Of a DNA stretch of 64,000 nt, positions 1 through 64,000 are shown one piece after another. Location of the stretch: the NCBI RefSeq assembly GCF_054482525.1, contig NZ_JBTHVG010000003.1; one strand, 5' to 3'. The notes beneath the pieces were generated by a model. The model searched no databases. It saw only the letters and a program-made list of their open reading frames with translations, and was not told the origin of the DNA. Numbering within the stretch: position 1 is the first letter of the stretch; every line of letters starts with the position of its first letter. A program made the translations under genes and the position numbers. The stretch is from a plasmid.

Positions 1-13
1 TATTAATTACACT

Positions 14-352
14 ATGGCCAAAAACATACCCCTCTTACTTTATCAGTCCATTTTCCGGTGGAACTTAATCCTGGGGTGGCTAATCGTTTTTCTGCCCTAT
101 CTATTTGCCATGCTAGCAGATGGAATGTACCAGTGGAAATTGAAGAGGTACGTATTTGGTAAGGTTACAGTTCAGTTTTATCGTATTTGGTTTCGAGCAT
201 TTTGGGTGATCAGTGCTTTAACGATGGTCTACCTGGTCATGCCGAATATGTCACTATTTAACAATATCGCTCAACTTTTCCCACCAGTCGCTTTATTGAT
301 ACTGGGAATTGCATTGAATCGCTTGTGGTCTAACTTTCAAAAACTCATGTAA
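14..352 (+). CDS. small integral membrane protein (hypothetical)
   Basis: ORF with several hydrophobic segments; followed at 11-bp and 2-bp gaps by two same-strand genes, suggesting an operon. Lies 13 bp from window edge so promoter not visible. Confidence 0.4.
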   Translation: MAKNIPLLLYQSIFRWNLILGWLIVFLPYLFAMLADGMYQWKLKRYVFGKVTVQFYRIWFRAFWVISALTMVYLVMPNMSLFNNIAQLFPPVALLILGIALNRLWSNFQKLM

Positions 353-362
353 AGGTGGTCAG

Positions 363-1544
363 ATGTTAAGCAGTAAAAAAAGGAAGTCCCCTACAAATAT
401 CAAAGAATCGCTCAATGATAACGCTGACCGTTTTTATAAGATGTTTCGCATTCATACCACGGCAAAAGTTGCTATGTCGCTAATTGCCATGACCGCTGTA
501 GGGTTTTCTTTCTACAATCTTTACGAACAATGGCAGGACGCTGAAGGGAAGAAAGACCATATAGCTGTAATACGGATTTCTGGCGAGATGGGTACCGGCT
601 CGGAAACGGGCGATGGAACAGTGATCGCAACAGCTCTTGCCAAAGCTTACAATAATCCCCATGCCAAAGCAGTTATTATCGAGGCAGAGTCAGGTGGTGG
701 TGGTCCCTCTGACGCCATCATTATTTACCGCCAGATAAACGCGCTTAAAAACCACCAGCCACAGATTGAACGCGTATCAGATGCCGGTTGCTCTCTTTCA
801 TCTGTAGCCGCTGACAAGAGTAACAAAACCGGGAGCACAGAACGTGGCGATGAAGCACGGTCGAAGCAAAACTCCCTCGAAGTACTCTCCAGCGGTACCG
901 GTCGTTTTTTCTCTGATATCGCAGACTCATATAAACCAATCATCGTTAGTGTGAAAGGCATATGCGCATCCGCATGCTATTACGCGGTATCGCCCGCTGA
1001 TGCAATTTATGCCGACAGTAATGCCCTGATCGGTTCTATCGGTGTGCGTATGGACCACTGGAATCTGTCAGAGATCATGAGCACAGTAGGCGTCAAGAAT
1101 GAGCCCCTTACGGCCGGTGAGTTCAAAGATGCTCTTGACCCCTTCCACCCATTGTCCGATTCAACGAGGGAGTTCATGCAGAAGGAGATCCTGAACACGA
1201 TGCATGAAAAATTTATAACTGATGTTGAACTTGGACGGGGTAAAAAGCTTCTCTCGCGTCATGATGCCGATGCTGTTTCTCTCTATTCAGGCCGTGTATG
1301 GCCAACACCTCAGGCAGTTAAGTACGGCCTGGTGGATGGAGATCTTACGTCAGTAGAGATCCGTACACGTCTTTCAAAAATGTACTCCACTGACACGTTC
1401 AAAAACTACAATGAGCCTCATCGTAATCTCCGTTCTGCACTCGGCATGCTGATGAGCCTGTCTTCAAATATTGAGAGCCTTACCGGTACCACTACCCGCT
1501 TGGTAGAATCTGTTAATGCCACCAGCTACCCCTCTGTGAGGTAA
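363..1544 (+). CDS. S49-family (SohB/SppA-like) serine peptidase
   Basis: Translation aligns by eye to SohB/SppA core ('KGICASACYYAVS...ALIGSIGV', 'PQAVKYGLVDGDLTS'); N-terminal hydrophobic anchor; ~55-aa insertion before the Ser motif. Confidence 0.5.
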   Translation: MLSSKKRKSPTNIKESLNDNADRFYKMFRIHTTAKVAMSLIAMTAVGFSFYNLYEQWQDAEGKKDHIAVIRISGEMGTGSETGDGTVIATALAKAYNNPHAKAVIIEAESGGGGPSDAIIIYRQINALKNHQPQIERVSDAGCSLSSVAADKSNKTGSTERGDEARSKQNSLEVLSSGTGRFFSDIADSYKPIIVSVKGICASACYYAVSPADAIYADSNALIGSIGVRMDHWNLSEIMSTVGVKNEPLTAGEFKDALDPFHPLSDSTREFMQKEILNTMHEKFITDVELGRGKKLLSRHDADAVSLYSGRVWPTPQAVKYGLVDGDLTSVEIRTRLSKMYSTDTFKNYNEPHRNLRSALGMLMSLSSNIESLTGTTTRLVESVNATSYPSVR

Positions 1545-1545
1545 C

Positions 1546-2277
1546 ATGGATGCTTTCAATCTGCTGTGGAGCATTACGGGGGTAGCTTTCATTATCCTTA
1601 TTTTCGTCGTGTTGCTGTGTCTGTTGGGTTTTATGACCTCTGCCATAGCGGAACGGCGGACTGCAAAGGCAATTGAATCTGGGCTTCCTGAAGAAGCTCA
1701 GGGGCTACTTAGTGATCTCACCTTTCAGTTGTCGGCTCATAGCACTACTCAGGTTGATCACATTCTCGTAGCCCCACATGGTATATACGTCATAGAGCAG
1801 AAAAACTACGTAGGCAAGCTCTACGGTACTCTGGAGGAAAGCCACTGGCGGAAATGGACTCAGTCCCGAACCCTCAAGTTGCAGAACCCGTTTAAGCAAA
1901 ACCAGGGGCACATCAGGGCTATTCAGTCTGCTCTTAAGGCTAGAGAACTGGAATGTATCAATGTCGTCATCATAAACGGACGTTGTAAGTTTGATGGCAT
2001 CAAGCCGGAATGGTTATGTATGGGGATGGACGATTTTATCCATAAAGTCAAACAACGACGAGGGCTACGGTTGTTCACACCGGAGTCTGTTCAGCACATC
2101 TGTTCGGTGTTGAAGTCAACAAGGAAGTCGCCAGGGCTCTATACGGACCTTACTCATATTCACAACATAACGACAAAGTACAAAGCCCCGATGAAATTCG
2201 AGCAACGAGTAACATACATTCTGCTCAACTTTATCCATTATCTGTGGGCAAGTCTGTTCACTAAGCAGAAGCCTTAG
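1546..2277 (+). CDS. NERD (nuclease-related domain) protein, membrane-anchored
   Basis: N-terminal TM helix followed by NERD-like signature 'VDHILVAPHGIYVIEQKNYVG'. Confidence 0.55.
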   Translation: MDAFNLLWSITGVAFIILIFVVLLCLLGFMTSAIAERRTAKAIESGLPEEAQGLLSDLTFQLSAHSTTQVDHILVAPHGIYVIEQKNYVGKLYGTLEESHWRKWTQSRTLKLQNPFKQNQGHIRAIQSALKARELECINVVIINGRCKFDGIKPEWLCMGMDDFIHKVKQRRGLRLFTPESVQHICSVLKSTRKSPGLYTDLTHIHNITTKYKAPMKFEQRVTYILLNFIHYLWASLFTKQKP

Positions 2278-2563
2278 CGCTCTATCATTGGTAAGGCTGT
2301 AAAATGTCTGCAAAAGGCCCCATCGGTAAATTGTTGGGGCTTTTTCTTTGCGTAGTTCTGATACGGTTTATCCTGTGGAGCATTATGGCCACCAGCCAGC
2401 TGGTGACTGGCCAACGCTTTGTATGACGTAGCCTACTCAGGGCAGGCTATTTTAGAGGGACCGATTTTTATCCGGGCTAATTTAGAAAGAGATAATTTGA
2501 ACTTAGGCGGGCTGACCACCAGCAGAGAGGTAAATCACTAGCCGGTGATATTGACAGAAGTCG

Positions 2564-2926
2564 TCAGGGGTTTAACGCCGGAATATTTTGCCAGGCCTCC
2601 TGCAAGGTCTGCAAGACTTCTACAAGTGATAGTGACGGCCACAGGACTGTTTCCGTCATTATCACTCCAGGTGGCTCGCACTCTACTGGTACCAGAATTA
2701 AAACAACACGAGTTCCTTTTACCTGGTAGGCAAGGTTTACTGCCGGTTGGCGGTAGGAGGCCAGTACACCCTCACCATATTGAGCAGGGTTACTTGCCCA
2801 GTTCCGCACCATTGCATACACCTGAGGCATATACCGACTATCCAGATCCCCTTTGGGCCGTCTGAACGGCACGATTTCTTCTGAGCGGTAGGTGGTCGTT
2901 GTTGTATTGGTTGTCATCTTTGTCAC
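2564..2926 (-). CDS. hypothetical protein
   Basis: ORF, co-directional with neighbours; Thr-rich N-terminus. Confidence 0.3.
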   Translation of the reverse strand: MTKMTTNTTTTTYRSEEIVPFRRPKGDLDSRYMPQVYAMVRNWASNPAQYGEGVLASYRQPAVNLAYQVKGTRVVLILVPVECEPPGVIMTETVLWPSLSLVEVLQTLQEAWQNIPALNP

Positions 2927-2982
2927 CTCCCCTGTTCGTCCATTTAGAGTTTTAAGCTGCTTTACACATCACACTCAACTGA

Positions 2983-3267
2983 TTATTTAAGCTGGTCATC
3001 GTCTCTGGCCAGCATAGCCCAACCATTCGACTGGTTTTCGCGGGAGTAAGGATTCATTTCAAAATAACTATCTACCGCGTCGCTGTCCGCAACAGAACTG
3101 TTGTTAGCTCTCTTTGAACCCTGAACCACTACAGCATCAACCTCTGCGGCTTTCCCGTTGCGCTGTACCAGGATTTTAACCGTCTTGGGCTTACGTCTTG
3201 CGAGCAGTTTGTTGGCGATAAAAAGCACAACAATCCAGGCCAAAAGCACGTATAAAAATTTATTCAT
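2983..3267 (-). CDS. small membrane-anchored hypothetical protein
   Basis: ORF with N-terminal hydrophobic helix; palindromic motif copy ~165 bp upstream. Confidence 0.35.
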   Translation of the reverse strand: MNKFLYVLLAWIVVLFIANKLLARRKPKTVKILVQRNGKAAEVDAVVVQGSKRANNSSVADSDAVDSYFEMNPYSRENQSNGWAMLARDDDQLK

Positions 3268-3428
3268 AATGCCCTCCTTTGTATGTGATTATTATACCTG
3301 CTTCCATTGCAGGCCAAACAGGTTCGGTGTATGAAAAATAGACTTCTCTCCGGCGTATAGCAATCTACTTACTGATCTGTTTTCGTATCAAACTGTATGG
3401 CATAACCGAGGGGCGTACGTGGTGAGTC

Positions 3429-3444
3429 AGAAAGTTACTTTTCC
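3429..3444. promoter_or_regulatory. palindromic motif copy (agaaagttacttttcc)
   Basis: Read directly; 5' of gene 2983-3267. Confidence 0.4.
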
Positions 3445-3623
3445 GTAATAGTTAATTTCAGATCCTTCTTCCAGTTACGCTTCAGTATAAAACCGATACC
3501 CTCTAATTCAGCATCCTTCACGTTTAATACGCTTCACTTTAAGGCAGGGCTTTTCGGTTGATATGAATTCTTTTTCCGGTTGCTGGACATGGGTTTCATC
3601 CTGATAGTTAAAATTGCAGGCTA

Positions 3624-3926
3624 TCAGTCACCACCACCACCTCCTCCTCCTCCTCCTCCACCGCCACCATCACAACCACCAGCTATGCTATTTTCACCAT
3701 TACAATCACCTCCGAGGGGGTTCAAATGGCTGCTCCCCTGTAGATGGTGTCCTTGCCAGATCGAACCCGAACCAGCGCCTCCTGAGCGTCTTTGCTTGCC
3801 CTGAGGCAATTGTGCAGGCTCACCAGCACCGGCGGTCCCAAAAATGTCCCGGGCAATTTTATAAAGAAGGTAAAAAGGTACGCCCAGCATCATAAAAAAG
3901 ATTCCTGAAAATATTACACGTTCCAT
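3624..3926 (-). CDS. Gly-rich hypothetical protein with C-terminal poly-Gly tail
   Basis: ORF with hydrophobic N-terminus and terminal Gly run encoded by a (CCN)n tract. Confidence 0.3.
   Translation of the reverse strand: MERVIFSGIFFMMLGVPFYLLYKIARDIFGTAGAGEPAQLPQGKQRRSGGAGSGSIWQGHHLQGSSHLNPLGGDCNGENSIAGGCDGGGGGGGGGGGGGD
3628..3680. repeat. (CCN)n trinucleotide simple-sequence tract
   Basis: caccaccaccacctcctcctcctcctcctccaccgccacca read directly; codes poly-Gly on minus and poly-Pro on plus. Confidence 0.8.
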
Positions 3927-4358
3927 TGATGATCTCCTGTCTTGTGAGAGACCAGTTATATCAGGGTGATTCAGTATTTCCGTTTAGAAAAGAGTACTAA
4001 TTTGGCCCTGTTCGATCTTAATTTGCCATCCGGGAAAAAGTCATAGGGATAGGCCTGCCAGAGTCAATAACTTCCAGTGATCTGGAGGAGACCCCGGCTC
4101 TCTGAGCCCTCATGGATGGTACGGCTTTACCCCCTGTAAACAGATTCACGTTCCGCAGGACAAACATCGACTACTGACGTCTCATATTTGCTGACGCTAA
4201 TCCGACGTCTCATTGCCGTCTGCTTGTTTTCTTTAAAGGGTGTATTAGACGAATATCAAATCGGAATGGTAGGGGATGTGTGGGCACCATGCCCGGCCCT
4301 CTTTGAGCATCTGAGAGATTGGAGACCTAGCCGGGTAAGATAGCTACTTTCTTACGGG

Positions 4359-4727
4359 TTACCCTTCAAATCCAAAGACGAAACGGACGCTGCCGTTCTC
4401 CACGTGGAGACGCTTTACTTCTTCGACAAATTCCTGGATCACCTCTCCGGCGTTATCGGGTGGTATGGCTGACAAAATTTCTTCCGAAGTCAGCCATGAG
4501 TATGAATGTTCACCGAATAAATCATCATCTTCGGACGGTATATCATCAGGTAATCCGCGTAATGCGTGGATAAAAACTGCTGATGTGCTCGCCCTTTCAC
4601 GATCTACATCAAATCCGAGCCAGGCAAAGTGGAGATATGATCGGTCCCCTTTATAATTGCTTGATAAATTAATCCATTTACCAGGCTTTTCTTCCCTTTG
4701 AAATCGCCAGCAGATATCAACGCCCAT
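4359..4727 (-). CDS. hypothetical protein
   Basis: ORF, co-directional block. Confidence 0.3.
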   Translation of the reverse strand: MGVDICWRFQREEKPGKWINLSSNYKGDRSYLHFAWLGFDVDRERASTSAVFIHALRGLPDDIPSEDDDLFGEHSYSWLTSEEILSAIPPDNAGEVIQEFVEEVKRLHVENGSVRFVFGFEG

Positions 4728-4891
4728 TAAGAAACTCCATTACTATCGTTCGTATGAGATAACTATCATTTCAGAATACTATGACTTCTTCCCGTATAGA
4801 ACTAATCGCTCACGCCAACTGGGCGAAGCCAACCGGTTCCGCCACTTCGCTCATTGGTTTTTAGGCGTAAGCACTGAAGCCAGTCTCCATG

Positions 4892-5434
4892 CTAACTGGC
4901 GAGCCTGCGAAAGTCAGACTCGTTGTTATAAAGCGGCATATCGTAAGCGGTGTCTGAAATGAACATGCGGATCTGCTCAAGCGTCATGCCACAATGAAAA
5001 CGGTTTACGCTCACATTGGCCCGGGGGAAGTCAGCACAAAACGCATTCAAAACATTTTCATGGACAATGCCAATGTTGATCAACGCAGCTGGCCCGTTGT
5101 CACGGAAGGATACGACACGGAATCCCCCATACCAGCCTGAATGGGAGAAAAATGAAAATGCGCCGGATGCCAGACCATTAGACAGGTCATAGCGCAATTT
5201 CCCGCACAGAGACTGGCTGTCTTTGCTGTACACGCGATTAATGAAAATACCGGGACCAACTTCTACCGGCTGCTTGTTGCTTGCTAAACACGGAAAGCCC
5301 ACCAGCGAAACCTCCCTTTCTCCTGACCAGTTTACCTGATACCCGGCAGTGAGAAAGTCCGTCAGTTCTACGCCAGAAAGAGCATTAATGGCCGCGATAT
5401 CGGTAGTCAAAATATTTACGTTTTTCATATTCAT
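4892..5434 (-). CDS. hypothetical protein
   Basis: ORF, co-directional block. Confidence 0.35.
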   Translation of the reverse strand: MNMKNVNILTTDIAAINALSGVELTDFLTAGYQVNWSGEREVSLVGFPCLASNKQPVEVGPGIFINRVYSKDSQSLCGKLRYDLSNGLASGAFSFFSHSGWYGGFRVVSFRDNGPAALINIGIVHENVLNAFCADFPRANVSVNRFHCGMTLEQIRMFISDTAYDMPLYNNESDFRRLAS

Positions 5435-5495
5435 CTCATCTTTATTCTAAAGTGCGTTTTTTGTCTATCAGCCCGAGGATTGAAAATTTGAATAT

Positions 5496-5933
5496 TTAAT
5501 GTGACAGATAAATACCTGTCACTTTTTCAAAAACAGCCTGTAATTGAATATCGAGAGAGTTCATTTTAAAATCCACCAGCTCAGCTTTATTATCGCAAAC
5601 CAAATAAAAATAGGAGTCAAATGCGTCTGTATCTTCATCTTTAAAAATACGGAAGGAATTAATTTTATCATGCCCTTCAAATTCGGCATGAATACCATAG
5701 CGAACCGAGCCGTCATCGAACTGAACAACCCGTCGTACAGAATTAATCCGGACGTACTGTTTTAAGGCCCTCGCGAAATCGGCATTTAACGCCAACGCTC
5801 GTAAGATTGAATCAGCGGTTTCATTCTGCTTTTTACGATCGTATTCAAATATCCCACAGCCGGTGTTACGAAAGACCGGCTGAAGAGCATTAACCAGGTT
5901 GAAGGAATCCACGTTTCTGTCGTTTCTGTACAT
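5496..5933 (-). CDS. hypothetical protein
   Basis: ORF, co-directional block. Confidence 0.35.
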   Translation of the reverse strand: MYRNDRNVDSFNLVNALQPVFRNTGCGIFEYDRKKQNETADSILRALALNADFARALKQYVRINSVRRVVQFDDGSVRYGIHAEFEGHDKINSFRIFKDEDTDAFDSYFYLVCDNKAELVDFKMNSLDIQLQAVFEKVTGIYLSH

Positions 5934-5977
5934 GAGATATCTCCTGCCCCTCCGCTATACGAAGGGGCTTGATAGGG

Positions 5978-6274
5978 TTACTGCCAGGCTGCGATCACTT
6001 CTTCGCACTGGAAATGAGATAAGCACTGCTGGAGTAGAAGAGCCAGCACCGCTGTGTTAGGGACGCGATTGTTACACCACGCGTTGAAAAGCAGCTGCCA
6101 TGGACCGGCATAATACCCGGCCAGTTTCTTTTTTTGTTTAGCTGTACGGCAGCGGGAAATGGCCTGCTGATAAAGGCTTTCATTCTCATCACCAGCCCGT
6201 TTTTGCAGAGTGCGATAAATATACGAATAAAGACTGTCAGAACAGTTTGAAGCGTACGCCAGTTGTTTTTTCAT
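5978..6274 (-). CDS. hypothetical protein
   Basis: ORF; GGTTATTAG-type box ~45 bp upstream. Confidence 0.3.
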   Translation of the reverse strand: MKKQLAYASNCSDSLYSYIYRTLQKRAGDENESLYQQAISRCRTAKQKKKLAGYYAGPWQLLFNAWCNNRVPNTAVLALLLQQCLSHFQCEEVIAAWQ

Positions 6275-6315
6275 AATACCTCCTGTTTAGAAGTATTATA
6301 TGTAAACAGCCTCAG

Positions 6316-6332
6316 CGGCTAATAACCCGTAG
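6316..6332 (-). promoter_or_regulatory. GGTTATTAGCC-type box
   Basis: ctacgggttattagccg ~45 nt 5' of start 6274. Confidence 0.3.
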
Positions 6333-6394
6333 CAATATAATTTGCATTTTTTCTATTTCTGAAGACGCTTTTTAAATTAATATTTACTGAGTTA

Positions 6395-6673
6395 TCACAA
6401 CTTATTATTCTTCCCGTCTGCTGTTTTATTAATCCCCCAGTTAGTAATCACGCCAAGTCGGCGCAATTTTTCACGTTGTTCATAAATAAAAAAATCGCCA
6501 AGGCAGTCTTTTAAAACTTCACTATCCTGATATTTTATTTTTTGAAGCATCCTCGCAACTATGGCGCGTTTCAGGAATATGGCTGCATCAGACTCAAGCA
6601 TTTGTGAGGACTGTCTGACGGTCTCCTGCATGTCGACGATACTGCTGAGCTTTCGTCTGACCACGCTTAGCAT
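6395..6673 (-). CDS. hypothetical protein
   Basis: ORF. Confidence 0.3.
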   Translation of the reverse strand: MLSVVRRKLSSIVDMQETVRQSSQMLESDAAIFLKRAIVARMLQKIKYQDSEVLKDCLGDFFIYEQREKLRRLGVITNWGINKTADGKNNKL

Positions 6674-6857
6674 AGTGTCCGGGAACCGCTTAGCGGCTGA
6701 ATGTAACCCGCAACAACGTTACGCATTGTTTTACTCACTGCAATTTTCCATTTAAGTCTGTTTGTTCCACCAGCTGCTAACATCAGCGTTATTCATCCTG
6801 AGGTTTCGCCCGCGATTGACAGATCAGAGGCAGCATGGATGAAATTGCCAGAGTAGA

Positions 6858-7139
6858 TCACTGCATACGCGAATAGTGGTTTGTATTCAGTTCTGCGTTT
6901 GCCTGCTTTTCCAGTGCTGTCATAACCCGGCGGAGCATCGCCAGAGCCTGAACAGGCGAGCTCCCAAACTGCACTTTCACTTCAGCCGTATCATGATCCT
7001 GAATCAGGTCGAGTATATTCACTTCGATCCCTGCCCCGTTTTCATCTTTTGCCGTGCACTGAATACTTACCCGGGTCACCGAATCCGTCAGGACTGGCAG
7101 TGGGTTAGTTTTGTCTACGTTGATAACAGCCTTCTTCAT
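6858..7139 (-). CDS. hypothetical protein
   Basis: ORF immediately downstream of a ParB-like gene. Confidence 0.3.
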   Translation of the reverse strand: MKKAVINVDKTNPLPVLTDSVTRVSIQCTAKDENGAGIEVNILDLIQDHDTAEVKVQFGSSPVQALAMLRRVMTALEKQANAELNTNHYSRMQ

Positions 7140-7204
7140 TGCCCTGTTTCCCCTTGTCCTGAAAAAGTTACCGACCCGTCCGGATGGAGGGGTCGGTCAG
7201 AAAA

Positions 7205-8389
7205 TCATGACTGTCCCTTGTTCATCTTATCAGCATGCTTACGCAGGTACTCTTTCAGGTCAGCATGAGCGTTGATGATATCGTTCATTTCATCATTGGT
7301 CAGAACAAGCGTGTAAGTATCAGTACTGACAGATTCACCTTCTTTAAGCTTGGCTTCTTCAGCAATACGTTCAAAAATCGGGATCGCGGTGTCTGCAATG
7401 ACGGTCACAGTCTTTTTGTTCAGAACGCTGGACATGGAAGGTGCTTTACCTGCCGGGTTCTGTTTAGGAGCGCTGTCCTTTGGAGCTGGAGCCGGTTCCT
7501 GTACCGGTGGCGTATCCAGCGTCTCCGTATTGCTTTCATCGTTCAGTTGATCCGGTACCGGGGTGTTATCGGTAGTATCATCTGCCGGTTGCTCAGCACC
7601 GATGTTTTCCGGAGTCTGCGGATCTGCCATGCGCTCTTCTACCTTGGCAGCTTTGACGAATTTCAGCGTGTTTTTCGTCGCCTTGCCATAGATGGAGATC
7701 GCTTTGTTGATGTTATCTACCGCATCCTCACCGCTGTACATATACTCGTCCAGTGCAACGTACATGCTCACCTGATCGCTCACAAGCATGGTCTGTAGTT
7801 CAGAAGGCAGGTCCAGTACGCGAACCATCTGGCGAAGATGCTGCTCTGATTTACCACGTTTTTTTGCCAGTTCCGCAAAGGTCTTAGGCTCTTCTTTATC
7901 TTCAACCAGACGCTTAATTGAAAGCGCTTCAGCTACGACAGACAGCGCCAGGTTGGAGTTGCCGGTCAGGGTGAAGAGTTCTGCTTTTGAAGCGCTACCG
8001 CGAAACTCTTCGCAGCGAATACGAGTAATGCGTTCACGCCCTTCTGCTTCCAGCTGGCGGTTTGCAATAGCGATGGAACGGATACGGCAAGCCCCCTGAC
8101 GCAGTACAGGTACGCCATTAACCATCTGAACAACGATAGGCGTCACGCTGAACGGGTCTTCCATGTAGGCATCGGCCAGGCTGTTCAGGTGTTCCACAAC
8201 GTGAGGCATTGAATAGTAGAGCTCGCCCATACCGGCCGTGCGGGTGTTAAAGCCTTCCTGCTCTACAACAACCGAAGGGTCAATGATAAGGCCGTTGCCT
8301 TTACGGGCACCGTTACCAGTGCGTTCCAGGTAACCACGAAGGCTGATTTCGTTGCTGTTGTTTTTTACTTCAGTTTCGATTGCGGACAT
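7205..8389 (-). CDS. ParB-like nuclease-domain protein (paralog 1)
   Basis: ParB/Srx-type N-terminal motif 'VLRQGACRIRS', HTH-like segment, acidic Pro-rich C-terminus; ~400-bp upstream leader with two palindromic motif copies. Confidence 0.6.
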   Translation of the reverse strand: MSAIETEVKNNSNEISLRGYLERTGNGARKGNGLIIDPSVVVEQEGFNTRTAGMGELYYSMPHVVEHLNSLADAYMEDPFSVTPIVVQMVNGVPVLRQGACRIRSIAIANRQLEAEGRERITRIRCEEFRGSASKAELFTLTGNSNLALSVVAEALSIKRLVEDKEEPKTFAELAKKRGKSEQHLRQMVRVLDLPSELQTMLVSDQVSMYVALDEYMYSGEDAVDNINKAISIYGKATKNTLKFVKAAKVEERMADPQTPENIGAEQPADDTTDNTPVPDQLNDESNTETLDTPPVQEPAPAPKDSAPKQNPAGKAPSMSSVLNKKTVTVIADTAIPIFERIAEEAKLKEGESVSTDTYTLVLTNDEMNDIINAHADLKEYLRKHADKMNKGQS

Positions 8390-8476
8390 TTTTGTTCTCT
8401 TTTTTGGTTGGTTGTTTAACTGCGCTACAACACAACAATACCAGGTTCGACATTTTTCCTAATAGGTTGCGGAGAA

Positions 8477-8493
8477 GAAAAAGTAACTTTTTT
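8477..8493. promoter_or_regulatory. palindromic motif copy (gaaaaagtaactttttt)
   Basis: Read directly; 5' of ParB-like gene 7205-8389. Confidence 0.4.
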
Positions 8494-8603
8494 TAAAAAT
8501 TTTCCTGAGGCAATACTACTCGATCCGTCCGTTTTAAATCTTCACAACAGTGGGCCGTTTTTACGTTTAAGCAAAATAACTGGTTCAGAAGGTGACTCAG
8601 AGA

Positions 8604-8619
8604 GAAAAGTTACTTTTCC
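8604..8619. promoter_or_regulatory. palindromic motif copy (gaaaagttacttttcc)
   Basis: Read directly; second copy in same leader; preceded by ggtgactcag as at 3421. Confidence 0.4.
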
Positions 8620-9490
8620 GGTTGTCTGGGCCAGTGATGGGAGAGTGGCAGGACAGGAATGGCTAAACCGGTGCGGGTCTCTTGTAAGTCGCAGGGGATT
8701 CAGGAGATATAGAGGTAAACTGGTACGTTCAGTTTTTGGATTGAGCCGGGCTTTTGGCCCGGGCTTAAGGAAGCAGAAATTTGAACGAACTGGCAGGTAA
8801 TGCTTTATGCCGCCGACAGCTGGCCGTCAGTGCTTTGCTGTTCTGGTTTGACAGTTGGGGGATAACCGGCAGTTAGCCGCTGGCATTCCGCATCACAGAA
8901 AGCCCTGAGGTTGCTGAAGACGGACTCCATGAAATCAGCATGAGCATACGAGTCTACAGGACGTGTCTTGTTATCTTTCATCTTGTTCTCCTCAATCATT
9001 ATTAAAACCAGCGGATTTAGTTTCTGGCGCTCCATCTGCTGACCGGCTTTCCCAGAGAGCAGCGATGTGTCGGGTTCTTTTTCTCATTTTATCGTTTTCA
9101 TCGGGCCCATCCGGGCGTATAAGAGACCGATTTGGCATGTTTAGGAAACGTACTGGCGTAATTAAAAGCTGAGGTTGGATTTGGAATAAAAGGATGCTTT
9201 TCCCGTTTGTCGGGTCTTTCGCCACCGCTGCACGATGATTCTGTCAGGCATTCTGCGCCCTCCCAGGCTGCACATCTGGAAACAAGCGTTGGGATGTTCC
9301 CTTCCCCTGCTCACCGTAGAAAGATCGGCAAGTCCCGACGGTCGTTCCGTACGAGCCGGGTCCAAATAATGAATAAATAAAACGCCGCTTCAATTGTATT
9401 GACAATAGAAGTCAGGAGGATCATAGTGTCATTCATGGTGCGGCTTTCACACCACCGCCCCGGCGGTACCGGGCAGAACTGGAGTACCTC

Positions 9491-10435
9491 ATGAAACTTT
9501 CCCGTCAGACGACTTCTGATACTTCTGTTGATGGCCGTTCACGCGCATATGCCTGGGGCCGTGTCCATTATTTCATTATCGAACATGCACCAATGGCTGA
9601 GCTGGTCGCTATTGACGAGCTGCTGGAAAAAGCTGGCTGGAGCAATGACGGCTGTCCGAACTATGAGAAAGATGACGAGTTTGGTAATGCTGGTTACAGC
9701 TGTGGTTACTGGATCGATATTGACAGCGTGGGAAGCTTCAAGGCTGACTACAAACGTCTTAAGGGGGAGATTAGTGCGCATATCGCCTCAAAGGCGGCAG
9801 AGGTGGAGATCCGCGTACTGGACTCGATGTCCGACAAAGAATGTAAAGATGTTGCCTCGGTGGCATCTACTGTTCGCCGTGACTTACGTACGCAGTCCGA
9901 ATCGCTTCATTCACTGCGTACAATCGTAACGGTTGATCATTACAATCCCTATGTGACCACCAGCCGCCCGCTGAGCATTTCCGCCTGGACACTTATCCAC
10001 GACTGTCTGAAAACAGGCACCATCAATGACGTCTGTTCACGGTTGAGTTCATTAATCCTGCACTCTGAAGCCGCGATTGCCCGTTGTAAGGGAAGCTCCG
10101 ACTACTCTTCGGAACACGCTCAGCTATCGTTTTTTGCTGGTAACGACTATGTCACCAGACGCACCCTTGTTGATGCAGCTCACGAAGAGGCTCTGCGAAT
10201 GAACCGCCGCTTTGATGAACGCATTGCAATGAACGCGGATTCTGATGCCAGAAGGCTCCAGTGCGAATTCAACCTTAGCAACCATGTCGTACAGCGTAGG
10301 ACCGTTGAATCTGCTCATATCCAGGCACTCAATGAAGACGTCACCCGTTCACAGGCGGAACCACGCTGCCCTGGAAAGCTTCTTCTGAATATGACCAGTC
10401 ATGAGGAAGTGCGGGACTCACTGAGCGCCTGTTAG
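9491..10435 (+). CDS. hypothetical protein
   Basis: ORF in a plus-strand block of four genes. Confidence 0.35.
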   Translation: MKLSRQTTSDTSVDGRSRAYAWGRVHYFIIEHAPMAELVAIDELLEKAGWSNDGCPNYEKDDEFGNAGYSCGYWIDIDSVGSFKADYKRLKGEISAHIASKAAEVEIRVLDSMSDKECKDVASVASTVRRDLRTQSESLHSLRTIVTVDHYNPYVTTSRPLSISAWTLIHDCLKTGTINDVCSRLSSLILHSEAAIARCKGSSDYSSEHAQLSFFAGNDYVTRRTLVDAAHEEALRMNRRFDERIAMNADSDARRLQCEFNLSNHVVQRRTVESAHIQALNEDVTRSQAEPRCPGKLLLNMTSHEEVRDSLSAC

Positions 10436-10531
10436 TCCAGCGACACCCCCTGCGGCTCTACTACCGGGCCGCAGTCTGCTCCTGCCCAGATGGTGCCAGT
10501 GGTGTAATGAATTTGTTTAATAAGGCTAAGT

Positions 10532-11134
10532 ATGATGAATAAAGAACAACTAATCGACAAACTGGAACGCGTGGTATGTGGTCAGTACTCCTACGAAATG
10601 CAGGAGCTTGCGTATTCGGCCCTCTGCTGCATTAAAGGCACCCCGGACGACTGCGCTAAGTTCCCTGTTACGCGTCCGCTGCCTGACACCTTAGTGGACG
10701 TATGGGACGAAATCGGGCAATACCTTGGCACAGGCAAAGCCATTGAAACTCGCAGTTGCGGCGTTTCGCTTCTGCTTCATGGACACTGCTACGATTCAAA
10801 TCATGTGCTTTACTGGCGCAATGCTGGCGCACTTCCAGCAGCTTGCGATACGCCACTGGCTGGTGGGTCTCGCAAACTGTTCACCTGCTCAGCCTGTGGA
10901 GTGGACGGTCTGGATGAACCACCTGAAACCAGTTGCCACTGCTGCACAGAGGGGGCCCACTGGGTTGAGAGCAGGCTCTTCACCTCCGGGCAGGCAGACC
11001 CTGAAGAATTTAGACCCGTGGCGGTCGTGAAAGAGTGTGCAGGCTCAACGCCGGATGATCGGCTTATCTGGAGTGTGATTGAACAGCTCAACGGCGAACT
11101 GGCGGAAGGCGATAAACTATTTAAGCGACGCTGA
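10532..11134 (+). CDS. Cys-rich hypothetical protein
   Basis: ORF with several CxxC-like pairs. Confidence 0.35.
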   Translation: MMNKEQLIDKLERVVCGQYSYEMQELAYSALCCIKGTPDDCAKFPVTRPLPDTLVDVWDEIGQYLGTGKAIETRSCGVSLLLHGHCYDSNHVLYWRNAGALPAACDTPLAGGSRKLFTCSACGVDGLDEPPETSCHCCTEGAHWVESRLFTSGQADPEEFRPVAVVKECAGSTPDDRLIWSVIEQLNGELAEGDKLFKRR

Positions 11135-11187
11135 CAGATCACGGCAGCATTTATAACAGACGAACTCCAGAATAATTTAAAGCAACC

Positions 11188-11544
11188 ATGAACATGAAAA
11201 AGCCCAAAGCTGCATTACAGAATGCCATGAAAGAAGATGTGCCAGCTGTGACACAGATTCAGATGCGATCTACGGTTTCCAGAAAGGTTCGCTATGTAAA
11301 ACAGGCAAATCGAGAGGGTCTGAAATTATCTGAGTGGATGTCGCGGCATCTCGACGCTGTCTGTGATACCGCAGATGAGATTCATAAAGGCAAACGCTCA
11401 ACTCCGGTTGCGCCTGGGAAGATTCCCCCAGAGGTATACCAGGTGATATACGATCAGTGCGGCGGGTTCGTGGAGTGTGATGCTAATGCCCAGGTTATCT
11501 GGGAAGCCTGCCGTAATGCCATTCTTAACGGAGACAAAGGGTAA
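11188..11544 (+). CDS. hypothetical protein
   Basis: ORF. Confidence 0.3.
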   Translation: MNMKKPKAALQNAMKEDVPAVTQIQMRSTVSRKVRYVKQANREGLKLSEWMSRHLDAVCDTADEIHKGKRSTPVAPGKIPPEVYQVIYDQCGGFVECDANAQVIWEACRNAILNGDKG

Positions 11545-11574
11545 ACGGCAGGTATCGCCTGTCATTTTACCCTT

Positions 11575-11793
11575 GTGAGGACAATACTGATGAACCATGA
11601 GAGCCGAACTGTATACCTGAACACGGCCATTGAGGCCCTGCTGAAAGCTGAGGCGGCTCTGAACGATCTGGCATTAGCCTATGAGCTTAAACCTGATGAA
11701 AAGGCAAGCGCATGCCATCCCAGAACCGGCACACTTTCCACTGCGTCCCAGGTAAAAAAACTCCGCCGTGTCCTTGAGAAGCAGAAGGTATGA
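11575..11793 (+). CDS. hypothetical protein
   Basis: ORF. Confidence 0.25.
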   Translation: MRTILMNHESRTVYLNTAIEALLKAEAALNDLALAYELKPDEKASACHPRTGTLSTASQVKKLRRVLEKQKV

Positions 11794-12199
11794 AGGGCTG
11801 CATCAGCCAGGCCCGGATATAAATACATGCTCTGCCAGGTGAGTACCACTGCCCGGTAGCCGAATGATAAGTTTTGATTTCACGGTTGCAATTTCTCCCT
11901 CTGGCATCACTGCTCCACGATGCACCCCGATCAGCTTAGCGTCTGAAAATGAAGATGCACCGGACCTGCATGAAGCGGAACGGTGCCCAGCTGAGTGTTT
12001 GTGGGCACAATGAACCGCAATTTCATGATGGGAATGAAAGATGGCTGGTGGCCCGCTGATATGAACGCTTACCCTGCATAACGTTACTAACCACAATCTT
12101 TTCACTAAAAGAAAAAAGGGTTCCTCCGCTTTAGAGGAACCCTTTCAAAAGGTGCCGATGGCATACTAATCCACACCCTGAAAAGAGGGGGGTTGCCCC

Positions 12200-13538
12200 C
12201 ATAAGCGCTAACTTAAGGGTTGTGGTATTACGCCTGATATGATTTAACGTGCCGATGAATTACTCTCACGATAACTGGTCAGCAATTCTGGCCCATATTG
12301 GTAAGCCCGAAGAACTGGATACTTCGGCACGTAATGCCGGGGCTCTAACCCGCCGCCGCGAAATTCGTGATGCTGCAACTCTGCTACGTCTGGGGCTGGC
12401 TTACGGCCCCGGGGGGATGTCATTACGTGAAGTCACTGCATGGGCTCAGCTCCATGACGTTGCAACATTATCTGACGTGGCTCTCCTGAAGCGGCTGCGG
12501 AATGCCGCCGACTGGTTTGGCATACTTGCCGCACAAACACTTGCTGTACGCGCCGCAGTTACGGGTTGTACAAGCGGAAAGAGATTGCGTCTTGTCGATG
12601 GAACAGCAATCAGTGCGCCCGGGGGCGGCAGCGCTGAATGGCGACTACATATGGGATATGATCCTCATACCTGTCAGTTCACTGATTTTGAGCTAACCGA
12701 CAGCAGAGACGCTGAACGGCTGGACCGATTTGCGCAAACGGCAGACGAGATACGCATTGCTGACCGGGGATTCGGTTCGCGTCCCGAATGTATCCGCTCA
12801 CTTGCTTTTGGAGAAGCTGATTATATCGTCCGGGTTCACTGGCGAGGATTGCGCTGGTTAACTGCAGAAGGAATGCGCTTTGACATGATGGGTTTTCTGC
12901 GCGGGCTGGATTGCGGTAAGAACGGTGAAACCACTGTAATGATAGGCAATTCAGGTAATAAAAAAGCCGGAGCTCCCTTTCCGGCACGTCTCATTGCCGT
13001 ATCACTTCCTCCCGAAAAAGCATTAATCAGTAAAACCCGACTGCTCAGCGAGAATCGTCGAAAAGGACGAGTAGTTCAGGCGGAAACGCTGGAAGCAGCG
13101 GGCCATGTGCTATTGCTAACATCATTACCGGAAGATGAATATTCAGCAGAGCAAGTGGCTGATTGTTACCGTCTGCGATGGCAAATTGAACTGGCTTTTA
13201 AGCGGCTCAAAAGTTTGCTGCACCTGGATGCTTTGCGTGCAAAGGAACCTGAACTCGCGAAAGCGTGGATATTTGCTAATCTACTCGCCGCATTTTTAAT
13301 TGACGACATAATCCAGCCATCGCTGGATTTCCCCCCCAGAAGTGCCGGATCCGAAAAGAAGAACTAACTCGTTGTGGAGAATAACAAAAATGGTCATCTG
13401 GAGCTTACAGGTGGCCATTCGTGGGACAGTATCCCTGACAGCCTACAAAACGCAATTGAAGAACGCGAGGCATCGTCTTAACGAGGCACCGAGGCGTCGC
13501 ATTCTTCAGATGGTTCAACCCTTAAGTTAGCGCTTATG
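12200..13538 (+). mobile_element. IS186 (IS4 family), complete
   Basis: Transposase recognised from memory as IS186; terminal inverted repeats cataagcgctaacttaaggg / cccttaagttagcgcttatg; flanked by duplicated GC-rich gggggttgccccc target. Ends +/- a few bp. Confidence 0.85.
12249..13367 (+). CDS. IS186 transposase
   Basis: 372-aa ORF 'MNYSHDNWSAILAHIGKPEELD...' with IS4-family 'YRLRWQIELAFKRLK' motif. Confidence 0.85.
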   Translation: MPMNYSHDNWSAILAHIGKPEELDTSARNAGALTRRREIRDAATLLRLGLAYGPGGMSLREVTAWAQLHDVATLSDVALLKRLRNAADWFGILAAQTLAVRAAVTGCTSGKRLRLVDGTAISAPGGGSAEWRLHMGYDPHTCQFTDFELTDSRDAERLDRFAQTADEIRIADRGFGSRPECIRSLAFGEADYIVRVHWRGLRWLTAEGMRFDMMGFLRGLDCGKNGETTVMIGNSGNKKAGAPFPARLIAVSLPPEKALISKTRLLSENRRKGRVVQAETLEAAGHVLLLTSLPEDEYSAEQVADCYRLRWQIELAFKRLKSLLHLDALRAKEPELAKAWIFANLLAAFLIDDIIQPSLDFPPRSAGSEKKN

Positions 13539-13561
13539 GGGGTTGCCCCCCTCTTTGTCAG

Positions 13562-13720
13562 CTACTTACCGGATTCGTAGGCCAGGATAGCAAATACCTC
13601 CCTTGTTCCGTCTTTCATCCGCAACTCGCAAAGCGAGTTTCGTGTGAGCCAGGTGAATATCAACAGCGTTAAACAAACTATTAATATGCACAAAACAATG
13701 GGTTGGTTCGGCATTTTCAT
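13562..13720 (-). CDS. hok: Hok/Gef-family type I toxin
   Basis: 52-aa product '[52 protein letters not shown]' closely resembles Hok/FlmA; an overlapping mok-like extension reaches 13777. Confidence 0.75.
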
Positions 13721-13818
13721 GGCCTTCTTCTCCTTGCATTTAAGCAGGCAAGAGGCTACGCTGTGTGTGACTAGCATACAGGGGCCTCGGGTTGTACTGA
13801 CCCCAGAAAGTTGGACAG

Positions 13819-14670
13819 TTAAACACGAGGCATATAGGTCTGATTCCGATATTCAATTGGAGTCAGACCTTTTAATTTCAGGCTAATTCTTCTGCTGTTG
13901 TAGTATTCAATATATTCCGTAACAGCATCCTTCAGCTCGCTTATATTACTGAACTCATCAAGATAAAAACACTCCGACTTTAAGGTTCCAAAGAAACACT
14001 CCACCACAGCATTATCCAGACAATTGCCTTTTCTGGACATGCTTTGTTTAATACCATGTTCTTTAAGGATATTTTGATATCTTCTCATACGATACTGCCA
14101 TCCCTGGTCAGAGTGCAGAACAGGATGCTCGTGAGGATTAAGCTTTTTGAATGCCTGATCGAGCATATTCTCGACCATGTTCATCACTGGTCTTTCCGAA
14201 AGGCTGTAAGAAATAACTTCGTTGTTGAAGAGATCTATTACTGGAGACAAATACAGCTTGCGCCCATTGACTGCAAATTCAGTAACATCGGTAACCCACT
14301 TCTCGTTTGGCCGCGTAGCCTTGAAATCTCTTTGGAGAACATTGGGGGCGGTTTGCCCTACCTCTCCTCTGTAAGAGCGGTATCGCTTGACCTTAATCGC
14401 TGCCTTCAGTGAGAGGATTCCCATCAGGCGCTGAACAGCTTTATGGTTAATCTGTTTCCCTTCTCGATGAAGAGACAGCGTTACCCTACGGTATCCGTAT
14501 CGGCCTCTATTCTCATGATAAATCTCACCAATACGCTTTTTAACGTCCGCATACTTGTCAGGCTTGCTGAGAGCCTTTAGATGGTAATAAAACGTACTGC
14601 GCGGTATCTCCGCAGCCCTGAGAAGCTCATCAAGAGGATAAAACTGCCTTAGCTCGTTGAGTACTTTCAC
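13819..14670 (-). CDS. IS150 OrfB (IS3-family transposase catalytic part)
   Basis: 283-aa ORF overlapping orfA end; DDE integrase-like. Confidence 0.8.
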
Positions 14671-15188
14671 TTTTTCGTGGGATGAGCTAAGGCTTTCAGC
14701 TTTTTTAGATACACAAGCCGCGTTTCAAGAAATCGAACTTGCCTTTCAAGATCCTCAATGCGTCGGTCTTTTGACAGCTCCAATGCTGATGCCGCTTTTT
14801 CTGGATCAACTGATATTGCAATGTTTCTTTTGGTGCCAATCTTGAGCGCGCGTAAACCAGCTTCTCCGCGCTCTTCATAAACCTTCAGCCACCTGGCTAC
14901 AGAACCACTACCAGCAAGCATAAAGTGAGCAGCAGCCTGATTAAGGGACATGTGCTGCTCGATCACCGCTTTCACGACCTTAATACGCAACTCAGGATCA
15001 GCACTAACACCTTTAGGTTTGGGAATTAAACCTTTTTCTCCATGTTTTTCATAGAGGGCAACCCATGTCCTGACCTGGGTTCGGGGGACACCAAAACGTG
15101 CCGAGATGATCCTGTAACCATCATCAGTAGTGAAGTAGTGATTCACGACTTCAAGGCGCTTTTCAAAAGGGTATTTTGGCTTTGACAT
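14667..15188 (-). CDS. IS150 OrfA (IS3-family transposase N-terminal HTH part)
   Basis: 173-aa ORF inside IS150. Confidence 0.8.
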   Translation of the reverse strand: MSKPKYPFEKRLEVVNHYFTTDDGYRIISARFGVPRTQVRTWVALYEKHGEKGLIPKPKGVSADPELRIKVVKAVIEQHMSLNQAAAHFMLAGSGSVARWLKVYEERGEAGLRALKIGTKRNIAISVDPEKAASALELSKDRRIEDLERQVRFLETRLVYLKKLKALAHPTKK

Positions 15189-15520
15189 ATCAGGGGCTAT
15201 TCCATTTCATCGTCCAACAAAATGGGTGCAGTACAGGTTAATTGAAAAATTACTCGGGGCTTTCTGCTTTTACCACAGTCAAACAGTGTTACCGCTGGCT
15301 GGGGCAAAAGCCTCCAGCACCAGCGTCATTATATCACTCTGCCCTGATCAGCCAAACACCCTGCCTGCATAAATCATTGATTTATAATTTATTTGACATG
15401 AGTCACTTCCGGTTGTCGGAGACAGTCTTTTTACACTAAAGAAAAGGGTAACGGGCAGCTGCTTGGTCGGAACATACAGTGCAGTTCCTGCCCGTTTAAT
15501 TTCCGGATGCAATGGTAGGA

Positions 15521-16126
15521 TCAGGAGGCACTGGTTCCGTTGATTAGGGAAAGCTTATGTGCCTGAATACGGCTGTATTCGAGATGGGATGGAATATTAC
15601 AGATGCGCTCCAGTCGATCATGCAGCCTCGTGTAGGTCAGTCGATGAATACCGGACATTTCATCAAGTAGCCAGCGCTTGATGTAAGGGTTACAGGAAAG
15701 CCGGGCAAGATCGTCGTCATCCACTTCGTCAAAGAACCAGTACTGCTCCATCGGGACTACCTGAAATATCCACGGCCGGGGATAGTCCCCTGTGACAACC
15801 AAAAACCATGCGAGAAAGCATAGACACAGCTCAACGATCATCAGCATCGAAAATTGCGAATAACTTAGACCAGGCACATAGGGTGAACTATCCGCAACAT
15901 ACCCCCTGAACAATTCCGCCACAAGGTAGCCCAATAGCGACAAGGCCAGCATCAGGGTCAGGATTAATCCCCCATTAAACGCTACCGAAGCCTTTTGAAC
16001 CCGATCAGGTGCTGTCCGGCTGCGATAGTTGGTCACTACTCTTTCTACAAGTGCCCTTATGGCAGCCTGTTCTTTACTGACATCAGCTCCGGAAAAACCG
16101 GACGGGCTTTTATTTAATTCAGTCAT
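15521..16126 (-). CDS. integral membrane hypothetical protein
   Basis: ORF with several hydrophobic helices. Confidence 0.4.
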   Translation of the reverse strand: MTELNKSPSGFSGADVSKEQAAIRALVERVVTNYRSRTAPDRVQKASVAFNGGLILTLMLALSLLGYLVAELFRGYVADSSPYVPGLSYSQFSMLMIVELCLCFLAWFLVVTGDYPRPWIFQVVPMEQYWFFDEVDDDDLARLSCNPYIKRWLLDEMSGIHRLTYTRLHDRLERICNIPSHLEYSRIQAHKLSLINGTSAS

Positions 16127-16341
16127 ACCCCACTCCTGTTATGTGCTCTACTGAACAAACACGTAGATCATACAGAGCTCACGGACGCACTCCTGCCAGA
16201 TAAAGGAGGGAATTTGGCTGTAAGACGGTTAGCCAACAGTTCAGGTTATGCGTGGGATCCGGCCAGTCAGAAAGGATTCCGTTATTAACAGGCAAGGTTA
16301 AAGGCAGATGGACGTTGAAATTGTGGATGCTAAAAGGGGTA

Positions 16342-16623
16342 TTACTCTTTTTCCTGCATAGCGGCTTTTTCAGCCCGGGTGGCCAGGCGAGCATTTCCGA
16401 AAGGTTCACGGACAAGCAGGGGCTTCTCCTTCTTCCAGCCCCTGATAGCCGTTTCTCCAAAACGACGTGGTGCATTGCCGTTCCAGCGAGCAATCACATG
16501 ATTATCATGAATTTCTATAATGACAACGGGGTGGACAATGACCGTTGTAATGGTGGTATTTCCCATTTTGGTACGGGTTACAGACCAAACCTGCATCCCG
16601 GATTCCAGCTGGCTGATTTTCAT
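16342..16623 (-). CDS. hypothetical protein
   Basis: ORF. Confidence 0.3.
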   Translation of the reverse strand: MKISQLESGMQVWSVTRTKMGNTTITTVIVHPVVIIEIHDNHVIARWNGNAPRRFGETAIRGWKKEKPLLVREPFGNARLATRAEKAAMQEKE

Positions 16624-16997
16624 ATTATATCCTTAAGCCAACACGAACTGCGCCACAAAAATTAATGTGGCGCAATTTACCATAAACAATAAACATCAGA
16701 TACCCGTGAAGAGATTTCCCTTTATTTTAAAATTCTTCTGGAGAAAAAATGATATTTCCAGAAGAAGTCAGCGAAATTCAGAAACGGCCATCACAATGGT
16801 GCTGCGCTGACGCTGGCGTTCTGCCTTGCGCTGCCTGCGGCGATAGATCTATTTTGCGCTGACGTAAGGGCAGTCCTCACGGGTATACCAGCAGCAGCCG
16901 CAAGGTTCGGGCCGGGGTTTTCCGGCAAGTCCAAATGGTTTCATCAAGTCACCTTTTTAATATTTTTAATGGCAAGATACTTCCCTAACACATTGTT

Positions 16998-17309
16998 TTA
17001 TCGCATATAACGCTGTTGCATAAACAGATACAGATAACCCTCAGGAGAAAACATGCAAAGGTTATCAGTGATAACCGCATCCAGATACCGAGTGTCAGTC
17101 TGTAAACGTTTTATCACCAGAAAATGTGCTGCCGCAGCCTTAATGCCAGAACTACCGTTTACAACATTATGTATACCCGCTTCGAATAACGAACGAGCAT
17201 GAATTACCTTTTCCCGGGCCGCTTCGATCTCCGCATTAATAACGCATTGCCGCGCCTGGATGACTGCCTCTCCGGTTAAATCGCGGAAATTCATTAGAGA
17301 TGTGATCAT
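16998..17309 (-). CDS. hypothetical protein
   Basis: ORF; GGTTATTAG-like box upstream. Confidence 0.3.
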   Translation of the reverse strand: MITSLMNFRDLTGEAVIQARQCVINAEIEAAREKVIHARSLFEAGIHNVVNGSSGIKAAAAHFLVIKRLQTDTRYLDAVITDNLCMFSPEGYLYLFMQQRYMR

Positions 17310-17531
17310 GATTAACTCTCCAGATTATGTGGAATCATTATAACAACTGGCATCCCGCCACAAATAACCTGAGAAAAATTCTTTGAAATATTCCTATATA
17401 TAAGGAATTACAGTCGGAAAAGAAACGATGAAATAGCGCCGACCGCTTAAAATCGATAAATTAAAATGGACGGCACTGGAATGAAAAACTGAAAGTAGTA
17501 AGACCGTAATTATCCTTCACGGATGTAAGCT

Positions 17532-17732
17532 TTATAAGAGGAGTACTGGCAAAGCTTTGCCAAGTACTTCGGCGGTTGTGTCTACGATTTTACGGATGTC
17601 ATCGATCTGCGAAGGCTTATTCAACACCACCGTAAAAAGCTCTCCTTCGTTATCAGCCTGCTCGCAGTTTCCGTATCGGCTCCCGTCGTACAGCTGCACA
17701 ATACGTGACATAGAAGACTTTGTTTGTTTCAT
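17532..17732 (-). CDS. hypothetical small protein
   Basis: ORF directly downstream of small paralog A. Confidence 0.3.
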   Translation of the reverse strand: MKQTKSSMSRIVQLYDGSRYGNCEQADNEGELFTVVLNKPSQIDDIRKIVDTTAEVLGKALPVLLL

Positions 17733-17771
17733 GGCTTTGCACCTGCTTTTAGGCAGTTTGGTTACTGGTTA

Positions 17772-17996
17772 TCAGAAGCTGGTTTCATGCGCTTCCGGCT
17801 GGGACACGAACTGGTATTTGACGCCGCCAGGCACACCTACTGCTTCGGCAATAGAGTCGCAAAGCCGCGATAAATCATTTAGTGTCATCGGATATTCAAT
17901 ATCTACAGAATATAAAGCACCTGCATTTTCAGCATCTTCGATGTTTTTATACTGGGCACTAAATATAGCAATGGTCTGAATTTCGTGGTTATGCAT
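17772..17996 (-). CDS. small conserved protein, paralog A of 22961-23200
   Basis: Shares 'D(I)E(Y/H)PMTLNDLS(R/L)LC(D/E)S(I/V)A(E/D)AVG(V/A)PGG(V/I)KY' with the 22961-23200 product. Confidence 0.45.
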   Translation of the reverse strand: MHNHEIQTIAIFSAQYKNIEDAENAGALYSVDIEYPMTLNDLSRLCDSIAEAVGVPGGVKYQFVSQPEAHETSF

Positions 17997-18050
17997 GAAC
18001 CGGTCCTTATTAAATTATAAAAGCCACCCGAGAGTGGCCTGAGTTGAAAC

Positions 18051-18254
18051 TTAAATCTGTGAAGTATTTTTGAGAGATTTTTTGCGATCCAGATGCCGGG
18101 CAACAATGGTTCCGATAACAAGTAGCATGATGACCGCACTGAAGAAGGTGCTGTCAGGGACGCCCTGGAAAAAATCACTGAAACTGTAAACAATAAAAAT
18201 CAATGCGCAAAAATAGAAAACGATACGAACATAAGGGGTAAAAAACATTTTCAT
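18051..18254 (-). CDS. small membrane protein (hypothetical)
   Basis: ORF with two hydrophobic helices; palindromic motif ~140 bp upstream. Confidence 0.35.
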   Translation of the reverse strand: MKMFFTPYVRIVFYFCALIFIVYSFSDFFQGVPDSTFFSAVIMLLVIGTIVARHLDRKKSLKNTSQI

Positions 18255-18390
18255 CGGTTGCCTTCCATTCAGGGAGAATTCTCAGTAATTACATCACACC
18301 TGAAGAGAAACTATTTTCGTATAAATGAGCATTTTCGACATATCAGAGGGGGGGTTTACTCATAAATGAGGTAGTAAGGGTCACACTTGA

Positions 18391-18407
18391 GGTGAAAGTT
18401 ACTTTCC
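18391..18407. promoter_or_regulatory. palindromic motif copy (ggtgaaagttactttcc)
   Basis: Read directly; 5' of 18051-18254. Confidence 0.4.
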
Positions 18408-18806
18408 TGGCTGCGAACGAACTATCTCAAATGTTAGAGGTGTGCGTTCGCCTTGAGAGCCTCATGCCCTGAGGAGCTCAACTTGAGCCGATAGTATAAA
18501 CCTGGCTCCAGATGGCTTGCTGGCTGGCATAACTCCACGAGGCCGAGCCGGAACAGGACCGGAGAGCTCCTGCACGTCACATCATCAGGATTCCCCATAA
18601 ACGTACGCCGTTCTCTGGCCCGTCTGAAATTGCCAGAGATATCATAGACCGTGCCGGATGCCATCCGTCGTAACACGTAAATCTGTGCCATTGTAAGCTT
18701 CTGGGCGGAACTGCTTAAACCTGACATACCTTCCCCTCCTTATATAAAACAATCCGCCAGCAGCTCGACTGGCGGACAATGTTTGACTGGCAACAGCAAG
18801 GACATA

Positions 18807-19298
18807 CTATTTAGTGACAAGTTTGATCTTGGTTTCACTCATTCGAAGTCGAAACTCCTGAAAACCCTGCTCTACCGCTAACTCCAGCCACTCAACGGGA
18901 ATGGTATAGCTACAATCAGACCCACCCAAAGCGGCATCACAAGCGTAATCCCAGTCCTCATCCAGTTTTGGATTCATCCCCTGGGCGTAAGCCACAGTAT
19001 CGCGGGATGCGGGAGAGCCCTCAAGCTCAGCATTAGTGATCAGGTATACACCATGACTGTGCGCGAGAAGCACTTTTGGCACCAGATGTGTGCTGGCAAT
19101 TTTTGAGGATGAGGGAAAGAAAACCCTACCAGCTTTACGCGCCTCTTCTTCAGTCTGTCCCTCAGCGTTAAGGAGGGCTCCCCCCGGATAGCATGCCGGG
19201 TCATAGATCTGATCTGCGGTGACCGAAAACGTTTTTGCGGTGCGAATTTCTTCGATCAGTTTATTAATATCCGCCATTTCAAATACGAGAGTGGTCAC
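18807..19298 (-). CDS. hypothetical protein
   Basis: ORF; probable GTG start coupled to upstream gene. Confidence 0.4.
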   Translation of the reverse strand: MTTLVFEMADINKLIEEIRTAKTFSVTADQIYDPACYPGGALLNAEGQTEEEARKAGRVFFPSSSKIASTHLVPKVLLAHSHGVYLITNAELEGSPASRDTVAYAQGMNPKLDEDWDYACDAALGGSDCSYTIPVEWLELAVEQGFQEFRLRMSETKIKLVTK

Positions 19299-19302
19299 AG
19301 GC

Positions 19303-19614
19303 TTACTCTCCCTCTTCAGTGGACAACATCAGATACTTTGTTGCCAGCAGAAGCTCTCCCACATCCTTGAGGGACAATTCAGCTTTGCCTTCTACGGCAA
19401 GCTGCAAGCGCTGTCGAATTGCATGAACAGAATCTGAAGATAAAGATGCCATTTTGCGCAAAACGGCATTAGCCTTTTCTACAGCAGGATACAGAATTTC
19501 TGAGTTGGTATTATCTTCGTCATTATCAAAGATAATTTCAGAATCCATATTGATGTTATCTTCAAGCCAGCTTGAAAGCACTTCAAGTAATGACATCACC
19601 TTTTCAATTTGCAT
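19303..19614 (-). CDS. acidic hypothetical protein
   Basis: ATG at 19614 with GGAGG 7 bp upstream; the ORF-track start at 19650 is a TTG extension. Confidence 0.4.
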   Translation of the reverse strand: MQIEKVMSLLEVLSSWLEDNINMDSEIIFDNDEDNTNSEILYPAVEKANAVLRKMASLSSDSVHAIRQRLQLAVEGKAELSLKDVGELLLATKYLMLSTEEGE

Positions 19615-19660
19615 ATCGCCTCCTCTGTTAATGTGAAACAAATATAACAAAGTGGCTTAC

Positions 19661-19677
19661 CCGGCTAATAACCTGAG
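19661..19677 (-). promoter_or_regulatory. CTCAGGTTATTAGCC-type box
   Basis: Gene-orientation sequence ctcaggttattagccgg, ~50 nt 5' of ATG 19614. Confidence 0.35.
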
Positions 19678-20129
19678 CAGAAAGTTTTCGCACTTTGTTT
19701 GAAAACAACTTTTCTGCTCAGGTTAATGTTAAAGTCGCTGTGTAAAAGATAAAGGGCACTAAAGATGATTTAAGCATCAAACAGACTAAATCGGATTCCG
19801 TCTTTTATATCGCTTTTAAAATAGAATGAATGAAATATAAATTTAGCGTTTATGATTGAACGCTGTAGAGGTTGATTTATCCAGTGATATTCAGTTTGGG
19901 GCCTTAAAAAGGTTTTATTTTGGATTCGAATTACAAAGGGAGCACCGACATTTTTCTGGGGGCTCCCGCAGAGAAAAAGCGGTGAGGCTATGAAGACGAA
20001 GAGGAGGTATTCGACGAAATACTGTATGGCCACAGGAGAGCTTCAGCACCCATATCCTGCCGTCTCGCTCGCCTGTAATGATTTCAACATGTACAACGTC
20101 ATACCACGTAGTTGTATTTCTCACTTTGT

Positions 20130-20450
20130 TTATGCTTCCTGACACCGTGTGAACGCAATCTTCGTCTGGATGCGTTCATAGATGGAAAACTGCCTTTCAA
20201 TGGAACCGGCATTAGACAGTAATTCATGAAGCTCAGCAGAGTCTGTATCGGGAACGATAGCTACAGAAACTCCATATCTCCGTCCAATTTTGATTAGGTG
20301 CGCAAGCTGTTCTTTTTCGGATTCTGTGAGCATTGCCAGATCTCTTCCGGACACCTGCTCTATAAACGAACCAAGGTTTTTGGGAAAAAAGGGTTCGGCA
20401 TCAGAGTTATGTGCTGGGCGCGTCTGCGGCTTATCGAAGCTATTGGGCAT
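20130..20450 (-). CDS. hypothetical protein
   Basis: ORF; palindromic motif ~150 bp upstream. Confidence 0.35.
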   Translation of the reverse strand: MPNSFDKPQTRPAHNSDAEPFFPKNLGSFIEQVSGRDLAMLTESEKEQLAHLIKIGRRYGVSVAIVPDTDSAELHELLSNAGSIERQFSIYERIQTKIAFTRCQEA

Positions 20451-20599
20451 GAATAGAACCTATACAGTTAGAGAACTGGAGAATGGATAAAGACTCTATG
20501 AAAATCAGTTGTGCTACACTCGAATGCTAATCAAGCTTTATGATGGCTTTAGTAGGGATGGCCGTCAACTTAAACCGATAAGAAGGGAGCCATTTATCG

Positions 20600-20614
20600 T
20601 TAAAGTAACTTTCC
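20600..20614. promoter_or_regulatory. palindromic motif copy (ttaaagtaactttcc)
   Basis: Read directly; 5' of 20130-20450. Confidence 0.4.
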
Positions 20615-20629
20615 CGGATGATGCTCTTT

Positions 20630-20857
20630 TTACGAAATAAGTTTCTCACACTCCTGTATAAGAGTCGCCCTGGAACGAGATCGACTGGCTTTGCTTAATG
20701 AAGAGCGTAGTTGATGTTCATCAACCCCATCAGCGATAAACTGACCGATTTTTGTTTCAAGCCGCTGCATTGCCTCGTAAAGCTTGGCATCCGCATTATT
20801 TTTAAGAAACCTCAGTATATAATCAGCAATAATTTGGACGGGAGTGAACTTATACAT
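20630..20857 (-). CDS. hypothetical small protein
   Basis: ORF. Confidence 0.3.
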   Translation of the reverse strand: MYKFTPVQIIADYILRFLKNNADAKLYEAMQRLETKIGQFIADGVDEHQLRSSLSKASRSRSRATLIQECEKLIS

Positions 20858-30436: not shown

Positions 30437-31057
30437 TTAATCAGCCTCAAGATTCTGGAACTCAATGAGCTTTTGCTCACACTCCTCCCTGCCCCACGAT
30501 CCCTGCCAGTCACAGATGTCCCGGTACTTACTTTCCAGCTTATCCATCTGTGCGAGATTAGCTGTTGCGAAGTCTGTCCATATGTCATGCCAGCAAGCGT
30601 TGTACGTAACGCCAGCTGGTGGACAATACTCCATTGCATCAGCATTAATAATTTCAACGCGAAGATCGGTTGCAAACGAGGCTGCAACGAGGTTAATAAC
30701 ATCCTGTTCTTTTTCGATTACCGTGACATGGGTTACATCGTCTTTCTGAAGAATGGCGTGGAGCACCATACCAAGACCAAGACCATTAATGAGCACCCGC
30801 CCGGTGGCTCGCTCTATAAAATCCTGGCAGGTTCGGATCTCCATCGGGGTATTGGACATCACCACATCCCAGCCGTTGGACAAGCGGCGATATCTACCGG
30901 GCGGGATAAACTCATCTGTATTACCAGTACACTCGGCACGAAGGGCGAGGGTCAGCGCCTTATCTGTGGTAATTTCGAAAGTGTCCAGTTTCCAAGTTCC
31001 GGACTTGCCGTCTTTAACGGGTAAATCAGAAAAGCAGCTCTTCATCGAGGCAACCAA
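30437..31057 (-). CDS. class I SAM-dependent methyltransferase (substrate unknown)
   Basis: Gly-rich SAM loop 'VLINGLGLGMV' and downstream acidic motif. Confidence 0.5.
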   Translation of the reverse strand: MVASMKSCFSDLPVKDGKSGTWKLDTFEITTDKALTLALRAECTGNTDEFIPPGRYRRLSNGWDVVMSNTPMEIRTCQDFIERATGRVLINGLGLGMVLHAILQKDDVTHVTVIEKEQDVINLVAASFATDLRVEIINADAMEYCPPAGVTYNACWHDIWTDFATANLAQMDKLESKYRDICDWQGSWGREECEQKLIEFQNLEAD

Positions 31058-31200
31058 AATTCCAGTAGTTTTGTTACGCTGAACCTACCACAAACCCGCT
31101 CTTAATGAAGGCATCAGGAGCGATAGCGATCTTTGAGGCATCGTTTAAAACAGCGGCATCCTGTAACAGACACCCGATATTTTTTTTAATGCCGCAGGTG

Positions 31201-31458
31201 TTAAAGGTAGCGTTGCAAAGTTGCAACATCTTCAGGGGCAACCTCCACGCAGCTCCTGACACTGTAGTGATTTTCGCCGTTGTAGTCATAAACCCCACCG
31301 TCTTCAAAACTCAGCTGTTCAACCTCGCCAGCACACTCGGAAATCAGTGCCGTCTGGCAAGCATTTTTCTCACAATCGCTGACGAGTATACGAACATAGC
31401 TTTTCTCATGGTCGCCGTTACGGTTCTGGATCTTTACGATAAAGTGTTTTTCAGACAT
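31201..31458 (-). CDS. hypothetical small protein
   Basis: ORF. Confidence 0.3.
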   Translation of the reverse strand: MSEKHFIVKIQNRNGDHEKSYVRILVSDCEKNACQTALISECAGEVEQLSFEDGGVYDYNGENHYSVRSCVEVAPEDVATLQRYL

Positions 31459-31522
31459 TTGTGCCTCCAGCTCAGGTTGAGGTTAATTTAGCGTTGCCCC
31501 GGTTCACCGGGGCAAGAATAAA

Positions 31523-31951
31523 TCAACCCTTAATGAAATTGTGCCCCCAGGTGTTAGGCTTAAATGCCTGCTCTTTGATATATGTTTTCATTACCTTGCA
31601 GGTTTTTTTCAGGGCTTTGGTATTGGCATCGGTTACTGGGATAAAATGGCGAGAATGACGGTTTTCCCGGTACTGCTTATCAGCGTTTGGGTCAATTGCT
31701 TCGCTTTGCAGGAGCCCTTCGTGCCTGCCAATTACTATTACGTAGTTCATTTCACCTGAAACACGATCCGTGAGTAATTGAAGGGAAATATCAGCTGCTC
31801 GCGTGGCCTGGCTTGCAGATATTTTTGCATGCAAGAAAGCCCCCTTTCTGAATTTGGCCGGAGTTAGCCCTGTAATATCCTCAACACTAAAATTAAGTGA
31901 GGAAAGAATTGAAAATAAGTCGCAGCTAATGACTTCAGTATTATTAGGCAT
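31523..31951 (-). CDS. hypothetical protein
   Basis: ORF; GGTTATTAG-like box upstream. Confidence 0.35.
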   Translation of the reverse strand: MPNNTEVISCDLFSILSSLNFSVEDITGLTPAKFRKGAFLHAKISASQATRAADISLQLLTDRVSGEMNYVIVIGRHEGLLQSEAIDPNADKQYRENRHSRHFIPVTDANTKALKKTCKVMKTYIKEQAFKPNTWGHNFIKG

Positions 31952-32045
31952 TTTACCCGTCCCCGTCCATATTCATGATACGGTAATGATACCAGGTCGA
32001 TATCATTACCTAATAACTTGGTGAAAGAAAATCTGTAATTTTTAG

Positions 32046-32423
32046 TTAACTAAAATTAATAGTCTCAATACTGCTCAAGAATTCTTTTTTTACGTCCGGT
32101 GTAAAAGGTATACGTTCAATGTATTTATAAAGTGTCGCAAATGTTTTGGGTTCAATGTTTCGGGAGATAATGTCATCAATCGGATCTTCGAACATATTGA
32201 TAAAGATATCGACATGCTGCTCTCCGCTTTCTGATGCCTTTGAAAGAAGACTGACCACTTCAATGTAGCGATTATCCTGCTCTGCAATGAACAACCAGTG
32301 CCCTTCGTTAAAGGCGGGTGCAGCGCTGTAGCGTTTAACAACAATTTCTGAAAGATTATATCCTGCCTGATTCAGCAGATTATTAAAGTTGAGTTGAGTT
32401 GAAATCACGTCTAACGTTTTCAT
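32046..32423 (-). CDS. hypothetical protein
   Basis: ORF; both upstream motifs present. Confidence 0.35.
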   Translation of the reverse strand: MKTLDVISTQLNFNNLLNQAGYNLSEIVVKRYSAAPAFNEGHWLFIAEQDNRYIEVVSLLSKASESGEQHVDIFINMFEDPIDDIISRNIEPKTFATLYKYIERIPFTPDVKKEFLSSIETINFS

Positions 32424-32469
32424 AAAACCTCCTTTTCATCTGTACTTATTATACTGTTACCCAACCCCC

Positions 32470-32487
32470 AGCTAATAACCTCCCAGC
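32470..32487 (-). promoter_or_regulatory. GGTTATTAGC-type box
   Basis: ctgggaggttattagctg ~50 nt 5' of start 32423. Confidence 0.35.
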
Positions 32488-32590
32488 AAATTTTCAGAAA
32501 AAAAACACCGCCTTTTATTTAAGATTGAACACATCCTTTTTAAATACCAACAATGATTATGAAACCACAATGTAAGTGAAGCGCCATTAT

Positions 32591-32606
32591 GGAAAAGTAA
32601 CTTTTG
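32591..32606. promoter_or_regulatory. palindromic motif copy (ggaaaagtaacttttg)
   Basis: Read directly; 5' of 32046-32423. Confidence 0.4.
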
Positions 32607-32830
32607 TGCAGCTCATAAATTTTATTTATTAGTTACGTTCCTTTGTCTTGTGGTCGAAGTTCATCAGGCGAGGCCTAAGAAGAATATGTGTGGTTTCAGC
32701 CAATGCGGTGATCGGGCATTATAATTTGGTCGGGCTATTATACGTGGGTAAAGGTAGTGGTAGGGAGAGGATCAGGTTAAATTGCATTTTCCCGGTTGCC
32801 TTCCCTGGCCTACCGGTTTCAGGTCAGACG

Positions 32831-33874
32831 CTAAGACCAGCGGTAATACTTAAAGTAGTCCTCATTTACAGCCAAAAACTCCCTTAAACCGTTCATTAAT
32901 CCCTTTTCAAACGCTGTAACGATAAACCGGTATCCGTCCAGTGTTTCAATGTAGTAGATCCCGCCCGGTGTTATTCCAACATGCAACACCTCGGCTGTCA
33001 TCATAAACTGGCCTTCCGGAAAATCATGCGACAGGTATATAAAACCCGTCGTGGCCGGTGCGGGTGTGGCATTCACTAAGACACCGTTAAACTGCTGCCC
33101 GTGCCTCGCCGGTACAAGCTCACTTCCCCTGGTTGACTTATCGAGCAGCCCCTTAACATCTTTTTGCTCTTTAGATGAGGTATAGCCCCGCACATCACTC
33201 CCATCACCTGGGCGAGAGCCGGTGCCGACATGTGCAAGACGACGGTAAGCGCTGCGCATATTGATGTGGCAGGATGCCCCGGCTCTACCCTGAAGCCTTA
33301 CGCCAAAATCTTCGCAAAGTAATAAAATCTGACGTAGCTGGTGTTCATACACGGACGCAGAAAGTGAAAGGTTGAAACTGGAAAAGGTCAGTTCTAAAAC
33401 CTTTTCCCGTTTGTCATTGAAATGTGCTTCCAGCCTGATGATTGGCTTTTCCGACATTGCAAAAGCTTTGTCCGTTGCTCTGTACCGGCATTCATCTCCG
33501 AAACATTCTTCAACAACGCTGGCTATAACCGTGTCGTGATCGCCATCTTCCGGAGCTGGCACAAAGATTTCAAATTGTGCCGGTGTCTCCGGCTCCAGCA
33601 GAACGGGATATAAACGCGGAGAATTAAGCAATGCGCATTCAGAATTAATGAGCTTAACCCAGGCGCTTTTGTCGTCCGGATCCTTAAGCTGCTGTCCAAG
33701 GTTATCGCAAAAGTCTACTATCTGACGGGTATGCTCATCCGTGACTGCACAGATCAGGTTAAGACCATGCGTGGCCATACTCAATTCCCGGGTTCGGGAC
33801 TGGGAATTGATCGACCAGGGGTTAAGTGAAAGCGAAATAGGGCTTATGGAAGGGACGACCGTCTCATTCTGCAA
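32831..33874 (-). CDS. hypothetical protein
   Basis: 347-aa ORF downstream of higB-like gene; no HTH recognised. Confidence 0.4.
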   Translation of the reverse strand: MQNETVVPSISPISLSLNPWSINSQSRTRELSMATHGLNLICAVTDEHTRQIVDFCDNLGQQLKDPDDKSAWVKLINSECALLNSPRLYPVLLEPETPAQFEIFVPAPEDGDHDTVIASVVEECFGDECRYRATDKAFAMSEKPIIRLEAHFNDKREKVLELTFSSFNLSLSASVYEHQLRQILLLCEDFGVRLQGRAGASCHINMRSAYRRLAHVGTGSRPGDGSDVRGYTSSKEQKDVKGLLDKSTRGSELVPARHGQQFNGVLVNATPAPATTGFIYLSHDFPEGQFMMTAEVLHVGITPGGIYYIETLDGYRFIVTAFEKGLMNGLREFLAVNEDYFKYYRWS

Positions 33875-34020
33875 ATCTGTAAGCTGGCAGTTCGCAGTAG
33901 GCTTCGGGGAAAGGGTACTAAATATGTAACTTGCCTATTGTTTAGTACTGGCCTGGATATAAAACATCGCGTCCATGCTTGTATCCCGGGATGAAATTGA
34001 AAATAGCTTCATTTTTAACC

Positions 34021-34317
34021 TTAATGGATGAGCGATTTATAGTCATGTGCTGACAAATGGACATTATGTGCGCCATCATTCCATTCAAAGAATAATCGAT
34101 ACTTAGAGTTTACTCGAATGGAGGAATAACGGTTTGACGTCATTCTTAAGCGTTCATAACGCAAGCTGTTGGATAATAACTCCCGCTCACTCTGGACATT
34201 ATCCAGCGTTTCGAGTCGACACAGAATCGCGTTAATAATTTCAGAAGGAATACCTGCCGTTGTTTTTCCATTACGGAAGAACTTTTCAAGCCGTCTGTCT
34301 TTAAATGAATGGATCAT
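34021..34317 (-). CDS. higB: HigB-like toxin (RelE/ParE superfamily)
   Basis: 'FKDRRLEKFF...IPSEIINAILCRLETLD...SIRVNSKYRLFFEWNDG' aligns by eye to HigB toxins. Confidence 0.6.
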   Translation of the reverse strand: MIHSFKDRRLEKFFRNGKTTAGIPSEIINAILCRLETLDNVQSERELLSNSLRYERLRMTSNRYSSIRVNSKYRLFFEWNDGAHNVHLSAHDYKSLIH

Positions 34318-34366
34318 AGTTCCTCCGTAATAATTGACCTTAAAATTAAATTAAAAGGGCTTTGAA

Positions 34367-34837
34367 TTAATGAATCCCTAAAATGCGGGCGGCGACTGCC
34401 AGCTGCTTATCACTTAACTGACGCTGGTGGGTTAAAGAAGACTTAAGGCTTTCCAGAAAATTATTACTGCTGGATTGCTGGGTGATTGCATCAACCATTT
34501 TTTGATGAGATCTGCACCATGCATTGAACGCAGAGTTGTGGGCGTTTTCAGTCCTCAAACGCTCGTTTTGCAAGGATGCTGACACTTTGCGGGCAGCTTG
34601 AGCATTAATGCGGTACAGCGCATTCAGCGTGTAAGCAGTGCGGGTCGTTTCGAGGCTGTAACCCGTGGCTTTACAAGCCATACAGCGACTTCTATAAAAA
34701 TGCTTACGCTCTCCCCGACCATTGCATTTATCGCAAAGAATACGAAAAGTATATTCCGCAGTACCTTTTACAGAATCAACACAGCGGATTTTTGCGCTGG
34801 AGATTTCAATTCCACTGCGATCATAATATTTGGTCAT
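34367..34837 (-). CDS. hypothetical protein with Cys-rich zinc-ribbon-like segment
   Basis: 'CDKCNGRGE...CMACKATGY'; both upstream motif types in its leader. Confidence 0.4.
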   Translation of the reverse strand: MTKYYDRSGIEISSAKIRCVDSVKGTAEYTFRILCDKCNGRGERKHFYRSRCMACKATGYSLETTRTAYTLNALYRINAQAARKVSASLQNERLRTENAHNSAFNAWCRSHQKMVDAITQQSSSNNFLESLKSSLTHQRQLSDKQLAVAARILGIH

Positions 34838-34888
34838 AATGTGATTCCTCCGGTTAGTTCTGGAGTAATCATGACAGAATGAATCTAC

Positions 34889-34905
34889 TGGCTAATAACC
34901 TGAGA
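34889..34905 (-). promoter_or_regulatory. CTCAGGTTATTAGCC-type box
   Basis: ctcaggttattagccag ~55 nt 5' of start 34837. Confidence 0.35.
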
Positions 34906-35271
34906 GTAAATATTTTAAAAAAACATTGAGAGAGGGTCTGCAAATTTATACACGAAGGATTCAAATATAATTTTGTTTAAAAAATTAAGAGCATTCTGAA
35001 GTAAAAGTGCATCAAAAAGCATTCATGGATAAATCATGTACTGGTGCCAGCCATTTAAACGCGGGCATTGTTCCGGAGTGATTAAACGGTTTAGCATCAT
35101 AGATTAAAACCAAAAGGAAGGCGTCCTTCCCGTCTCGGGAATATTACTTTCCCGTTTGCAATTTAAGAGCCACTTAATGAGAAAGTAATAATTAAGTCAT
35201 GCTCAACTCTACATATTACATTGAGGATGGCGTAACAGGGTACGGCATACTACCGCACCCTTCTGAAGAGC

Positions 35272-37662
35272 TTATGTTTGAGGGAATTCTATAGCAAATG
35301 TGGCCGTGCCAGATTGACCACTTACAGCGGGAGTAACGGGATACGTGCGCTCTTCACCATTACCAAGATCCAGTGACAGCGATTTAGTTTCACCAGGCTG
35401 GACCGTAACTCCGGCAACCGTAACGCCGAACTGGGCATTTTTCTGAACAGTCAGGGTTCCGTTTAACTGTCCGGTAATGATAGAACCGTCCTGACGCCGC
35501 AACACACTGGTTCGGATGATGGCCAGCGGCGTGTTGTCCGTTGCTTTCAGTGCTACGGCTGTGGCCAGCGTCTTGAGATTATCCAGCATAATCAGATTCG
35601 CAGGCTGGTAGGTAAAATTAAGCGTTTTAGTGGTCCGGTTACCTGATTCGTCAATAGCCAGTGCCTCCAGATGATACATCTGTCCCGATTCGTCAGTGTT
35701 GGGGAAGATTCTGGGGTATTCCGGAATAAAGACATCCTTGGATAACGGCGTGAATGCCAGGGTGACCTTTTCAGAGTTAGGTCCACCAGCGAGCTGAAGC
35801 GATGTCAGGGAAGCATCCCCAGAGGCATCAGTAACGCTTATGCGAAGGTTCTCAAGCCCTTTAACCAGTTTTCCTTCTGCGTCTGCGCCATTAAAACTGA
35901 ACGCGATAACCGGAAGCGTTGAGTCAATTTTCAGCGGTGCATTAAGCGTTTTGGTTCCGGTGTTTCCAACAAGATCCGTGGCAGAGACGCTAACCACCGT
36001 ATAATCCCCGTCCGGTAGACCAGCGTATGAGAAGGTGGCGTTTTTGGTTTTATAATCGCTTTCACTGACGGTCACAGGCTTCAGCGTGAAAGGTTCCCCC
36101 CGGGCATTTTTAAGGGTGGCTTCGAAAACTTTGGTATCCCAGTAGCTGATGTTCCAGGCGTTGACGCGATCATTATCGGTGGCCGTCATAGTGATTGTCT
36201 TGGAGGCCTTGTTTACCTGAGCGACATTAACCACCGGTGGGTTGTTATCCCAGATAACCGTAAAATTACCAGCAAGCGCATCGAATATGCTGTCACCATC
36301 TTTTCCCGAGTAAAGGTGCAGATACTCAAATCCTTTGTCACTGGTGTAGTTGAAGTTAACCGTCATCTCGCATGAACTTTGTCCGATAGGTATAGTGCAG
36401 AACCAGGCTGCATTTTTTACCGTTCTGAACTTTTGCACGTATGGTCGGGGTTCAGCGGTTACCTTTATGCGGCTAATGGTGGCGGTTTTAACGCTGATTG
36501 AGGCCTGAGTTAACCACTCACTGGTATCACTCCGGTACATCTCTTTAGCCACTATCTTCGGGGCTATTTCCATCGCCGGGGCTGGAGTGAAGTTGAGGGA
36601 GTTATGATGAATTCGTCTTACTCCTCCTGCCAGAGTCTGGAATTCATGATAAGTATCCCCCACATTGGGATATATGTATTTGAAAGTATAAATATTATAA
36701 GTGCTATCGGACGTCTGGAAATTCGAGTCCGCCCAGCCATATTTGGAACCGTTAACAGCAGTAAAGTCACTTTTTTTCCTTAATACCCGTACGGAAATAG
36801 GGTTCTGGAAGACGGTCATGCCAGACTGATAAGTGACCCATGATCCGGTAGTGGCGTCCTGCACCTGGATGATATCGTCAGGCTTAACCCGATCAATTAC
36901 GCTTCGGCGGCTTAGTTCGATCCTGTTTCCCGCTTTGTCATAAAGGTAGATCCCCACTTTATATTCAGAGCGGTTTTCCGGTGCCAGGGCATTGCTGCTT
37001 GCGTCGGCGACTTGAACGGTTACGCTACCTTCCACTGTATTAATTTCCGCTGGCTTTTTACGCTCCACTCCAGCGGCATCGGTTATGAAATATTCAGCAT
37101 TAGCAAGCCCGGAACCTTTATCACTCAGTCCATTAAAGACCAGTGCCTGGACGCTGGCGTACTGCATACCGGCTGGTACTGAAGTGAAGATCGCTTCGCT
37201 GCCAAAGTTCCACCCGTTTCTCGTATAACTTATGGTACCCGTTGCCGGAGGCGTTCGGTCAATTGCAAGCGGGTAATCCTGCCGGGAGACCTCCTTCCCT
37301 TGCAAGTCGGTAATCACCTCTCTGAGGGTGAAGCTATCTTCTCCCATCGCTGGTACGGTCAGAGTCTTGCCGTAATAATCAAAGCCTGTCGAAGATGTGG
37401 TACGGTCATCTACGGTAACCAGGCTGCTTTTCGTGCTCCAGATGAGGCTCCCGTCACTTTTCAGCAGACTGAGCGTAATATAACGGTCCAGACCGGAAAT
37501 AACGGCAACGTCAAAGCTCGTTACCGGATTAATCCATACGGATGCAGGCGATACGGTCTTTTTAACGTTCAGGGTATCTTTAAAGCTGAATTCTGCGATT
37601 TCAGCGGAAGCTCCTGCGCTGAAACCTGCAAATGCAATAAGCAGGGCTAGTTTGATTTTCAT
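35272..37662 (-). CDS. large secreted protein, paralog A
   Basis: Signal peptide 'MKIKLALLIAFAGFSAGASA'; probable start 37662 with AGGAG RBS (ORF-track start 37689); ~800 aa sharing N-terminal 'FKDT..ISGLDR', 'LENLRI' and 'PEYPRIFPN' blocks with paralogs B and C. Confidence 0.6.
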   Translation of the reverse strand: MKIKLALLIAFAGFSAGASAEIAEFSFKDTLNVKKTVSPASVWINPVTSFDVAVISGLDRYITLSLLKSDGSLIWSTKSSLVTVDDRTTSSTGFDYYGKTLTVPAMGEDSFTLREVITDLQGKEVSRQDYPLAIDRTPPATGTISYTRNGWNFGSEAIFTSVPAGMQYASVQALVFNGLSDKGSGLANAEYFITDAAGVERKKPAEINTVEGSVTVQVADASSNALAPENRSEYKVGIYLYDKAGNRIELSRRSVIDRVKPDDIIQVQDATTGSWVTYQSGMTVFQNPISVRVLRKKSDFTAVNGSKYGWADSNFQTSDSTYNIYTFKYIYPNVGDTYHEFQTLAGGVRRIHHNSLNFTPAPAMEIAPKIVAKEMYRSDTSEWLTQASISVKTATISRIKVTAEPRPYVQKFRTVKNAAWFCTIPIGQSSCEMTVNFNYTSDKGFEYLHLYSGKDGDSIFDALAGNFTVIWDNNPPVVNVAQVNKASKTITMTATDNDRVNAWNISYWDTKVFEATLKNARGEPFTLKPVTVSESDYKTKNATFSYAGLPDGDYTVVSVSATDLVGNTGTKTLNAPLKIDSTLPVIAFSFNGADAEGKLVKGLENLRISVTDASGDASLTSLQLAGGPNSEKVTLAFTPLSKDVFIPEYPRIFPNTDESGQMYHLEALAIDESGNRTTKTLNFTYQPANLIMLDNLKTLATAVALKATDNTPLAIIRTSVLRRQDGSIITGQLNGTLTVQKNAQFGVTVAGVTVQPGETKSLSLDLGNGEERTYPVTPAVSGQSGTATFAIEFPQT

Positions 37663-38157
37663 GGGTTGTCTCCTGATCAGGTTCCCCATGATACTTTTTC
37701 AGTGTTCGAGATCTTTTCGGGAAAATAGCTAATTTTAATGTTTTTCTTTTCTGCCCGGCGGGACCTGTTTTGTTCCATTTTTATCAGTGAATGTAATGAG
37801 ACCGATTCGTCCACTGTTAACAGTGTAAAAGCGAGGTTGAAAGCCAGCTTTGAGAAGGTTTTCAATAGCTGAAAAAAAATCTTTTTTGAGCATTGGTTTC
37901 AAGATGGTTTTCCTTTTATGCCCGGTGCCGCCGGGACGGTGGCATTAAATATACGCCATGTAAGTAAATTAATTTTTACCCATTTGATTGTCAATACAAA
38001 CAAAAAATAAACCATGTTTATTATTTTACCAGCGATGCTATTTTAAAGTCCGTCTAAAATAAAAAACCAAAAAGTTAAATTTGAAGCCATCCTTCCTAAA
38101 TTCATTTCTTGCGCATATTAGCCCCTGCTTTAAGTATATAATTTTTGAAAAAGTTGT

Positions 38158-38176
38158 CTGGAGGTTATTAGCTCGT
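38158..38176 (+). promoter_or_regulatory. GGTTATTAGC-type box (plus-strand gene)
   Basis: ctggaggttattagctcg ~50 nt 5' of ATG 38223. Confidence 0.35.
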
Positions 38177-38222
38177 GCATCTGGATTGTTAATATAAAGC
38201 CAACACAGAAAAGGAAAACAAA

Positions 38223-38987
38223 ATGTATAAATTAGTATCTCCTCGTGAACTGACTGAGATTATTACCGGTTTACTGCTTAAACCTGAACTCCTTGGTGAG
38301 CTGGACTCACCAGAAAAGCATCGGATGTTTATGGCAGATTTAGGCCGGGTGGTGGCAGAACATTGTGGAGGTCTGGTAAACAGCGTCGTCTTGCCAGGAG
38401 CTGAAGTTACAGTGCCGGATGGGTTACCGCTTAACGGCCAGCCAGTACGTTATCTCGGAATCAAAGAGAGCATCCCTCACCTCCTTGTAGAGCCTGATGC
38501 TTCCTTACCTTCGCTCGCTAAAAACGTCTGGATGTATGCAGATCCTGAAGGCTGGAAAGAACATTTTGGAGCTGAGGAAGACTGCCTTACTCATGAAATG
38601 ATGCAGCTGTTCCGTAAAGGTATCCAGGCTCTTCAGAAGGAGCATGATACCCCTGAAATTAGCCTCACACTTCAGGACTGGCGCCTGGAGGAGGAAACAC
38701 TGAGAGAAGAGGACAGTCAGGCCTATCAGGTCAGCGTTACCGGCCAACATAACATCCACTGTGAAGTTGTTAACAAGGAAGGTAACCCCTGTTTTGGTGT
38801 CATGTTCGAAATCGATCAGGGTGTGCCTGCCTTACACATCAACACCGGCGGGGATATGTTGCTCCACATTCATTGCGCCCATAACGGACTCGTTCTGACC
38901 CCTGATGCAAGCGGTCAGCGATTTGAGAAGGCTCCCGTTGACCGCTTCGCTTATAACAGCCCATCCCTGCTGTTGTCTGCCGACTAA
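38223..38987 (+). CDS. hypothetical protein
   Basis: ORF; GGTTATTAG box ~50 bp upstream on plus strand. Confidence 0.4.
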   Translation: MYKLVSPRELTEIITGLLLKPELLGELDSPEKHRMFMADLGRVVAEHCGGLVNSVVLPGAEVTVPDGLPLNGQPVRYLGIKESIPHLLVEPDASLPSLAKNVWMYADPEGWKEHFGAEEDCLTHEMMQLFRKGIQALQKEHDTPEISLTLQDWRLEEETLREEDSQAYQVSVTGQHNIHCEVVNKEGNPCFGVMFEIDQGVPALHINTGGDMLLHIHCAHNGLVLTPDASGQRFEKAPVDRFAYNSPSLLLSAD

Positions 38988-39004
38988 CCAAGGCCAAATC
39001 TGAA

Positions 39005-39829
39005 TTGTCCTGTTTAAGTAACCAACCCGCTGCCGCCAGGCGGGTAAATCCTCTTAATGGAGTTTTAATGCAAATCTCAACTGAAGTTCTGAACGTCTTA
39101 TCTCGCTGCCGTGCTGAAGGGAACTTTCTTTTCCTGGCCGACCAGCTCGACCGCAGCATTTATGTTAAGACAAACAAAGTGCTGGAAGCTGCCGGTGGCA
39201 AATGGAACCGAAAAGAGCAGGCACATATTTTTACGGCGGATGCAGCTGAGCGTATCGAGCAAATCATTCTGACAGGTTCGGTCGACATCCCACGTGATTT
39301 GTTCAATTTCTTCCCTACCCCTGAGAATTTAGTCACAGATATGGTTCTACGCGCTGAACCAGCTGCCGGGGAACGTGTTCTGGAGCCTGAGTTTGGTGAT
39401 GGCCGCATTCTGAAAGCCTTAAAACTGGCGGCTCCGGATGCATTGATTACCGGGATCGAATTGAACGATGAGCGATTCCTTGCAGTGAAGAACGATAGTG
39501 TCCTTAGCACAGGGGCCGAGCTGGTGCATACCGACTTTCTTGGGTACCAGCCCGATGAAACTTTTGATGTTATCGTTATGAATCCACCATTCCTTAAACG
39601 CTCTGACGTTAAACATGTCATGCATGCCATCGCAATGCTCGCTAAGCGAGGTCGCTTACAGGCCATTCTGTCAGCTGGGGTATTGTTCCGGGAAGACACA
39701 CTGACAAAAGCGCTCAGGGAGCGAGTCAAACAACTTGGCGGACAAATTTCGCCTCTTCCGGATGATACATTTAGGGAGTCCGGAACAAAGGTCAAAACAG
39801 CCCGCCTTGAAATTGATCTTCGCCGCTAA
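39005..39829 (+). CDS. N6-adenine DNA methyltransferase-like protein (short form)
   Basis: SAM motif 'VLEPEFGDG', motif IV 'VIVMNPPF'; core paralogous to C-terminus of 56156-57847 (shared 'ITGIEL'). Confidence 0.6.
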   Translation: MSCLSNQPAAARRVNPLNGVLMQISTEVLNVLSRCRAEGNFLFLADQLDRSIYVKTNKVLEAAGGKWNRKEQAHIFTADAAERIEQIILTGSVDIPRDLFNFFPTPENLVTDMVLRAEPAAGERVLEPEFGDGRILKALKLAAPDALITGIELNDERFLAVKNDSVLSTGAELVHTDFLGYQPDETFDVIVMNPPFLKRSDVKHVMHAIAMLAKRGRLQAILSAGVLFREDTLTKALRERVKQLGGQISPLPDDTFRESGTKVKTARLEIDLRR

Positions 39830-39922
39830 CTGACAAGCAACCGGAAAGAAATCTTAATACGAGTAGCCGGTTAAAGTTACCTGACCGGCTTAACTGACTA
39901 AATCAATAAAGAGTGAACAGAA

Positions 39923-40186
39923 ATGACGCATACTGCCGTTTCTCAGGCTAATAGTGCTTTGCAGCTACCCACGCTGGAGCATGTCTACGCACTTCTGAAA
40001 GCAAATTGTAAACCTGACCGCTTTGACGGGCGTGACGGACCCGTGTGGGGCCAGGAATACTCGTGGAATCTGGCAAAAGATCGCTTACAGGATCTGGAGA
40101 AATACGGTAAGGCATATGTCTCCCGTCATGAAGACCGTATGGGGGAAGGATTTAGTTTTGGTCCTGACCTGTTAATTATTCGCTAA
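39923..40186 (+). CDS. hypothetical small protein
   Basis: ORF. Confidence 0.3.
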   Translation: MTHTAVSQANSALQLPTLEHVYALLKANCKPDRFDGRDGPVWGQEYSWNLAKDRLQDLEKYGKAYVSRHEDRMGEGFSFGPDLLIIR

Positions 40187-40206
40187 CGCTCTTAAGGCCT
40201 GATGAT

Positions 40207-40818
40207 ATGGTAAGCACAACTGGAAAAAATATGTTTTCAAAGCCTATGACCACTTTCACACCAGAACGTATTGAACAAATTTTGGAATTTTCCGAGGGTA
40301 GTAACCCAAGCGAAGCAATGAGTCTTAGAGCTGACGAAGTTGCTGTACTGGCACGTATTGGAAAGGCAGTTATGTCGATTGCGCCTGTTTATCAGTGCGA
40401 GTTTTGCCACCATGACGCAACCGGGCAACTTCAGTGGCACTGGGAAGATGTGAACAAAGCTTTTTATGATAAATACGATCCAGACAGACGCGGAAGACGT
40501 CGAATCCTCTATACCGCCCCGCCGATGCCTTTAGTTTCGGCTGACCTGCTTAACATGGCTTCATCTGCTATTGAAGACTTGCTCACTAACAAAGACAGAA
40601 GTGGTGCGGGAATGTGGAATGACATTCCAGAACAGCTACGACGCGCAGCAGAACTGGTAATGGATAATAGCCGGGCCGCTGAAATAGAAGCGATGCTGAT
40701 GCGTCTTTATGTAGAATGTGACACCGGTGAGCGCAGAGGCAACGGCAGTCAATCTGGCGTAGCAATGCCTTCGTGGCAAACCGTTGAAGAGGCACGTGTG
40801 TTGCTGGGGGTGAAATGA
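40207..40818 (+). CDS. hypothetical protein
   Basis: ORF. Confidence 0.35.
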   Translation: MVSTTGKNMFSKPMTTFTPERIEQILEFSEGSNPSEAMSLRADEVAVLARIGKAVMSIAPVYQCEFCHHDATGQLQWHWEDVNKAFYDKYDPDRRGRRRILYTAPPMPLVSADLLNMASSAIEDLLTNKDRSGAGMWNDIPEQLRRAAELVMDNSRAAEIEAMLMRLYVECDTGERRGNGSQSGVAMPSWQTVEEARVLLGVK

Positions 40819-41282
40819 TGCAGTTCTCGCCAGGGCAGTTTGTAATTCACAACAAGAAGCGCCTTGCGGAACGAAGGTAGACGTACTGACTGAGGTTCAC
40901 TCCCCTCTCGACTGGTGGCGTAATACCGCCAGGTTTTGATTCATATATGCCGTCCGTTAACGCATTTATATCTGTCATACCTAATTTATCCTGATTCTTT
41001 TTTACACAAAGTAAAAGCATCACTTAATGCGATATGTGGATGCCGATAGTTTCAGGCTAATGTTATAAGTTTTGCAATCGTTGCCAGTTTGGATACCACA
41101 GCAATGTCAGATGTAATTCCAAAAAGAAAGATTTACGTCCTGAACGCACAATAAGGTTTGTCGAAAGGCAAATTATAGATTTGTAATTTCGAGCACCATA
41201 TGGAGAAGTTTTTTATACTTTTACGAACATAGTGACCTTTAGGAAAAGCTTAAAATAACACCAAACCTAAAGGGGAATAAGA

Positions 41283-43703
41283 ATGAAACATCTCGCTTTT
41301 ATTACTGCTGTAGCCGGACTCGGTATGTCTGTTCAGGCCCCAGCTCAGATATATGAATCGGCCTTTAAGGACACGAACGGTATTGAGATCCACGCCCCGT
41401 CTTCTCGTCTTATGCTTAATCCGGCATCACCGGTAACTTTGACACTTATTTCAGGTCTTGATCGTTTCGTTAATGTCAAAGTCACGAAAGACACTGGAAC
41501 TGTCATTCTTAATACTACGACTACACGGACGGGTGTATCAGACCGACTAACAGCTGCTGACGGTAGTGAGTTCTACGGCAAAAAAGTAACTTTGCCTGCT
41601 TTGGGTGAAGGCAAATTTGTCGTTCAGATAAACGTGTTAGATCTCAATCAGAAGCCTGTAGCGACCTATAACTATAACTGGCTAATTGATGTCACCCCTC
41701 CAGCGGCAAATGCTCTTACCGCTAATACTGGTTCTGGCTCTACCGCTGGTGACGTGTGGAAGCTTGGATTAGAGGCAACGGGGCAGTATGACTTCACCTC
41801 TTCGGGCGTAAGTGATGCAAATGGTATTGATAAGGGCCTAATATATATTTACAGGCAGGACGGTAGCCTCTACAGCACTACACAGATGCAGTATGACGTA
41901 TCCGGCCAAAAGATGTACCACACTTACTCTAAGAATTCAGTTAAGGGAACCGGAATACCAGACAGCAACCTGGATGAAGACTTTACTGCAAAAGTTGTTA
42001 TCTTCGATAACGCAGGTAATAGCCGAACGCTGCCAACTCAAAAATTTCGCTACGACAACACGCTGGGTGAGATGACACTGTGGGCCGTTCATGATCCAAA
42101 TACGTCTTCCAGCGTCGTACCCGGGGTTTCTAATTATCCGGCTTACAAAGCCGGTATGGTCGTTAACGAAAACCCTATTCGATTAGTCTACCGGATCCCA
42201 AAATCTAACTACCGTGCTTATTCAGAAGGTGGGCTTCAGTTCATCAATCAATATTCCGCCCCCAAAGAGATAGCTGTAGACAGCACTTATGCTTATGTTG
42301 AAATGACTCTTCCCTATGGCTCAATTAATGGGGATATGGCTCGTATGGCGAACTTTGGCCAGTGGGGAGGGTATTATCCGTCATACAGCCTCGTTCTAAA
42401 CCCATCTGCAAACCAAACGCCTGCATTTGCGGGTACCTGGGTAGATTTCCTCGATGATAAGGGGAACTGGGTTAAGTGGAAGGATTTTGAGAGTGTGGCT
42501 TCATCACGACTGCCAATTAAAATTTCCCGACTTCGTTTTAACGTTGAAGCCCGGCCCTTTGCACAGGAGATCGGCGGTAAGGCGACCTGCACCATTCCGG
42601 CAGGAAAAACCTCGTGTGAAGCGCCTGAGACGTTTGATATGGCCTTGGGTACCCAGGGCTACAATAGAATCCTTTACTTCGTTCGCAGCATCAGCAATCC
42701 CATTTTGCGGTCTGAGCAATGGATTATGACACGCTGGAACAATAAACAACTGCCGGTAATAAACTCGATATCATATGACGAGACTAACAAGCAGCTGGAT
42801 GTACTGGCGTCACTTGAAGGCGATGGTAACTGGTTCGACTCGGTCTCATTGAGGGAATTTTATCTTTCCGATAAGAACACCGGTACCCGGATGTCACCAA
42901 CAGGCGTAATCAAATCTCGTATCTCAGGTAACTACACGATTGCTTATGATTTATCCCGTCAGTCTGAAGGAAAATACAACGTTGAGGTCAACATCAGGGA
43001 CTTCTTCCAGAACCAGACCAATAAAACTTTCGGAGAAATTGCTCTGGATAACACTCCTCCGACAGTGGCCATAACATTCGACGGAAAGCCGGTAAAAGAC
43101 GATACGGTAGTGTACGGCCTGGAGAACCTCAGGATCGCTCTGGCAGATAATCTGACAACCCCGAGGATAACCCGTCTTCAGCTCGTAGGTGGCCCCACAG
43201 CTGATAACGTTGAGCTTACGTGGTCACCGGCAGGCAAAGATACATACATGCCTGAGTATCCGAGGCTGTTCCCAAATTTCGAACCATCTGAAAATTATTC
43301 AATTAGCGTAACAGTTGCCGATAGTCAGTCGAATACCAAAACCTATACTCAGAAGTTCAGTTATCTACCGAATAACCTTGTGCAGTTACATAATCTACGC
43401 ACATTGTCGGTCAGTTCACCTCTCAAAACGACAGATGGCGTACCACTTGCGTACCTGTCCACTAACGTTCTGCGTAAGACAAATGGAGAAATTGCTAAAG
43501 GGGTCCAGAACGCAACGCTGACTGTGCGGAAGGATGCAGCCTTCGGTATTAAATTTAATGGGGCACAGGCGGCTCCAGGCGAGTCAGTTGAGGTGCAAAT
43601 AGATATGGGCCAGGGGGATAATCTTCTGTTACCCGTTTATCCTTCCGAAAATGGGAAAGTTGGCACCTCAGAATTCATGATTCAGATCGACGAGTTGAAG
43701 TAA
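41283..43703 (+). CDS. large secreted protein, paralog B
   Basis: Signal peptide, 806 aa, conserved blocks shared with paralogs A and C; ATG with AGGGGA RBS. Confidence 0.6.
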   Translation: MKHLAFITAVAGLGMSVQAPAQIYESAFKDTNGIEIHAPSSRLMLNPASPVTLTLISGLDRFVNVKVTKDTGTVILNTTTTRTGVSDRLTAADGSEFYGKKVTLPALGEGKFVVQINVLDLNQKPVATYNYNWLIDVTPPAANALTANTGSGSTAGDVWKLGLEATGQYDFTSSGVSDANGIDKGLIYIYRQDGSLYSTTQMQYDVSGQKMYHTYSKNSVKGTGIPDSNLDEDFTAKVVIFDNAGNSRTLPTQKFRYDNTLGEMTLWAVHDPNTSSSVVPGVSNYPAYKAGMVVNENPIRLVYRIPKSNYRAYSEGGLQFINQYSAPKEIAVDSTYAYVEMTLPYGSINGDMARMANFGQWGGYYPSYSLVLNPSANQTPAFAGTWVDFLDDKGNWVKWKDFESVASSRLPIKISRLRFNVEARPFAQEIGGKATCTIPAGKTSCEAPETFDMALGTQGYNRILYFVRSISNPILRSEQWIMTRWNNKQLPVINSISYDETNKQLDVLASLEGDGNWFDSVSLREFYLSDKNTGTRMSPTGVIKSRISGNYTIAYDLSRQSEGKYNVEVNIRDFFQNQTNKTFGEIALDNTPPTVAITFDGKPVKDDTVVYGLENLRIALADNLTTPRITRLQLVGGPTADNVELTWSPAGKDTYMPEYPRLFPNFEPSENYSISVTVADSQSNTKTYTQKFSYLPNNLVQLHNLRTLSVSSPLKTTDGVPLAYLSTNVLRKTNGEIAKGVQNATLTVRKDAAFGIKFNGAQAAPGESVEVQIDMGQGDNLLLPVYPSENGKVGTSEFMIQIDELK

Positions 43704-43804
43704 CTACCCGGAGCCGACAGTAAAACTGACGGCTTCAATTTTACTGCCCTCCTCGACTCCGATCAGCCAGTACGTCTTCAGAGATTCGCAAGGAAGAACC
43801 GAAA

Positions 43805-43817
43805 GAAAAGTTACTTT
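43805..43817. promoter_or_regulatory. palindromic motif copy (gaaaagttacttt)
   Basis: Read directly; 3' of paralog B, next to iteron field. Confidence 0.3.
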
Positions 43818-43868
43818 AATCGTACGTTTCCAGCGATGCTTTCAAAAGACAATGCATACTCGTTGATT

Positions 43869-44350
43869 ACGACAATGGGAGTGAGTGTCGAACCCCTTGA
43901 GTAAGGATACCTGGTAAATATACAGCCCCGGGGATTCTCTTCCTTCAACCGGGGATGACAACGGGAGTGAGTCCGGCAACTCACACCTGTTGTCACTTCT
44001 CTGACATATCGTCATACGAGCTTACTCAAGCGCATCCACAAAGATGGGATCGTTTTGAATCTAAACTGGTACTGGTTAGCCAGTCACTTGCATCTACTCC
44101 CCCGTCGATATTTAAGTGACAATTGTAGTGATCTGCAATACTGGTGTCTCAGAAACACTGACGACGGTAGAGACTCAATACCCTAACCCCTGACAACAGA
44201 AGTGAGCTTAGAGGTGTTACGCTGCTGTCACCTAATGCTTGGGAATTGCCTGACTCACAACCATTGTCATCCGGAGCTACTGATTAACGTTGAACCGCTG
44301 GACTTTAATGACAGTGGTAGTGATGGATAGGCTCATTTCCATTGTCGTCA
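43869..44350. repeat. iteron-like palindromic repeats (distal part of the repA downstream repeat field)
   Basis: At least five units with gacaaYRRgagtga half-sites, the same core as the 46076-47320 array. Confidence 0.55.
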
Positions 44351-44354
44351 TTTT

Positions 44355-46055
44355 ATCGGAGAACCACGGCAGCCTGGCGGCTGCAAATTGAAAACCGCCC
44401 CGGTTCGTCCTGTTGTTGCCGCACGCCCCGCAGAATATGTATGCTCTGAGGACCTGTTTTATTAAGGACTCATCCCCTTATGTTGACCCGCAAAAGTATC
44501 GATACAGTTCTGCTCTCTGTTGGTGCTGAGAAGCTCTCACAACGAGAATGGGACTGGATGAAAATGCTCAAACCCATGGACCCACCACCTGCGATGGTGA
44601 CGACCTCCATCCTGAAGCGCCGTGGCGATACAGCAGCCCTTACCCTGCTACAGGATACCGGGGTTTAATCCATCCTCATGTTGTCCGGTTTTACTCCCCG
44701 CCCTCTGAAACGTCTGTTCACAGCCAACCAGTGCTGGACGTCCTTCCTGGATGCGGGCGGTCTGCGCGATATCGAGGTTGAAGCCGTCACCAAAATGCTG
44801 GCCTGCGGCACACGGATACTGGGTGTAAAAGAGTTCGGGTGTGATAACCCGGACTGTCAGCACGTAAAGTACCTGACCAACTCATGCGGCAGCCGTGCCT
44901 GCCCGTCCTGCGGAAAGAAGGCCACAGACCTGTGGACAGCAACACAGCTGAATCGTCTTCCTGACTGCGACTGGGTACATCTGGTCTTCACCCTGCCGGA
45001 CACGCTGTGGCCGGTGTTCGAAAGCAACCGCTGGCTGCTGAATGACGTGTGCCGTCTGGCGGTGGAGAATCTGCTGTATGCCGCCCGAAAACGGGGGCTG
45101 GAACCCGGTATCTTCTGCGCCATCCACACGTATGGCCGTCGTCTCAACTGGCATCCGCATGTACATGTGTCTGTAACCTGTGGAGGTCTGAATAAGCATG
45201 GTCAGTGGAAAAAGCTGAGCTTCCTGAAAGACGCGATGCGTTCACGGTGGATGTGGAATATGCGGCAGCTGCTTCTGAAAGCGTGGTCAGAGGGGATGGC
45301 AATGCCGGAGTCGTTGTCACATATCACGACGGAATCACAGTGGAGAAGCCTGGTGCTGAAATCCGGCGGAAAATACTGGCATGTGTACATGTCGAAGAAG
45401 ACAGCCGGAGGGCGGAATACGGCACGCTACCTGGGTCGTTATCTGAAGAAGCCACCAATAGCGGCTTCCCGACTGGCTCATTACAACGGAGGGGCAAGCC
45501 TGAGCTTCCGTTACCTGGACCACAAAACGGGAGAAACGGCGACGGAAACGCTGACACAGCGTGAGCTGGTCGCGAGGCTGAAACAGCACATCCCGGAGAA
45601 GTTTTTTAAGATGGTGAGGTACTTCGGGTTCCTTGCCAACCGTGTGTGTGGAGAGAAGCTGCCGCAGGTGTACCGTGCACTGGGGATGGATAAACCGGAA
45701 CCAGTGGCGAAAGTGTGCTATGCACAAATGGTGAAACAGTTCCTGAGTCGTGACCCGTTCGAATGCGTGCTGTGTGGCTGCCGGATGGTATACCGCCGGG
45801 CCATTGCGGGGCTGAATGTATCAGGGCTGAAGAAAAACGCGCGGGATATCAGTCTACTGAGGTATATGCCGGCCTGACACAGGCTAAGTGTGCCCGGGAA
45901 TCGGTGAAAGTATAAAAAACAGCCTGTTACGGTATAAAAATCGACCATACAGAGAGGGAAACCACCGGAGTGGTGGGAAAAGCAGAAAGGCTCACGTGGC
46001 ATAAGGCGTGGACAATGGTATCGACTGGTTTTTCAATTTCCTATACGTCAAGCCT
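44355..46055 (+). mobile_element. IS91-family insertion sequence (IS1294-like); ends approximate
   Basis: Rolling-circle transposase gene plus small upstream ORF; no inverted repeats; right end near '...tttttcaatttcctatacgtcaag'. Interrupts the iteron field. Confidence 0.6.
44678..45877 (+). CDS. IS91-family rolling-circle (HUH/Y2) transposase
   Basis: N-terminal Zn-binding 'CQHVKYLTNSCGSRACPSCG', HUH-like 'WHPHVHV', C-terminal Tyr-containing region. Confidence 0.75.
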   Translation: MLSGFTPRPLKRLFTANQCWTSFLDAGGLRDIEVEAVTKMLACGTRILGVKEFGCDNPDCQHVKYLTNSCGSRACPSCGKKATDLWTATQLNRLPDCDWVHLVFTLPDTLWPVFESNRWLLNDVCRLAVENLLYAARKRGLEPGIFCAIHTYGRRLNWHPHVHVSVTCGGLNKHGQWKKLSFLKDAMRSRWMWNMRQLLLKAWSEGMAMPESLSHITTESQWRSLVLKSGGKYWHVYMSKKTAGGRNTARYLGRYLKKPPIAASRLAHYNGGASLSFRYLDHKTGETATETLTQRELVARLKQHIPEKFFKMVRYFGFLANRVCGEKLPQVYRALGMDKPEPVAKVCYAQMVKQFLSRDPFECVLCGCRMVYRRAIAGLNVSGLKKNARDISLLRYMPA

Positions 46056-46075
46056 CTTCGTCCTACAGGTTTAAG

Positions 46076-46925
46076 CTGACAATGGTAGTGATTGGATGAT
46101 CTCACTACTGTTGTCACTCAGTTCTTTGAGCGGACCCTTCCCTCGGTTGGTCGGCATTAACAACGGTAGTGACTCGATTGGCTCACTGCCATTGTCATCG
46201 TGTAAATGACGTACCTTATCAGCTCAGCTGAAAGCAATGACAACGGTAGTGACTCTAATTGCTCACTGCCATTGTCGTCGTGTCTATTGAGAGCCTTATC
46301 AGTGCACCTGAAAAGCAATGACAACGGTAGTGATTCTAATGGCTCACTACCGTTGTCACCGTGTGTATTGAGAGGATGGTCCACTTAACTGGACGTATAT
46401 GACAATGGTAGTGACTTTAATAGCTCACTACCATTGTCGGTGTGTGAATTGAGAGGATGAGCAGCTCAGCTGTACGTCCATGACAATGGTAATGACTTAA
46501 TGAGCTCACTACCGTTGTCACCCTGTTAATTAAGAGGCTCATCTGCTCTTCTGGAAGGCTATGACAACGGAAGTGACTTGCTGGGCTCACTGCCATTGTC
46601 GCCGTATGAATTGAGAGGATCATCCGCTCTTCTGGATGGCAATGACAACGGTAATGACTTAATAGGCTCACTACCATTGTCACCCTGTGAATTGAGAGGA
46701 TGATCTGCTTAACCAGACGGCCATGACAACGGTAGTGACTTTCTGGGCTCAATACCGTTGTCACCCTGTGAGTTAAGAGGTTGACCCGCTCTACTGGACG
46801 GCCATGACAACGGTAGTCACTTTCTGGGCTCACTACCGTTGTCGCCATATAGAATGAGAGGAGCATCAGCTCAACTGAACGGCAATGACTACAGTAATGA
46901 GCTGGATGAAGCATAACCATTGACA
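46076..46925. repeat. tandem array of ~81-bp units, each containing a palindromic iteron pair
   Basis: Unit starts read at ~46076, 46157, 46236, 46318, 46399, 46480, 46561, 46642, 46723, 46804, 46885; unit core atgacaacggtagtgac-N-gctcactaccgttgtcac; degenerate copies continue to ~47320. Confidence 0.8.
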
Positions 46926-47388
46926 TCTGGCCCAACCGGAAGCCGTATTCGCCAATCCAATCGAGATTCACAATGGCCGTGACTCGCCGCATTAAGTTCC
47001 GGTGTCCTCCCAAAGCTGAACGCACACTCGGAGGACAATGACAATGCCAGTAAGGTACACATCATTACCATTGTCACTATAGCTACCAGAGAAGCCGGGA
47101 TTTGAATGTCGATGGTAGTGAGTGGGTCAACTCACTGCCATTGTCACCCCGTTACGATATTTTCCGTTGGATGTACTGGCCAATGAAGTAAAGCGTAGAA
47201 ACCGGGTGTTAACAGGTGACTCAGGAGAAAGCGTTGAATTTCGCAATCTCGATCTACATAGGGTGGTAGAGAACAATGACAACGGTAATGACTTTTGACT
47301 CATTACCGTTGACGTGAAAGAGCGGGCTGGGACTAACGAAAATCGAAGAAGTAATTTAGCACCCGGAGCCTAAACCGCCGGGTTAACT

Positions 47389-48477
47389 TTAGCTGGCGTT
47401 GCTGTTCTTTTTCTGGCTTCGAAGACTACGAATATAGCGCAGTTCTTCAGCGGTTAAATCATGGACGGTAAGAACATCATCGCCGTCAATCGGGTCAGCT
47501 GGTGGGCATAACTCACCTTCTAAAACAGAAGACCCTGAGTTCTCTTCTTCATCTTCAACCACTTCTAAAGGAGGCTGAGTATTGTTCAAATTCAGATCGG
47601 GATCCCGCTTATGAATCTGGAAGTATACTTTTCCGTCTTTCTTAATTTCGGTGTACTTGAGGTATCCTATCGATGCCAACTCTTCAAGAGCCTTTCTCAC
47701 GGTAGCATTCTGACTATTTGCTCGTGTTTTGAGGTTCAGACGATTTTTCAGCCGAGTAAGGGATATCGGTATAGGATTTGGCGGTAATGACTCTATGAAC
47801 GTATAGAGAGCCTGGGCGCTTTCCTTCTTGGCCAACTCCTTAATTGCCTTCAGCTGCATCAAAACCTTATGATCGTATTGATAGAGCTCGAAAATCTTAG
47901 GATCAACCTGAAGGACAACCTGATCTGATTCCGGGTCTAACAGGGCAGACTGTACCAGATGCGTTGTATAGACTTTGGACGAGTTATTACTGGTGAACGA
48001 CAAGGTAACGGATGCTAACCTGCGTAAGGAGGCGTCTATACGTTTTCTGGACGCTGTAGATGAGCGATAATTTTCAGGCGTACATAGCTTGAGGAATTCA
48101 GTGAATTTTAAGCTTATCGTGTCATTGTTAATCGGATGATTGGCATAGGTTCGAATGATGCCCATCCACGTCTTAAAATCTACTGACATATTAAGACGCT
48201 CACCGACAATTGAAATATTGGTGAACCCCTCGCTCTCCATTAAAGAGAGCGTCTGTAACTCTTTCGTTGCGTCAAAGCCAACCGTTTTATATTCCCGATT
48301 TTGACGCCCCACACTCTTTGGTGATGGGACGAACAGCCCGAGCCGCATCAAAGCAATAGACTGCACCGTACGGTTGCTGTTAGGACGCAAAATGATGTCT
48401 TTACCTGATTCTTTCTCTCTAACAGAGAAAGCCCTGGTGACCAGGTCCTGCTGCTCAGTATCTTTCTCTTTAGTCAT
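47389..48477 (-). CDS. repA: iteron-type replication initiator RepA (P1/RepFIB group)
   Basis: Segments 'NRTVQSIALMRLGLFVP', 'DFKTWMGII', 'AQALYTFIESLPPNPIPISLTRLKNRLNL' match my recollection of P1 and RepFIB RepA; flanked by iterons on both sides. Confidence 0.75.
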   Translation of the reverse strand: MTKEKDTEQQDLVTRAFSVREKESGKDIILRPNSNRTVQSIALMRLGLFVPSPKSVGRQNREYKTVGFDATKELQTLSLMESEGFTNISIVGERLNMSVDFKTWMGIIRTYANHPINNDTISLKFTEFLKLCTPENYRSSTASRKRIDASLRRLASVTLSFTSNNSSKVYTTHLVQSALLDPESDQVVLQVDPKIFELYQYDHKVLMQLKAIKELAKKESAQALYTFIESLPPNPIPISLTRLKNRLNLKTRANSQNATVRKALEELASIGYLKYTEIKKDGKVYFQIHKRDPDLNLNNTQPPLEVVEDEEENSGSSVLEGELCPPADPIDGDDVLTVHDLTAEELRYIRSLRSQKKNSNAS

Positions 48478-48548
48478 AATAAGTTATCACTGAATGTGTA
48501 AACAGATTGGTGAATAGTAAGCCCCAGCGAACTCTATGTCACTGGATG

Positions 48549-48719
48549 GATCATTGTGATGATCCATATCTGTGCATAAGTTCTACCTAAAAAAACGACT
48601 CCACTCATTAAAACTTGGCAAAAACTCTTTGCATACAATGACCTGCAACTCTTATCAACAACGGATCAGATCAAGTTAAAAAGATCTAATGAAAAGTCAC
48701 TACTATTGTCGCTCTGATC
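48549..48719. promoter_or_regulatory. repA promoter/origin-proximal region with six GATC sites and a palindrome
   Basis: GATC at 48549, 48561, 48664, 48669, 48683, 48716; palindrome ggatcattgtgatgatcc; DnaA-box-like ttatcaaca near 48652. Confidence 0.4.
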
Positions 48720-48800
48720 ACTACTGATGTCAAAAAACTCATTACCAACGTTATAATAATCACTACTAATGTCAAAATAATCACTACTGTTGTCACTGAT
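48696..48800. repeat. upstream iteron cluster 1 (five ~21-bp direct repeats)
   Basis: Repeats of cactacYRWTGTC at ~21-22 bp spacing, ~220 bp 5' of repA. Confidence 0.65.
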
Positions 48801-49108
48801 CACGTCTCAGGCCTTGTGCCGTCTGGCCTGGAGGCAGCGGGGATCTCTTTTGATCTATCAGGAACACTAAGGTACTAATTATTGGAACTACCTTGTGGAA
48901 AATGGGGATAAATAAATGCTTAGTTCTTATACAGGTCTCAACTTGCCTCCCTGATAAAAACTGTCGTCAAAGCTAAATCGCAGCCACAGGCATTTTCGGT
49001 GGATAAATTTTTGAGAAATAGAAGCATACATGCAGACTCGTGTCGCAAGTAATTGAAAGTAATGATTTATTTAAATAATGCGAGTCACCTTACCTCACAG
49101 TGGAAGTT

Positions 49109-49220
49109 TAAGTCTAACCTCACTACCATTGTCACTTAAAATCATTACCAACGTCGAAATAGTCTCTACCATTGTCTTTTAAGTCACTCCCGTTGTCACT
49201 TATGTCGCTACTGTTGTCAG
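49109..49220. repeat. upstream iteron cluster 2 (five ~21-bp direct repeats)
   Basis: cactaccattgtcac-like repeats at ~21-bp period. Confidence 0.6.
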
Positions 49221-49447
49221 TGACAATGCTCCAGCCCAGTAACCATGCGGCCTACAGCGTACCGGGATCTTCTTTGTACTCTCTGGCACCTTTGGGATCA
49301 TTTATTGGATCTACATGAGGGATAAAATCTTTTGACGATTTCGTAGTGCAGTTATACCAGCGACTTAGCAAGACAAAAGCTGCAATTTAGTGACGAGTTA
49401 CTAGTCTGCCCAACAAGAGCAATGCAGAGAAGATATGTGGTGAAATG

Positions 49448-49481
49448 ACCATGGTAGTGAGTCTAATCACTACCATGGTCC
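49448..49481. repeat. isolated palindromic iteron pair
   Basis: gaccatggtagtgagtctaatcactaccatggtc. Confidence 0.55.
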
Positions 49482-49584
49482 GCAGTAAGCGTTACTTACG
49501 CAATGAACGTCGGACTGATTTGCAACAACATGGGCTACGGCGCATCAGAAGGCGGCCGTTGTGCTTCAGCAAAACAGCCCTGCT

Positions 49585-52041
49585 TTATTTTAATTCTTCA
49601 ATGTTAATCATGAACTCAGATCTGCCAGTAAGGCCGGATACAGCAGGGAAAATAGGAAAGCTACGGCTGTCCCCGAGCCCCAAATCCAGTTGAAGCTCTT
49701 TGCTTTCACCTGGCATCGCAGAAACGCCATTTACAGTCACGCCGAATGCAGCGTCCTTACGGACAGTAAGCACTGCGTCCTGAAGCCCTGTAGCGATTGA
49801 ACCATCCTTTTTACGCAGCTGGCTGGCATACAGAACAGCCAGAGCAGTATTGTCAGATGTTTTGAGAGAAGCATTGACAGCTAAGGTTTTCAGATTCTCT
49901 AGCCTGACGAGATTGTTTGGAAGGTAGTTAAATTCGACTGAGCTTTCTTTAACGTTGTTCATCTCATCTTTGGCCTGAACTGTGAGAGTGTATGTTTCGC
50001 CTTCATTAAGAGACGGAAAGATCTTGGGATAATTAGGTGCATACAGGTTGTTTCCCAGATTCACCCAAGACAATTCCACCGCATCAGAAACAGGGCCACC
50101 GCGAAGAGTCATACGGCTTAAGGATGGTTTAGTTAGAGCATCGGTGAGCTGTATACGGACGTTCTCCAGCCCATATACTGTTACGTTTTTGCTGATCGGT
50201 TTTCCTTCGTAGCTAATACTTACAGATGGTGCTGTATTATCAACGACAACTGTTTGATAAGGGAGGTTACCGGTATTGTTGAATGTATCTTGGGCATTAA
50301 TCACCACGTTATAACTGCCTTCTGGTACCTCTTTCATGTTGAACTCATACGTGTAGTTCCCAGACGCCATATTTCTACCTGTTTGTTTGCCGGTTACGCT
50401 TATTTCTGCGTTGTTACGGTTTTTATCTGACAACCAAACTCGATTTACATAAACATGGTCGAAATATGAACCATCTCCAGGTTGATTCACGTAAACCTGG
50501 AGAATGTTGGTGGTTTCATTGTAATCAAATCCAGTGACGGAGGGACCCAGTGTATGCCAGGCTATATTCTCCCATATAGGGGCAAAGAAGGTTGCTTCGG
50601 TGGTTGACCTTACTTCATAGCCACTATGAAGATAACCGGTAGTGCCATTTATAATATCCTGGGGCAAAGAGACGGTACAGGTTGTTGAGCCAGCTGGAAT
50701 ACTGCATGTTGCTCCGCCAGTGATTTTTTGATCATATGGCCTGGCCTGTACATTGAATCGGATATTAGTAAGTTTTATAGGCATATCAGATGCCTTGAAC
50801 AGGTTCCAGTTTACGCTGTTGAACCATGTTCCATCAGCCTTTTGTCGTTCTATGGGTGAACTTCCCCAAGCCGGACTCTTTACAGAGGCAGGATCCCAGT
50901 TGAGCCAGCTGGCATACTGACCAAGATCTCCTCCAGACCATTGATATGTATTCACAGGTCTATAGTAGTTTCCATCTAAGGCACCCTGTGGCAGCTTAAC
51001 TTCCACGTAGACATAGGTGGCATCTTCGGAAAGGACCTGTACTCCGCCATAGTTATTGGTAATGCTCATGCCACCATTTCGATATGGCTTCCAGTTAGTT
51101 CTTGGGATACGTATAACCAACTTGTAGGGGTTTTCCAGCACTGTAAGGCCTCGTTTAAACGGGACGTATCCCGAAGAAATGCCGGGTACAACACTGGTGC
51201 TTACACGTGAGTCATGAACTGCAAATGGCGTAAATTCTCCCATTTGATCGTCATATAAAAACCGCTGGGGAGGAATGTTAAGCGTATTTCCTGCCAGGTC
51301 CGTAACGATGAAATTGAAGGTGAATTCTTCATCAAGATCACTTGAGGGCATGCCAGCCTGGGTGTTCATATCTTTAATCCACGGATAGACCGCACGTTTA
51401 TTGGCTGTGTCATAACTCAGGTTATTGTCGGAGACCACAGAACCATTACTTCGTTTAATGACAAGACGGATCTTGTCAATTCCACTAGCATCCTCAATAC
51501 CGTCTGCAAATATAGAAAACTGGCCACTACCGCCTCGGCCCAACTCCCAAAGTGGCCCAGAAAGTACCATGTCGTAACCTGCGTTTTGACTCGGATAAAT
51601 ACTCTTATAGCGTGGAGGAGTTGTATCAACGATGAAATGATAAGTAGATGTGCTCACTACAGTCTGGCGAATATCCAGAGTTTCATTGACTACAGTAAAG
51701 GTCCCTTCTCCGAGCGCCGGTAGAACCATATCCTTTCCATAGTATTCTGTTCCATCGGCAGCAACGATACGATCTGCAACGCTCGTTTTGGTCGAGACGG
51801 AGGAATACATAACCTTTTTATCGCTGTCTCGTGTGACCGTCACTCGCTCGTACCGATCAAGACCCGATATCAAGTTCAGAGTCAAAACACCAGCGGGATT
51901 AAGATATGTTTGTGTTGCAGGTTTGATATTCCGAACAGCCTTATTGGTATCTGTAAATGAGTAGCTAAATACCTGAGCATGTGCCGAAGATACAGTAGCA
52001 AGGGCAGTTGCAACCATGCAGCCAATTAGAGTTTTACGCAT
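49585..52041 (-). CDS. large secreted protein, paralog C
   Basis: Signal peptide 'MRKTLIGCMVATALATVSSAHA', 818 aa, blocks shared with A and B; ATG with GGAG RBS; two palindromic motif copies 150-235 bp upstream. Confidence 0.6.
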   Translation of the reverse strand: MRKTLIGCMVATALATVSSAHAQVFSYSFTDTNKAVRNIKPATQTYLNPAGVLTLNLISGLDRYERVTVTRDSDKKVMYSSVSTKTSVADRIVAADGTEYYGKDMVLPALGEGTFTVVNETLDIRQTVVSTSTYHFIVDTTPPRYKSIYPSQNAGYDMVLSGPLWELGRGGSGQFSIFADGIEDASGIDKIRLVIKRSNGSVVSDNNLSYDTANKRAVYPWIKDMNTQAGMPSSDLDEEFTFNFIVTDLAGNTLNIPPQRFLYDDQMGEFTPFAVHDSRVSTSVVPGISSGYVPFKRGLTVLENPYKLVIRIPRTNWKPYRNGGMSITNNYGGVQVLSEDATYVYVEVKLPQGALDGNYYRPVNTYQWSGGDLGQYASWLNWDPASVKSPAWGSSPIERQKADGTWFNSVNWNLFKASDMPIKLTNIRFNVQARPYDQKITGGATCSIPAGSTTCTVSLPQDIINGTTGYLHSGYEVRSTTEATFFAPIWENIAWHTLGPSVTGFDYNETTNILQVYVNQPGDGSYFDHVYVNRVWLSDKNRNNAEISVTGKQTGRNMASGNYTYEFNMKEVPEGSYNVVINAQDTFNNTGNLPYQTVVVDNTAPSVSISYEGKPISKNVTVYGLENVRIQLTDALTKPSLSRMTLRGGPVSDAVELSWVNLGNNLYAPNYPKIFPSLNEGETYTLTVQAKDEMNNVKESSVEFNYLPNNLVRLENLKTLAVNASLKTSDNTALAVLYASQLRKKDGSIATGLQDAVLTVRKDAAFGVTVNGVSAMPGESKELQLDLGLGDSRSFPIFPAVSGLTGRSEFMINIEELK

Positions 52042-52194
52042 ATGATGCTCCGGGAATAGGTTATAGCCTTATTCTACGGATTCAGCCTACAAGGTCCGGT
52101 CGGATAAAGTGATAATTTGCCTGTTAAAAGAGACATCAAGTGAGAAAGCAACCAACGTACAGAATGCAAAATGGCGGCAGTGCATCTGGATGAC

Positions 52195-52211
52195 GCAAAA
52201 GTAACTTTTTG
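52195..52211. promoter_or_regulatory. palindromic motif copy (gcaaaagtaactttttg)
   Basis: Read directly; 5' of paralog C. Confidence 0.4.
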
Positions 52212-52259
52212 TATCCACTTTTTTGGATTTTAGCCTTCAAAATGAGTATTCAACCAATC

Positions 52260-52275
52260 ATAAAAGTAACTTTTG
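52260..52275. promoter_or_regulatory. palindromic motif copy (ataaaagtaacttttg)
   Basis: Read directly; second copy 5' of paralog C. Confidence 0.4.
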
Positions 52276-52535
52276 ATAGACGCTGCTCCTTTATGTTTGC
52301 CAATTGTGCTGATATGTTTGTAAATTCAAGGAAGCGAGATTTTAAAAGCATCTGTTGAGTCAAATTTATGTAAAATAACAGGGAAACCATCACTTCTAGG
52401 TTGAGGAAACCCAATGTTATACATGCTCTTATGCTGTTTTCTGATAGACTGGCCCCCTGAATCTCCAGACAACCAATATCACTTAAATAAGTGATAGTCT
52501 TAATACTAGTTTTTAGACTAGTCATTGGAGAGCAG

Positions 52536-52901
52536 ATGATTGATGTCTTAGGACCGGAGAAACGCAGACGGCGTACTACACAGGAAAAGATCGCTATTGT
52601 TCAGCAGAGCTTTGAACCGGGAATGACGGTCTCCCTTGTTGCCCGGCAACACGGTGTGGCAGCCAGCCAGTTATTTCTCTGGCGCAAGCAATACCAGGAG
52701 GGAAGTCTTACTGCTGTGGCCGCAGGAGAACAGGTCGTTCCTGCCTCTGAACTTGCTGCTGCCATGAAGCAGATTAAAGAACTCCAGCGCCTGCTCGGCA
52801 AAAAAACGATGGAAAATGAACTCCTTAAAGAAGCCGTTGAATACGGGCGTGCAAAAAAGTGGATAGCGCACGCGCCCTTATTGCCCGGGGATGGGGAGTA
52901 A
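52536..52901 (+). CDS. insC: IS2 InsC (OrfA)
   Basis: '[26 protein letters not shown]...' recognised as IS2 OrfA. Confidence 0.85.
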
Positions 52902-53764
52902 GCTTAGTCAGCCGTTGTCTCCGGGTGTCGCGTGCGCAGTTGCACGTCATTCTCAGACGAACCGATGACTGGAAAGATGGTCGCCGCAGCCGTCACTCAG
53001 ATGATACGGATGTGCTTCTCCGTATACACCATGTTATCGGAGAGCTGCCCACGTATGGTTATCGTCGGGTATGGGCGCTGCTTCGCAGACAGGCCGAACT
53101 TGATGGTATGCCTGCTATCAATGCCAAACGTGTTTACCGGATCATGCGCCAGAATGCGCTGTTGCTTGAGCGAAAAACCGCTGTACCGCCATCGAAACGG
53201 GCACATACTGGCAAAGTGGCCGTGAAAGAAAGCAATCAACGATGGTGCTCTGACGGGTTCGAGTTCCGCTGTGATAACGGAGAAAAACTGCGAGTCACGT
53301 TCGCGCTGGACTGCTGTGACCGTGAGGCACTGCACTGGGCAGTCACTACGGGCGGCTTCGACAGTGAAACAGTACAGGACGTAATGCTGGGAGCGGTGGA
53401 ACGCCGCTTCGGCAACGAGCTTCCGGCGTCTCCAGTAGAGTGGCTGACGGATAATGGTTCATGCTACCGGGCTAATGAAACACGGCAGTTTGCCCGGATG
53501 TTGGGGCTTGAACCGAAGAACACGGCGGTGCGGAGTCCGGAGAGTAACGGCATAGCAGAGAGCTTCGTGAAAACGATAAAGCGTGACTACATCAGTATCA
53601 TGCCTAAACCAGACGGGTTAACGGCAGCAAAGAACCTTGCAGAGGCGTTCGAGCATTATAACGAATGGCATCCGCATAGTGCACTGGGTTATCGCTCGCC
53701 ACGGGAATATCTACGGCAGCGGGCCAGTAATGGGTTAAGTGATAACAGGTGTCTGGAAATATAG
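52859..53764 (+). CDS. insD: IS2 InsD (OrfB)
   Basis: 301-aa ORF overlapping insC 3' end; recognised as IS2 OrfB. Confidence 0.85.
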
Positions 53765-53918
53765 GGGCAAATCCATCTGATGCTCAACAGTACATTCGTT
53801 ATGTTCAGAGCAATGTCTGCAATAAGTAAAGGATCCGCTAAAGAAAACCGGTCTGAAATATCGCTGATAGTCCTAGCAACACTTGGAATCGCATCACCAT
53901 TCAGGTAATGACTCCAAC

Positions 53919-54422
53919 TTATTGATAGTGTTTTATGTTCAGATAATGCCCGATGACTTTGTCATGCAGCTCCACCGATTTTGAAAACGACAGCGACTTC
54001 CGTCCCAGCCGTGCCAGGTGCTGCCTCAGATTCAGGTTATGCCGCTCAATTCGCTGCGTATATCGCTTGCTGATTACGTGCAGCTTTCCCTTCAGGCGGG
54101 ATTCATACAGCGGCCAGCCATCCGTCATCCATATCACCACGTCAAAGGGTGACAGCAGGCTCATAAGACGCCCCAGCGTCGCCATAGTGCGTTCACCGAA
54201 TACGTGCGCAACAACCGTCTTCCGGAGCCTGTCATACGCGTAAAACAGCCAGCGCTGGCGCGATTTAGCCCCGACGTATCCCCACTGTTCGTCCATTTCC
54301 GCGCAGACGATGACGTCACTGCCCGGCTGTATGCGCGAGGTTACCGACTGCGGCCTGAGTTTTTTAAGTGACGTAAAATCGTGTTGAGGCCAACGCCCAT
54401 AATGCGGGCGGTTGCCCGGCAT
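53919..54422 (-). CDS. insB: IS1 InsB
   Basis: 167-aa ORF overlapping insA end. Confidence 0.85.
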
Positions 54423-54616
54423 CCAACGCCATTCATGGCCATATCAATGATTTTCTGGTGCGTACCGGGTTGAGAAGCGGTGTAAGTGAACTGCAGTTGC
54501 CATGTTTTACGGCAGTGAGAGCAGAGATAGCGCTGATGTCCGGCGGTGCTTTTGCCGTTACGCACCACTCCGTCAGTAGCTGAACAGGAGGGACAGCTGA
54601 TAGAAACAGAAGCCAC
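54341..54616 (-). CDS. insA: IS1 InsA
   Basis: 91-aa '[43 protein letters not shown]...'. Confidence 0.9.
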
Positions 54617-54688
54617 TGGAGCACCTCAAAAACACCATCATACACTAAATCAGTAAGTTGGCAGCATCACCCACCATTCATTGTCGCA

Positions 54689-55153
54689 ATGATTACTATT
54701 AATGAAAGTATGACATCTAAAACAGTAACAGATTTTTCTTTGGGTGCTCAGTGGTACGGAATGGTTTCAGCGGTAGCGCTAATGGGGTTATATGCTCGAC
54801 GCGTTTGGAAAGAGAAGAAGTCCTTATTTACTGGCGCTTTCCTGGCCTCTTCCTTAATGGCCTTTATTTTTACTGACAGCCTTGTTTTCGTATCCCAGAA
54901 GGACACCGGCGTTCTGGCTACTTTCGTACTCGATAAAAACGCTGGAGATATTGATTGTAGTCGCCCGGCTATGATTGTCCATTACAGTAAAGGTGTTCCA
55001 ACGGACTGGCGTTGCCCAACCAGTATCATGTTGATGGCGTATTCTTCATATCCTTTTTTACCCTGGCCTGAGTATAGCCATGGTACCAGCCAGTCTCTTA
55101 CGGTTGTTATTGATACATTTATGGAAAACGCTGTTAATCTCAGCCAAAAATAA
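54689..55153 (+). CDS. membrane hypothetical protein (ORF begins 18 bp after IS1 end)
   Basis: ORF with hydrophobic helix; followed by hairpin terminator; 5' region may have been disrupted by IS1. Confidence 0.35.
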   Translation: MITINESMTSKTVTDFSLGAQWYGMVSAVALMGLYARRVWKEKKSLFTGAFLASSLMAFIFTDSLVFVSQKDTGVLATFVLDKNAGDIDCSRPAMIVHYSKGVPTDWRCPTSIMLMAYSSYPFLPWPEYSHGTSQSLTVVIDTFMENAVNLSQK

Positions 55154-55157
55154 AAAA

Positions 55158-55185
55158 TAAACCTCACTAGTGAGAGGTTTTATAA
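55158..55185 (+). terminator. rho-independent terminator-like hairpin
   Basis: aacctcactagtgagaggtt stem followed by tttat. Confidence 0.45.
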
Positions 55186-55210
55186 ACCTGAGCCACCAAT
55201 CTAATTAACT

Positions 55211-55492
55211 CTATATTTTTGTTTTAGCTTTTTTAAAGATAGACTTACCGAATAAAACAGCAATTATAGAGCAAAGGCCTGGCGTTAGGACAAAAGCTAA
55301 TAATGCACTGCCAAAACTTGTCATTTCAGGCACCAGGAACCAGCTGATAGGCCACGTCAGGGCTGGTAAATTTAGCGGATCATAAAGCGCATGTAGAGCG
55401 CTTAACACACAGTAAAGTGCTAAAAAGCAAACTAGATAAACAACGATCCACATTTTAATTTGCTCAGCAATTTCAAATTTTGGACTGCCCAT
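55211..55492 (-). CDS. small membrane hypothetical protein
   Basis: ORF with hydrophobic helices. Confidence 0.35.
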   Translation of the reverse strand: MGSPKFEIAEQIKMWIVVYLVCFLALYCVLSALHALYDPLNLPALTWPISWFLVPEMTSFGSALLAFVLTPGLCSIIAVLFGKSIFKKAKTKI

Positions 55493-55934
55493 GCTTTACC
55501 TCAGTGGCTGAATATTGATGGTTAATATCTTTAATCACCCGTAAGCACTTAGTGCATACCTTAGTTCGATTTGTCTGCTTGTCCAGAGTGTATTTAACTT
55601 CAAGTTGACCTCCAGCATTAAGCAAAGTGAGCATCTCATCTTCTAACACGCTTCGGTAAATGGTCTTGGCCGAGAGTGTGCCCGGTAACGAGTACTCAAC
55701 ATAATTGTTTGAAACTCTTACCGATTTAGGGATTTTACCACTGAGCTGGGTTTCATTCGTTGAAGGCATTACAGTTACTTTAATCACAGTTGCCGGTGAC
55801 CAGAAATCCTGATAACGCACTTTATGAATTTTATCAGCTCTAAGGCCTAACCACACATTTCCGGCGATAAGAACAATAAGCAATCCATAAACTGATCGTC
55901 GAATGTTACGCCTTTTAATCACAATGTCCCCCAT
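55473..55934 (-). CDS. membrane-anchored hypothetical protein
   Basis: ORF with N-terminal TM. Confidence 0.35.
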   Translation of the reverse strand: MGDIVIKRRNIRRSVYGLLIVLIAGNVWLGLRADKIHKVRYQDFWSPATVIKVTVMPSTNETQLSGKIPKSVRVSNNYVEYSLPGTLSAKTIYRSVLEDEMLTLLNAGGQLEVKYTLDKQTNRTKVCTKCLRVIKDINHQYSATEVKHGQSKI

Positions 55935-56155
55935 CCCTCAAATATCATTCTAAATAACTGCACCAGGATATCATGAGCGTAATTAATAGAATTCTTCATA
56001 ACCGGGGTTTTCAGTTGAGTTTGCGGACTCTTTACTTTGCGGTTTCTCACCCTCTAGTTGAGTATCCCTGACAGGCTTGGATTTACCCATGCTCCTCTGA
56101 AAGGTATCCATAACAAACTCAATATCTTCTTCTGGCAGGCTGGTGGGTTGGTTGC

Positions 56156-57847
56156 TCATAGGACTTCCTCTTGTTGAATACGTTCGGCGTACAGGATGCG
56201 AACCGAAACGGTCGTGTTTTCAAACTCGTTCTCAAAAACGTCCATCCATTCCGTCCGGAATTCTTCCCCCAAAAGGTTATCGAGCCCCTGAAGAGATAAT
56301 GGAAGAACGGCTGCTAGAGATCCCCCGGCTGCGAGATGAGATGCAGCTGCCTGGAGATGCAGCCTGGCCCGGTTATCGGCAAAAGGTGGGTTCATCACGA
56401 CATAATCAAACTTCTTCTGTTGATTAGACTTAGACCATGTGAGGAAGTCAGCTTCTGTCGTATCGTATCCCTTAGCCCGGGAGATAAGGCAATTCAAAGT
56501 ATCAAGCTCGATGCCAGTAACGATCACACCGGCAGGGAATGATTTAAGCAAATCCGCATGGCCAATATTAGGCTCCAGGAGGGTATCCCCTTCCCCTGCA
56601 CCAAGCAGGGAAGATACATATTCGCTGATTCGGCAAGATGAAGGGTAAAACTGATGCGATACAATATCAGGCATCTCCCCTATCTGGCCGATGTAACGAA
56701 TAACCTCACACGGATCATAGGAAAATGTCACATCGTATTTTGTTACTGTTGCCCCTAAGAACCGAAGGGTGTCAGCGGCAACACTCGAAGATTTGCGTTC
56801 GGCGAGAGACCCTAAAGATGTCCAGCAACTCCATTTATTGTCCCCGTCATTTTTAAACATCAGTTCAGAAAGCTGCATCCGGGTATCAAAGTCGATGCAC
56901 TGCTTAAGTACAGGGAATGCCTCCAAAGATTTCTTGCTATGAGCCATACGGTCGGCAGGTAATGCCAGCGGTACGATAGCTGATAAAATATTGTTAAGCC
57001 GCTCGGCGATATCAGGGTGGACGTCAATATGCATTGATCCATTTTTGTAAACCCTGAAACGAATACTGTTGCCATCGATGCAGATCCATTTTCTGAACCC
57101 CTCATGTTCGACCAACGCCTCAACCAATGATTTGGTGTTATGGATCGCCTTCACCTGTTCGCCACGGAAGAATGCGCATATAACGCGGAGCTCGCTCAGC
57201 GGTGAAATGCCAGACTCTTTAAAATCCACCCTTAATTTCTGCCAGGGGTATTTAGACGGCTCGCAAACTCCGGTAGTGATCATGCGGGTGGAGAACCCAA
57301 AAGCTTTGTTTGTCTTGTGACTGCGGCTCAGAGACTGGAAGACGTCGTAAACCCTTTCTTTAATAAATTGATTGCGGTCATTAAGCAAAGCAACGACTGT
57401 GCCCACTACAGCGTCAGCTGTGAAATCAGGGATCACCTGAGGCGGCATAATATAACGGTCGGCCGTAAACTGCTTATCCCATTCGTTACGTTTGGCATCC
57501 GACATGATAGGCAAAACATCAGTGAGTGCCATAACGCATTTCCAGTATTCTGATCTCAGAGCGTTTTCTGCGAACAAAGCATCCGCTTCTGAGATGCTGT
57601 GGTTGTAGCCTGAGAGATAAGAATAAAGTTTCTGGTGATTGTGGGTTTTGAACTGGACAGCCATGAGTTTCAACAAGCAGAGTTCATCATTATAGGACTC
57701 AACAAGATCCGCGATAATGCCGAGCTCTTTGCGCATATCTGGAAGAAATGTTTCAGGAGAGCTAACCACCAGGCTATGAGAGGTTGTTAAAGCCAGTACG
57801 CTGTGACCTGCATTATCGGGTTTAGCTTCAGAATCAAGAGATGACAT
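56156..57847 (-). CDS. N6-adenine DNA methyltransferase-like protein with ~380-aa N-terminal extension (long form)
   Basis: C-terminal 'ITGIEL' and 'DYVVMNPPF' motifs paralogous to 39005-39829. Confidence 0.6.
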   Translation of the reverse strand: MSSLDSEAKPDNAGHSVLALTTSHSLVVSSPETFLPDMRKELGIIADLVESYNDELCLLKLMAVQFKTHNHQKLYSYLSGYNHSISEADALFAENALRSEYWKCVMALTDVLPIMSDAKRNEWDKQFTADRYIMPPQVIPDFTADAVVGTVVALLNDRNQFIKERVYDVFQSLSRSHKTNKAFGFSTRMITTGVCEPSKYPWQKLRVDFKESGISPLSELRVICAFFRGEQVKAIHNTKSLVEALVEHEGFRKWICIDGNSIRFRVYKNGSMHIDVHPDIAERLNNILSAIVPLALPADRMAHSKKSLEAFPVLKQCIDFDTRMQLSELMFKNDGDNKWSCWTSLGSLAERKSSSVAADTLRFLGATVTKYDVTFSYDPCEVIRYIGQIGEMPDIVSHQFYPSSCRISEYVSSLLGAGEGDTLLEPNIGHADLLKSFPAGVIVTGIELDTLNCLISRAKGYDTTEADFLTWSKSNQQKKFDYVVMNPPFADNRARLHLQAAASHLAAGGSLAAVLPLSLQGLDNLLGEEFRTEWMDVFENEFENTTVSVRILYAERIQQEEVL

Positions 57848-57978
57848 TTTACCGGTCCTTTAGAAAAAACTTTTACCAGGATAGCAACGTCGCTCAGTAA
57901 CCTAATAGGTTCAGTGACACGAAAAAGTTTTTTATGTCTCTGAATAAAACTTAAAGATGTCAACTCATAGAAAGAAGC

Positions 57979-58008
57979 AAAAAAAAAGCCCCGCATAAAC
58001 GGGGCAAG
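57979..58008 (-). terminator. rho-independent terminator (minus strand)
   Basis: gccccg-cataaa-cggggc stem followed on the minus strand by a T-run, 3' of the ParB-like gene. Confidence 0.55.
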
Positions 58009-58094
58009 AACGATACATGGAGGTTTAAAAAAGGCGGGCAAAAAGCCTGAATCCTTAATGACTCTGACAAAACCAGCACTTTGCCAAAAGTAAA

Positions 58095-59258
58095 TTATTC
58101 TGCGTCCGGCTGTGGGTCAGTATCCTGATCGGTCTCTTCCCCTGCCTTCTTAGCATTTTTTTTACGTGGGTATTTTGGCTTCTCACCATTAAGTTTTGCC
58201 TGACGATTCTCCGCACGGCGAAGCTGCTTGTTCTCTGATTCTGTGATCTCTTTTGAAAGATTTCTCAACATCTCCAGAGTACTGCGGTTCAACGTAATGT
58301 TGATTTCTTCGTCAGCACTTGAATCTGTCAGCTCCGGCAATTCAATATCCCCCAGTTTCTGTAATAAGCTGGTGGTGATGAGTTTGACGCCTTCTACGGC
58401 TTTTGTGGCAATAACCGGCGGAATCCGTGCTGGCTTGAAGTCTGAAGGTCTGACTCGTACCTGACCATGTTGGGTTTTTTTCACCGTGATGCCATTCGCA
58501 TCGGCCTGCTCAAGTTCTGCGATCATCTTCTTGATACGTGAAATTGCTTCTGTTTCGCCGAGCTCATCGATCAGTGAAAGCACGTTAACATACGAAATAG
58601 CGTCAGCATGAATCCATTTCTTGATAACAACAGAACAGGTTGTCAGGCGGATAAGAGAACTGATGGTCGTCGGGCTTTTATTTTCACGTTGAGCAATTCG
58701 TTCGAGTGACCAGCCAGCAAGAGAATGTAGGCGACGATAGGACTCGCCAAGCGCAACAGGAGAAAGCGCAAGACCACGGTTACCATCAATGGTCGCGAGC
58801 TCACAGCCAATTTCATCTTCTTTAATCTCAACGCAAAGGATTGTGATGTCATGATCTTCATCACATGCCATCATTGCGGCTTTTAAACGGCAGTGCCCCT
58901 GGCGAACAAAAGGTACCCCATCAATGACACGTACTCGGATAGGGTCTACATAGTCACCTCGAATGTAGGCATTCTTGATGTTGTAGATGTGTTCTTCAAC
59001 CTCAGGGAGCTTATAGTAATCGTCACCCATTCCCATTTCGCGGGAGTTGAAGCCTGGCGTGACCTGAATTACTGAAGGGTGGATAGCCCATGCTTTCTGG
59101 TCACTTACTTCAGTACAAAGTTCAGGGTTTGCATCACGGAACTGTTTAAGCCCAGTGACGTAACGGCCTGTGCCAGTAACTACTGAAAAGGCAACATGGG
59201 CCGTTTTAAAGACCTTGTCATTAGCTTGCTGTGTAGGTTCTGTCAGTAAAACACTCAT
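58095..59258 (-). CDS. ParB-like nuclease-domain protein (paralog 2)
   Basis: 'VPFVRQGHCRLKAA' ParB/Srx motif, HTH-like segment, basic/acidic C-terminal tail. Confidence 0.6.
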   Translation of the reverse strand: MSVLLTEPTQQANDKVFKTAHVAFSVVTGTGRYVTGLKQFRDANPELCTEVSDQKAWAIHPSVIQVTPGFNSREMGMGDDYYKLPEVEEHIYNIKNAYIRGDYVDPIRVRVIDGVPFVRQGHCRLKAAMMACDEDHDITILCVEIKEDEIGCELATIDGNRGLALSPVALGESYRRLHSLAGWSLERIAQRENKSPTTISSLIRLTTCSVVIKKWIHADAISYVNVLSLIDELGETEAISRIKKMIAELEQADANGITVKKTQHGQVRVRPSDFKPARIPPVIATKAVEGVKLITTSLLQKLGDIELPELTDSSADEEINITLNRSTLEMLRNLSKEITESENKQLRRAENRQAKLNGEKPKYPRKKNAKKAGEETDQDTDPQPDAE

Positions 59259-59535
59259 AGGGGCTCCGTTACATTTTTCTGCTTACTTTCTGCGTAGCGG
59301 GGATACTACCGAAAAAAAAATTCATAATTTTTCGCAAAAAAGGTACTTTTTGAGCCTATTCTGATTTTTTACAAAAAAAGGTGGCTCCCCATTACTTGTG
59401 ATGGCATAAAAATCGCTTCATAAACAAATACATAAATCCAAAACATAAAGTTCAGGTATAAGTGAGGAAAAATCTTATAAATCCGAAATGCTGAAAGTCA
59501 AAACTGTGCGTCTTAAACAACTTTTTTTTGCTCCC

Positions 59536-59550
59536 TAAGTTATTAGTTAA
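59536..59550 (+). promoter_or_regulatory. box variant (ctaagttattagtta) upstream of Dam-like gene
   Basis: ~60-75 nt 5' of the Dam-family gene start. Confidence 0.3.
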
Positions 59551-59606
59551 AGCCCGTGGTTAGGTACGATACCAGCACCTAAATTTCTCTCTCAGGTATA
59601 GACACT

Positions 59607-60440
59607 TTGACTCGACATCTCAGACACATGCCGATAATCAAATGGGCTGGTGGAAAAACGAAACTGATGCCTTTCATCAGCCATCACTACCCACACGATC
59701 ATAGTTGCCGGTGGGTAGAACCCTTTATAGGCGGTGGTGCCGTTTTTCTGAACATGTTTGCACAAAATGCATTGCTTGCAGATAGCAATCCAGACTTGAT
59801 CAACCTATACAGGACTATTCAAAGACAGAAAACTAACTTTATAAATCAGGTCCAAAACTTGGCGGATAAAACCTTTGTCGAAAAGGACTACTATGAGATG
59901 AGGGACCGTTTCAACAAAACCTGTATTTCTGGTCAATCGCTTCAAAGAGCGGCTTTGTTTTACTCCCTGAATCGCCTGGGCTATAACGGTATGTGCCGCT
60001 ATAACTCAGAAAGAATCTATTCAGTGCCGTGGGGGAAACATACAGAACTGAAGCTTGACCTCAATAAAATAGACTACCTTTCATTTCGTCTTTCAGGTAT
60101 TGAACTGATCACCGCTGGTTTTGAGGAGACTCTGGCCGCAACCGGTGAAGGAGATCAGATTTACTGTGATCCGCCATATGACAAAACAAGCAAAACTAGT
60201 TTTGTCAGTTACGATGGTAAACCGTTCAGCCAAAGCGACCACGTGCTGTTAGCAAATATGCTCGTTGACGCTCACAGAAAAGGCGCTGCTGTTGCGATAT
60301 CAAATAGCCTGACATCATTCACTTTGGGCCTCTATGAAGAGCGTGGATTCGTCATACACAGACTCAGCGCTTACCGATCCGTAGGAAGTAAGCCGAATAC
60401 ACGGAAAACGGAAACAGAAATACTGGCCGTGCTGAAATAG
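59607..60440 (+). CDS. Dam-family N6-adenine DNA methyltransferase
   Basis: 'IIKWAGGK' N-terminal motif and 'DPPY' motif IV; probable true start at internal Met (~59628). Confidence 0.7.
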   Translation: MTRHLRHMPIIKWAGGKTKLMPFISHHYPHDHSCRWVEPFIGGGAVFLNMFAQNALLADSNPDLINLYRTIQRQKTNFINQVQNLADKTFVEKDYYEMRDRFNKTCISGQSLQRAALFYSLNRLGYNGMCRYNSERIYSVPWGKHTELKLDLNKIDYLSFRLSGIELITAGFEETLAATGEGDQIYCDPPYDKTSKTSFVSYDGKPFSQSDHVLLANMLVDAHRKGAAVAISNSLTSFTLGLYEERGFVIHRLSAYRSVGSKPNTRKTETEILAVLK

Positions 60441-60448
60441 AGTAAATT

Positions 60449-61306
60449 CTAATCAACTAGGCTAATCCATTCCTCAAAAGTTAATACCTCAGGGTAAGTT
60501 CGTTGAACATAAGGTATAAACTGAAGCTCTTCTATTCTCCGGTCGCCCCTCTTTCCTTCGCAAATAAATGAAATGAGTCCTTGCTGAGAAAGGCCAGTAA
60601 GGACGCTCATAAGTCTTATATTTAGACTTTTAAGCTGTAAGTCGTTATTAATGTCCTCCACTTTATGAGAGCTCTGGCCTGAACGTTTAAGATACTCGTA
60701 AACCATGAAATTCGAATTTCGTCGTTTTAACAATTTTTCGGTTATGCATTCCTGAATGAAGTCGCCAAGAGCATCTAAAAGCGGACTGAGAACTACCGGG
60801 AAAGTTAATGTGTAACTTTGAGAAGTTTTAGACAAAGTGAATGAGTTTAGAAAGCTAAAGTTTAGTCTCTTTTTTGAATATGGAACATAAGCGACAAGAG
60901 TAGTCGACATAACAGTAAGTAAAGCTTCAAGATGGTTCACTGTTATTAAAGTGGTTTTATCTGTATTTCTAAGATTATGGAAATCAATAAACGCTACTCT
61001 TGAACGGCTAAGCCAATCTTGTACTTTAATGTCGATAGAAAATTGCGAGATATGATTTGAACATTCATTTTGGGTGATAGGGCATGCAGACGAAAGATGG
61101 TTATGGATTATCATGCATAGCACAAAAAAAGGAAAACGGCAGGCTGTGGGGCATTGAAAACCGGTTAAAGAAAGCTTAGACGTTTCATATGCGCTTACCG
61201 GAAAAGTAACTTTTCTTAACGTTGGCTTTGACGATGTTCTTGCATTTTTACAAATGAAACCGAGACCCAGATCATTGTGCATTTTAAAGTCCATCTCCAT
61301 CATCAC
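60449..61306 (-). CDS. hypothetical protein (true start probably internal)
   Basis: Low-GC ORF; a palindromic motif copy lies inside the annotated N-terminus. Confidence 0.3.
   Translation of the reverse strand: MMMEMDFKMHNDLGLGFICKNARTSSKPTLRKVTFPVSAYETSKLSLTGFQCPTACRFPFFVLCMIIHNHLSSACPITQNECSNHISQFSIDIKVQDWLSRSRVAFIDFHNLRNTDKTTLITVNHLEALLTVMSTTLVAYVPYSKKRLNFSFLNSFTLSKTSQSYTLTFPVVLSPLLDALGDFIQECITEKLLKRRNSNFMVYEYLKRSGQSSHKVEDINNDLQLKSLNIRLMSVLTGLSQQGLISFICEGKRGDRRIEELQFIPYVQRTYPEVLTFEEWISLVD
61197..61216. promoter_or_regulatory. palindromic motif copy (ccggaaaagtaacttttctt)
   Basis: Read directly; inside annotated 5' end of 60449-61306. Confidence 0.35.
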
Positions 61307-61537
61307 CTTTTAGCCTTAACTGTATGGTATTGGTATACAAAAAATTAAAATTATAATTAATAAGATTATCATTTTTTTACAATAGAAAAGGTTCTGATAG
61401 AGGGGAATTTAAATGTAAAAGATTTATACTCGCAGATCTTTATGAGGGATAAAACCCATTGCGTAAGCAACAATATTACGTGAGTGAGTCCTAACGACAG
61501 TTAAAGTCTTGGCTCTATATTTAAGCAGCAAAAACAT

Positions 61538-62254
61538 TTAACTGTCTTGGAGTTTATTTAACTTAAAAACTGTTATTGCAGCATAATTTTTCGAATCAAA
61601 TTCATAGAATTTTCTGACTTTTCCAGTCAAATGATAACGTTCACCCAATAAAATGTGATCCTGTTTATCGGCCGTTAAAGCGATCCCGTCATTTCTAACT
61701 TTACCAGTAAATGTAAAAAAATAACTCCCTTTACTTTTTGCGTACGCGGCCCTGACTTCAGTAAATGTTAGTTCAATGCTTATGACCTGGCCGATATTGT
61801 AGCTATGTTTTAAAATTTCTTGTTCATTTTCCGGAGTTTCAGACAACATCACATCAAAAGTTGTAAATAAACAATCCAGCTGGCGTTCTGTCAAGAAACG
61901 GTTATTGTCTAATTGCGCCAATATACTATTAGAAAACTTAGTGTTAGCCTTTTTTGCTTTCTCAATAAGGACGTGGTTTCTGGATTTCCATGCTTCGAGT
62001 GTTGGGTTAACACGCAGTTCCGGAATGTTATCGAGAAAGGTAATTGGCTCTAGTGCCACTAATTTTTCAATAATGGGTCCAACTGTTTGTACCCCATGAC
62101 ACTTTTCACATAAATCAGCCCCTTTGTGGCCTGTGCCCGCACATTCGTTACATTCTCTTTCGATAGGTGCATAATAATTTCCATCTCCGTTAAGTGATAC
62201 ATTCACTGAGGCTGGTACCATATGACCATCAAGAGTAAAGAAAAGAGATTTCAT
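61538..62254 (-). CDS. hypothetical protein with Cys-rich segment
   Basis: 'CNECAGTGHKGADLCEKCHG'. Confidence 0.35.
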   Translation of the reverse strand: MKSLFFTLDGHMVPASVNVSLNGDGNYYAPIERECNECAGTGHKGADLCEKCHGVQTVGPIIEKLVALEPITFLDNIPELRVNPTLEAWKSRNHVLIEKAKKANTKFSNSILAQLDNNRFLTERQLDCLFTTFDVMLSETPENEQEILKHSYNIGQVISIELTFTEVRAAYAKSKGSYFFTFTGKVRNDGIALTADKQDHILLGERYHLTGKVRKFYEFDSKNYAAITVFKLNKLQDS

Positions 62255-62451
62255 TTTCGAAACACCTCCAAACGTGCCTCTACGATTGCTACAGCTTCTT
62301 TCACAGTTTTTTCATAGTGGTCATGCCCTTCAGGAAATTGATCAAAACGTTTACCGTGTTCTAACTCTTCCATGTTGCGTTTAAGGACTTCATGAGTTAG
62401 AAGCAAATCACTATAATTATCGATAAGAGTCAGCTTTATAGGTTTAATCAC
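62251..62451 (-). CDS. hypothetical small protein
   Basis: ORF overlapping next gene by 4 nt. Confidence 0.3.
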   Translation of the reverse strand: MIKPIKLTLIDNYSDLLLTHEVLKRNMEELEHGKRFDQFPEGHDHYEKTVKEAVAIVEARLEVFRK

Positions 62452-62468
62452 TCAACTAATCCTCGTTT

Positions 62469-63524
62469 TTAATATTCCTTAAGGAGATCTCGAATTTCCA
62501 GAAGCTCTTCTAATTTTGGTTTAGAAACAATGATTGCTGTATTTTCGTCGTTAAGTAAAGACAATAAAATATTTAGCTTTTCATCATTCAAGATTATTTG
62601 AACACCATCATTGGAAAATATTACATTATTACTATTAACATTTTTGAACAAGTGTGCACTATCTCTACCAAATTTTAGTTCTGTTTGAGTATTCGTTATA
62701 GATTCCGTATGTGTACTTTCCACAAGCTCAAGAAATTCAGATTTTAGCCGTTCTGTTTTCTTATGCGAGAGGCGCTTAATACCCAAAGTCTTACGAGTGA
62801 CTGCCGAATTTTTCTTTTCTGGTCCGCCTTTATTTAAGGTGTCTGGTCCTGCTCCAGCTGCATTGTGTTCAGGTATGCCTACAATTTTGCTCGTTGTAGT
62901 CTCAATATTCTTAACGCCAGGTAAGAAACCTTCTATATGTTTTAAAACCATTTTGTGATCGTTGGAATATTTTAACATTATTTCAATGGCGAGCGTTTTT
63001 TTGATTAGATTTAGGCTAATCAAACGTTGAAGCTCTAATGGCATATCAAGGATTTTTAGCATATTACGAATTGCGGTAGTTGATCGTTGATATCGCATTG
63101 CTAGTTCTTCAACCGAATACCCGAGACTAACAGCATGAGCTAATGCATGAGCTTGCCCAACCGGATTTAGCCCATTGCTTCTGTTACCATCGAGGTTCTC
63201 AAGGTATTCTTCAATTTCGTTTTTATAATCGATTAGGATAACAGATAATTTTGGAATATTAGCACCTTCAGAAATTGCTAATTTTAAGCCATGAAAACGA
63301 GTATGACCTTGACGAACTAAATATTTACCTTTTCTTTTTACGACCTTGATCATATCAACCTGCCTTCCTTCCTTAAAGGCTTGTTTGATTGACACAATCA
63401 TCGACTTGACAGGTTCTTGTTCGTAACACAAATCTCCGATTACCGCCTCTCGGGGATTAAATCCCTTTTCAATTTCAACTAGATTAGTATCCACTTCAAT
63501 GACTGTATGTTTGCTGTTGTTCAT
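62469..63524 (-). CDS. ParB-like nuclease-domain protein (paralog 3, low GC)
   Basis: 'YLVRQGHTRFHGLKLA' ParB/Srx motif and HTH-like segment. Confidence 0.6.
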   Translation of the reverse strand: MNNSKHTVIEVDTNLVEIEKGFNPREAVIGDLCYEQEPVKSMIVSIKQAFKEGRQVDMIKVVKRKGKYLVRQGHTRFHGLKLAISEGANIPKLSVILIDYKNEIEEYLENLDGNRSNGLNPVGQAHALAHAVSLGYSVEELAMRYQRSTTAIRNMLKILDMPLELQRLISLNLIKKTLAIEIMLKYSNDHKMVLKHIEGFLPGVKNIETTTSKIVGIPEHNAAGAGPDTLNKGGPEKKNSAVTRKTLGIKRLSHKKTERLKSEFLELVESTHTESITNTQTELKFGRDSAHLFKNVNSNNVIFSNDGVQIILNDEKLNILLSLLNDENTAIIVSKPKLEELLEIRDLLKEY

Positions 63525-64000
63525 ATCTTCCTCCTGTTTACTACATGATACATGAACCTCAAATTTGCCAAATAGGGCTGATACATCTAAAAGGTAAACT
63601 CAAAAAATTTGCTTAATAAAATTAAAATAAAAACTGTCTTGAATAAAACAATGATAGTAGACCCTCGTTCATTTCCGTTTGCGATCTGTAGATATTGTTA
63701 AAGGAGCGCTATTCCTTGTTTTATATGGACTTATCATTGTTTTCAACAGGATAGATCAATTCTTTAGATCACTAAAGATCAATAGAGTTCAAGTAAAGAT
63801 CACGGCATCTTTAACTCATTGATTATAGTGACTTTATGAAAGGATCCGGCATTCGGATGCATGCGAAAAGCATTTGAATGAATAAGGAAGGCATTTACTG
63901 GAATGCTTATGGCATTTAGGTTAATGCGTAAAAAGCATTTGCAAGAATATGTTATAAACAGTTTGCCAAATGAAAATCTTATCACCGACGAGTTAAGTTA

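What the first reader, a model, noticed from the sequence alone, without database searches (positions are those of the whole stretch)
14..2277. Tight three-gene plus-strand operon: small membrane protein, S49 (SohB-like) peptidase, membrane-anchored NERD nuclease-domain protein
The three ORFs are separated by 11 bp and 2 bp and run opposite to the neighbouring accessory genes. A membrane-anchored protease next to a membrane-anchored nuclease-domain protein is the kind of sensor/effector pairing seen in abortive-infection or defence modules, and I do not recognise this combination as a described system. The peptidase keeps the Ser motif but carries a ~55-aa insertion. The operon starts 13 bp from the window edge, so its promoter and any upstream partners are not visible.
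Basis: inference. Interest (0 to 1): 0.65.

Follow-up and report, generated by a model that had tools for sequence, protein, structure and literature searches.

The report
Tail of IncHI2 plasmid DNA-transfer operon
These are not a stand-alone defence operon but the last three genes of the well-known eight-gene conjugative DNA-transfer operon of IncHI2 resistance plasmids. The first gene is cut by the window edge, and the protease and nuclease genes are conserved accessory genes whose function has not been tested.

Summary
The three ORFs exist, but the first (14-352) is only the C-terminal half of a 220-aa TraJ/DtrJ (DUF4400) gene cut by the window edge. Window 1-2700 is 99-100% identical to about 970 IncHI2 plasmids. 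There it ends an eight-gene operon: mobI(traH), orf, MobH relaxase (traI), coupling protein (traG/traD), orf, traJ, S49 peptidase, NERD protein, then a terminator hairpin.

R27 (IncHI1) and IncHI3 plasmids have the same operon. A distinct S49 subfamily always sits directly after dtrJ in 11 MOBH lineages, down to 29% identity. NERD follows it only in the IncHI-like clade, with one decayed relic, and close NERD relatives were never seen without S49.

The S49 protein is SppA-like with an invariant Ser203/Lys255 dyad, probably periplasmic. Its roughly 60-aa insertion is clade-specific, fast-evolving and largely disordered. The NERD protein is membrane-tethered, cytoplasmic, with an invariant D71/E84/K86 motif and a restriction-endonuclease fold.

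No defence-system model matches beyond the NERD domain itself. The opposite topologies argue against protease-to-nuclease signalling. Best reading: accessory, non-essential conjugation genes of unknown function. The locus is already known, so interest is modest, but a nuclease guarding the conjugative pore is not excluded.

The parts
2..352 (+). 3' part of traJ/dtrJ (DUF4400, DtrJ-like inner-membrane partner of the coupling protein). Only the C-terminal ~116 codons are in the window; the true start lies 311 bp upstream of it.
   Evidence: The frame is open from base 2. The 112-aa ORF is an exact suffix of the 220-aa protein at L001:11690-12352. Pfam PF14348 matches the full protein at E 1.6e-12.
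353..362 (+). 10-nt spacer carrying the Shine-Dalgarno sequence AGGTGG (353-358) for the S49 gene.
   Evidence: Read directly from the sequence.
363..1544 (+). Dtr-operon-linked S49 (SppA-type) serine peptidase, 393 aa. It has an N-terminal signal-anchor at about residues 36-56 (nt 468-530). The catalytic residues are Ser203 (nt 969-971) and Lys255 (nt 1125-1127).
   Evidence: Pfam and NCBIfam. S203 and K255 are invariant in 22 homologues and align to SppA Ser147/Lys199. The AlphaFold2 model matches SppA entries 3rst/4kwb at TM 0.85-0.88.
753..938 (+). Clade-specific insertion in the S49 protein (residues ~131-192).
   Evidence: It is present only in homologues with at least 42% identity, and varies in length and sequence. 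pN is 0.385 against 0.129 for the core. Residues 132-156 have pLDDT below 50, followed by a helix at 157-177.
1546..2277 (+). Membrane-tethered NERD (PD-(D/E)xK) nuclease-fold protein, 243 aa. The TM segment is residues 12-30 (nt 1579-1635). The active-site motif is D71 (nt 1756-1758), E84 (nt 1795-1797) and K86 (nt 1801-1803).
2313..2351 (+). Probable intrinsic terminator of the operon: a hairpin (AAAGGCCCCA...UGGGGCUUU) followed by a U-rich tract.
   Evidence: The RNA fold centroid keeps the hairpin at 2313-2344. The 101-nt context has z = -1.93. The simple consensus scan missed it because of its 12-nt loop.

Best explanation
The feature is the distal end of the Tra1 DNA-transfer (Dtr) operon of an IncHI2 conjugative plasmid. 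The operon order is mobI(traH), orf, MobH relaxase (traI), coupling protein (traG/traD), orf, traJ/dtrJ, S49 peptidase, NERD protein, terminator.

Shown here:
- The identity and boundaries of the genes.
- Their deep synteny across MOBH elements.
- Retained catalytic residues, predicted folds and purifying selection.

Inferred:
- The S49 protein is an inner-membrane-anchored, periplasm-facing SppA-like Ser/Lys protease that co-evolves with DtrJ and the coupling protein.
- It most likely provides envelope proteostasis for the conjugation machinery. That would mean degrading leader or pro-peptide remnants, or mis-assembled membrane components, around the TraG-TraJ translocon.
- Redundancy with host SppA/SohB would explain why it is dispensable.
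- The NERD protein is a cytoplasmic PD-(D/E)xK nuclease tethered to the inner membrane. It was added once in the IncHI-like clade.
- It is made only when the relaxase and coupling protein are made, and probably acts on nucleic acid at the membrane near the conjugative pore.

Both are accessory modulators of transfer or of its side-effects. They are not core transfer genes and not an autonomous defence system.
For: Identity and context:
- Window 1-2700 is 100% identical to IncHI2 plasmids, with 240 E. coli records and 973 PLSDB records at 99% or more.
- The same eight-gene operon is annotated in pMCR_W5-6, in R27 (IncHI1) and in an IncHI3 Klebsiella plasmid.

S49 linkage to dtrJ:
- I built my own HMMs and scanned 100 loci.
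- Every S49 scoring 357 bits or more lies directly after DtrJ in a mobI-MobH-T4CP-DtrJ array. This covers 11 lineages at 29-100% identity.
- All 72 weaker S49 hits are stand-alone chromosomal genes with no MOBH genes within 10 kb.

NERD linkage to S49:
- NERD homologues with 35% identity or more all follow S49.
- At 32% identity or less they are solitary genes in unrelated contexts.

Conservation:
- The catalytic dyad and the nuclease motif are invariant.
- Folds are confirmed.
- pN/pS between IncHI2 and IncHI1 is 0.17/0.77 for S49 and 0.24/0.81 for NERD, against 0.12/0.74 for DtrJ.

Operon structure and parallels:
- Spacers are 10 nt and 1 nt, with no internal promoter or terminator signal and a terminator hairpin after NERD.
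- IncC plasmids pair their own S49 gene with a DsbA gene, which also points to a periplasmic proteostasis role.
Against: - No experiment on either gene could be found or read.
- The substrate of the protease and the target of the nuclease are pure inference.
- The S49 anchor is only moderately hydrophobic, so the topology is predicted rather than shown.
- IS insertions inactivate S49 or NERD in a few circulating plasmids. The genes are therefore dispensable for maintenance and could be nearly neutral passengers, although strong purifying selection argues against that.
- H-pilin maturation is already attributed to signal peptidase plus a TraF-type S26 peptidase (bioRxiv 10.1101/2024.12.30.630807). 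An obvious pilin-processing role for S49 is therefore not required.
- S. aureus SmdA has the same TM+NERD architecture and is a cell-division factor (PMC9040797). A NERD fold does not guarantee nuclease activity.
Confidence: 0.6

Rival explanations
1. Autonomous defence or abortive-infection module. The membrane protease senses infection and activates or releases the membrane-bound NERD nuclease, which degrades invader or host DNA.
For: - NERD domains occur in defence proteins. There are weak local matches to PglW, MkoA and MADS6.
- NERD homologues with 35% identity or more were never seen without S49.
- The NERD-domain protein ZwsA is a proven anti-phage effector.
Against: - No PADLOC system model is matched, and the hits cover only the NERD domain of 1400-1600-aa proteins.
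- The pair is never seen outside the Dtr operon, and S49 occurs without NERD in at least 6 lineages.
- The S49 domain is predicted periplasmic and the NERD domain cytoplasmic. Only 11 NERD residues face the periplasm.
- No promoter of its own was detected.
Confidence: 0.08
2. Split functions. S49 is a conjugation housekeeping protease. NERD is a portal guard that destroys nucleic acid entering through the pilus and coupling-protein route, either from pilus-specific phages or from redundant incoming plasmid DNA, in cells that express the transfer genes.
For: - NERD is tethered to the inner membrane and co-transcribed with the coupling protein.
- IncH-pilus-specific ssRNA phages exist: Hgal1 and pilH-alpha (PMC3561173).
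- The NERD-domain protein ZwsA cleaves the genomes of the pilus-dependent RNA phages PP7 and MS2 (bioRxiv 10.64898/2026.04.06.716636).
- From my own knowledge, unverified here: RNA entry of F-specific phages of the MS2/R17 group needs the coupling protein TraD.
Against: - There are no data on substrate.
- ZwsA is a large VHS-DUF647-NERD-S4 protein, unlike this 243-aa protein.
- IncHI exclusion is already assigned to EexA/EexB (PMC11493245).
- NERD was lost in Photorhabdus heterorhabditis and is IS-disrupted in some plasmids.
Confidence: 0.15
3. S49 is a maturation protease for the pilin or another Tra protein, for example a plasmid-encoded counterpart of the unknown host peptidase that trims RP4 TrbC. 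On this view it is a mating-pair-formation factor rather than a DNA-transfer factor.
For: - In three short-clade elements, S49 is followed within 130-190 bp by a pilin-like ORF and traL-traE-traK-traB.
- TrbC-type pilins need extra proteolysis (PMC10838148).
- TrhA loses its leader and five C-terminal residues.
Against: - S49 is always in the Dtr operon, glued to dtrJ, not in the pilin operon. In IncHI plasmids the pilin operon (Tra2) is tens of kb away.
- C-terminal trimming and cyclisation are attributed to a TraF-type S26 peptidase.
- An IS5 insertion in S49 persists in circulating plasmids.
- From my recollection of the Lawley 2002 abstract, not readable here: only traH, traI, traG and traJ on this side of oriT were essential.
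Confidence: 0.1
4. The peptidase is an ordinary housekeeping sohB/sppA orthologue, and the genes are passengers with no link to conjugation.
For: It belongs to family S49. Related stand-alone chromosomal genes with a CAS[GA]C motif exist in many Gammaproteobacteria and Betaproteobacteria.
Against: - It scores below the NCBIfam cut-offs for SppA (121 against 155 bits) and SohB (55 against 259 bits).
- The plasmid-borne subfamily is cleanly separated by score, 357 bits or more against 275 or less.
- That subfamily is invariably adjacent to dtrJ in 11 lineages.
Confidence: 0.03

Closest known systems
Tra1 Dtr operon of IncHI1 plasmid R27 (traH-traI-traG-traJ region; Lawley et al. 2002)
   Same: Gene-for-gene orthologous: mobI/traH, orf, MobH relaxase, coupling protein, orf, DUF4400 TraJ, S49, NERD. 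Order, strand and spacing are the same. Protein identities are 72% for S49, 63% for NERD and 82% for TraJ.
   Different: It belongs to a different Inc subgroup (IncHI2), and synonymous sites between the two are saturated. The S49 and NERD orthologues carry no gene names or assigned functions in the annotation.
B. subtilis SppA (36K-type signal peptide peptidase; PDB 3RST, 4KWB)
   Same: Single-domain S49 fold (TM 0.85-0.88) with an aligned Ser/Lys dyad, an N-terminal membrane anchor and a C-terminal tail.
   Different: - Sequence identity is only about 21%, and the score is below the SppA equivalog cut-off.
- It has a ~60-aa insertion and a CASAC motif in place of AASGG.
- It is encoded in a conjugation operon.
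- Oligomeric state and substrates are unknown.
DtrJ/TraJ-TraD module of IncC plasmids, SXT/R391 and Rts1 (MOBH)
   Same: All have a DUF4400 membrane protein immediately after the coupling-protein gene, and that protein is essential for DNA transfer in those elements (PMC10838148; Hancock 2021 as cited).
   Different: Those elements have no S49 or NERD gene after dtrJ. IncC carries a 26%-identical S49 elsewhere, next to a dsbA gene.
ZwsA (Zowangsin), a NERD-domain RNA endonuclease active against pilus-dependent RNA phages
   Same: It has a NERD domain with an acidic/ExK catalytic pocket, and it defends against phages that enter via pili.
   Different: ZwsA is a large soluble VHS-DUF647-NERD-S4 protein from genomic islands. 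Here the protein is a 243-aa TM-anchored NERD in a conjugation operon. No sequence comparison was possible.
SmdA of Staphylococcus aureus (TM + NERD-like cell-morphology determinant)
   Same: It has a short extracellular N-terminus, one TM helix, a cytoplasmic NERD-like domain and a functionally important conserved C-terminal His. H204 is nearly invariant in the family studied here.
   Different: SmdA lacks several canonical NERD residues and is a chromosomal, essential division factor. The protein here keeps the D...ExK motif and is plasmid-borne.
NERD modules of BREX PglW, Mokosh MkoA and MADS6
   Same: They share the N-terminal NERD domain (E 1.9e-6, 1.5e-5 and 8.3e-11).
   Different: Those are 600-1600-aa kinase or helicase fusions within multi-gene systems. 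None of their partner genes is present here.

Membership tests
Peptidase family S49 (SppA/SohB clan) | Match to the Pfam Peptidase_S49 profile | tested here: met
   PF01343 matches residues 188-338 at E 5.8e-28.
Peptidase family S49 (SppA/SohB clan) | Ser nucleophile and Lys general base at the SppA positions | tested here: met
   S203 and K255 are invariant in 22 homologues. In the profile alignment to 3rst/4kwb they align with SppA_Bs Ser147 and position 199, which is Ala in the crystallised mutant.
Peptidase family S49 (SppA/SohB clan) | SppA-like (ClpP/crotonase-type) fold | tested here: met
   The AlphaFold2 model has pLDDT 78.6. Foldseek top hits are 3rst/4kwb at E 1e-16 to 1e-17 with target TM 0.85-0.88.
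Peptidase family S49 (SppA/SohB clan) | Orthology to SppA or SohB (NCBIfam equivalog cut-offs) | tested here: not met
   TIGR00706 scores 121.2 bits against a cut-off of 155.45. SohB PRK11778 scores 54.9 against 259.
Peptidase family S49 (SppA/SohB clan) | N-terminal membrane anchor with an extracytoplasmic catalytic domain | tested here: inconclusive
   The hydrophobic segment at about residues 36-56 has hydropathy of about 1.5 by my hand calculation, below the 1.6 threshold used. There are 9 K/R residues before it and 2 after. AlphaFold2 places a long helix at 13-61. No experimental topology is available.
Peptidase family S49 (SppA/SohB clan) | Proteolytic activity | not testable with these tools
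   This needs biochemistry.
NERD / PD-(D/E)xK nuclease superfamily | Match to the Pfam NERD profile | tested here: met
   PF08378 matches residues 33-142 at E 1.9e-21.
NERD / PD-(D/E)xK nuclease superfamily | Conserved D...(D/E)xK catalytic motif | tested here: met
   D71, E84 and K86 are invariant in the subfamily. E84 and K86 are invariant, and D71 is at least 90% conserved, in 60 wider relatives.
NERD / PD-(D/E)xK nuclease superfamily | Restriction-endonuclease-like fold | tested here: met
NERD / PD-(D/E)xK nuclease superfamily | Nuclease activity and substrate (DNA or RNA) | not testable with these tools
   No solved or characterised close homologue exists; a profile search of PDB sequences found nothing.
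MOBH (IncHI Tra1) DNA-transfer operon | Same-strand array of MobI, MobH/TraI_2 relaxase, TraD/TraG coupling protein and DtrJ | tested here: met
   The array is seen in identical plasmids upstream of the window, in R27 and IncHI3, and in 8 further lineages.
MOBH (IncHI Tra1) DNA-transfer operon | The first ORF is the DUF4400/DtrJ-like gene | tested here: met
   PF14348 matches the full-length protein at E 1.6e-12, and the window ORF is its exact suffix.
MOBH (IncHI Tra1) DNA-transfer operon | Requirement of S49 and NERD for transfer | not testable with these tools
   The R27 mutagenesis paper (PMC134963) is not held. Natural IS knock-outs show only that the genes are dispensable for plasmid maintenance.
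Known anti-phage defence systems (PADLOC-DB) | Full-length match of the proteins to a system's models | tested here: not met
   DtrJ (112-aa window fragment only) and S49 have no hits. NERD has only local hits of 80-140 residues to the 1403-aa PglW and 1607-aa MkoA profiles.
Known anti-phage defence systems (PADLOC-DB) | Presence of the system's partner genes, or location in a defence island | tested here: not met
   The neighbours are tra genes upstream and small plasmid-backbone ORFs downstream.
ZwsA-type NERD RNA endonuclease | VHS-DUF647-NERD-S4 multidomain architecture | tested here: not met
   Only a TM helix plus an extended NERD fold is present in the 243 aa.

The most novel reading that the evidence does not exclude
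The membrane-tethered NERD protein is a portal-guarding nuclease built into the conjugation operon. It sits beside the TraG-TraJ translocon and destroys nucleic acid that comes in through the pilus and coupling-protein route. Targets would be H-pilus-specific RNA phages such as Hgal1 and pilH-alpha, or redundant incoming plasmid strands. This would offset the vulnerability that expressing a conjugative pilus creates. The Dtr-linked S49 protease would control the machinery from the periplasmic side. Together they would be a self-defence layer hard-wired into a transfer system.
Probability: 0.12. Interest if true: 0.7.

Novelty: already known. Interest (0 to 1): 0.3.

Why it matters
IncHI plasmids are major carriers of mcr-1, mcr-9, carbapenemase and heavy-metal resistance genes, so their transfer machinery is of practical interest.

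The locus itself is ordinary backbone. The analysis does define two gene subfamilies with no function reported in any paper I could search:
- An S49 protease locked to dtrJ across MOBH elements.
- A membrane-tethered NERD nuclease found only in the IncHI-like clade.

Both are under purifying selection. They are cheap, well-defined targets for deletion and point-mutant studies of transfer efficiency, donor envelope stress, exclusion and sensitivity to male-specific phages.

For the scan, the main lesson is that a window edge turned the end of a long conjugation operon into an apparent novel three-gene module.

Tried and rejected
- **PADLOC and NCBIfam on the three proteins.** No system or equivalog was found; only NERD-domain and sub-threshold SppA hits appeared. 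NCBIfam on full-length DtrJ and the two unnamed operon ORFs found nothing useful.
- **Literature.** The R27 Tra1 and Tra2 mutagenesis papers are not held. Searches for S49 or NERD with IncHI, plasmid or conjugation found no functional study. One search on R27 locus numbers returned only irrelevant papers.
- **Phage origin of S49.** Rejected. Only weak partial hits to head-maturation proteases were found.
- **The CASAC double-cysteine motif as a special feature.** Rejected. Chromosomal relatives have CASGC.
- **Co-occurrence of the S49 insertion, the long form of the orf between the coupling-protein gene and dtrJ, and NERD as evidence of functional coupling.** Rejected as non-independent, because all three mark one clade. 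The Photorhabdus lineage keeps the insertion but has lost NERD.
- **Context of distant solitary NERD relatives.** Uninformative.
- **Consensus promoter and terminator scan.** No internal signals were found, and the scan missed the terminal hairpin, which folding recovered.
- **dN/dS.** It could not be computed because synonymous sites are saturated, so pN and pS are reported instead.
Full report
**1. Observation**

The three plus-strand ORFs are present at 14-352, 363-1544 and 1546-2277. The spacers are 10 nt and 1 nt, each preceded by a Shine-Dalgarno sequence. The genes downstream run on the opposite strand.

Pfam confirms Peptidase_S49 at residues 188-338 (E 5.8e-28). It confirms NERD at residues 33-142 (E 1.9e-21).

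The first ORF is miscalled. Its reading frame is open back to window base 2. Its 112 residues are the exact C-terminal suffix of a 220-aa DUF4400/DtrJ-like protein whose start lies 311 bp upstream of the window. The window edge therefore created the appearance of a small gene and of a three-gene operon.

**2. What it is**

Window 1-2700 is 99-100% identical to large plasmids of E. coli, Salmonella and Enterobacter. These comprise 240 E. coli records and 973 PLSDB records at 99% or more, almost all typed as conjugative. The whole 64-kb window is colinear with the IncHI2 plasmid pMCR_W5-6 apart from IS differences, and it contains repHI2.

In that plasmid the three genes end an eight-gene, same-strand, tightly packed operon. 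Its order is:
- mobI
- an unnamed orf
- the MobH relaxase
- the TraD/TraG coupling protein
- a 369-aa orf
- the DUF4400 gene
- S49
- NERD

The IncHI1 prototype R27 has the same eight genes in the same order. So does an IncHI3 (IncHI1B/FIB) Klebsiella plasmid, with S49 at 48% and NERD at about 35% identity. This is the Tra1 DNA-transfer region of IncH plasmids. There mobI corresponds to traH, the relaxase to traI, the coupling protein to traG, and DUF4400 to traJ (naming as used).

No internal promoter or terminator signal was found. A hairpin plus U-tract at 2313-2351 is a plausible operon terminator.

**3. Co-occurrence**

I collected S49 homologues and looked up their contigs. I also scanned one genome per species for the most conserved S49 peptides. 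I then scored all 100 loci with HMMs built from the operon proteins.

The result is a clean split:
- Every S49 scoring 357 bits or more lies immediately downstream of a DtrJ gene within a mobI-orf-MobH-T4CP-orf-DtrJ array.
- This covers 11 lineages: IncHI1, IncHI2, IncHI3, a Buttiauxella-type element, Photorhabdus, Motilimonas, two Vibrio elements and three metagenomic elements. Identities run down to 29%.
- All 72 loci with weaker S49 hits (275 bits or less) are stand-alone chromosomal genes of Thiotrichales, Chromatiales, Neisseriales and others. None has MOBH genes within 10 kb.

The peptidase is therefore neither a housekeeping sohB nor a free-standing module. It is a distinct subfamily locked to dtrJ.

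NERD behaves differently:
- It follows S49 only in the IncHI-like clade, where S49 identity is 42% or more.
- It is absent from all short-clade elements. There S49 is followed by replication genes, or by a pilin-like ORF and traL-E-K-B.
- In Photorhabdus heterorhabditis only a 13-codon relic of its catalytic motif remains.
- NERD homologues with 35% identity or more were never found without S49. At 32% or less they are solitary genes in unrelated contexts.
- In PLSDB the counts match almost one to one. The IncHI1 identity band holds 268 records for each gene, and the 99%-or-more band holds 956 for S49 against 967 for NERD.

**4. The proteins**

*S49.* A profile of 22 homologues matches B. subtilis SppA (3rst/4kwb) at E of about 1e-42. 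The invariant Ser203 (motif CASAC) aligns with the SppA nucleophile. The invariant Lys255 aligns with the SppA general base, which is Ala in the crystallised mutant.
- The AlphaFold2 model has pLDDT 78.6 and superposes on SppA at TM 0.85-0.88.
- The protein scores below the NCBIfam cut-offs for SppA and SohB.
It exists only in the IncHI-like clade, varies in length and sequence, evolves three times faster than the core (pN 0.385 against 0.129), and is modelled as a disordered loop plus one helix.
- A lysine- and arginine-rich N-terminus followed by a moderately hydrophobic helix predicts an N-in signal anchor and a periplasmic catalytic domain, as in SppA.

*NERD.* The protein has a strong TM helix at residues 12-30. 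There are no basic residues before it and three after, which predicts a cytoplasmic nuclease domain.
- D71, H72, E84 and K86 are invariant in the subfamily. E84 and K86 are invariant in 60 wider relatives.
- It belongs to a very large family of small TM+NERD proteins, with 945 cluster representatives at E of 1e-10 or less.

*Selection.* Between IncHI2 and IncHI1, synonymous sites are saturated (pS 0.74-0.84). Non-synonymous divergence is low: T4CP 0.105, DtrJ 0.12, S49 0.17 and NERD 0.24. All are therefore under purifying selection.

A few circulating plasmids carry IS5 in S49, or ISApl1 or IS3 in NERD. Both genes are therefore dispensable for maintenance.

**5. How it most likely works**

Shown: the genes are co-oriented, translationally close members of the relaxase/coupling-protein operon, and they encode an apparently active protease and an apparently active nuclease.

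Inferred for S49: it is a periplasm-facing SppA-type protease dedicated to the conjugation machinery. It would clear leader or pro-peptide remnants, or mis-assembled membrane components, around the TraG-TraJ translocon. It would be partly redundant with host SppA/SohB.
- The IncC arrangement, where S49 sits next to DsbA, fits a periplasmic proteostasis theme.
- H-pilin maturation is already attributed to signal peptidase and a TraF-type S26 peptidase. I therefore rank a dedicated pilin-processing role lower.

Inferred for NERD: it is a membrane-tethered nuclease acting on nucleic acid at the inner membrane when transfer genes are on.

A direct protease-to-nuclease switch is unlikely, because the two catalytic domains are predicted to lie on opposite sides of the membrane.

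From my own recollection of the abstract of Lawley et al. 2002: nine of 14 Tra1 ORFs were essential, and on this side of oriT only four were (traH, traI, traG, traJ). That implies the S49 and NERD orthologues were not essential for transfer. The paper is not held, so I could not verify this.

**6. Defence reading and the most novel reading**

PADLOC gives no system. The only hits are local NERD-domain similarities to PglW and MkoA, and in NCBIfam to MADS6. None of their partner genes is present. The autonomous Abi or defence module is therefore not supported.

A narrower idea remains open:
- IncH pili are receptors for ssRNA phages Hgal1 and pilH-alpha (PMC3561173).
- From my own knowledge, RNA entry of some F-specific phages needs the coupling protein.

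A NERD nuclease tethered next to the coupling protein could therefore guard the conjugative portal. I give this about 12%.

Against over-reading the fold, the same TM+NERD architecture in S. aureus SmdA serves cell division.

**7. Comparison and novelty**

The locus is orthologous to the R27 and R478 Tra1 region. It is annotated in thousands of records as 'DUF4400 / S49 family peptidase / nuclease-related domain-containing protein'. As a genomic feature it is already known.

What I could not find in the searchable literature:
- Any functional study of the S49 or NERD genes.
- Any statement that an S49 subfamily is an obligate neighbour of dtrJ across MOBH elements.

**Verdict**
- Observation: partly confirmed.
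- Defence-module interpretation: not supported, apart from correct domain calls.
- Status: known backbone with two uncharacterised accessory genes.
- Interest: 0.3.

Noticed in passing
window 12201-13537: A 1.3-kb insertion relative to pMCR_W5-6 carries a 372-aa IS4-family (IS186-like) transposase ORF at 12249-13367. The IS186 assignment comes from my recognition of the protein sequence and was not tested.
   Followed up: partly
window 44361-46048: A 1.7-kb insertion relative to pMCR_W5-6 carries a 399-aa ORF (44678-45877) that looks like an IS91-family (IS1294-like) transposase. The family was assigned by eye.
   Followed up: partly
window 53904-54671 and 61561: A 768-bp insertion with InsA-like (91 aa) and InsB-like (167 aa) ORFs on the minus strand is an IS1 copy absent from pMCR_W5-6. 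Conversely, the window lacks the ISApl1 copy that pMCR_W5-6 has at the position matching 61561.
   Followed up: partly
window 3624-3926 (minus strand): A 100-aa ORF ends in a run of 13 glycines, which reads as a proline run on the plus-strand ORF at 3580-3804. It is annotated as a hypothetical protein in identical plasmids.
   Followed up: no
window ~2500-36000 (minus strand): There is a long one-directional array of small hypothetical genes. It includes hok, DUF3085, DUF957, an HNH endonuclease, a 794-aa PAPS-reductase-family protein, DNA methyltransferases and a RelE/ParE toxin. It converges on the end of the Dtr operon. It was not analysed.
   Followed up: no
L018 11162-11200 (Photorhabdus heterorhabditis): A 13-codon relic of the NERD catalytic motif (85% identical to residues 78-90) lies just after an intact S49 gene. 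NERD has therefore decayed in this lineage while S49 and its insertion persist.
   Followed up: yes
L094, L095, L096 (E. coli IncHI2 plasmids pE94-1, pSA186_MCR1, pPSS-08-2_1): These are natural knock-outs. IS5 splits the S49 gene, and ISApl1 and an IS3-family element truncate or split the NERD gene. Whether these plasmids still conjugate is unknown.
   Followed up: partly
L006 11120-11461, L008 11180-11518, L022 11101-11490: In short-clade MOBH elements, S49 is followed after 130-190 bp by a 112-129-aa ORF with a signal-peptide-like, pilin-like sequence, then by traL-traE-traK-traB. There the Dtr and pilus operons abut.
   Followed up: partly
L009 6935-7894 (IncC plasmid of Vibrio cholerae): IncC plasmids carry a 26%-identical S49 peptidase with the canonical GASGG motif. 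It lies immediately upstream of a DsbA-family gene, far from dtrJ.
   Followed up: partly
L001 10594-11703 and 4617-5354 (upstream of the window): Two conserved operon ORFs have no Pfam or NCBIfam family: 369 aa between the coupling-protein gene and traJ, and 245 aa between mobI and the relaxase gene. The 369-aa one exists in a long form (363-369 aa, IncHI-like clade) and a short form (190-233 aa) that do not cross-match with my HMMs.
   Followed up: partly
protein P0001 (1.9-kb Logan contig): A 509-aa predicted protein carries both DtrJ-like and S49 Pfam domains at 100% identity to the window. It is probably a frameshift or assembly artefact that fuses the two adjacent genes. It is a single-member cluster.
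   Followed up: no

Follow-up and report, generated by a model that had tools for sequence, protein, structure and literature searches.

KorB of plasmid RK2 binds the operator OB (TTTAGCSGCTAAA), a short identical palindrome with one central base pair that is repeated around the plasmid. Some of the 12 OB copies lie at promoters, some 80-200 bp away from them, and some far off or within genes. KorB has a ParB fold and canonical CTP-binding motifs, carries operators at its own gene, has KorA as a partner, and is encoded together with the ParA-type protein IncC, as it also acts in partition. VirB of the Shigella virulence plasmid is an orphan plasmid-borne protein of the ParB family. Its site, virS, is a 7-1-7 inverted repeat on a plasmid that is silenced by H-NS and regulated by temperature; VirB sites are few, lie at variable distances upstream and are confined to promoter upstream regions. 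Noc (a ParB paralog), MatP and SlmA are the dedicated binding proteins of NBS, matS and SBS, strict palindromes of 12-16 bp that occur in tens across one replicon, within genes as well as between them, are not enriched at gene starts and serve chromosome organisation and division timing. In IncC plasmids and SXT/R391, MOBH relaxase relatives with a related conjugation system, one plasmid-encoded master regulator (AcaCD or SetCD) acts at boxes before many transfer operons and operons of unknown function. Such boxes directly adjoin the -35 element, and they are longer and degenerate. HerB (YfjB), from the leading region of the F plasmid, is an orphan ParB-like protein that combines a nucleotide-binding domain with an HTH and is encoded among establishment genes (PMC13370423). 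Its target is the host chromosome, where it has no recognisable binding motif.

Plasmids of the IncHI1 and IncHI2 groups are carriers of multidrug resistance in typhoid Salmonella, and in E. coli and Salmonella they bring mcr-1 and further last-line resistance genes. One regulatory circuit, encoded on the plasmid, comprises most backbone genes of R27 and not its transposon genes; transfer and most backbone genes are co-regulated by temperature, H-NS/Hha and HtdA-TrhR/TrhY, and the study concerned names no cis-acting site (PMC7366339). The window analysed here, a stretch of 64,000 nucleotides, is part of an IncHI2 plasmid and is 100% identical to an mcr-1 plasmid over the 20 kb compared. R478 was used as the whole-plasmid reference for counts and R27 as the IncHI1 comparison plasmid.

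A compact palindrome

The invariant unit is the palindromic 11-mer AAAGTWACTTT, which has 13 exact copies in the window compared with 0.07 expected under an order-3 Markov model; with up to one mismatch there are 18 copies compared with 2.02 in shuffles. The preliminary description had placed a 15-bp dyad at 12 or more sites. An excess far above chance is indeed present for the 11-mer, but the full 15-mer (GAAAAGTWACTTTTC) is found exactly only twice (8604 and 61201; 0.00 expected), and 11 times with up to two mismatches (0.14 expected). R478 contains 47 exact 11-mers (0.40 expected) and 30 one-mismatch copies (9.8 expected), the three central positions being the main places where a mismatch is accepted, and no other 11-mer of this plasmid is as common as the motif in its two orientations. 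The 11-mer is extended only weakly and symmetrically, with A at -6 in 65% of the sites and T at +6 in 61%, followed by G/C, and not the asymmetric flanks (ggtga on one side, ttccNgg on the other) proposed before. The extended site is gaAAAGTWACTTTtc, two half-sites with one central base pair between them. The motif is not mentioned in the literature searched.

Beyond about +/-7 bp information content is at background, and a -10-like hexamer reaches 5 of the 42 oriented sites at no single offset. Single-strand folds of three motif-bearing gaps (3268-3623, 8390-8804 and 32424-32830) gain nothing over shuffles (z scores of -0.15, -1.57 and +0.60). Because the flanks are unconserved, the -10 spacing is not fixed and the folds are unremarkable, AAAGTWACTTT can be considered a candidate compact protein site and very probably neither a promoter module nor an Frpo-like single-stranded DNA promoter. 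Both of the latter had been proposed, after the repeated IncN CUP modules of at least 100 bp with promoter and operator and the long imperfect hairpins that restore a -35/-10 duplex in the transferred strand at Frpo/ssi promoters, and neither architecture was found here. A reading of the motif as the core of such promoters, or as an element of 5'-leader RNA, is largely refuted and must be rated as highly improbable, even though large intergenic gaps ahead of co-directional genes contain several copies, in a region with many genes of the establishment type (for methyltransferases and ParB-like proteins, hok and relE). An RNA copy of the dyad could fold into no more than a weak hairpin, about 5 bp long and rich in A-U, many copies lie in coding sequence on either strand and in all frames, and dyad symmetry, which suits a dimer on duplex DNA, is unneeded for an RNA site.

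Placement of the sites

Of the 13 exact copies in the window, ten precede the start of a minus-strand gene by 96-227 bp; the preliminary description had given 70-250 bp for almost every copy. The copy at 3431-3441 is 169 bp upstream of gene 2983-3267(-) and matches an R27 site (97181) 174 bp upstream of the ortholog. Two copies precede ParB-like gene A, a proximal putative operator at 8480-8490 (96 bp upstream) and a distal one at 8606-8616 (222 bp upstream), the latter within a full 15-mer dyad; at the comparable R27 site, at -223 of the gene A ortholog, only about 24 bp of DNA around the site can be aligned. Further copies are found at 18395-18405 (152 bp upstream of the small ORF 18051-18254(-)), 20602-20612 (157 bp upstream of gene 20130-20450(-)), 28382-28392 (212 bp upstream of gene 27849-28175(-)) and 32594-32604 (176 bp upstream of gene 32046-32423(-)), the last corresponding by synteny to R27 67018. 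The copy at 23333-23343 lies between a PAPS-reductase-like gene and 22961-23200(-), 138 bp upstream of the latter, and its R27 counterpart (72184) likewise follows the PAPS-reductase gene. Two copies 65 bp apart, at 52198-52208 and 52263-52273, are 162 and 227 bp upstream of the Ig-like gene 49585-52041(-), whose R27 ortholog has a site at -188 (48737).

The remaining three copies do not fit the minus-strand pattern. One (41583-41593) is within the Ig-like gene 41283-43703(+) and is kept in the homologous R27 sequence (56937), and another (43807-43817) lies about 100 bp beyond the end of this plus-strand gene, with a counterpart at R27 55582. The third (61203-61213), in a full 15-mer dyad, is inside the 5' part of gene 60449-61282(-), and the equivalent place is occupied in the R27 ortholog (43240). 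Among the degenerate copies noted earlier, the one near 59335 is real: the variant AAAGGTACTTT at 59339-59349 lies 81 bp upstream of ParB-like gene B and is also present 95 bp upstream of the R27 gene B ortholog (R27 45096). The one near 35141 corresponds to a match at 35140 with two mismatches and is of uncertain value, and at 57861 there is no match to the motif. A one-mismatch site, AAAGTAGCTTT, is located inside the PAPS-reductase-like gene (24604-24614), and the R27 ortholog has an exact 11-mer at the equivalent position (70907).

Over the whole of R478, 27 of 46 copies are intergenic compared with a null of 8.7 +/- 2.6, a threefold enrichment, and the association with gene starts persists at this scale (29 of 46 copies between -350 and +60; null, 15.5 +/- 3.1). 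Upstream distances range from -59 to -301. About 40% of the copies are in coding sequence, on either strand and in all three reading frames, and selection therefore acts at the DNA level. The copies span the whole backbone with a median spacing of about 3.8 kb and include the tra operons and the oriT intergenic region, so that a description as leaders of accessory genes between 3429 and 61216 was too narrow in both respects. Resistance islands have no copies, and both 33-kb gaps between copies fall there. A canonical parS centromere was rejected, as the copies are dispersed and the true parAB is located elsewhere, beside a repeat array of different sequence. A shared operator of one plasmid-encoded regulator, as had been suggested, fits the compact dyad, the enrichment in intergenic DNA and at gene starts, and the conservation of positions between IncHI1 and IncHI2.

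Such an operator might be the DNA box of the IncHI conjugation circuit, with the activator pair TrhR/TrhY, or HtdA, the repressor that counteracts this pair, as the binder. In an R27 htdA mutant, 139 of 181 expressed genes are up, comprising tra and most non-tra backbone genes and not transposon genes (PMC7366339). A box of this kind would explain why most backbone genes are derepressed, and the backbone-only distribution of the motif parallels the HtdA-affected gene set. Copies also precede the Z operon (-161), the H operon (-192) and trhF/trhP (-190) and occur between trhR and mobI, and the limited literature examined on these proteins reports no binding site for them. However, the upstream regions of the TrhR/TrhY-dependent F operon and htdA (AN) have no copy even at two mismatches, the nearest exact copy to the AC operon is about 1 kb off, and the HtdA-independent R operon does have a copy, at -82. 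A promoter-proximal activator would predict a fixed -10 offset, which is not seen, and the large intragenic share of the copies also counts against such a box. In addition, HtdA reportedly acts on TrhR/TrhY at the protein level (PMC7366339), and no DNA-binding domain was recognised in TrhR, TrhY or HtdA, although this last point is weak evidence. Taken together, we consider it unlikely that the motif is the box of this circuit.

Conservation across plasmids

The 11-mer is shared well beyond IncHI2. In 100 kb of R27 there are 24 exact copies, many of them orthologous in position although the DNA around them cannot be aligned. A Klebsiella plasmid has 17 in the 40 kb sampled, and contigs of 21 kb have 7 (Yersinia), 8 (K. 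grimontii), and 6 and 11 (two more distant relatives); metagenomic relatives also carry it. Even where the proteins of two plasmids share only 25-35% identity, the 11-mer is the same. All relatives sampled keep it unchanged, and no covariation between protein and motif was found among them.

Such invariance would also fit a highly conserved host protein or a conserved protein other than those considered here, and IncHI backbones contain many genes of unassigned function. The binder could then be an enterobacterial host factor, a Tus-like plasmid protein or an unrecognised small HTH/RHH regulator, a reading to which we give a low probability, about that of the TrhR/TrhY/HtdA box. The copies stay clear of the transposon and resistance DNA that the plasmid also carries, which argues for long coevolution with backbone-encoded functions. 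To our knowledge the motif matches no operator consensus of enterobacterial regulators, which counts against a host factor. Tus binds Ter sites, which lack symmetry, and there would be no sense in a plasmid having 47 of these.

ParB-like proteins as candidate binders

The prime candidate binder is protein A (7205-8389, minus strand; 394 amino acids), an orphan with a ParB/KorB/Noc fold. It has a Pfam HTH_ParB match, its sequence aligns with the DNA-binding domain of Caulobacter ParB, and its family profile matches ParB, Noc and KorB over the N-terminal and DNA-binding domains. Its AlphaFold model (pLDDT 82.7) finds ParB, KorB-KorA and Noc in Foldseek, with a TM score of 0.63-0.66 on target against the KorB-KorA co-crystal structure 8qa9. 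After the two-domain fold come a linker and, at the C-terminus, a helical domain. Box II reads RQG[H/A]CRxR compared with the canonical GERRxRA, so that of GERR the last Arg alone is kept, and in Box III (canonically ENxxR) only the Asn is kept, Glu and Arg being missing. A CTP-driven sliding clamp should therefore not be assumed.

Two orphan paralogs, B (58095-59258, minus strand; 387 amino acids) and G (62469-63524, minus strand; 351 amino acids), have NCBIfam parB_part/Noc matches (alignment A1), and gene B adjoins a gene for a Dam-family methyltransferase. No ParA gene was found beside A, B or G. Genes for ParB-fold proteins have sites upstream in each lineage sampled, and B-type loci from metagenomes carry exact sites. 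Gene A has two to six copies just upstream in all lineages sampled: pairs at -96/-222 in IncHI2, -105/-223 in R27, -109/-210 in Yersinia and -119/-296 in L023, and six sites in each of two Klebsiella plasmids. Sites upstream of ParB-like genes could also mean that these genes are members of the regulon of another protein.

Compared with KorB and OB, the IncHI sites are alike in being many dispersed identical palindromes, met in R478 both at promoters and far from them, and the candidate regulator has a ParB fold and putative operators at its own gene. The differences are the copy number (about 47 instead of 12), the non-canonical Boxes II and III of protein A, the lack of an identified KorA-like partner, and the orphan status of A, B and G. 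All three paralogs stand without a ParA neighbour, unlike KorB. The architecture of VirB and virS, an orphan ParB-family protein with a repeat around one central base pair at variable upstream distance, is found here as well, although the sequences are unrelated and the IncHI sites are neither few nor confined to promoter upstream regions. IncHI transfer is likewise under the control of H-NS/Hha and temperature (PMC7366339). The number and strictness of the sites resemble those of NBS, matS and SBS, and protein A matches Noc by both sequence profile and fold, whereas the intergenic enrichment sets the IncHI copies apart from all three. Unlike the AcaCD/SetCD boxes, the IncHI motif recurs as an exact 11-mer at no set distance from promoters, and many of its copies are intragenic; TrhY and TrhR showed no Pfam or PDB similarity to FlhC/FlhD, the TrhY model being unusably poor (pLDDT 47). 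Unlike HerB, the IncHI candidates would have a strict motif on the plasmid itself.

Possible function

We see about an even chance that the motif is the binding site of a plasmid-encoded dimeric protein that binds double-stranded DNA, most likely protein A, perhaps together with B and G. From the sequences we infer both that some protein binds the motif and which one it is, and the same holds for any sliding, nucleotide use, repression or activation. The dimer would recognise gaAAAGTWACTTTtc with high specificity on duplex DNA, and about 47 sites would together span the backbone of IncHI-type plasmids as a network. The gene-upstream copies may be operators, or loading sites that control nearby promoters at variable distance, and the intragenic copies may be additional loading or organising sites. 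The combination of motif and binder seems to be undescribed so far.

More tentatively, and with a clearly smaller chance of being right, the sites may belong to an unrecognised KorB/VirB/Noc-like system of IncHI plasmids, in which at least one orphan ParB-fold protein, its nucleotide pocket non-canonical, loads at about 47 identical sites, one for every 4-6 kb of backbone or so, and extends from there over the entire plasmid. Such spreading would determine how nearly all backbone genes are expressed globally, in a state linked to temperature and HtdA; alternatively, plasmid-wide loading could serve to organise the plasmid or to tether it. On this reading, an 11-mer strictly constant throughout the family would label backbone DNA as "self" in contrast to acquired resistance islands.

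A family-invariant palindrome in 47 copies offers a concrete handle on the missing cis-acting site of IncHI co-regulation, and three uncharacterised ParB-fold proteins become candidate global regulators. If confirmed, long-range control of the KorB/VirB type by the ParB family would reach a second major family of resistance plasmids, and the motif would also be a sequence signature by which IncHI-type backbone DNA can be recognised. Paired or clustered sites like those of gene A are also seen elsewhere, at the Ig-like gene, in the oriT region, downstream of repB and, in L023, upstream of trhA.

Results and Discussion

The recurrence of a short palindrome in this plasmid stands, in a form different from the one first given. 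The 15-bp dyad GAAAAGTWACTTTTC of the preliminary description occurs exactly only twice in the window, and its recurrence holds when up to 2 mismatches are allowed (11 copies against 0.14 expected). The invariant unit is the 11-mer AAAGTWACTTT, a firmly established cis element found 13 times in exact form in the window, where an order-3 Markov model predicts 0.07 copies. No 11-mer of the plasmid is commoner than its two forms, AAAGTAACTTT and AAAGTTACTTT, each the reverse complement of the other. Chance or base composition as the source of the copies was ruled out by shuffles and Markov expectations. In a position table built from 46 IncHI2 copies, information content is at background beyond ±7 bp and the motif has a weak symmetric extension (consensus g-a-AAAGTWACTTT-t-c), so the asymmetric flanks described earlier are not real; the same position-frequency table rules out extended repeat modules. 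The association with minus-strand genes was confirmed, as 10 of the 13 copies in the window are 96-227 bp upstream of such genes.

Over its first 20 kb the window matches IncHI2 plasmids from Salmonella and E. coli, such as the mcr-1 plasmid pHSHLJ1-MCR1, at 100% identity. According to the annotation of the latter's record and of R478, the IncHI2 prototype, the window lies just downstream of the relaxase operon and covers R478 from about 199 kb to where the record ends. Between about 2.5 and 38 kb the genes are on the minus strand, except at 9.5-13.4 kb, where an IS421 transposase and four genes on the plus strand interrupt the run. Most are small and of unknown function, and between them lie methyltransferases, hok and relE toxin genes, a PAPS-reductase-like gene, and Ig-like genes. 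The gene at 20130-20450 is intact here and broken in pHSHLJ1-MCR1 by ISApl1 (20394-21368 of that plasmid's locus), which is absent from the matching window position at about 20390. The stretch at 44000-46000 probably entered the backbone by insertion, because it is the only G+C-rich part of the window (53.5%) and contains an IS91-family transposase gene (44678-45877, plus strand). The PLSDB/RGI label "Brucella suis mprF, defensin resistance" on the ORF at 16342-16623 (minus strand), a hypothetical protein of 93 residues, looks spurious.

The motif had been presented as a feature of this region; it is instead plasmid-wide. Across the whole of R478 there are 47 exact copies (0.40 expected) and 30 one-mismatch copies (9.8 expected), and the changes in the latter cluster at the three central positions (AAAGTSACTTT, AAAGCTACTTT, and AAAGCAACTTT). 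Copies are found in or before the transfer genes htdO, htdT, rsp, trhF, trhU, trhN, trhI, trhH, and traD, in the divergent parM/Z-operon region, and before terE, and there are two in the trhR-mobI intergenic region, which should hold oriT. The two largest motif-free gaps, 33 kb each, coincide with the resistance islands that carry IS26, cat, aph, mer, sil, and pco. One exact copy lies in the tnsA-like gene of a Tn7-like element (R478 115078; 15078 in the R478 segment L004), the only copy found within an apparent transposon. When the 46 copies in R478 1-200 kb plus the window were scored for placement, 27 were intergenic (8.7 ± 2.6 for random positions) and 29 lay at -350 to +60 of a gene start (random, 15.5 ± 3.1). 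The 19 copies inside coding sequences are still about a hundredfold above chance. They occupy all three reading frames (K-V-T-L/F, E/K-S-N-F, and K-L-L), which rules out a repeat at the peptide level and indicates selection on the DNA rather than on the peptide.

The motif is also conserved in related plasmids. The IncHI1 plasmid R27 has 24 exact copies within its first 100 kb, and most window copies have an R27 counterpart at the syntenic place, although the intergenic DNA around them is unalignable or has an identity of only about 70%. Around the distal site before the ParB-like gene A, IncHI2 and R27 can be aligned over no more than 24 bp, and where the IncHI2 PAPS-reductase gene has a one-mismatch copy (24604), R27 has an exact one (70907). 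AAAGTWACTTT also ranks first among the k-mers of a Klebsiella MOBH/MPF_F plasmid with protein identities of only about 35%, which has 17 copies in 40 kb. A Yersinia intermedia contig has 7 copies in 21 kb, Klebsiella grimontii has 8 in 21 kb, and the motif is also present in more distant IncHI-type contigs reached through remote protein relatives. Dense clusters were seen in two relatives: a Klebsiella plasmid (L015, 1162-2017) has four copies within 860 bp directly downstream of repB, and another IncHI-type contig (L023, 7088-7558) has five, two being central variants, within 470 bp upstream of its trhA transfer operon.

A -10 PWM scan of 42 oriented sites from five plasmids showed no preferred -10 offset, and at no single offset was a -10-like hexamer present in at least 5 of the 42 sites. 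This rules out a promoter at fixed spacing from the motif, which is therefore not part of a repeated promoter module, as had been suggested, and probably not a box abutting the -35 element. The motif is not Frpo-like either, since as single-stranded DNA three motif-bearing intergenic gaps folded no better than shuffled controls (z of -0.15, -1.57, and +0.60). As RNA the dyad would form only a weak A-U hairpin, and relative to genes the motif is found on either strand. Compactness, strict arms, and a permissive center suggest recognition of the dyad by a dimeric protein on duplex DNA. We infer that the motif network consists of dispersed palindromic operators or loading sites of a plasmid global regulator, and the mode of action that we ascribe to the motif and its binder is inferred in the same way.

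The window encodes three ParB-like paralogs, A (7205-8389), B (58095-59258), and G (62469-63524), all on the minus strand and all orphans with no adjoining ParA gene. We give about even odds that these proteins are the binder. Their pairwise identity is 22-26%, and they have in common GFNxR and RQGxCR motifs that replace the canonical ParB boxes. Protein A has a Pfam ParB HTH domain and aligns in sequence with the Caulobacter ParB DNA-binding domain, and its family profile matches ParB, Noc, and KorB over the N-terminal and DNA-binding domains. In the AlphaFold model (pLDDT 82.7), the two-domain ParB body is followed by a disordered linker and a helical domain at the C terminus; the best structural matches of the model are ParB, the KorB-KorA complex, and Noc. 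The nucleotide pocket is noncanonical (RQG[H/A]CR replaces GERR, and Box III keeps only the Asn), and therefore a CTP clamp should not be assumed.

Two motif copies lie upstream of gene A at near-equal distances in IncHI2 (-96/-222), R27 (-105/-223), and Yersinia (-109/-210); there are also two in L023 and six in the two Klebsiella plasmids. Gene B is preceded by a conserved variant, AAAGTACCTTT, at -81 in IncHI2 and -95 in R27, and B-type loci from metagenomes have exact copies. The tie between the motif and these candidate ParB-like proteins is circumstantial but consistent. A simple scan for promoters in the DNA upstream of gene A gave no hit. A -35/-10-like pair, TTAGGA-N16-TATTGT (8435-8462, minus strand), 17 bp downstream of the proximal site of gene A, is the likely promoter of this gene, because it is conserved nearly base for base in R27 while the neighboring DNA has diverged.

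The main rival, that the motif is the DNA site of the HtdA-TrhR/TrhY circuit, seems unlikely to us. In R27, mutation of htdA derepresses 139 of 181 expressed genes, including most non-tra backbone genes and not the transposon genes, and TrhR/TrhY activate four tra operons, with no DNA site reported in that study (PMC7366339). The htdA regulon shares the backbone-only footprint of the motif. However, neither the TrhR/TrhY-dependent F operon nor the htdA operon is preceded by a copy, even with 2 mismatches allowed, the closest exact copy to the AC operon is about 1 kb away, and the R operon, which is HtdA independent, has a copy at -82. TrhR, TrhY, and HtdA also lack a recognizable DNA-binding domain; Pfam and PDB profile searches for a possible likeness of TrhY to FlhC gave no match, and the AlphaFold model of TrhY reached only pLDDT 47. 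No second motif common to the four TrhR/TrhY-dependent promoter regions was found among 14-mers at up to 3 mismatches.

Remote relatives of protein A numbered 31 in a word-indexed search and 594 in an exhaustive profile search, with 1 locus among species-representative genomes. Eight genomic contexts of such relatives, two of them non-IncHI and both short, yielded no binder-motif covariation; the 11-mer is identical in every IncHI-type context, and therefore no protein can be attributed by covariation. That the binder is a host factor or another plasmid protein we regard as less likely.

The system closest in layout is KorB/OB of RK2, which also has a dispersed palindrome. The 12 OB operators are identical 13-bp palindromes with one central base pair, located at promoters, 80-200 bp from them, far off, or within genes, and KorB is a ParB-fold regulator that protein A matches by profile and model. 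VirB/virS of the Shigella plasmid is a further likeness, in which a 7-1-7 repeat at variable distance upstream of H-NS-silenced promoters goes with an orphan ParB-fold protein. Unlike in both systems, the IncHI motif has about 47 copies and a different share inside genes, and unlike KorB the candidate proteins are orphans with a divergent nucleotide pocket. The motif is not a parS centromere; the array beside the true parAB is another repeat. By k-mer counts, a separate high-copy repeat of the CTGGCGATTAAGGGGGTTAAATGCCA type is present about 20 times in the first 50 kb of R27; in R478 1-200 kb plus the window there are about 9 copies. Its probable place is the unannotated parA-trhC gap (R27, ~25.3-28.4 kb; R478, ~11.6-15.4 kb), and it may represent the Par1 centromere or incompatibility repeats.

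Neither the string nor a description of the motif was found in the literature searched (IncHI regulation, backbone, and ParB, excluding the 2014 TrhR/TrhY paper). It offers a direct experimental handle on unexplained global regulation in a clinically important plasmid family. The plasmid pSI115-1 (L019, NZ_CP050763.1), an IncHI2 plasmid typed as nonmobilizable and without a relaxase, would be a natural deletion variant bearing on the role of gene A; a tblastn search of it with protein A matched only paralog B. The PAPS-reductase-like gene of the window (23450-25834, minus strand), kept in R27 (69684-72059), encodes a 794-aa protein with a PAPS-reductase/DndC-like domain at residues ~60-364 and a long C-terminal part without assignment; the protein recalls IbrA, the partner of the ParB-like IbrB.

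What the first reader, a model, noticed from the sequence alone, without database searches (positions are those of the whole stretch)
3628..3680. Trinucleotide (CCN)n tract inside a small membrane-protein gene
The tract encodes a terminal run of 13 or more glycines. Being a multiple of three it cannot frameshift, but slipped-strand length changes would vary the Gly tail, and such repeats are recombination-prone.
Basis: seen in the sequence. Interest (0 to 1): 0.3.

Follow-up and report, generated by a model that had tools for sequence, protein, structure and literature searches.

The report
Variable glycine tail, orphan plasmid gene
The flagged repeat is a real run of 13 glycine codons at the end of a small, uncharacterised and dispensable membrane-protein gene on IncHI2 resistance plasmids, and it gains or loses whole codons now and then between plasmids, which is ordinary coding-microsatellite behaviour and not a genetic switch.

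Summary
Window 3630-3668 (minus strand) reads GGT GGC GGT (GGA)6 (GGT)4, then GAC TGA. That is 13 glycines, a terminal aspartate and a stop, ending a 100-aa ORF (3624-3926, minus). It is the only period-3 repeat in the window.

The window is IncHI2 plasmid backbone. The ORF has a Shine-Dalgarno site, a conserved extended -10-like element and a confidently predicted N-terminal helix. The rest of the protein is predicted disordered. It matches no known family.

Tract length does vary. Of 976 complete plasmids, 492 carry this 39-nt allele and 426 carry an interrupted 36-nt allele (G6-D-G5, as in R478). About 6% carry something else. Alleles read directly give 3, 9, 13, 14 and 15 glycines with nearly identical flanks, and almost all are in frame.

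Change is infrequent and has no on/off effect. The gene is dispensable: Tn10 interrupts it in R478 itself.

Same-position genes in IncHI1 and a third IncH group all end in CGGGGD. A short Cys-oligoGly-Asp tail is therefore ancestral, and IncHI2 expanded it. Function and expression remain untested. Interest is low.

The parts
3624..3926 (-). ORF of 100 aa (MERVIFSGIFF...GGCDG13D), an orphan small membrane protein of the IncHI2 backbone
   Evidence: ORF list. RefSeq CDS WP_071447784.1 at the same coordinates in a plasmid 100% identical over the 1 kb compared. No Pfam, NCBIfam, PHROG or PADLOC family. Homologues found only in IncHI2 plasmids.
3630..3668 (-). The 13 Gly codons: GGT GGC GGT (3660-3668), (GGA)6 (3642-3659), (GGT)4 (3630-3641)
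   Evidence: Sequence. TRF period-3 array 3629-3681. No (GGN)7GG match in 100 shuffles.
3624..3629 (-). Terminal Asp codon GAC and TGA stop. A Gly(n)-Asp-stop ending is kept in every in-frame full-length allele and in the IncHI1 and third-group counterparts.
3672..3704 (-). Segment from Cys75 (3702-3704) to Cys85 (3672-3674), CNGENSIAGGC, just before the Gly run. The Cys next to the Gly run is the family-conserved feature (..GGC(D)Gn D).
   Evidence: Translations and alignments.
3831..3923 (-). Codons for residues 2-32, the predicted N-terminal hydrophobic helix (membrane anchor)
   Evidence: AlphaFold2 helix 2-32. Mean pLDDT of 90, 93 and 87 for the first three 10-residue blocks, and below 55 afterwards.
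3934..3938 (-). Shine-Dalgarno AGGAG, 7 nt upstream of the ATG
   Evidence: Sequence. An AGGAG precedes the ATG of the IncHI1 counterpart too; the third group has AGGAT at the aligned position.
3955..3963 (-). Extended -10-like element TGATATAAC, the one block conserved in an otherwise unalignable upstream region. Putative own promoter (inferred).
   Evidence: Alignment of the upstream regions of IncHI2, IncHI1 and the third group. The consensus scanner missed it because it requires T at hexamer position 6.
3780..3788 (.). Tn10/IS10 (ISVsa5) insertion site with 9-bp duplication TCCTGAGCG. Occupied in R478 and other plasmids, empty in this window.
   Evidence: The truncated fusion product P0013 was seen on 460 contigs.

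Best explanation
The tract is a coding trinucleotide microsatellite. It forms the 3' end of a genuine but dispensable orphan gene of the IncH plasmid backbone.

The gene encodes a small protein with one N-terminal membrane helix. The rest is a disordered Gly/Ser-rich tail that ends in a Cys-oligoGly-Asp C-terminus. In IncHI1 and a third IncH group that terminus is a fixed CGGGGD. In IncHI2 the Gly stretch grew to G6-D-G5/6-D. In the lineage of this window the interrupting GGT GAC was lost and GGA units were added, which gave an uninterrupted run of 13 Gly.

The run consists of two short pure arrays, (GGA)6 and (GGT)4. Replication slippage occasionally adds or removes whole codons, giving alleles of 3 to 15 Gly. 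Substitutions at the GGA/GGT boundary shift units between the two arrays. The changes stay in frame and the gene tolerates them, so the Gly run most likely acts as a flexible spacer of loosely constrained length. It is not a phase-variation switch.

Shown: the anatomy, the allele series, the allele frequencies, the same-position genes in other IncH groups, and that the gene is disrupted in R478. Inferred: slippage as the mutational mechanism, membrane insertion, the promoter, the spacer role, and dispensability for transfer, which rests on R478's known transfer proficiency and was not tested here.
For: - Identity of the window: IncHI2 plasmid. The 1-kb region is 100% identical to pMCR_W5-6, and the window is collinear with it at 99.96-100% over the 53 kb compared, apart from two extra IS elements. 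The region is found in 986 plasmids, 955 of them predicted conjugative.
- Allele series read directly from DNA:
  - (GGA)6(GGT)4 in the window.
  - (GGA)8(GGT)4 in L024.
  - (GGA)5(GGT)6 in L002 and L025, two unrelated isolates.
  - (GGA)4(GGT)7 in L027.
  - (GGA)2(GGT)4 in L010. Its protein, P0043, was seen on 30 contigs and in 60 index blocks.
  - GGT3 in L014.
  - Interrupted alleles: (GGA)2 GGT GAC GGA (GGT)4 in L004 and L005; a (GGA)1 version at the DNA level in L009, with the same 5G-D-5G protein encoded by L026; a (GGT)5 version in L011 and L012.
- Flanking SNPs place the 3-, 9-, 13- and 14-Gly alleles that were included in the flank comparison on nearly the same haplotype.
- Frequencies: 492 of 976 records are at least 99% identical to the window allele and 426 of 976 to the R478 allele. 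In an even sample of 60 records, 32 had a 39-nt tract, 25 had 36 nt, one had 44 nt, one had 33 nt and one was partial.
- Evidence that the gene is real:
  - It has an SD site and an ATG.
  - A TGATATAAC block is conserved upstream.
  - An ORF is kept at the same position in three IncH groups, next to neighbours that are 52-61% identical.
  - The C-terminal GDAGGGCGGGGD is invariant across members only 62-96% identical.
  - hhalign between the two subfamilies gives 77.6% probability, E = 1.9e-5.
  - pN/pS is about 0.26, with 10 of 15 differences at third codon positions.
- Evidence that the gene is dispensable: Tn10 interrupts it in R478, and about 30 of 975 complete plasmids lack an intact copy.
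Against: - No read-level data, so ongoing slippage within a culture is not shown. The alleles could be few, old events inherited clonally.
- Most plasmids within each of the two lineages share one allele, so the tract is fairly stable.
- Some deposited tracts are clearly erroneous (L003 is scrambled; L008 has 44 nt). Hundreds of draft contigs break inside the tract. The tract is therefore hard to sequence, and a fraction of the rare variants may be artefacts.
- The third-position bias cannot distinguish this frame from the antisense poly-Pro frame, because the two share third positions.
- No consensus promoter or terminator was found by the scanner.
- Expression, topology and function are untested.
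Confidence: 0.8

Rival explanations
1. The length variation is mostly a sequencing or assembly artefact. The real tract would then be fixed within each lineage, and only the old 39-nt versus 36-nt difference would be genuine.
For: At least 650 draft contigs end inside the tract (P0035-P0044). Records L003 and L008 carry scrambled or out-of-frame tracts, and L028 has a 1-nt deletion elsewhere in the gene. Singleton substitutions (V, R, E, C) occur inside the run.
Against: The same non-modal alleles recur in independent assemblies. (GGA)5(GGT)6 is in a French hen E. coli plasmid and in S. Senftenberg ATCC 43845. The 9-Gly allele is on 30 contigs and in 60 index blocks from NCBI, ENA and Logan. 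The 3-Gly allele is on 3 contigs. The variants are overwhelmingly in frame, which random error would not produce.
Confidence: 0.1
2. The tract is an adaptive tuning or contingency repeat. On this view, Gly number is selected to adjust the reach or activity of the conserved C-terminal Cys..Asp module, and the pure run evolved for mutability.
For: The tail motif is conserved across IncH groups. The uninterrupted lineage shows the widest range, 3 to 15 Gly.
Against: Most plasmids within each lineage share one allele. The arrays are short, at 6 and 4 units. There is no on/off outcome. The gene is knocked out by Tn10 in R478, and a truncated product is seen on 460 contigs, without evident loss of the plasmid.
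Confidence: 0.06
3. The protein is a ribosomally made peptide precursor of the microcin B17 / linear azole peptide type. Its Gly-Cys-Gly motifs would be modified, with the Gly run as part of the core.
For: From my own knowledge, McbA also has a run of about 10 Gly next to Gly-Cys and Gly-Ser motifs and is plasmid-borne in enterobacteria. The IncHI1-type tails read GDAGCGAGGDAGGGCGGGGD.
Against: No cyclodehydratase, dehydrogenase or YcaO-like gene is nearby. The seven neighbouring ORFs tested have no Pfam family, and PGAP names none in the 50 kb I looked at. The N-terminus is a strongly hydrophobic helix, not a leader peptide. No immunity or export genes are adjacent.
Confidence: 0.03
4. The coding strand is the other one. 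The plus-strand ORF 3580-3804 (74 aa, 13 Pro) would be the real gene, or neither ORF is expressed.
For: That ORF is open, and it shares third codon positions with the minus-strand ORF, so the substitution pattern fits both.
Against: It starts with TTG and has no SD. In IncHI1 the antisense ORF overlaps only about 70 nt of the gene and is not collinear. The Gly-frame ORF, by contrast, is full length with an N-terminal hydrophobic segment and the CGGGGD end in all three IncH groups. PGAP annotates the minus-strand ORF.
Confidence: 0.03

Closest known systems
Coding trinucleotide microsatellites (homo-amino-acid runs that change by slipped-strand mispairing)
   Same: Tandem 3-nt units, allelic differences in whole units between near-identical sequences, and retention of the reading frame.
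   Different: The arrays here are short, at 6 and 4 pure units, and mostly stable. Nothing is known about phenotype.
Phase-variable simple-sequence contingency loci (for example in Neisseria, Haemophilus, Campylobacter; from my own knowledge)
   Same: A simple repeat inside or next to a gene for an envelope-associated protein.
   Different: Those use unit lengths that are not multiples of 3, or promoter spacers, to switch expression on and off. This tract only changes tail length.
Microcin B17 precursor McbA (from my own knowledge)
   Same: Plasmid-borne in enterobacteria, with a long Gly run next to Gly-Cys motifs.
   Different: McbA has a soluble leader and needs McbBCD. Here the N-terminus is a membrane helix, no modification genes are nearby, and no sequence similarity was detected.
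Unnamed same-position gene of IncHI1 plasmids (77 aa; 5328-5561 of L020 in p4695_blaTEM-1B) and its 84-91 aa relatives
   Same: Same position between homologous neighbours, N-terminal hydrophobic helix, disordered Gly/Ser middle, and a C-terminus of Cys-Gly(n)-Asp-stop.
   Different: BLASTP finds no alignment. Its Gly run is fixed at 4, and the tail grows by duplicating a roughly 8-residue GDAGxGC unit, not by triplet slippage. It is equally uncharacterised.
Hok-type small plasmid membrane toxins
   Same: Small, single-helix, plasmid-encoded proteins. A Hok gene lies elsewhere in the window.
   Different: Hok toxins are about 50 aa, have no long disordered tail, and are controlled by an antisense RNA. 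No such RNA or family match was found here.

Membership tests
Coding trinucleotide microsatellite varying by slippage | Tandem, near-perfect 3-nt units | tested here: met
   (GGA)6 and (GGT)4 within 13 GGN codons. TRF gives period 3, 17.7 copies.
Coding trinucleotide microsatellite varying by slippage | Alleles differ by whole units between close relatives with near-identical flanks | tested here: met
   GGA counts of 2, 4, 5, 6 and 8, and GGT counts of 4, 6 and 7. The 3-, 9-, 13- and 14-Gly alleles included in the flank comparison sit on one flanking haplotype.
Coding trinucleotide microsatellite varying by slippage | Length heterogeneity within one culture, or an elevated indel rate | not testable with these tools
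   No reads are available. The contig breaks in the tract are compatible with this but equally with sequencing drop-out.
Phase-variable contingency locus | Repeat changes switch the gene on and off by frameshift or promoter spacing | tested here: not met
   The unit is 3 nt and lies at the 3' end. The variants are in frame. The one out-of-frame tract (44 nt, L008) only replaces the last few residues.
Microcin B17-like / linear azole peptide precursor | Adjacent cyclodehydratase or dehydrogenase (McbBCD / YcaO) genes | tested here: not met
   The seven neighbouring ORFs tested have no Pfam family. No such product is annotated in the 50 kb viewed.
Microcin B17-like / linear azole peptide precursor | Soluble N-terminal leader followed by a Gly/Cys/Ser core | tested here: not met
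   The core-like composition is present, but the N-terminus is a hydrophobic helix of about 30 residues.
Bacterial lipoprotein | Lipobox with Cys at the end of the signal peptide | tested here: not met
   There is no Cys in residues 1-74 of the IncHI2 protein.
Type I toxin (Hok-like) | Match to a toxin family and a cis-antisense RNA | tested here: not met
   No NCBIfam or Pfam match. Rfam gives only a sub-threshold Mu-gpT-DE hit.
IncH small membrane protein with a Cys-oligoGly-Asp tail (unnamed, defined here) | Same position after the NERD-domain gene and two small minus-strand genes, with homologous neighbours | tested here: met
IncH small membrane protein with a Cys-oligoGly-Asp tail (unnamed, defined here) | N-terminal hydrophobic helix, Gly/Ser-rich middle, C-terminus ..GGC(D)G(n)D-stop | tested here: met
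IncH small membrane protein with a Cys-oligoGly-Asp tail (unnamed, defined here) | Detectable sequence homology between the IncHI2 and IncHI1 forms | tested here: inconclusive
   BLASTP finds nothing. hhalign gives 77.6% probability, E = 1.9e-5, on low-complexity sequence.

The most novel reading that the evidence does not exclude
The Cys-oligoGly-Asp C-terminus kept by all three IncH groups could be a functional module of an unrecognised family of plasmid membrane peptides. It might be a slippery tail that resists AAA+ protease degradation, a thiol or metal-binding end, or a modified peptide. In that case the IncHI2 expansion to a mutable 13-Gly run would tune its reach or stability.
Probability: 0.1. 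Interest if true: 0.5.

Novelty: new member of a known kind. Interest (0 to 1): 0.22.

Why it matters
It matters in two practical ways and one minor biological one.

- **Typing marker.** The tract is a small, cheap marker that separates IncHI2 lineages and sublineages. These plasmids are major carriers of mcr-1, mcr-9 and other resistance genes.
- **Assembly breaks.** The tract appears to be a systematic break point for short-read assemblies of these plasmids, which is useful for anyone closing them.
- **Unrecognised gene family.** The work shows that a small gene conserved across IncH plasmids is poorly annotated. It is missing or called in the wrong frame in many records. Its invariant CGGGGD end deserves a simple knockout or tagging experiment.

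None of this touches a long-standing open question.

Tried and rejected
- **Family searches.** Pfam, NCBIfam, PHROGs and PADLOC gave nothing for the protein. Pfam, PHROGs and PADLOC gave nothing useful for seven neighbouring ORFs.
- **Exhaustive protein searches.** These found only IncHI2 copies and one low-complexity hit.
- **Structured 5' leader.** Rfam gave only a sub-threshold Mu-gpT-DE hit over the SD and start codon (24.4 bits against a gathering score of 49). The region does not fold better than shuffles (z = +0.8). I reject a structured RNA there.
- **Promoter and terminator scan.** It found no signals for this gene. A conserved extended -10-like block appeared only when the three IncH groups were aligned.
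- **dN/dS as a strand test.** This failed because the antisense frame shares third codon positions.
- **Synteny in IncHI1B/pNDM-MAR-type plasmids.** One record is rearranged by IS903B. In another, no equivalent small ORF was seen.
- **Literature.** Searches by protein accession and by topic found nothing on this ORF. Two IncH papers, one with RNA-seq, give no information on this ORF in the passages searched.
- **Fold search.** I did not run one, because only the helix is confidently modelled.

Full report
**1. What is in the sequence**

On the plus strand, 3630-3668 reads (ACC)4(TCC)6 ACC GCC ACC. On the minus strand this is GGT GGC GGT (GGA)6 (GGT)4, followed by GAC and TGA. The tract therefore encodes 13 consecutive glycines, one terminal aspartate and a stop. 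It closes the 100-aa ORF 3624-3926.

Tandem Repeats Finder reports 3629-3681 with period 3 and 17.7 copies. It is the only period-3 array in the 64-kb window. The pattern (GGN)7GG occurs only here and never occurred in 100 dinucleotide-preserving shuffles. The only correction is that the run is followed by an Asp.

**2. Where the window comes from**

The 1-kb region around the tract is 100% identical to E. coli plasmid pMCR_W5-6. It occurs in 241 of 5,426 complete E. coli genomes, with 255 of 257 places on plasmids. It also occurs in 986 PLSDB plasmids from Escherichia, Salmonella, Enterobacter, Klebsiella and other genera. Of these, 955 are predicted conjugative, and every record inspected types as IncHI2A / MOBH / MPF_F.

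The window is collinear with pMCR_W5-6, at 99.96-100% identity over the 53 kb compared, apart from two extra IS elements. The ORF lies just past the end of the Tra1 operon (relaxase, TraD, S49 peptidase, NERD-domain protein). It is the third gene of a long block of small minus-strand hypothetical genes.

**3. Is the ORF a gene, and on which strand?**

RefSeq annotates it on the minus strand as WP_071447784.1, with variants WP_000442693.1 and WP_023205309.1.

Evidence that it is a gene on the minus strand:

- It has an ATG preceded by AGGAG at a 7-nt spacing.
- AlphaFold2, run on the single sequence, predicts a helix over residues 2-32 at pLDDT about 90. Everything after that is predicted disordered, with pLDDT below 55.
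- Between the R478-type sequence and the most divergent IncHI2 copy there are 15 differences in the first 240 nt. Ten of them are at third codon positions, and pN/pS is about 0.26.

The antisense ORF 3580-3804 (poly-Pro) shares the same third positions. The substitution test therefore cannot choose between strands.

What does decide the strand is comparison with other IncH plasmids.

- In IncHI1, the gene at the same position is a 77-aa ORF, also preceded by AGGAG: MLLNIALILYVAVCLYLCL...SGDAGGGCGGGGD*. Its neighbours are homologous to the window's neighbours, at 52% identity (E = 2e-19) and 61% identity (E = 1e-81).
- In a third IncH group (pP10159-4), the gene at that position is a 91-aa ORF ending GGDGGCGGGGDAGGGCGGGGD*.
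- The antisense ORF is not collinear in IncHI1.
- Upstream regions are otherwise unalignable between groups. They share one block, TGATATAAC in IncHI2 against TAATATAAA and TGATATAAA in the other two. It lies 16-26 nt before the SD in IncHI2 and IncHI1 and looks like an extended -10 element.

I take the gene as real and probably transcribed from its own promoter. Expression itself was not tested.

**4. An orphan protein with a conserved tail**

The protein matches no Pfam, NCBIfam, PHROG or PADLOC family. A word-indexed search of 5.8 billion proteins and an exhaustive phmmer search of 1.84 billion representatives returned only IncHI2 copies, apart from one low-complexity hit.

BLASTP finds no alignment between the IncHI2 and IncHI1 proteins. 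hhalign gives 77.6% probability (E = 1.9e-5), which is inflated by composition.

Within the IncHI1-like subfamily, members only 62-96% identical keep the last 12 residues, GDAGGGCGGGGD, invariant. The shared architecture is an N-terminal hydrophobic helix, a Gly/Ser-rich disordered middle, and a C-terminus of Cys, oligo-Gly and Asp. A short Gly run before a terminal Asp is therefore ancestral and apparently constrained. The long run is an IncHI2 elaboration.

**5. Does the tract length vary?**

Yes, in whole codons, but not often.

Alleles read directly from DNA:

| Lineage | Allele | Gly count | Where seen |
|---|---|---|---|
| Uninterrupted | (GGA)6(GGT)4 | 13 | window, modal |
| Uninterrupted | (GGA)8(GGT)4 | 15 | S. 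Newport plasmid (L024) |
| Uninterrupted | (GGA)5(GGT)6 | 14 | French hen E. coli (L002) and S. Senftenberg ATCC 43845 (L025) |
| Uninterrupted | (GGA)4(GGT)7 | 14 | E. fergusonii (L027) |
| Uninterrupted | (GGA)2(GGT)4 | 9 | L010; protein P0043 on 30 contigs and in 60 index blocks |
| Uninterrupted | GGT GGT GGT | 3 | L014; 3 contigs |
| Interrupted | (GGA)2 GGT GAC GGA (GGT)4 | 6-D-5 | R478, Enterobacter plasmids, modal |
| Interrupted | (GGA)1 version | 5-D-5 | L009 (DNA); L026 encodes the same protein |
| Interrupted | (GGT)5 version | 6-D-6 | divergent L011, L012 |

Flanking SNPs place the 3-, 9-, 13- and 14-Gly alleles that were included in the flank comparison on essentially one haplotype. 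Some steps, such as (GGA)5(GGT)6 to (GGA)4(GGT)7, need only an A-to-T change at the array boundary and no slippage.

Frequencies in PLSDB:

- Of 976 matching records, 492 are at least 99% identical to a 279-nt query carrying the window allele.
- 426 are at least 99% identical to the R478-type query.
- That leaves about 58 (6%) with other alleles, point differences or truncations.
- A flanks-only query sampled evenly down the ranking gave 32 records with a 39-nt tract, 25 with 36 nt, one with 44 nt, one with 33 nt and one partial.

The tract therefore behaves as a short, slowly mutating coding microsatellite. It is not a hypermutable switch.

**6. Caveats on data quality**

Three deposited records carry errors in or near the tract. 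L003 has a scrambled tract, L008 has a 44-nt tract, and L028 has a 1-nt deletion elsewhere in the gene.

More strikingly, at least 650 draft contigs end inside the first 0-8 Gly codons (partial proteins P0035 to P0044). Four such contigs that I read end at ...GGTGGCGGTGGAGGAGGA(GG). This could reflect poor read coverage through the (GGA)n(GGT)n stretch, or real heterogeneity among reads. I cannot tell which.

The recurrence of identical in-frame alleles in independent assemblies argues that the main variants are real.

**7. The gene is dispensable**

In the reference IncHI2 plasmid R478, Tn10/IS10 (ISVsa5) sits inside the ORF. It has a 9-bp duplication of window 3780-3788 (TCCTGAGCG), which resembles the Tn10 target consensus as I recall it. 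The same insertion is in pSJO-60984. Its truncated fusion product was seen on 460 contigs. About 30 of 975 complete plasmids lack an intact copy.

R478 is the classical transfer-proficient IncHI2 plasmid (established knowledge). The gene is therefore not needed for replication, maintenance or conjugation in the laboratory. An experimental-evolution paper on IncHI2 pJXP9 reports that hypothetical-protein regions and Tra1 can be deleted as compensatory changes (PMC9599605). The passages I searched say nothing about this ORF specifically.

**8. Mechanism and rivals**

Best explanation (confidence about 0.8): replication slippage, plus boundary substitutions, in two short pure codon arrays changes the length of a flexible Gly spacer. 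That spacer precedes a conserved terminal Asp in a small membrane-anchored, largely disordered and dispensable plasmid protein. The length is only loosely constrained.

Rivals:

- Variation is mostly artefact (0.1).
- The tract is an adaptive tuning repeat (0.06).
- The protein is a microcin B17-like modified-peptide precursor (0.03). No modification genes are nearby and the N-terminus is a membrane helix.
- The coding strand is the other one, or the region is non-coding (0.03).

From the positive-inside rule, the more basic flank lies after the helix (KIAR in IncHI2, RNKKALYR in IncHI1). This suggests the tail faces the cytoplasm, but that is inference only.

**9. Novelty and score**

A coding triplet repeat that varies by slippage is a well-known kind of feature. 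This is a new, previously undescribed instance in an uncharacterised plasmid gene.

The more interesting by-product is the IncH-wide small protein with an invariant CGGGGD end. It is unannotated or mis-annotated in many records.

Interest is low, at about 0.2. It would rise only if the tail proves to be a functional module.

Noticed in passing
window 3642-3668; loci L016-L019: At least 650 short-read draft contigs (SKESA and Logan assemblies) end inside the Gly tract, typically after GGTGGCGGTGGAGGAGGA(GG). The tract seems to break assemblies of IncHI2 plasmids systematically. The cause could be coverage drop-out or read-level length heterogeneity.
   Followed up: partly
window 3780-3788; L029 (R478), L007: Tn10/IS10 (ISVsa5) is inserted in this ORF in the reference plasmid R478 and in others, with a 9-bp duplication TCCTGAGCG. 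The truncated fusion product occurs on 460 contigs.
   Followed up: yes
L020 5328-5561 (minus); L030 2474-2749 (plus): Same-position genes in IncHI1 (77 aa) and a third IncH group (91 aa) all end in GGGCGGGGD. PGAP annotates a different frame in L030 (2643-2795) and nothing at all in many IncHI1 records. In this subfamily the tail grows by duplicating a GDAGxGC unit of about 8 residues (P0052, P0058).
   Followed up: partly
window 3924-3966 (minus): A sub-threshold Rfam hit to Mu-gpT-DE (24.4 bits against a gathering score of 49) overlaps the SD, the start codon and the conserved TGATATAAC block. The region folds no better than shuffles (z = +0.8), so this is probably a chance resemblance.
   Followed up: yes
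window 2983-3267 (minus): The next gene downstream also encodes a small protein with an N-terminal hydrophobic segment (94 aa). It has a 52%-identical counterpart in IncHI1. The two small membrane proteins may form a conserved pair.
   Followed up: partly
window 12201-13537 and 44361-46048: There are two insertions relative to pMCR_W5-6. One is an IS4-family (IS10-like) element next to the Hok/IS150 region. The other is an IS91-family element of about 1.69 kb.
   Followed up: partly
window 46153-46900; 48717-48795; 49161-49219: An array of about 9 copies of an 81-bp unit (also read as a 243-bp period) and two sets of 21-bp repeats flank the repHI2 initiator gene. They are presumably iteron or incompatibility repeats.
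   Followed up: no
window about 2564-37900 (minus strand): About 35 kb of almost exclusively minus-strand, mostly small hypothetical genes. Scattered among them are a DNA methyltransferase, an HNH endonuclease, a PAPS-reductase-family protein, Hok and a RelE/ParE toxin. The organisation resembles an establishment or anti-defence block, but its position relative to oriT was not worked out.
   Followed up: no
window 3904: The window's sublineage carries Gly8 (GGA) where all other copies have Val8, inside the predicted membrane helix. About 80 of 975 plasmid records share it. The exact 100-aa sequence was absent from the 15-billion-protein collection.
   Followed up: partly

Follow-up and report, generated by a model that had tools for sequence, protein, structure and literature searches.

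A conserved box in place of the −35 element at 13 predicted promoters may mark a co-regulated gene set on an IncHI2 plasmid backbone

Introduction

In the leading regions of IncN (pKM101) and IncW (R388) plasmids, CUP elements, which are extended blocks of almost identical sequence, form repeated promoter modules under one plasmid repressor, ArdK. The middle promoters of phage T4 (MotA box) and the late promoters of phage P1 (Lpa) are activator-dependent and have no −35 element. TGn motifs are frequent in T4 middle promoters, and the MotA and Lpa boxes lie around −30 and −22, respectively. On IncP-1 plasmids, KorB acts together with KorA and TrbA, repressors bound at promoters, according to two reports (PMC2680271, PMC11790492). 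The AcaCD/SetCD regulators of IncA/C plasmids and SXT/R391 ICEs and the TrhR/TrhY-HtdA regulators of IncHI plasmids are also plasmid-encoded and act over sets of promoters (PMC7366339).

Here, we examined a window of 64,000 nt of IncHI2 plasmid backbone from a 246-kb resistance plasmid that carries a MOBH relaxase. Thirteen promoters in this window, reading into IncHI backbone operons, very probably constitute one real family, of which we found no published description. Judged from sequence, the box that replaces the normal −35 element at these promoters may mark a co-regulated gene set, a reading that we hold tentatively.

Results

An earlier note on this DNA had counted at least nine genes preceded by the box, always facing the same way as the gene, and had taken it for a promoter or regulator element. 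All nine sites were recovered, seven on the minus strand and two on the plus strand, and every box points as its own gene does (Table 1). Chance is a poor account of them, as the exact box GGTTATTAG occurs seven times in the window against 0.48 expected, and 0 of 100 shuffles reached seven copies. Four additional members with variant boxes, ACCTATTAG before the 394-aa, 108-aa, and DUF4942 genes and CCCTATTTG before the 351-aa gene, raise the total to 13 promoters. The 15-mer CTCAGGTTATTAGCC has two exact copies, at 19663–19677 and 34890–34904, both on the minus strand. When box, 18–19-nt spacer, and −10 were scored together as a composite regular expression, the window gave 13 matches versus 0.64 expected, and the maximum in 100 Markov-1 simulations was 3. 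An intragenic GGTTATTAG at 26146–26154, among the 13 matches, was excluded as a member, having neither a −10 nor a T/A tract. Clear box sites are confined to one ~57-kb region of the 246-kb plasmid.

Table 1. Box promoters of the window, with orthologous promoters and adjacent features
Gene or operon	Promoter	Strand	Box sequence	9-mer position	Spacer (nt)	−10	TGn	Predicted +1	Orthologous promoters; adjacent features
98-aa gene (5978–6274)	6295..6327	−	GGTTATTAG	6319–6327	18	TATAAT		6288	Box kept in IncHI1A (L007 2321) and L018 (11940); CCCTTAACA in its place in L013
ParB/KorB-like 394-aa gene (7205–8389)	8435..8467	−	ACCTATTAG	8459–8467	18	TATTGT	yes		Palindrome AAAAAGTTACTTTTT (8479–8491) adjoins on the upstream side
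103-aa gene (16998–17309)	17337..17369	−	GGTTATTTG	17361–17369	18	TATAAT	yes		IncHI1A: GGTTGTTTG-N18-TATAAT
DUF957/DUF3085 operon	19641..19673	−	CTCAGGTTATTAGCC	19665–19673	18 past 9-mer	TATATT	yes		Kept in IncHI1A (L007 9841) and pEC-IMPQ
263-aa gene and operon with 794-aa PAPS-reductase-like gene	27342..27375	−	GGTTATTAG	27367–27375	19	TATGAT	yes		Kept in L007 18738 and L009 14223; terminator-like hairpin 27475–27487 just upstream
108-aa gene (27849–28175)	28214..28246	−	ACCTATTAGCCAG	28238–28246	18 past 9-mer	TATCAT			ACTTATTAGCCAG in L007 19610 and L009 15097
142-aa gene (31523–31951)	31986..32018	−	AGTTATTAG	32010–32018	18	TATCAT	yes		GGTTATTAG in L009 20602; additional inverted repeat GGTAATGATA...TATCATTACC spanning spacer and −10
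125-aa gene (32046–32423)	32448..32480	−	GGTTATTAG	32472–32480	18	TATAAT		32441	L009 21094
156-aa zinc-finger/HigB-like toxin/315-aa operon	34868..34900	−	CTCAGGTTATTAGCCAG	34892–34900	18 past 9-mer	CATGAT	yes	34861	tcaggttattagccag identical in L007 22116 and L009 23507, flanks differ; terminator-like hairpin 35115–35131 upstream
254-aa gene and methyltransferase operon (38223 onward)	38163..38195	+	GGTTATTAG	38163–38171	18	TAATAT	yes	38202	Two paralogues in IncHI1A and IncHI1B, each with a box promoter
DUF4942 methyltransferase gene (56156–57847)	57878..57910	−	ACCTATTAGGT	57902–57910	18 past 9-mer	TATCCT	yes		Box and −10 identical in IncHI1A/R27
Dam methyltransferase gene	59538..59570	+	AGTTATTAG	59538–59546	18	TACGAT			R27: CCTTATTGG-N18-TACCAT
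ParB-like 351-aa gene (62469–63524), probable weaker member	63545..63577	−	CCCTATTTG	63569–63577	18	TATCAT			R27: GGTTATTTG-N18-TATCAT

The 13 promoters share one order of elements: T/A tracts ~50–64 nt upstream of the predicted start, the box (G/A)(G/C)(T/C)TATT(A/T)G, a spacer, a near-consensus TAnnnT −10, and, seven nucleotides downstream of it, an A that is the predicted start. A TGn motif is present at 8 of 13. The box occupies −39 to −31, where a −35 element would sit, and lies 18 nt from the −10 hexamer in 12 sites and 19 nt in one (27342..27375). A position matrix built on 29 sites in three lineages likewise displays the box, −10 hexamer, and T/A tracts, with the T and G of the extended −10 in 24 and 22 sites, respectively, and the start-site A in 24. 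As sites were collected with the regular expression TATT[AT]G, the apparent invariance of the box in this matrix and in box-anchored alignments is partly by construction.

The near-constant distance from box to start codon proposed earlier (45–75 nt) was close in its range, with 44–69 nt measured from the box end, but it is not fixed. It varies by 25 nt and start codons fall 14–39 nt past the predicted-start A (the predicted leader lengths), whereas the 18-nt distance to the −10 recurs in 12 of 13 promoters, so the real constraint is the −10. Nor is the box a −35/−10 pair, a reading that had been put forward for testing: no TTGACA-like hexamer is found at the −35 position of the box promoters, and a sigma-70 consensus scan of 26–39 kb missed all six box promoters in that interval. 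A leader module of palindrome, box, and ribosome-binding site also fails to describe the region. The palindrome AAAGTWACTTT (≤1 mismatch) has 68 sites over the whole plasmid. Of the 12 box promoters checked for it, only 4 have a copy in the 200 bp upstream, and it is missing from the leader of the gene that starts at 34837. Distant relatives retain the palindrome but have an altered box, and the two motifs therefore evolve independently.

We then compared orthologous promoters in the lineages IncHI1A (L007), IncHI1B-type (L009), and L018, and in distant IncHI-like plasmids including L013 and L019. Coding identity between the window and the IncHI1 lineages is ~69%. In L007, L009, and L018, the box and −10 are kept while flanks fall to 25–35% identity, which is background, with the same outcome whether alignments were anchored on the box or solely on the start codons of orthologues. 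Between two IncHI2 sublineages, boxes carry 0 substitutions in 63 positions versus 7.3% upstream. The IncHI1A orthologue of the 394-aa gene has GGTTATTAG where the window has ACCTATTAG, and these two variants are thus interchangeable. Orthologues that deviate from TATT[AT]G also exist (GGTTGTTAG, GGTTGTTTG, and CCTTATTGG).

In the distant plasmids, the architecture is kept with a different box, CCCTTAACA-N16, at the orthologous promoters of the 98-aa, 394-aa ParB, and 103-aa genes. Spacing is strictly 16 nt in all six L013 sites, the L013 box holds a near-consensus −35 (TTAACA, 16-nt spacer) preceded immediately by an invariant CC(C), and most of these promoters have no TGn. L019 has both box types, CCCTATTAG-N18 and CCCTTAGGA-N16. 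The IncHI1/2, L013, L019, and L011 boxes all have a TTA at −34 to −32. The box type changed jointly at several orthologous promoters, which speaks for a trans factor that evolves along with the box, and we consider it probable that a dedicated trans factor reads the box.

The shared TTA register across these boxes is also what a weak −35 beginning with TT would give. The box could be a relic of one ancestral promoter cassette spread by duplication, serving as an unusual −35 for host sigma-70 (either TTAGNN, 16 nt from the −10, or TATTAG, 18 nt from it) alongside UP-like tracts and TGn, with no dedicated factor; the T/A tracts and TGn could suffice for activity. We regard this as improbable. 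Sigma-70 selection alone would not keep the non-consensus GGT, or the non-consensus AG after TTA, at 13 paralogous promoters across four or more lineages while spacers randomize, and the joint change of box type and the invariant CC(C) in L013 would be left unexplained.

Products of the box-driven operons include several orphan DNA methyltransferases, ParB-like proteins, and a toxin, along with many small proteins without known function. Searches of ~30 window proteins against NCBIfam, PHROGs, and precomputed Pfam for a regulator returned only ParB-like domains, a result that counts against a plasmid-encoded regulator and lends something to two other readings: recognition of the box by a host protein common to Enterobacteriaceae, or a methylation-sensitive switch in which modification of adenines in TATTAG/CTAATA by one of the regulon's orphan methyltransferases alters promoter activity after establishment. 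The regulon holds at least four DNA methyltransferases (Dam, DUF4942, N6_N4_Mtase, and a 253-aa methyltransferase), and TATTAG is not enriched in the window (28 versus ~31 expected), which leaves room for a hexamer-specific enzyme. Both versions nonetheless seem very improbable to us. Lineage-specific box swapping among plasmids with the same hosts is not explained by a host factor; to our knowledge, the box also matches no host-factor consensus.

Discussion

In the explanation that we favor, sigma-70 RNA polymerase would use the −10, TGn, and upstream T/A tracts, and a plasmid-encoded, sequence-specific regulator would dock on the box, tying the 13 operons into one regulon. As a global repressor, this regulator would occupy the −35 region, and the promoters would fire on plasmid entry into a new cell, then fall as the repressor accumulates. 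That the trans factor is a repressor is a tentative assignment, at somewhat short of even odds, though we consider a plasmid-encoded repressor over the −35 slightly more likely than an activator. The L013 promoters, with a near-consensus −35 and mostly no TGn, versus the IncHI1/2 promoters, mostly with TGn and with no −35, look like compensation in a self-sufficient promoter. Together with a protein site that would lie fully within the sigma region 4 zone, this makes us lean toward a repressor on sequence grounds.

Conversely, the box could be a positive element at which a plasmid activator or sigma-70-remodelling factor recruits RNA polymerase in lieu of −35 recognition; in that case the regulon would be a timed rather than a repressed class of genes. 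We judge this unlikely, if still a serious contender. The asymmetric box has hardly any dyad symmetry outside TA-T-TA, and a search for compensating covariation between its arms found none. This asymmetry, the strictly fixed orientation, and the constant spacing to the −10 (18 nt in 12 of 13 window sites, 16 nt in L013) jointly suit a positive promoter element better than the operator of a dimeric repressor, and the lack of a TTGACA-like −35 and the frequent TGn, as in T4 middle promoters, point the same way. Against this, the L013 box includes a near-consensus −35 at which sigma region 4 is expected, leaving little room for an activator, and annotation and searches yielded neither a sigma factor nor a protein like MotA, AsiA, Lpa, or Ogr.

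Published microarray data for R27 bear on the same choice. Dam (R0041) and DUF4942 (R0043), the two box-driven genes identifiable by annotated function in the table, have low steady-state signals of 80/144 and 217/394, respectively, on a scale reaching ~19,000 (PMC7366339). We lean toward repression from these values, yet they equally fit a missing activator. At 25°C, Dam rises 7.8-fold in an htdA mutant, a background with free TrhR/TrhY activators, as positive control would allow. Across box genes, however, the htdA response is heterogeneous, ranging from 1.5-fold to 7.8-fold with some genes not expressed, and it is common to 139 of 181 expressed R27 genes and therefore not box-specific. R0004, downstream of a putative degenerate-box promoter, is among the highest-expressed plasmid genes (9779 units), which better fits escape from a repressor than weak activation, although this is a single case and its promoter assignment is putative.

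Among described systems, AcaCD/SetCD and TrhR/TrhY-HtdA belong to the same broad MOBH conjugative-element family as this plasmid. Neither the inspected upstream regions of tra operons (H, R, F, AC, and htdA) nor an IncA/C-like island contains the box, and no FlhC- or FlhD-like genes are annotated, so the box regulon is distinct from the known transfer regulon. With T4 middle and P1 late promoters, the IncHI promoters share a good sigma-70 −10, frequent TGn, the absence of TTGACA, and an asymmetric box at a fixed upstream distance in one orientation. Unlike them, the IncHI box lies at −39 to −31, has a different sequence, and belongs to a conjugative plasmid rather than a phage; PHROGs searches of 20 window proteins found no MotA, AsiA, or Lpa homologues. 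As in the CUP/ArdK system, repeated modules precede anti-restriction/establishment-type genes, mostly in one orientation, but IncHI keeps only ~9–15 bp plus the −10 with unrelated spacers, and no ArdK homologue was found.

In the IncP-1 plasmids (RK2/RP4; KorA, KorB, KorC, and TrbA), many backbone promoters likewise have a short, highly conserved sequence that always overlies a core promoter element at the same position. These plasmids also combine ParB-family (KorB-like) proteins with a dispersed 13-bp palindrome, and here there are three ParB-like paralogues and AAAAGTTACTTTT. The IncHI box differs in being asymmetric, in lying over the −35 rather than the −10, and in a sequence unrelated to IncP operators; its palindrome accompanies few of the box promoters, repression is a proposal for IncHI, and no KorA, KorC, or TrbA homologues were detected. 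Overall, the proposed repression after establishment would liken this gene set to the backbone regulons of IncP, IncN, and IncW plasmids.

A promoter family built around the box

The window carries a conserved family of promoters that lack a canonical -35 element, hold a lineage-specific box in its place and are confined to one backbone region. The box sequence GGTTATTAG occurred seven times in the window against 0.48 expected. Sites with no more than one mismatch to GGTTATTAG were viewed in context as a first member set, and this window scan yielded nine intergenic sites with one shared architecture. Three further members, with ACCTATTAG, came from a position-matrix search, and a thirteenth, with CCCTATTTG, was recovered 5' of a ParB-like gene by a whole-plasmid scan. 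A regular expression joining the box, (G/A)(G/C)(T/C)TATT(A/T)G, to an 18- to 19-nt spacer and a -10 hexamer gave 13 matches against 0.64 expected, one of them intragenic. This intragenic match, an exact GGTTATTAG within a 149-aa coding region, has no T/A tract and no -10, and is probably a chance or cryptic site.

The spacer between box and hexamer was 18 nt in 12 of the 13 window sites and 19 nt in the other. A near-constant distance from box to start codon had been proposed in the earlier note; that distance spreads over 25 nt. What the box keeps a fixed spacing to is therefore the -10 hexamer, and the idea of a fixed spacing stands in this altered form. The hexamer reads TAnnnT at all window sites except one (CATGAT) and TATAAT at three; in the 29-site set drawn from three lineages, position 2 is A in 26 sites and position 6 is T in 26. 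TGn lies directly 5' of the -10 in 8/13 window sites, and in the 29-site matrix the extended -10 positions were T in 24 and G in 22. An A seven nucleotides past the -10, preceded by a pyrimidine, was found at 24 of the 29 sites and is the predicted start, which in the window falls, for example, at 34861, 32441, 19634 and 6288 on the minus strand and at 38202 on the plus strand. Numbered from it, the box occupies -39 to -31, with a preferred CA at -41/-40. A and T tracts are conserved at approximately -50 to -64 (orthologue identity 0.75-0.88 at three tract positions), and the UP-like proximal subsite (-46 to -38) holds the box flank instead of A/T. Predicted leaders are 14-39 nt long, with clear ribosome-binding sites.

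A sigma-70 consensus scan of positions 26000-39000 listed 16 sites, with none of the six box promoters there among them because no TTGACA-like sequence is present. No -35 hexamer matched TTGACA at four or more of six positions at a spacing of 16-18 nt; the best, TTAGCC with a 16-nt spacer, matched at three. The same scan placed terminator-like hairpins immediately 5' of two box promoters, indicating that those two boxes begin new transcription units.

Dyad symmetry of the box is limited to the inner TA-T-TA. Outer pairs were complementary in 5 to 16 of 30 sites, without covariation, and a dimeric palindromic operator is therefore unsupported. A single-stranded promoter of the Frpo/ssi type was also rejected: six promoter regions folded as ssDNA gave z scores from -4.4 to +1.7 and no common structure. 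The strongest fold (z = -4.4) belongs to the DUF957 promoter, where a 16-bp inverted repeat takes in the left half of the box; this repeat is absent in the IncHI1A orthologue. A separate inverted repeat at the promoter of the 142-aa gene, which is not kept in the orthologue on the IncHI1B-type plasmid L009, may be a second, gene-specific operator.

Distribution on the plasmid

When a 12-kb stretch of the window was used as query, 1,161 plasmid records were matched, mostly conjugative and from Escherichia, Salmonella and Enterobacter; the records inspected were of type IncHI2A, MOBH and MPF_F. NZ_LT795115.1 (246,444 bp) served as reference for whole-plasmid comparison. The window aligns with this record in reverse complement, with its two ends at reference positions 201532 and 15272 and the record origin in between. 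The window is ~3.8 kb longer than the corresponding interval, probably through insertion-sequence differences, as it holds two stretches of insertion-sequence/transposase genes and different copies are present in the reference. At its 5' end the window lies within transfer region 1, with DUF4400, S49 peptidase and NERD nuclease genes. Next comes a stretch of ~55 kb in which most genes are unnamed and which includes orphan methyltransferases, Ig-like proteins and repHI2; the 3' end is near a RepB-type replication gene.

All clear box sites of the 246-kb plasmid fell within the region covered by the window. The box was not found 5' of the transfer operons (H, R, F, AC and htdA) or in the resistance and tellurite regions, and its absence from tra promoters led us to reject it as a TrhR/TrhY site. 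The 794-aa PAPS-reductase-like gene also occurs on an IncA/C-like island (L008), and that island has no such promoters. Outside the window, the reference plasmid has a candidate box promoter whose downstream gene has been lost to IS26. On R27, a degenerate candidate precedes R0004, a lipoprotein gene in transfer region 2 whose signal in a published microarray (9779 units) ranks with the highest of any R27 gene. Within the window, 11 of the 13 box units point in one direction, toward transfer region 1; a similar strand bias has been reported for genes of leading regions (PMC11541004).

Coordinates of features in the window and in related plasmids
Sequence	Position	Strand	Feature
Window	3431, 8480, 8606, 18395, 20602, 23333, 28382, 32594, 41583, 43807, 52198, 52263, 61203		Palindrome AAAGT(T/A)ACTTT, first base of the 11-mer
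Window	7205-8389	minus	ParB/KorB-like paralogue, 394 aa (ParB-394)
Window	58095-59258	minus	ParB/KorB-like paralogue
Window	62469-63524	minus	ParB/KorB-like paralogue
Window	9491-11793	plus	Divergent operon, higher G+C: DUF5417 protein, 200 aa, 118 aa, 72 aa
Window	11188-11544	plus	118-aa protein
Window	12249-15188; 44678-45877		Insertion-sequence/transposase genes, locally higher G+C
Window	19665-19725	minus	DUF957 promoter, inverted repeat AACCTGAGCAGAAAAG ... CTTTTCTGCTCAGGTT
Window	26146-26154	minus	Intragenic exact GGTTATTAG
Window	31975-32010	minus	142-aa gene promoter, inverted repeat GGTAATGATA-N9-TATCATTACC over spacer and -10
Window	34021-34837	minus	HigB-like toxin locus
L007 (IncHI1A)	1974-2270		98-aa gene, split/truncated
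L017 (R27)	44884-45036		98-aa gene, split/truncated
L010 (R27)	4012-4044	plus	Degenerate candidate promoter GGTTGTTTG-N18-AATAAT
NZ_LT795115.1	~41566-41600		Candidate promoter CGTTATTAG-N18-TATGAT
NZ_LT795115.1	23400-23640		Presumed oriT, mobI-next gene intergenic; repeated inverted AAAGTGACCCTATG / CATAGGGTCACTTT
L013	1587, 2218, 4037, 9928, 15563, 16996		Alternative-box promoters, CCCTTAACA-N16
L019	6950, 10001, 12535, 15360, 17699		Alternative-box promoters
L011	7036, 9928, 16515, 20593		Alternative-box promoters

Conservation and change of the box among IncHI lineages

The syntenic regions of the IncHI1A plasmid L007, of L009 and of R27 share ~69% coding identity with the window and have the same promoters 5' of orthologous genes. 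Over 16 orthologue pairs aligned on the box, identity was 0.25-0.35 in the flanks, 0.75-0.8 at the three bases preceding TATTAG, 0.75-1.0 across TGn and the -10, and 0.8-1.0 at -1/+1. As this set had been gathered by a TATT[AT]G regular expression, the comparison was redone with alignments anchored solely on orthologous start codons. The same conserved islands were obtained, with GGTTGTTTG, GGTTGTTAG and CCTTATTGG as tolerated box variants. At the ParB-394 promoter the window has ACCTATTAG where IncHI1A has GGTTATTAG, and the two variants are therefore equivalent. Between two IncHI2 sublineages, the boxes showed 0/63 substitutions, against 7.3% in upstream sequence. One box operon begins with the 98-aa gene, which in the IncHI1A plasmids is split or truncated behind an intact promoter (GGTTATTAG-N18-TATAAT).

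More distant IncHI-like plasmids were retrieved via homologues of the ParB-394 protein. The 13-promoter family of the window, kept in IncHI1A and the IncHI1B-type plasmid, is also kept in L018 (59% identity), which has the same box. L013 (50%) has no window-type box; six of its promoters consist of a T/A tract, CCCTTAACA, exactly 16 nt and TAnnnT, and three of these precede orthologues of window genes with GGTTATTAG-type promoters (the 98-aa, ParB-394 and 103-aa genes). L019 (48%) carries CCCTATTAG-N18 and CCCTTAGGA-N16 side by side, and L011 (44%) carries CCCTTATGCA and GGTTATGYG. In these last three plasmids the alternative boxes occupy the -35 region of an otherwise unchanged promoter architecture. 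Aligned on the -10, all box types have TTA in common at -34 to -32, with different bases around it. Because several orthologous promoters have changed together and their spacers are unrelated, such a coordinated change would be hard to account for without a sequence-specific reader changing along with the box.

The palindrome and the ParB-like proteins

The second repeated element, a perfect 13-bp palindrome, AAAAGTTACTTTT, gave 32 strand matches at up to two mismatches, against 3.6 expected. Plasmid-wide there were 68 sites at up to one mismatch in 246 kb, against ~5 expected, including oriT and the replication regions, and the AAAGT(T/A)ACTTT form is nearly missing from the resistance region. 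The presumed oriT of the reference plasmid, in addition to its own inverted repeats, contains two copies of the palindrome. The earlier note had placed palindrome, box and ribosome-binding site in one modular leader; this arrangement did not hold up, as just 4 of the 12 box promoters checked have a palindrome in the 200 bp upstream of them.

The plasmid has ParAB and ParMR systems, and besides these the window encodes three ParB/KorB-like paralogues, the first two 32% identical to each other. The palindrome is kept in all distant lineages examined, and over those lineages the recognition helix of the ParB-394 helix-turn-helix (SEQHxRQ) is invariant. The box is thus unlikely to be the ParB-like binding site, since the helix is invariant and the palindrome kept while the box changes. 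Judging from this pattern, the palindrome is probably the site bound by the ParB/KorB-like proteins, and the box would have another reader. In the R27 tables examined, the orthologue of the 387-aa ParB-like protein (R0042) is one of the genes with the highest expression; its own promoter has a palindrome variant, AAAAAGTACCTTTTT, and no box.

Search for the reader of the box

Among regulator domains, only ParB-like ones were recovered from ~30 window proteins with NCBIfam, PHROGs and precomputed Pfam. No KorA/KorC/TrbA/ArdK-type repressor was found in these ~30 proteins or in the whole-plasmid PGAP annotation, a search that a small RHH or HTH protein could escape. MotA, AsiA and Lpa were not found by PHROGs on 20 window proteins or in the whole-plasmid annotation, and neither FlhC nor FlhD is annotated on the plasmid.

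Individual candidates were likewise set aside. In IncHI1A, the 98-aa first gene carries a frameshift although its promoter is intact, and the 92-aa basic protein has no annotated IncHI1A counterpart in the corresponding stretch. The 118-aa protein of the divergent operon, with a ribbon-helix-helix-like pattern by eye, is missing from the IncHI1A sequence examined. The C-terminal part of the 72-aa protein of the same operon (ACHPR(T/S)G...) was found again in most IncHI-like lineages examined. The 156-aa and 238-aa zinc-finger proteins are DnaJ-like in appearance and unlike DNA binders. The 156-aa DnaJ-type protein is encoded 5' of the HigB-like toxin gene, with a 315-aa annotated flavin reductase 3' of it, and this locus differs from the usual toxin-antitoxin pair. 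In the full-text literature, outside which most subscription journals lie, we found no description of the box, of an IncHI promoter consensus or of a regulator of these genes.

Repression or activation

In the mechanism that we propose, sigma-70 polymerase would use the -10, TGn and upstream T/A tracts, and a plasmid-encoded factor would bind the box. That this factor is a repressor is our tentative preference, held at somewhat less than an even chance. The box site lies wholly in the zone where sigma region 4 binds. The L013-type box holds a near-consensus -35 and TGn is mostly missing from its promoters; in IncHI1 and IncHI2 promoters the -35 is missing and TGn is mostly present. This trade-off has the look of compensation, as in promoters that could fire unaided. 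Repressor logic of this very kind operates in the IncP, IncN and IncW backbones. In addition, the box-driven Dam and DUF4942 genes of R27 gave low signal in established cells in a steady-state microarray, in which R-numbers, named anchors apart, were matched to genes approximately. The response to htdA in this microarray was incoherent over the box genes, and the data therefore did not separate a repressor from an activator.

An activator or -35 surrogate reading the box is possible but rather unlikely in our estimation; the asymmetry of the box, with its weak dyad symmetry and lack of covariation, and its strictly fixed orientation and spacing would suit such a protein. Smaller shares of probability go to an intrinsic -35 of unusual sequence that has no factor of its own, and to a switch based on a host factor or methylation. 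A bolder version, which we regard as improbable, is that IncHI plasmids carry a phage-like transcription module in which a plasmid factor takes over -35 recognition for sigma-70 polymerase. This would create a private promoter class, its specificity re-set between lineages (GGTTATTAG-N18, CCCTATTAG-N18, CCCTTAGGA-N16 and CCCTTAACA-N16), and related plasmids that share a cell would each drive an "establishment" regulon orthogonal to the other's. The box would be of greater interest if its reader proves to replace -35 recognition.

A probable second IncHI regulon

In Salmonella, E. coli and Enterobacter, multidrug resistance is carried to a large extent by IncHI1 and IncHI2 plasmids. Their known regulation, by TrhR/TrhY, HtdA and H-NS/Hha, concerns transfer genes (PMC7366339). 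The box appears to define a second regulon, in the backbone and separate from transfer regulation, in which 13 or more operons have this promoter element in common. Orphan DNA methyltransferases, ParB-like proteins and a toxin are among the products, next to many unknown genes, and such a content is typical of plasmid establishment and anti-restriction regions. With a 9-bp handle whose place in the promoter is fixed, the question is open to direct testing, and the regulon could reveal a target for blocking plasmid establishment. The lineage-specific swap of the box also offers a clean natural case of a cis element and its reader changing jointly.

Comparison with known systems

Box promoters share the -10 TAnnnT of canonical sigma-70 promoters but not a TTGACA-like -35, and share TGn with extended -10 promoters. 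The long hairpin that recreates -35 and -10 in Frpo/ssi leading-region promoters was not found here. Boxes of the AcaCD/SetCD type of MOBH elements would be expected at tra promoters and together with FlhDC-like genes; the H, R, F, AC and htdA upstream regions have no box, and no FlhC or FlhD is annotated. TTATTAG, which we take to resemble part of the P1 C1 operator, had together with the Dam gene been the basis of a P1 guess. A P1-type plasmid prophage was rejected: the window is IncHI2 backbone, with no nucleotide match in the phage collection and no C1-like PHROGs match. The box promoters resemble the T4 MotA and P1 Lpa promoters in having a good -10 without a -35 and, at a set distance, an asymmetric box, but the cognate activator and co-activator genes were not found among 20 window proteins or in the plasmid annotation. 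As with the KorA/KorC/TrbA/ArdK operators, one short sequence recurs in many promoters of the backbone, always at the same place over a core element, but the dyad symmetry expected of such operators fails in the box. The nearest known systems, namely the IncP Kor regulon, the CUP-ArdK regulon of IncN and IncW and the activator-dependent promoters of phages, each differ from the box promoters in one or more of the features tested.
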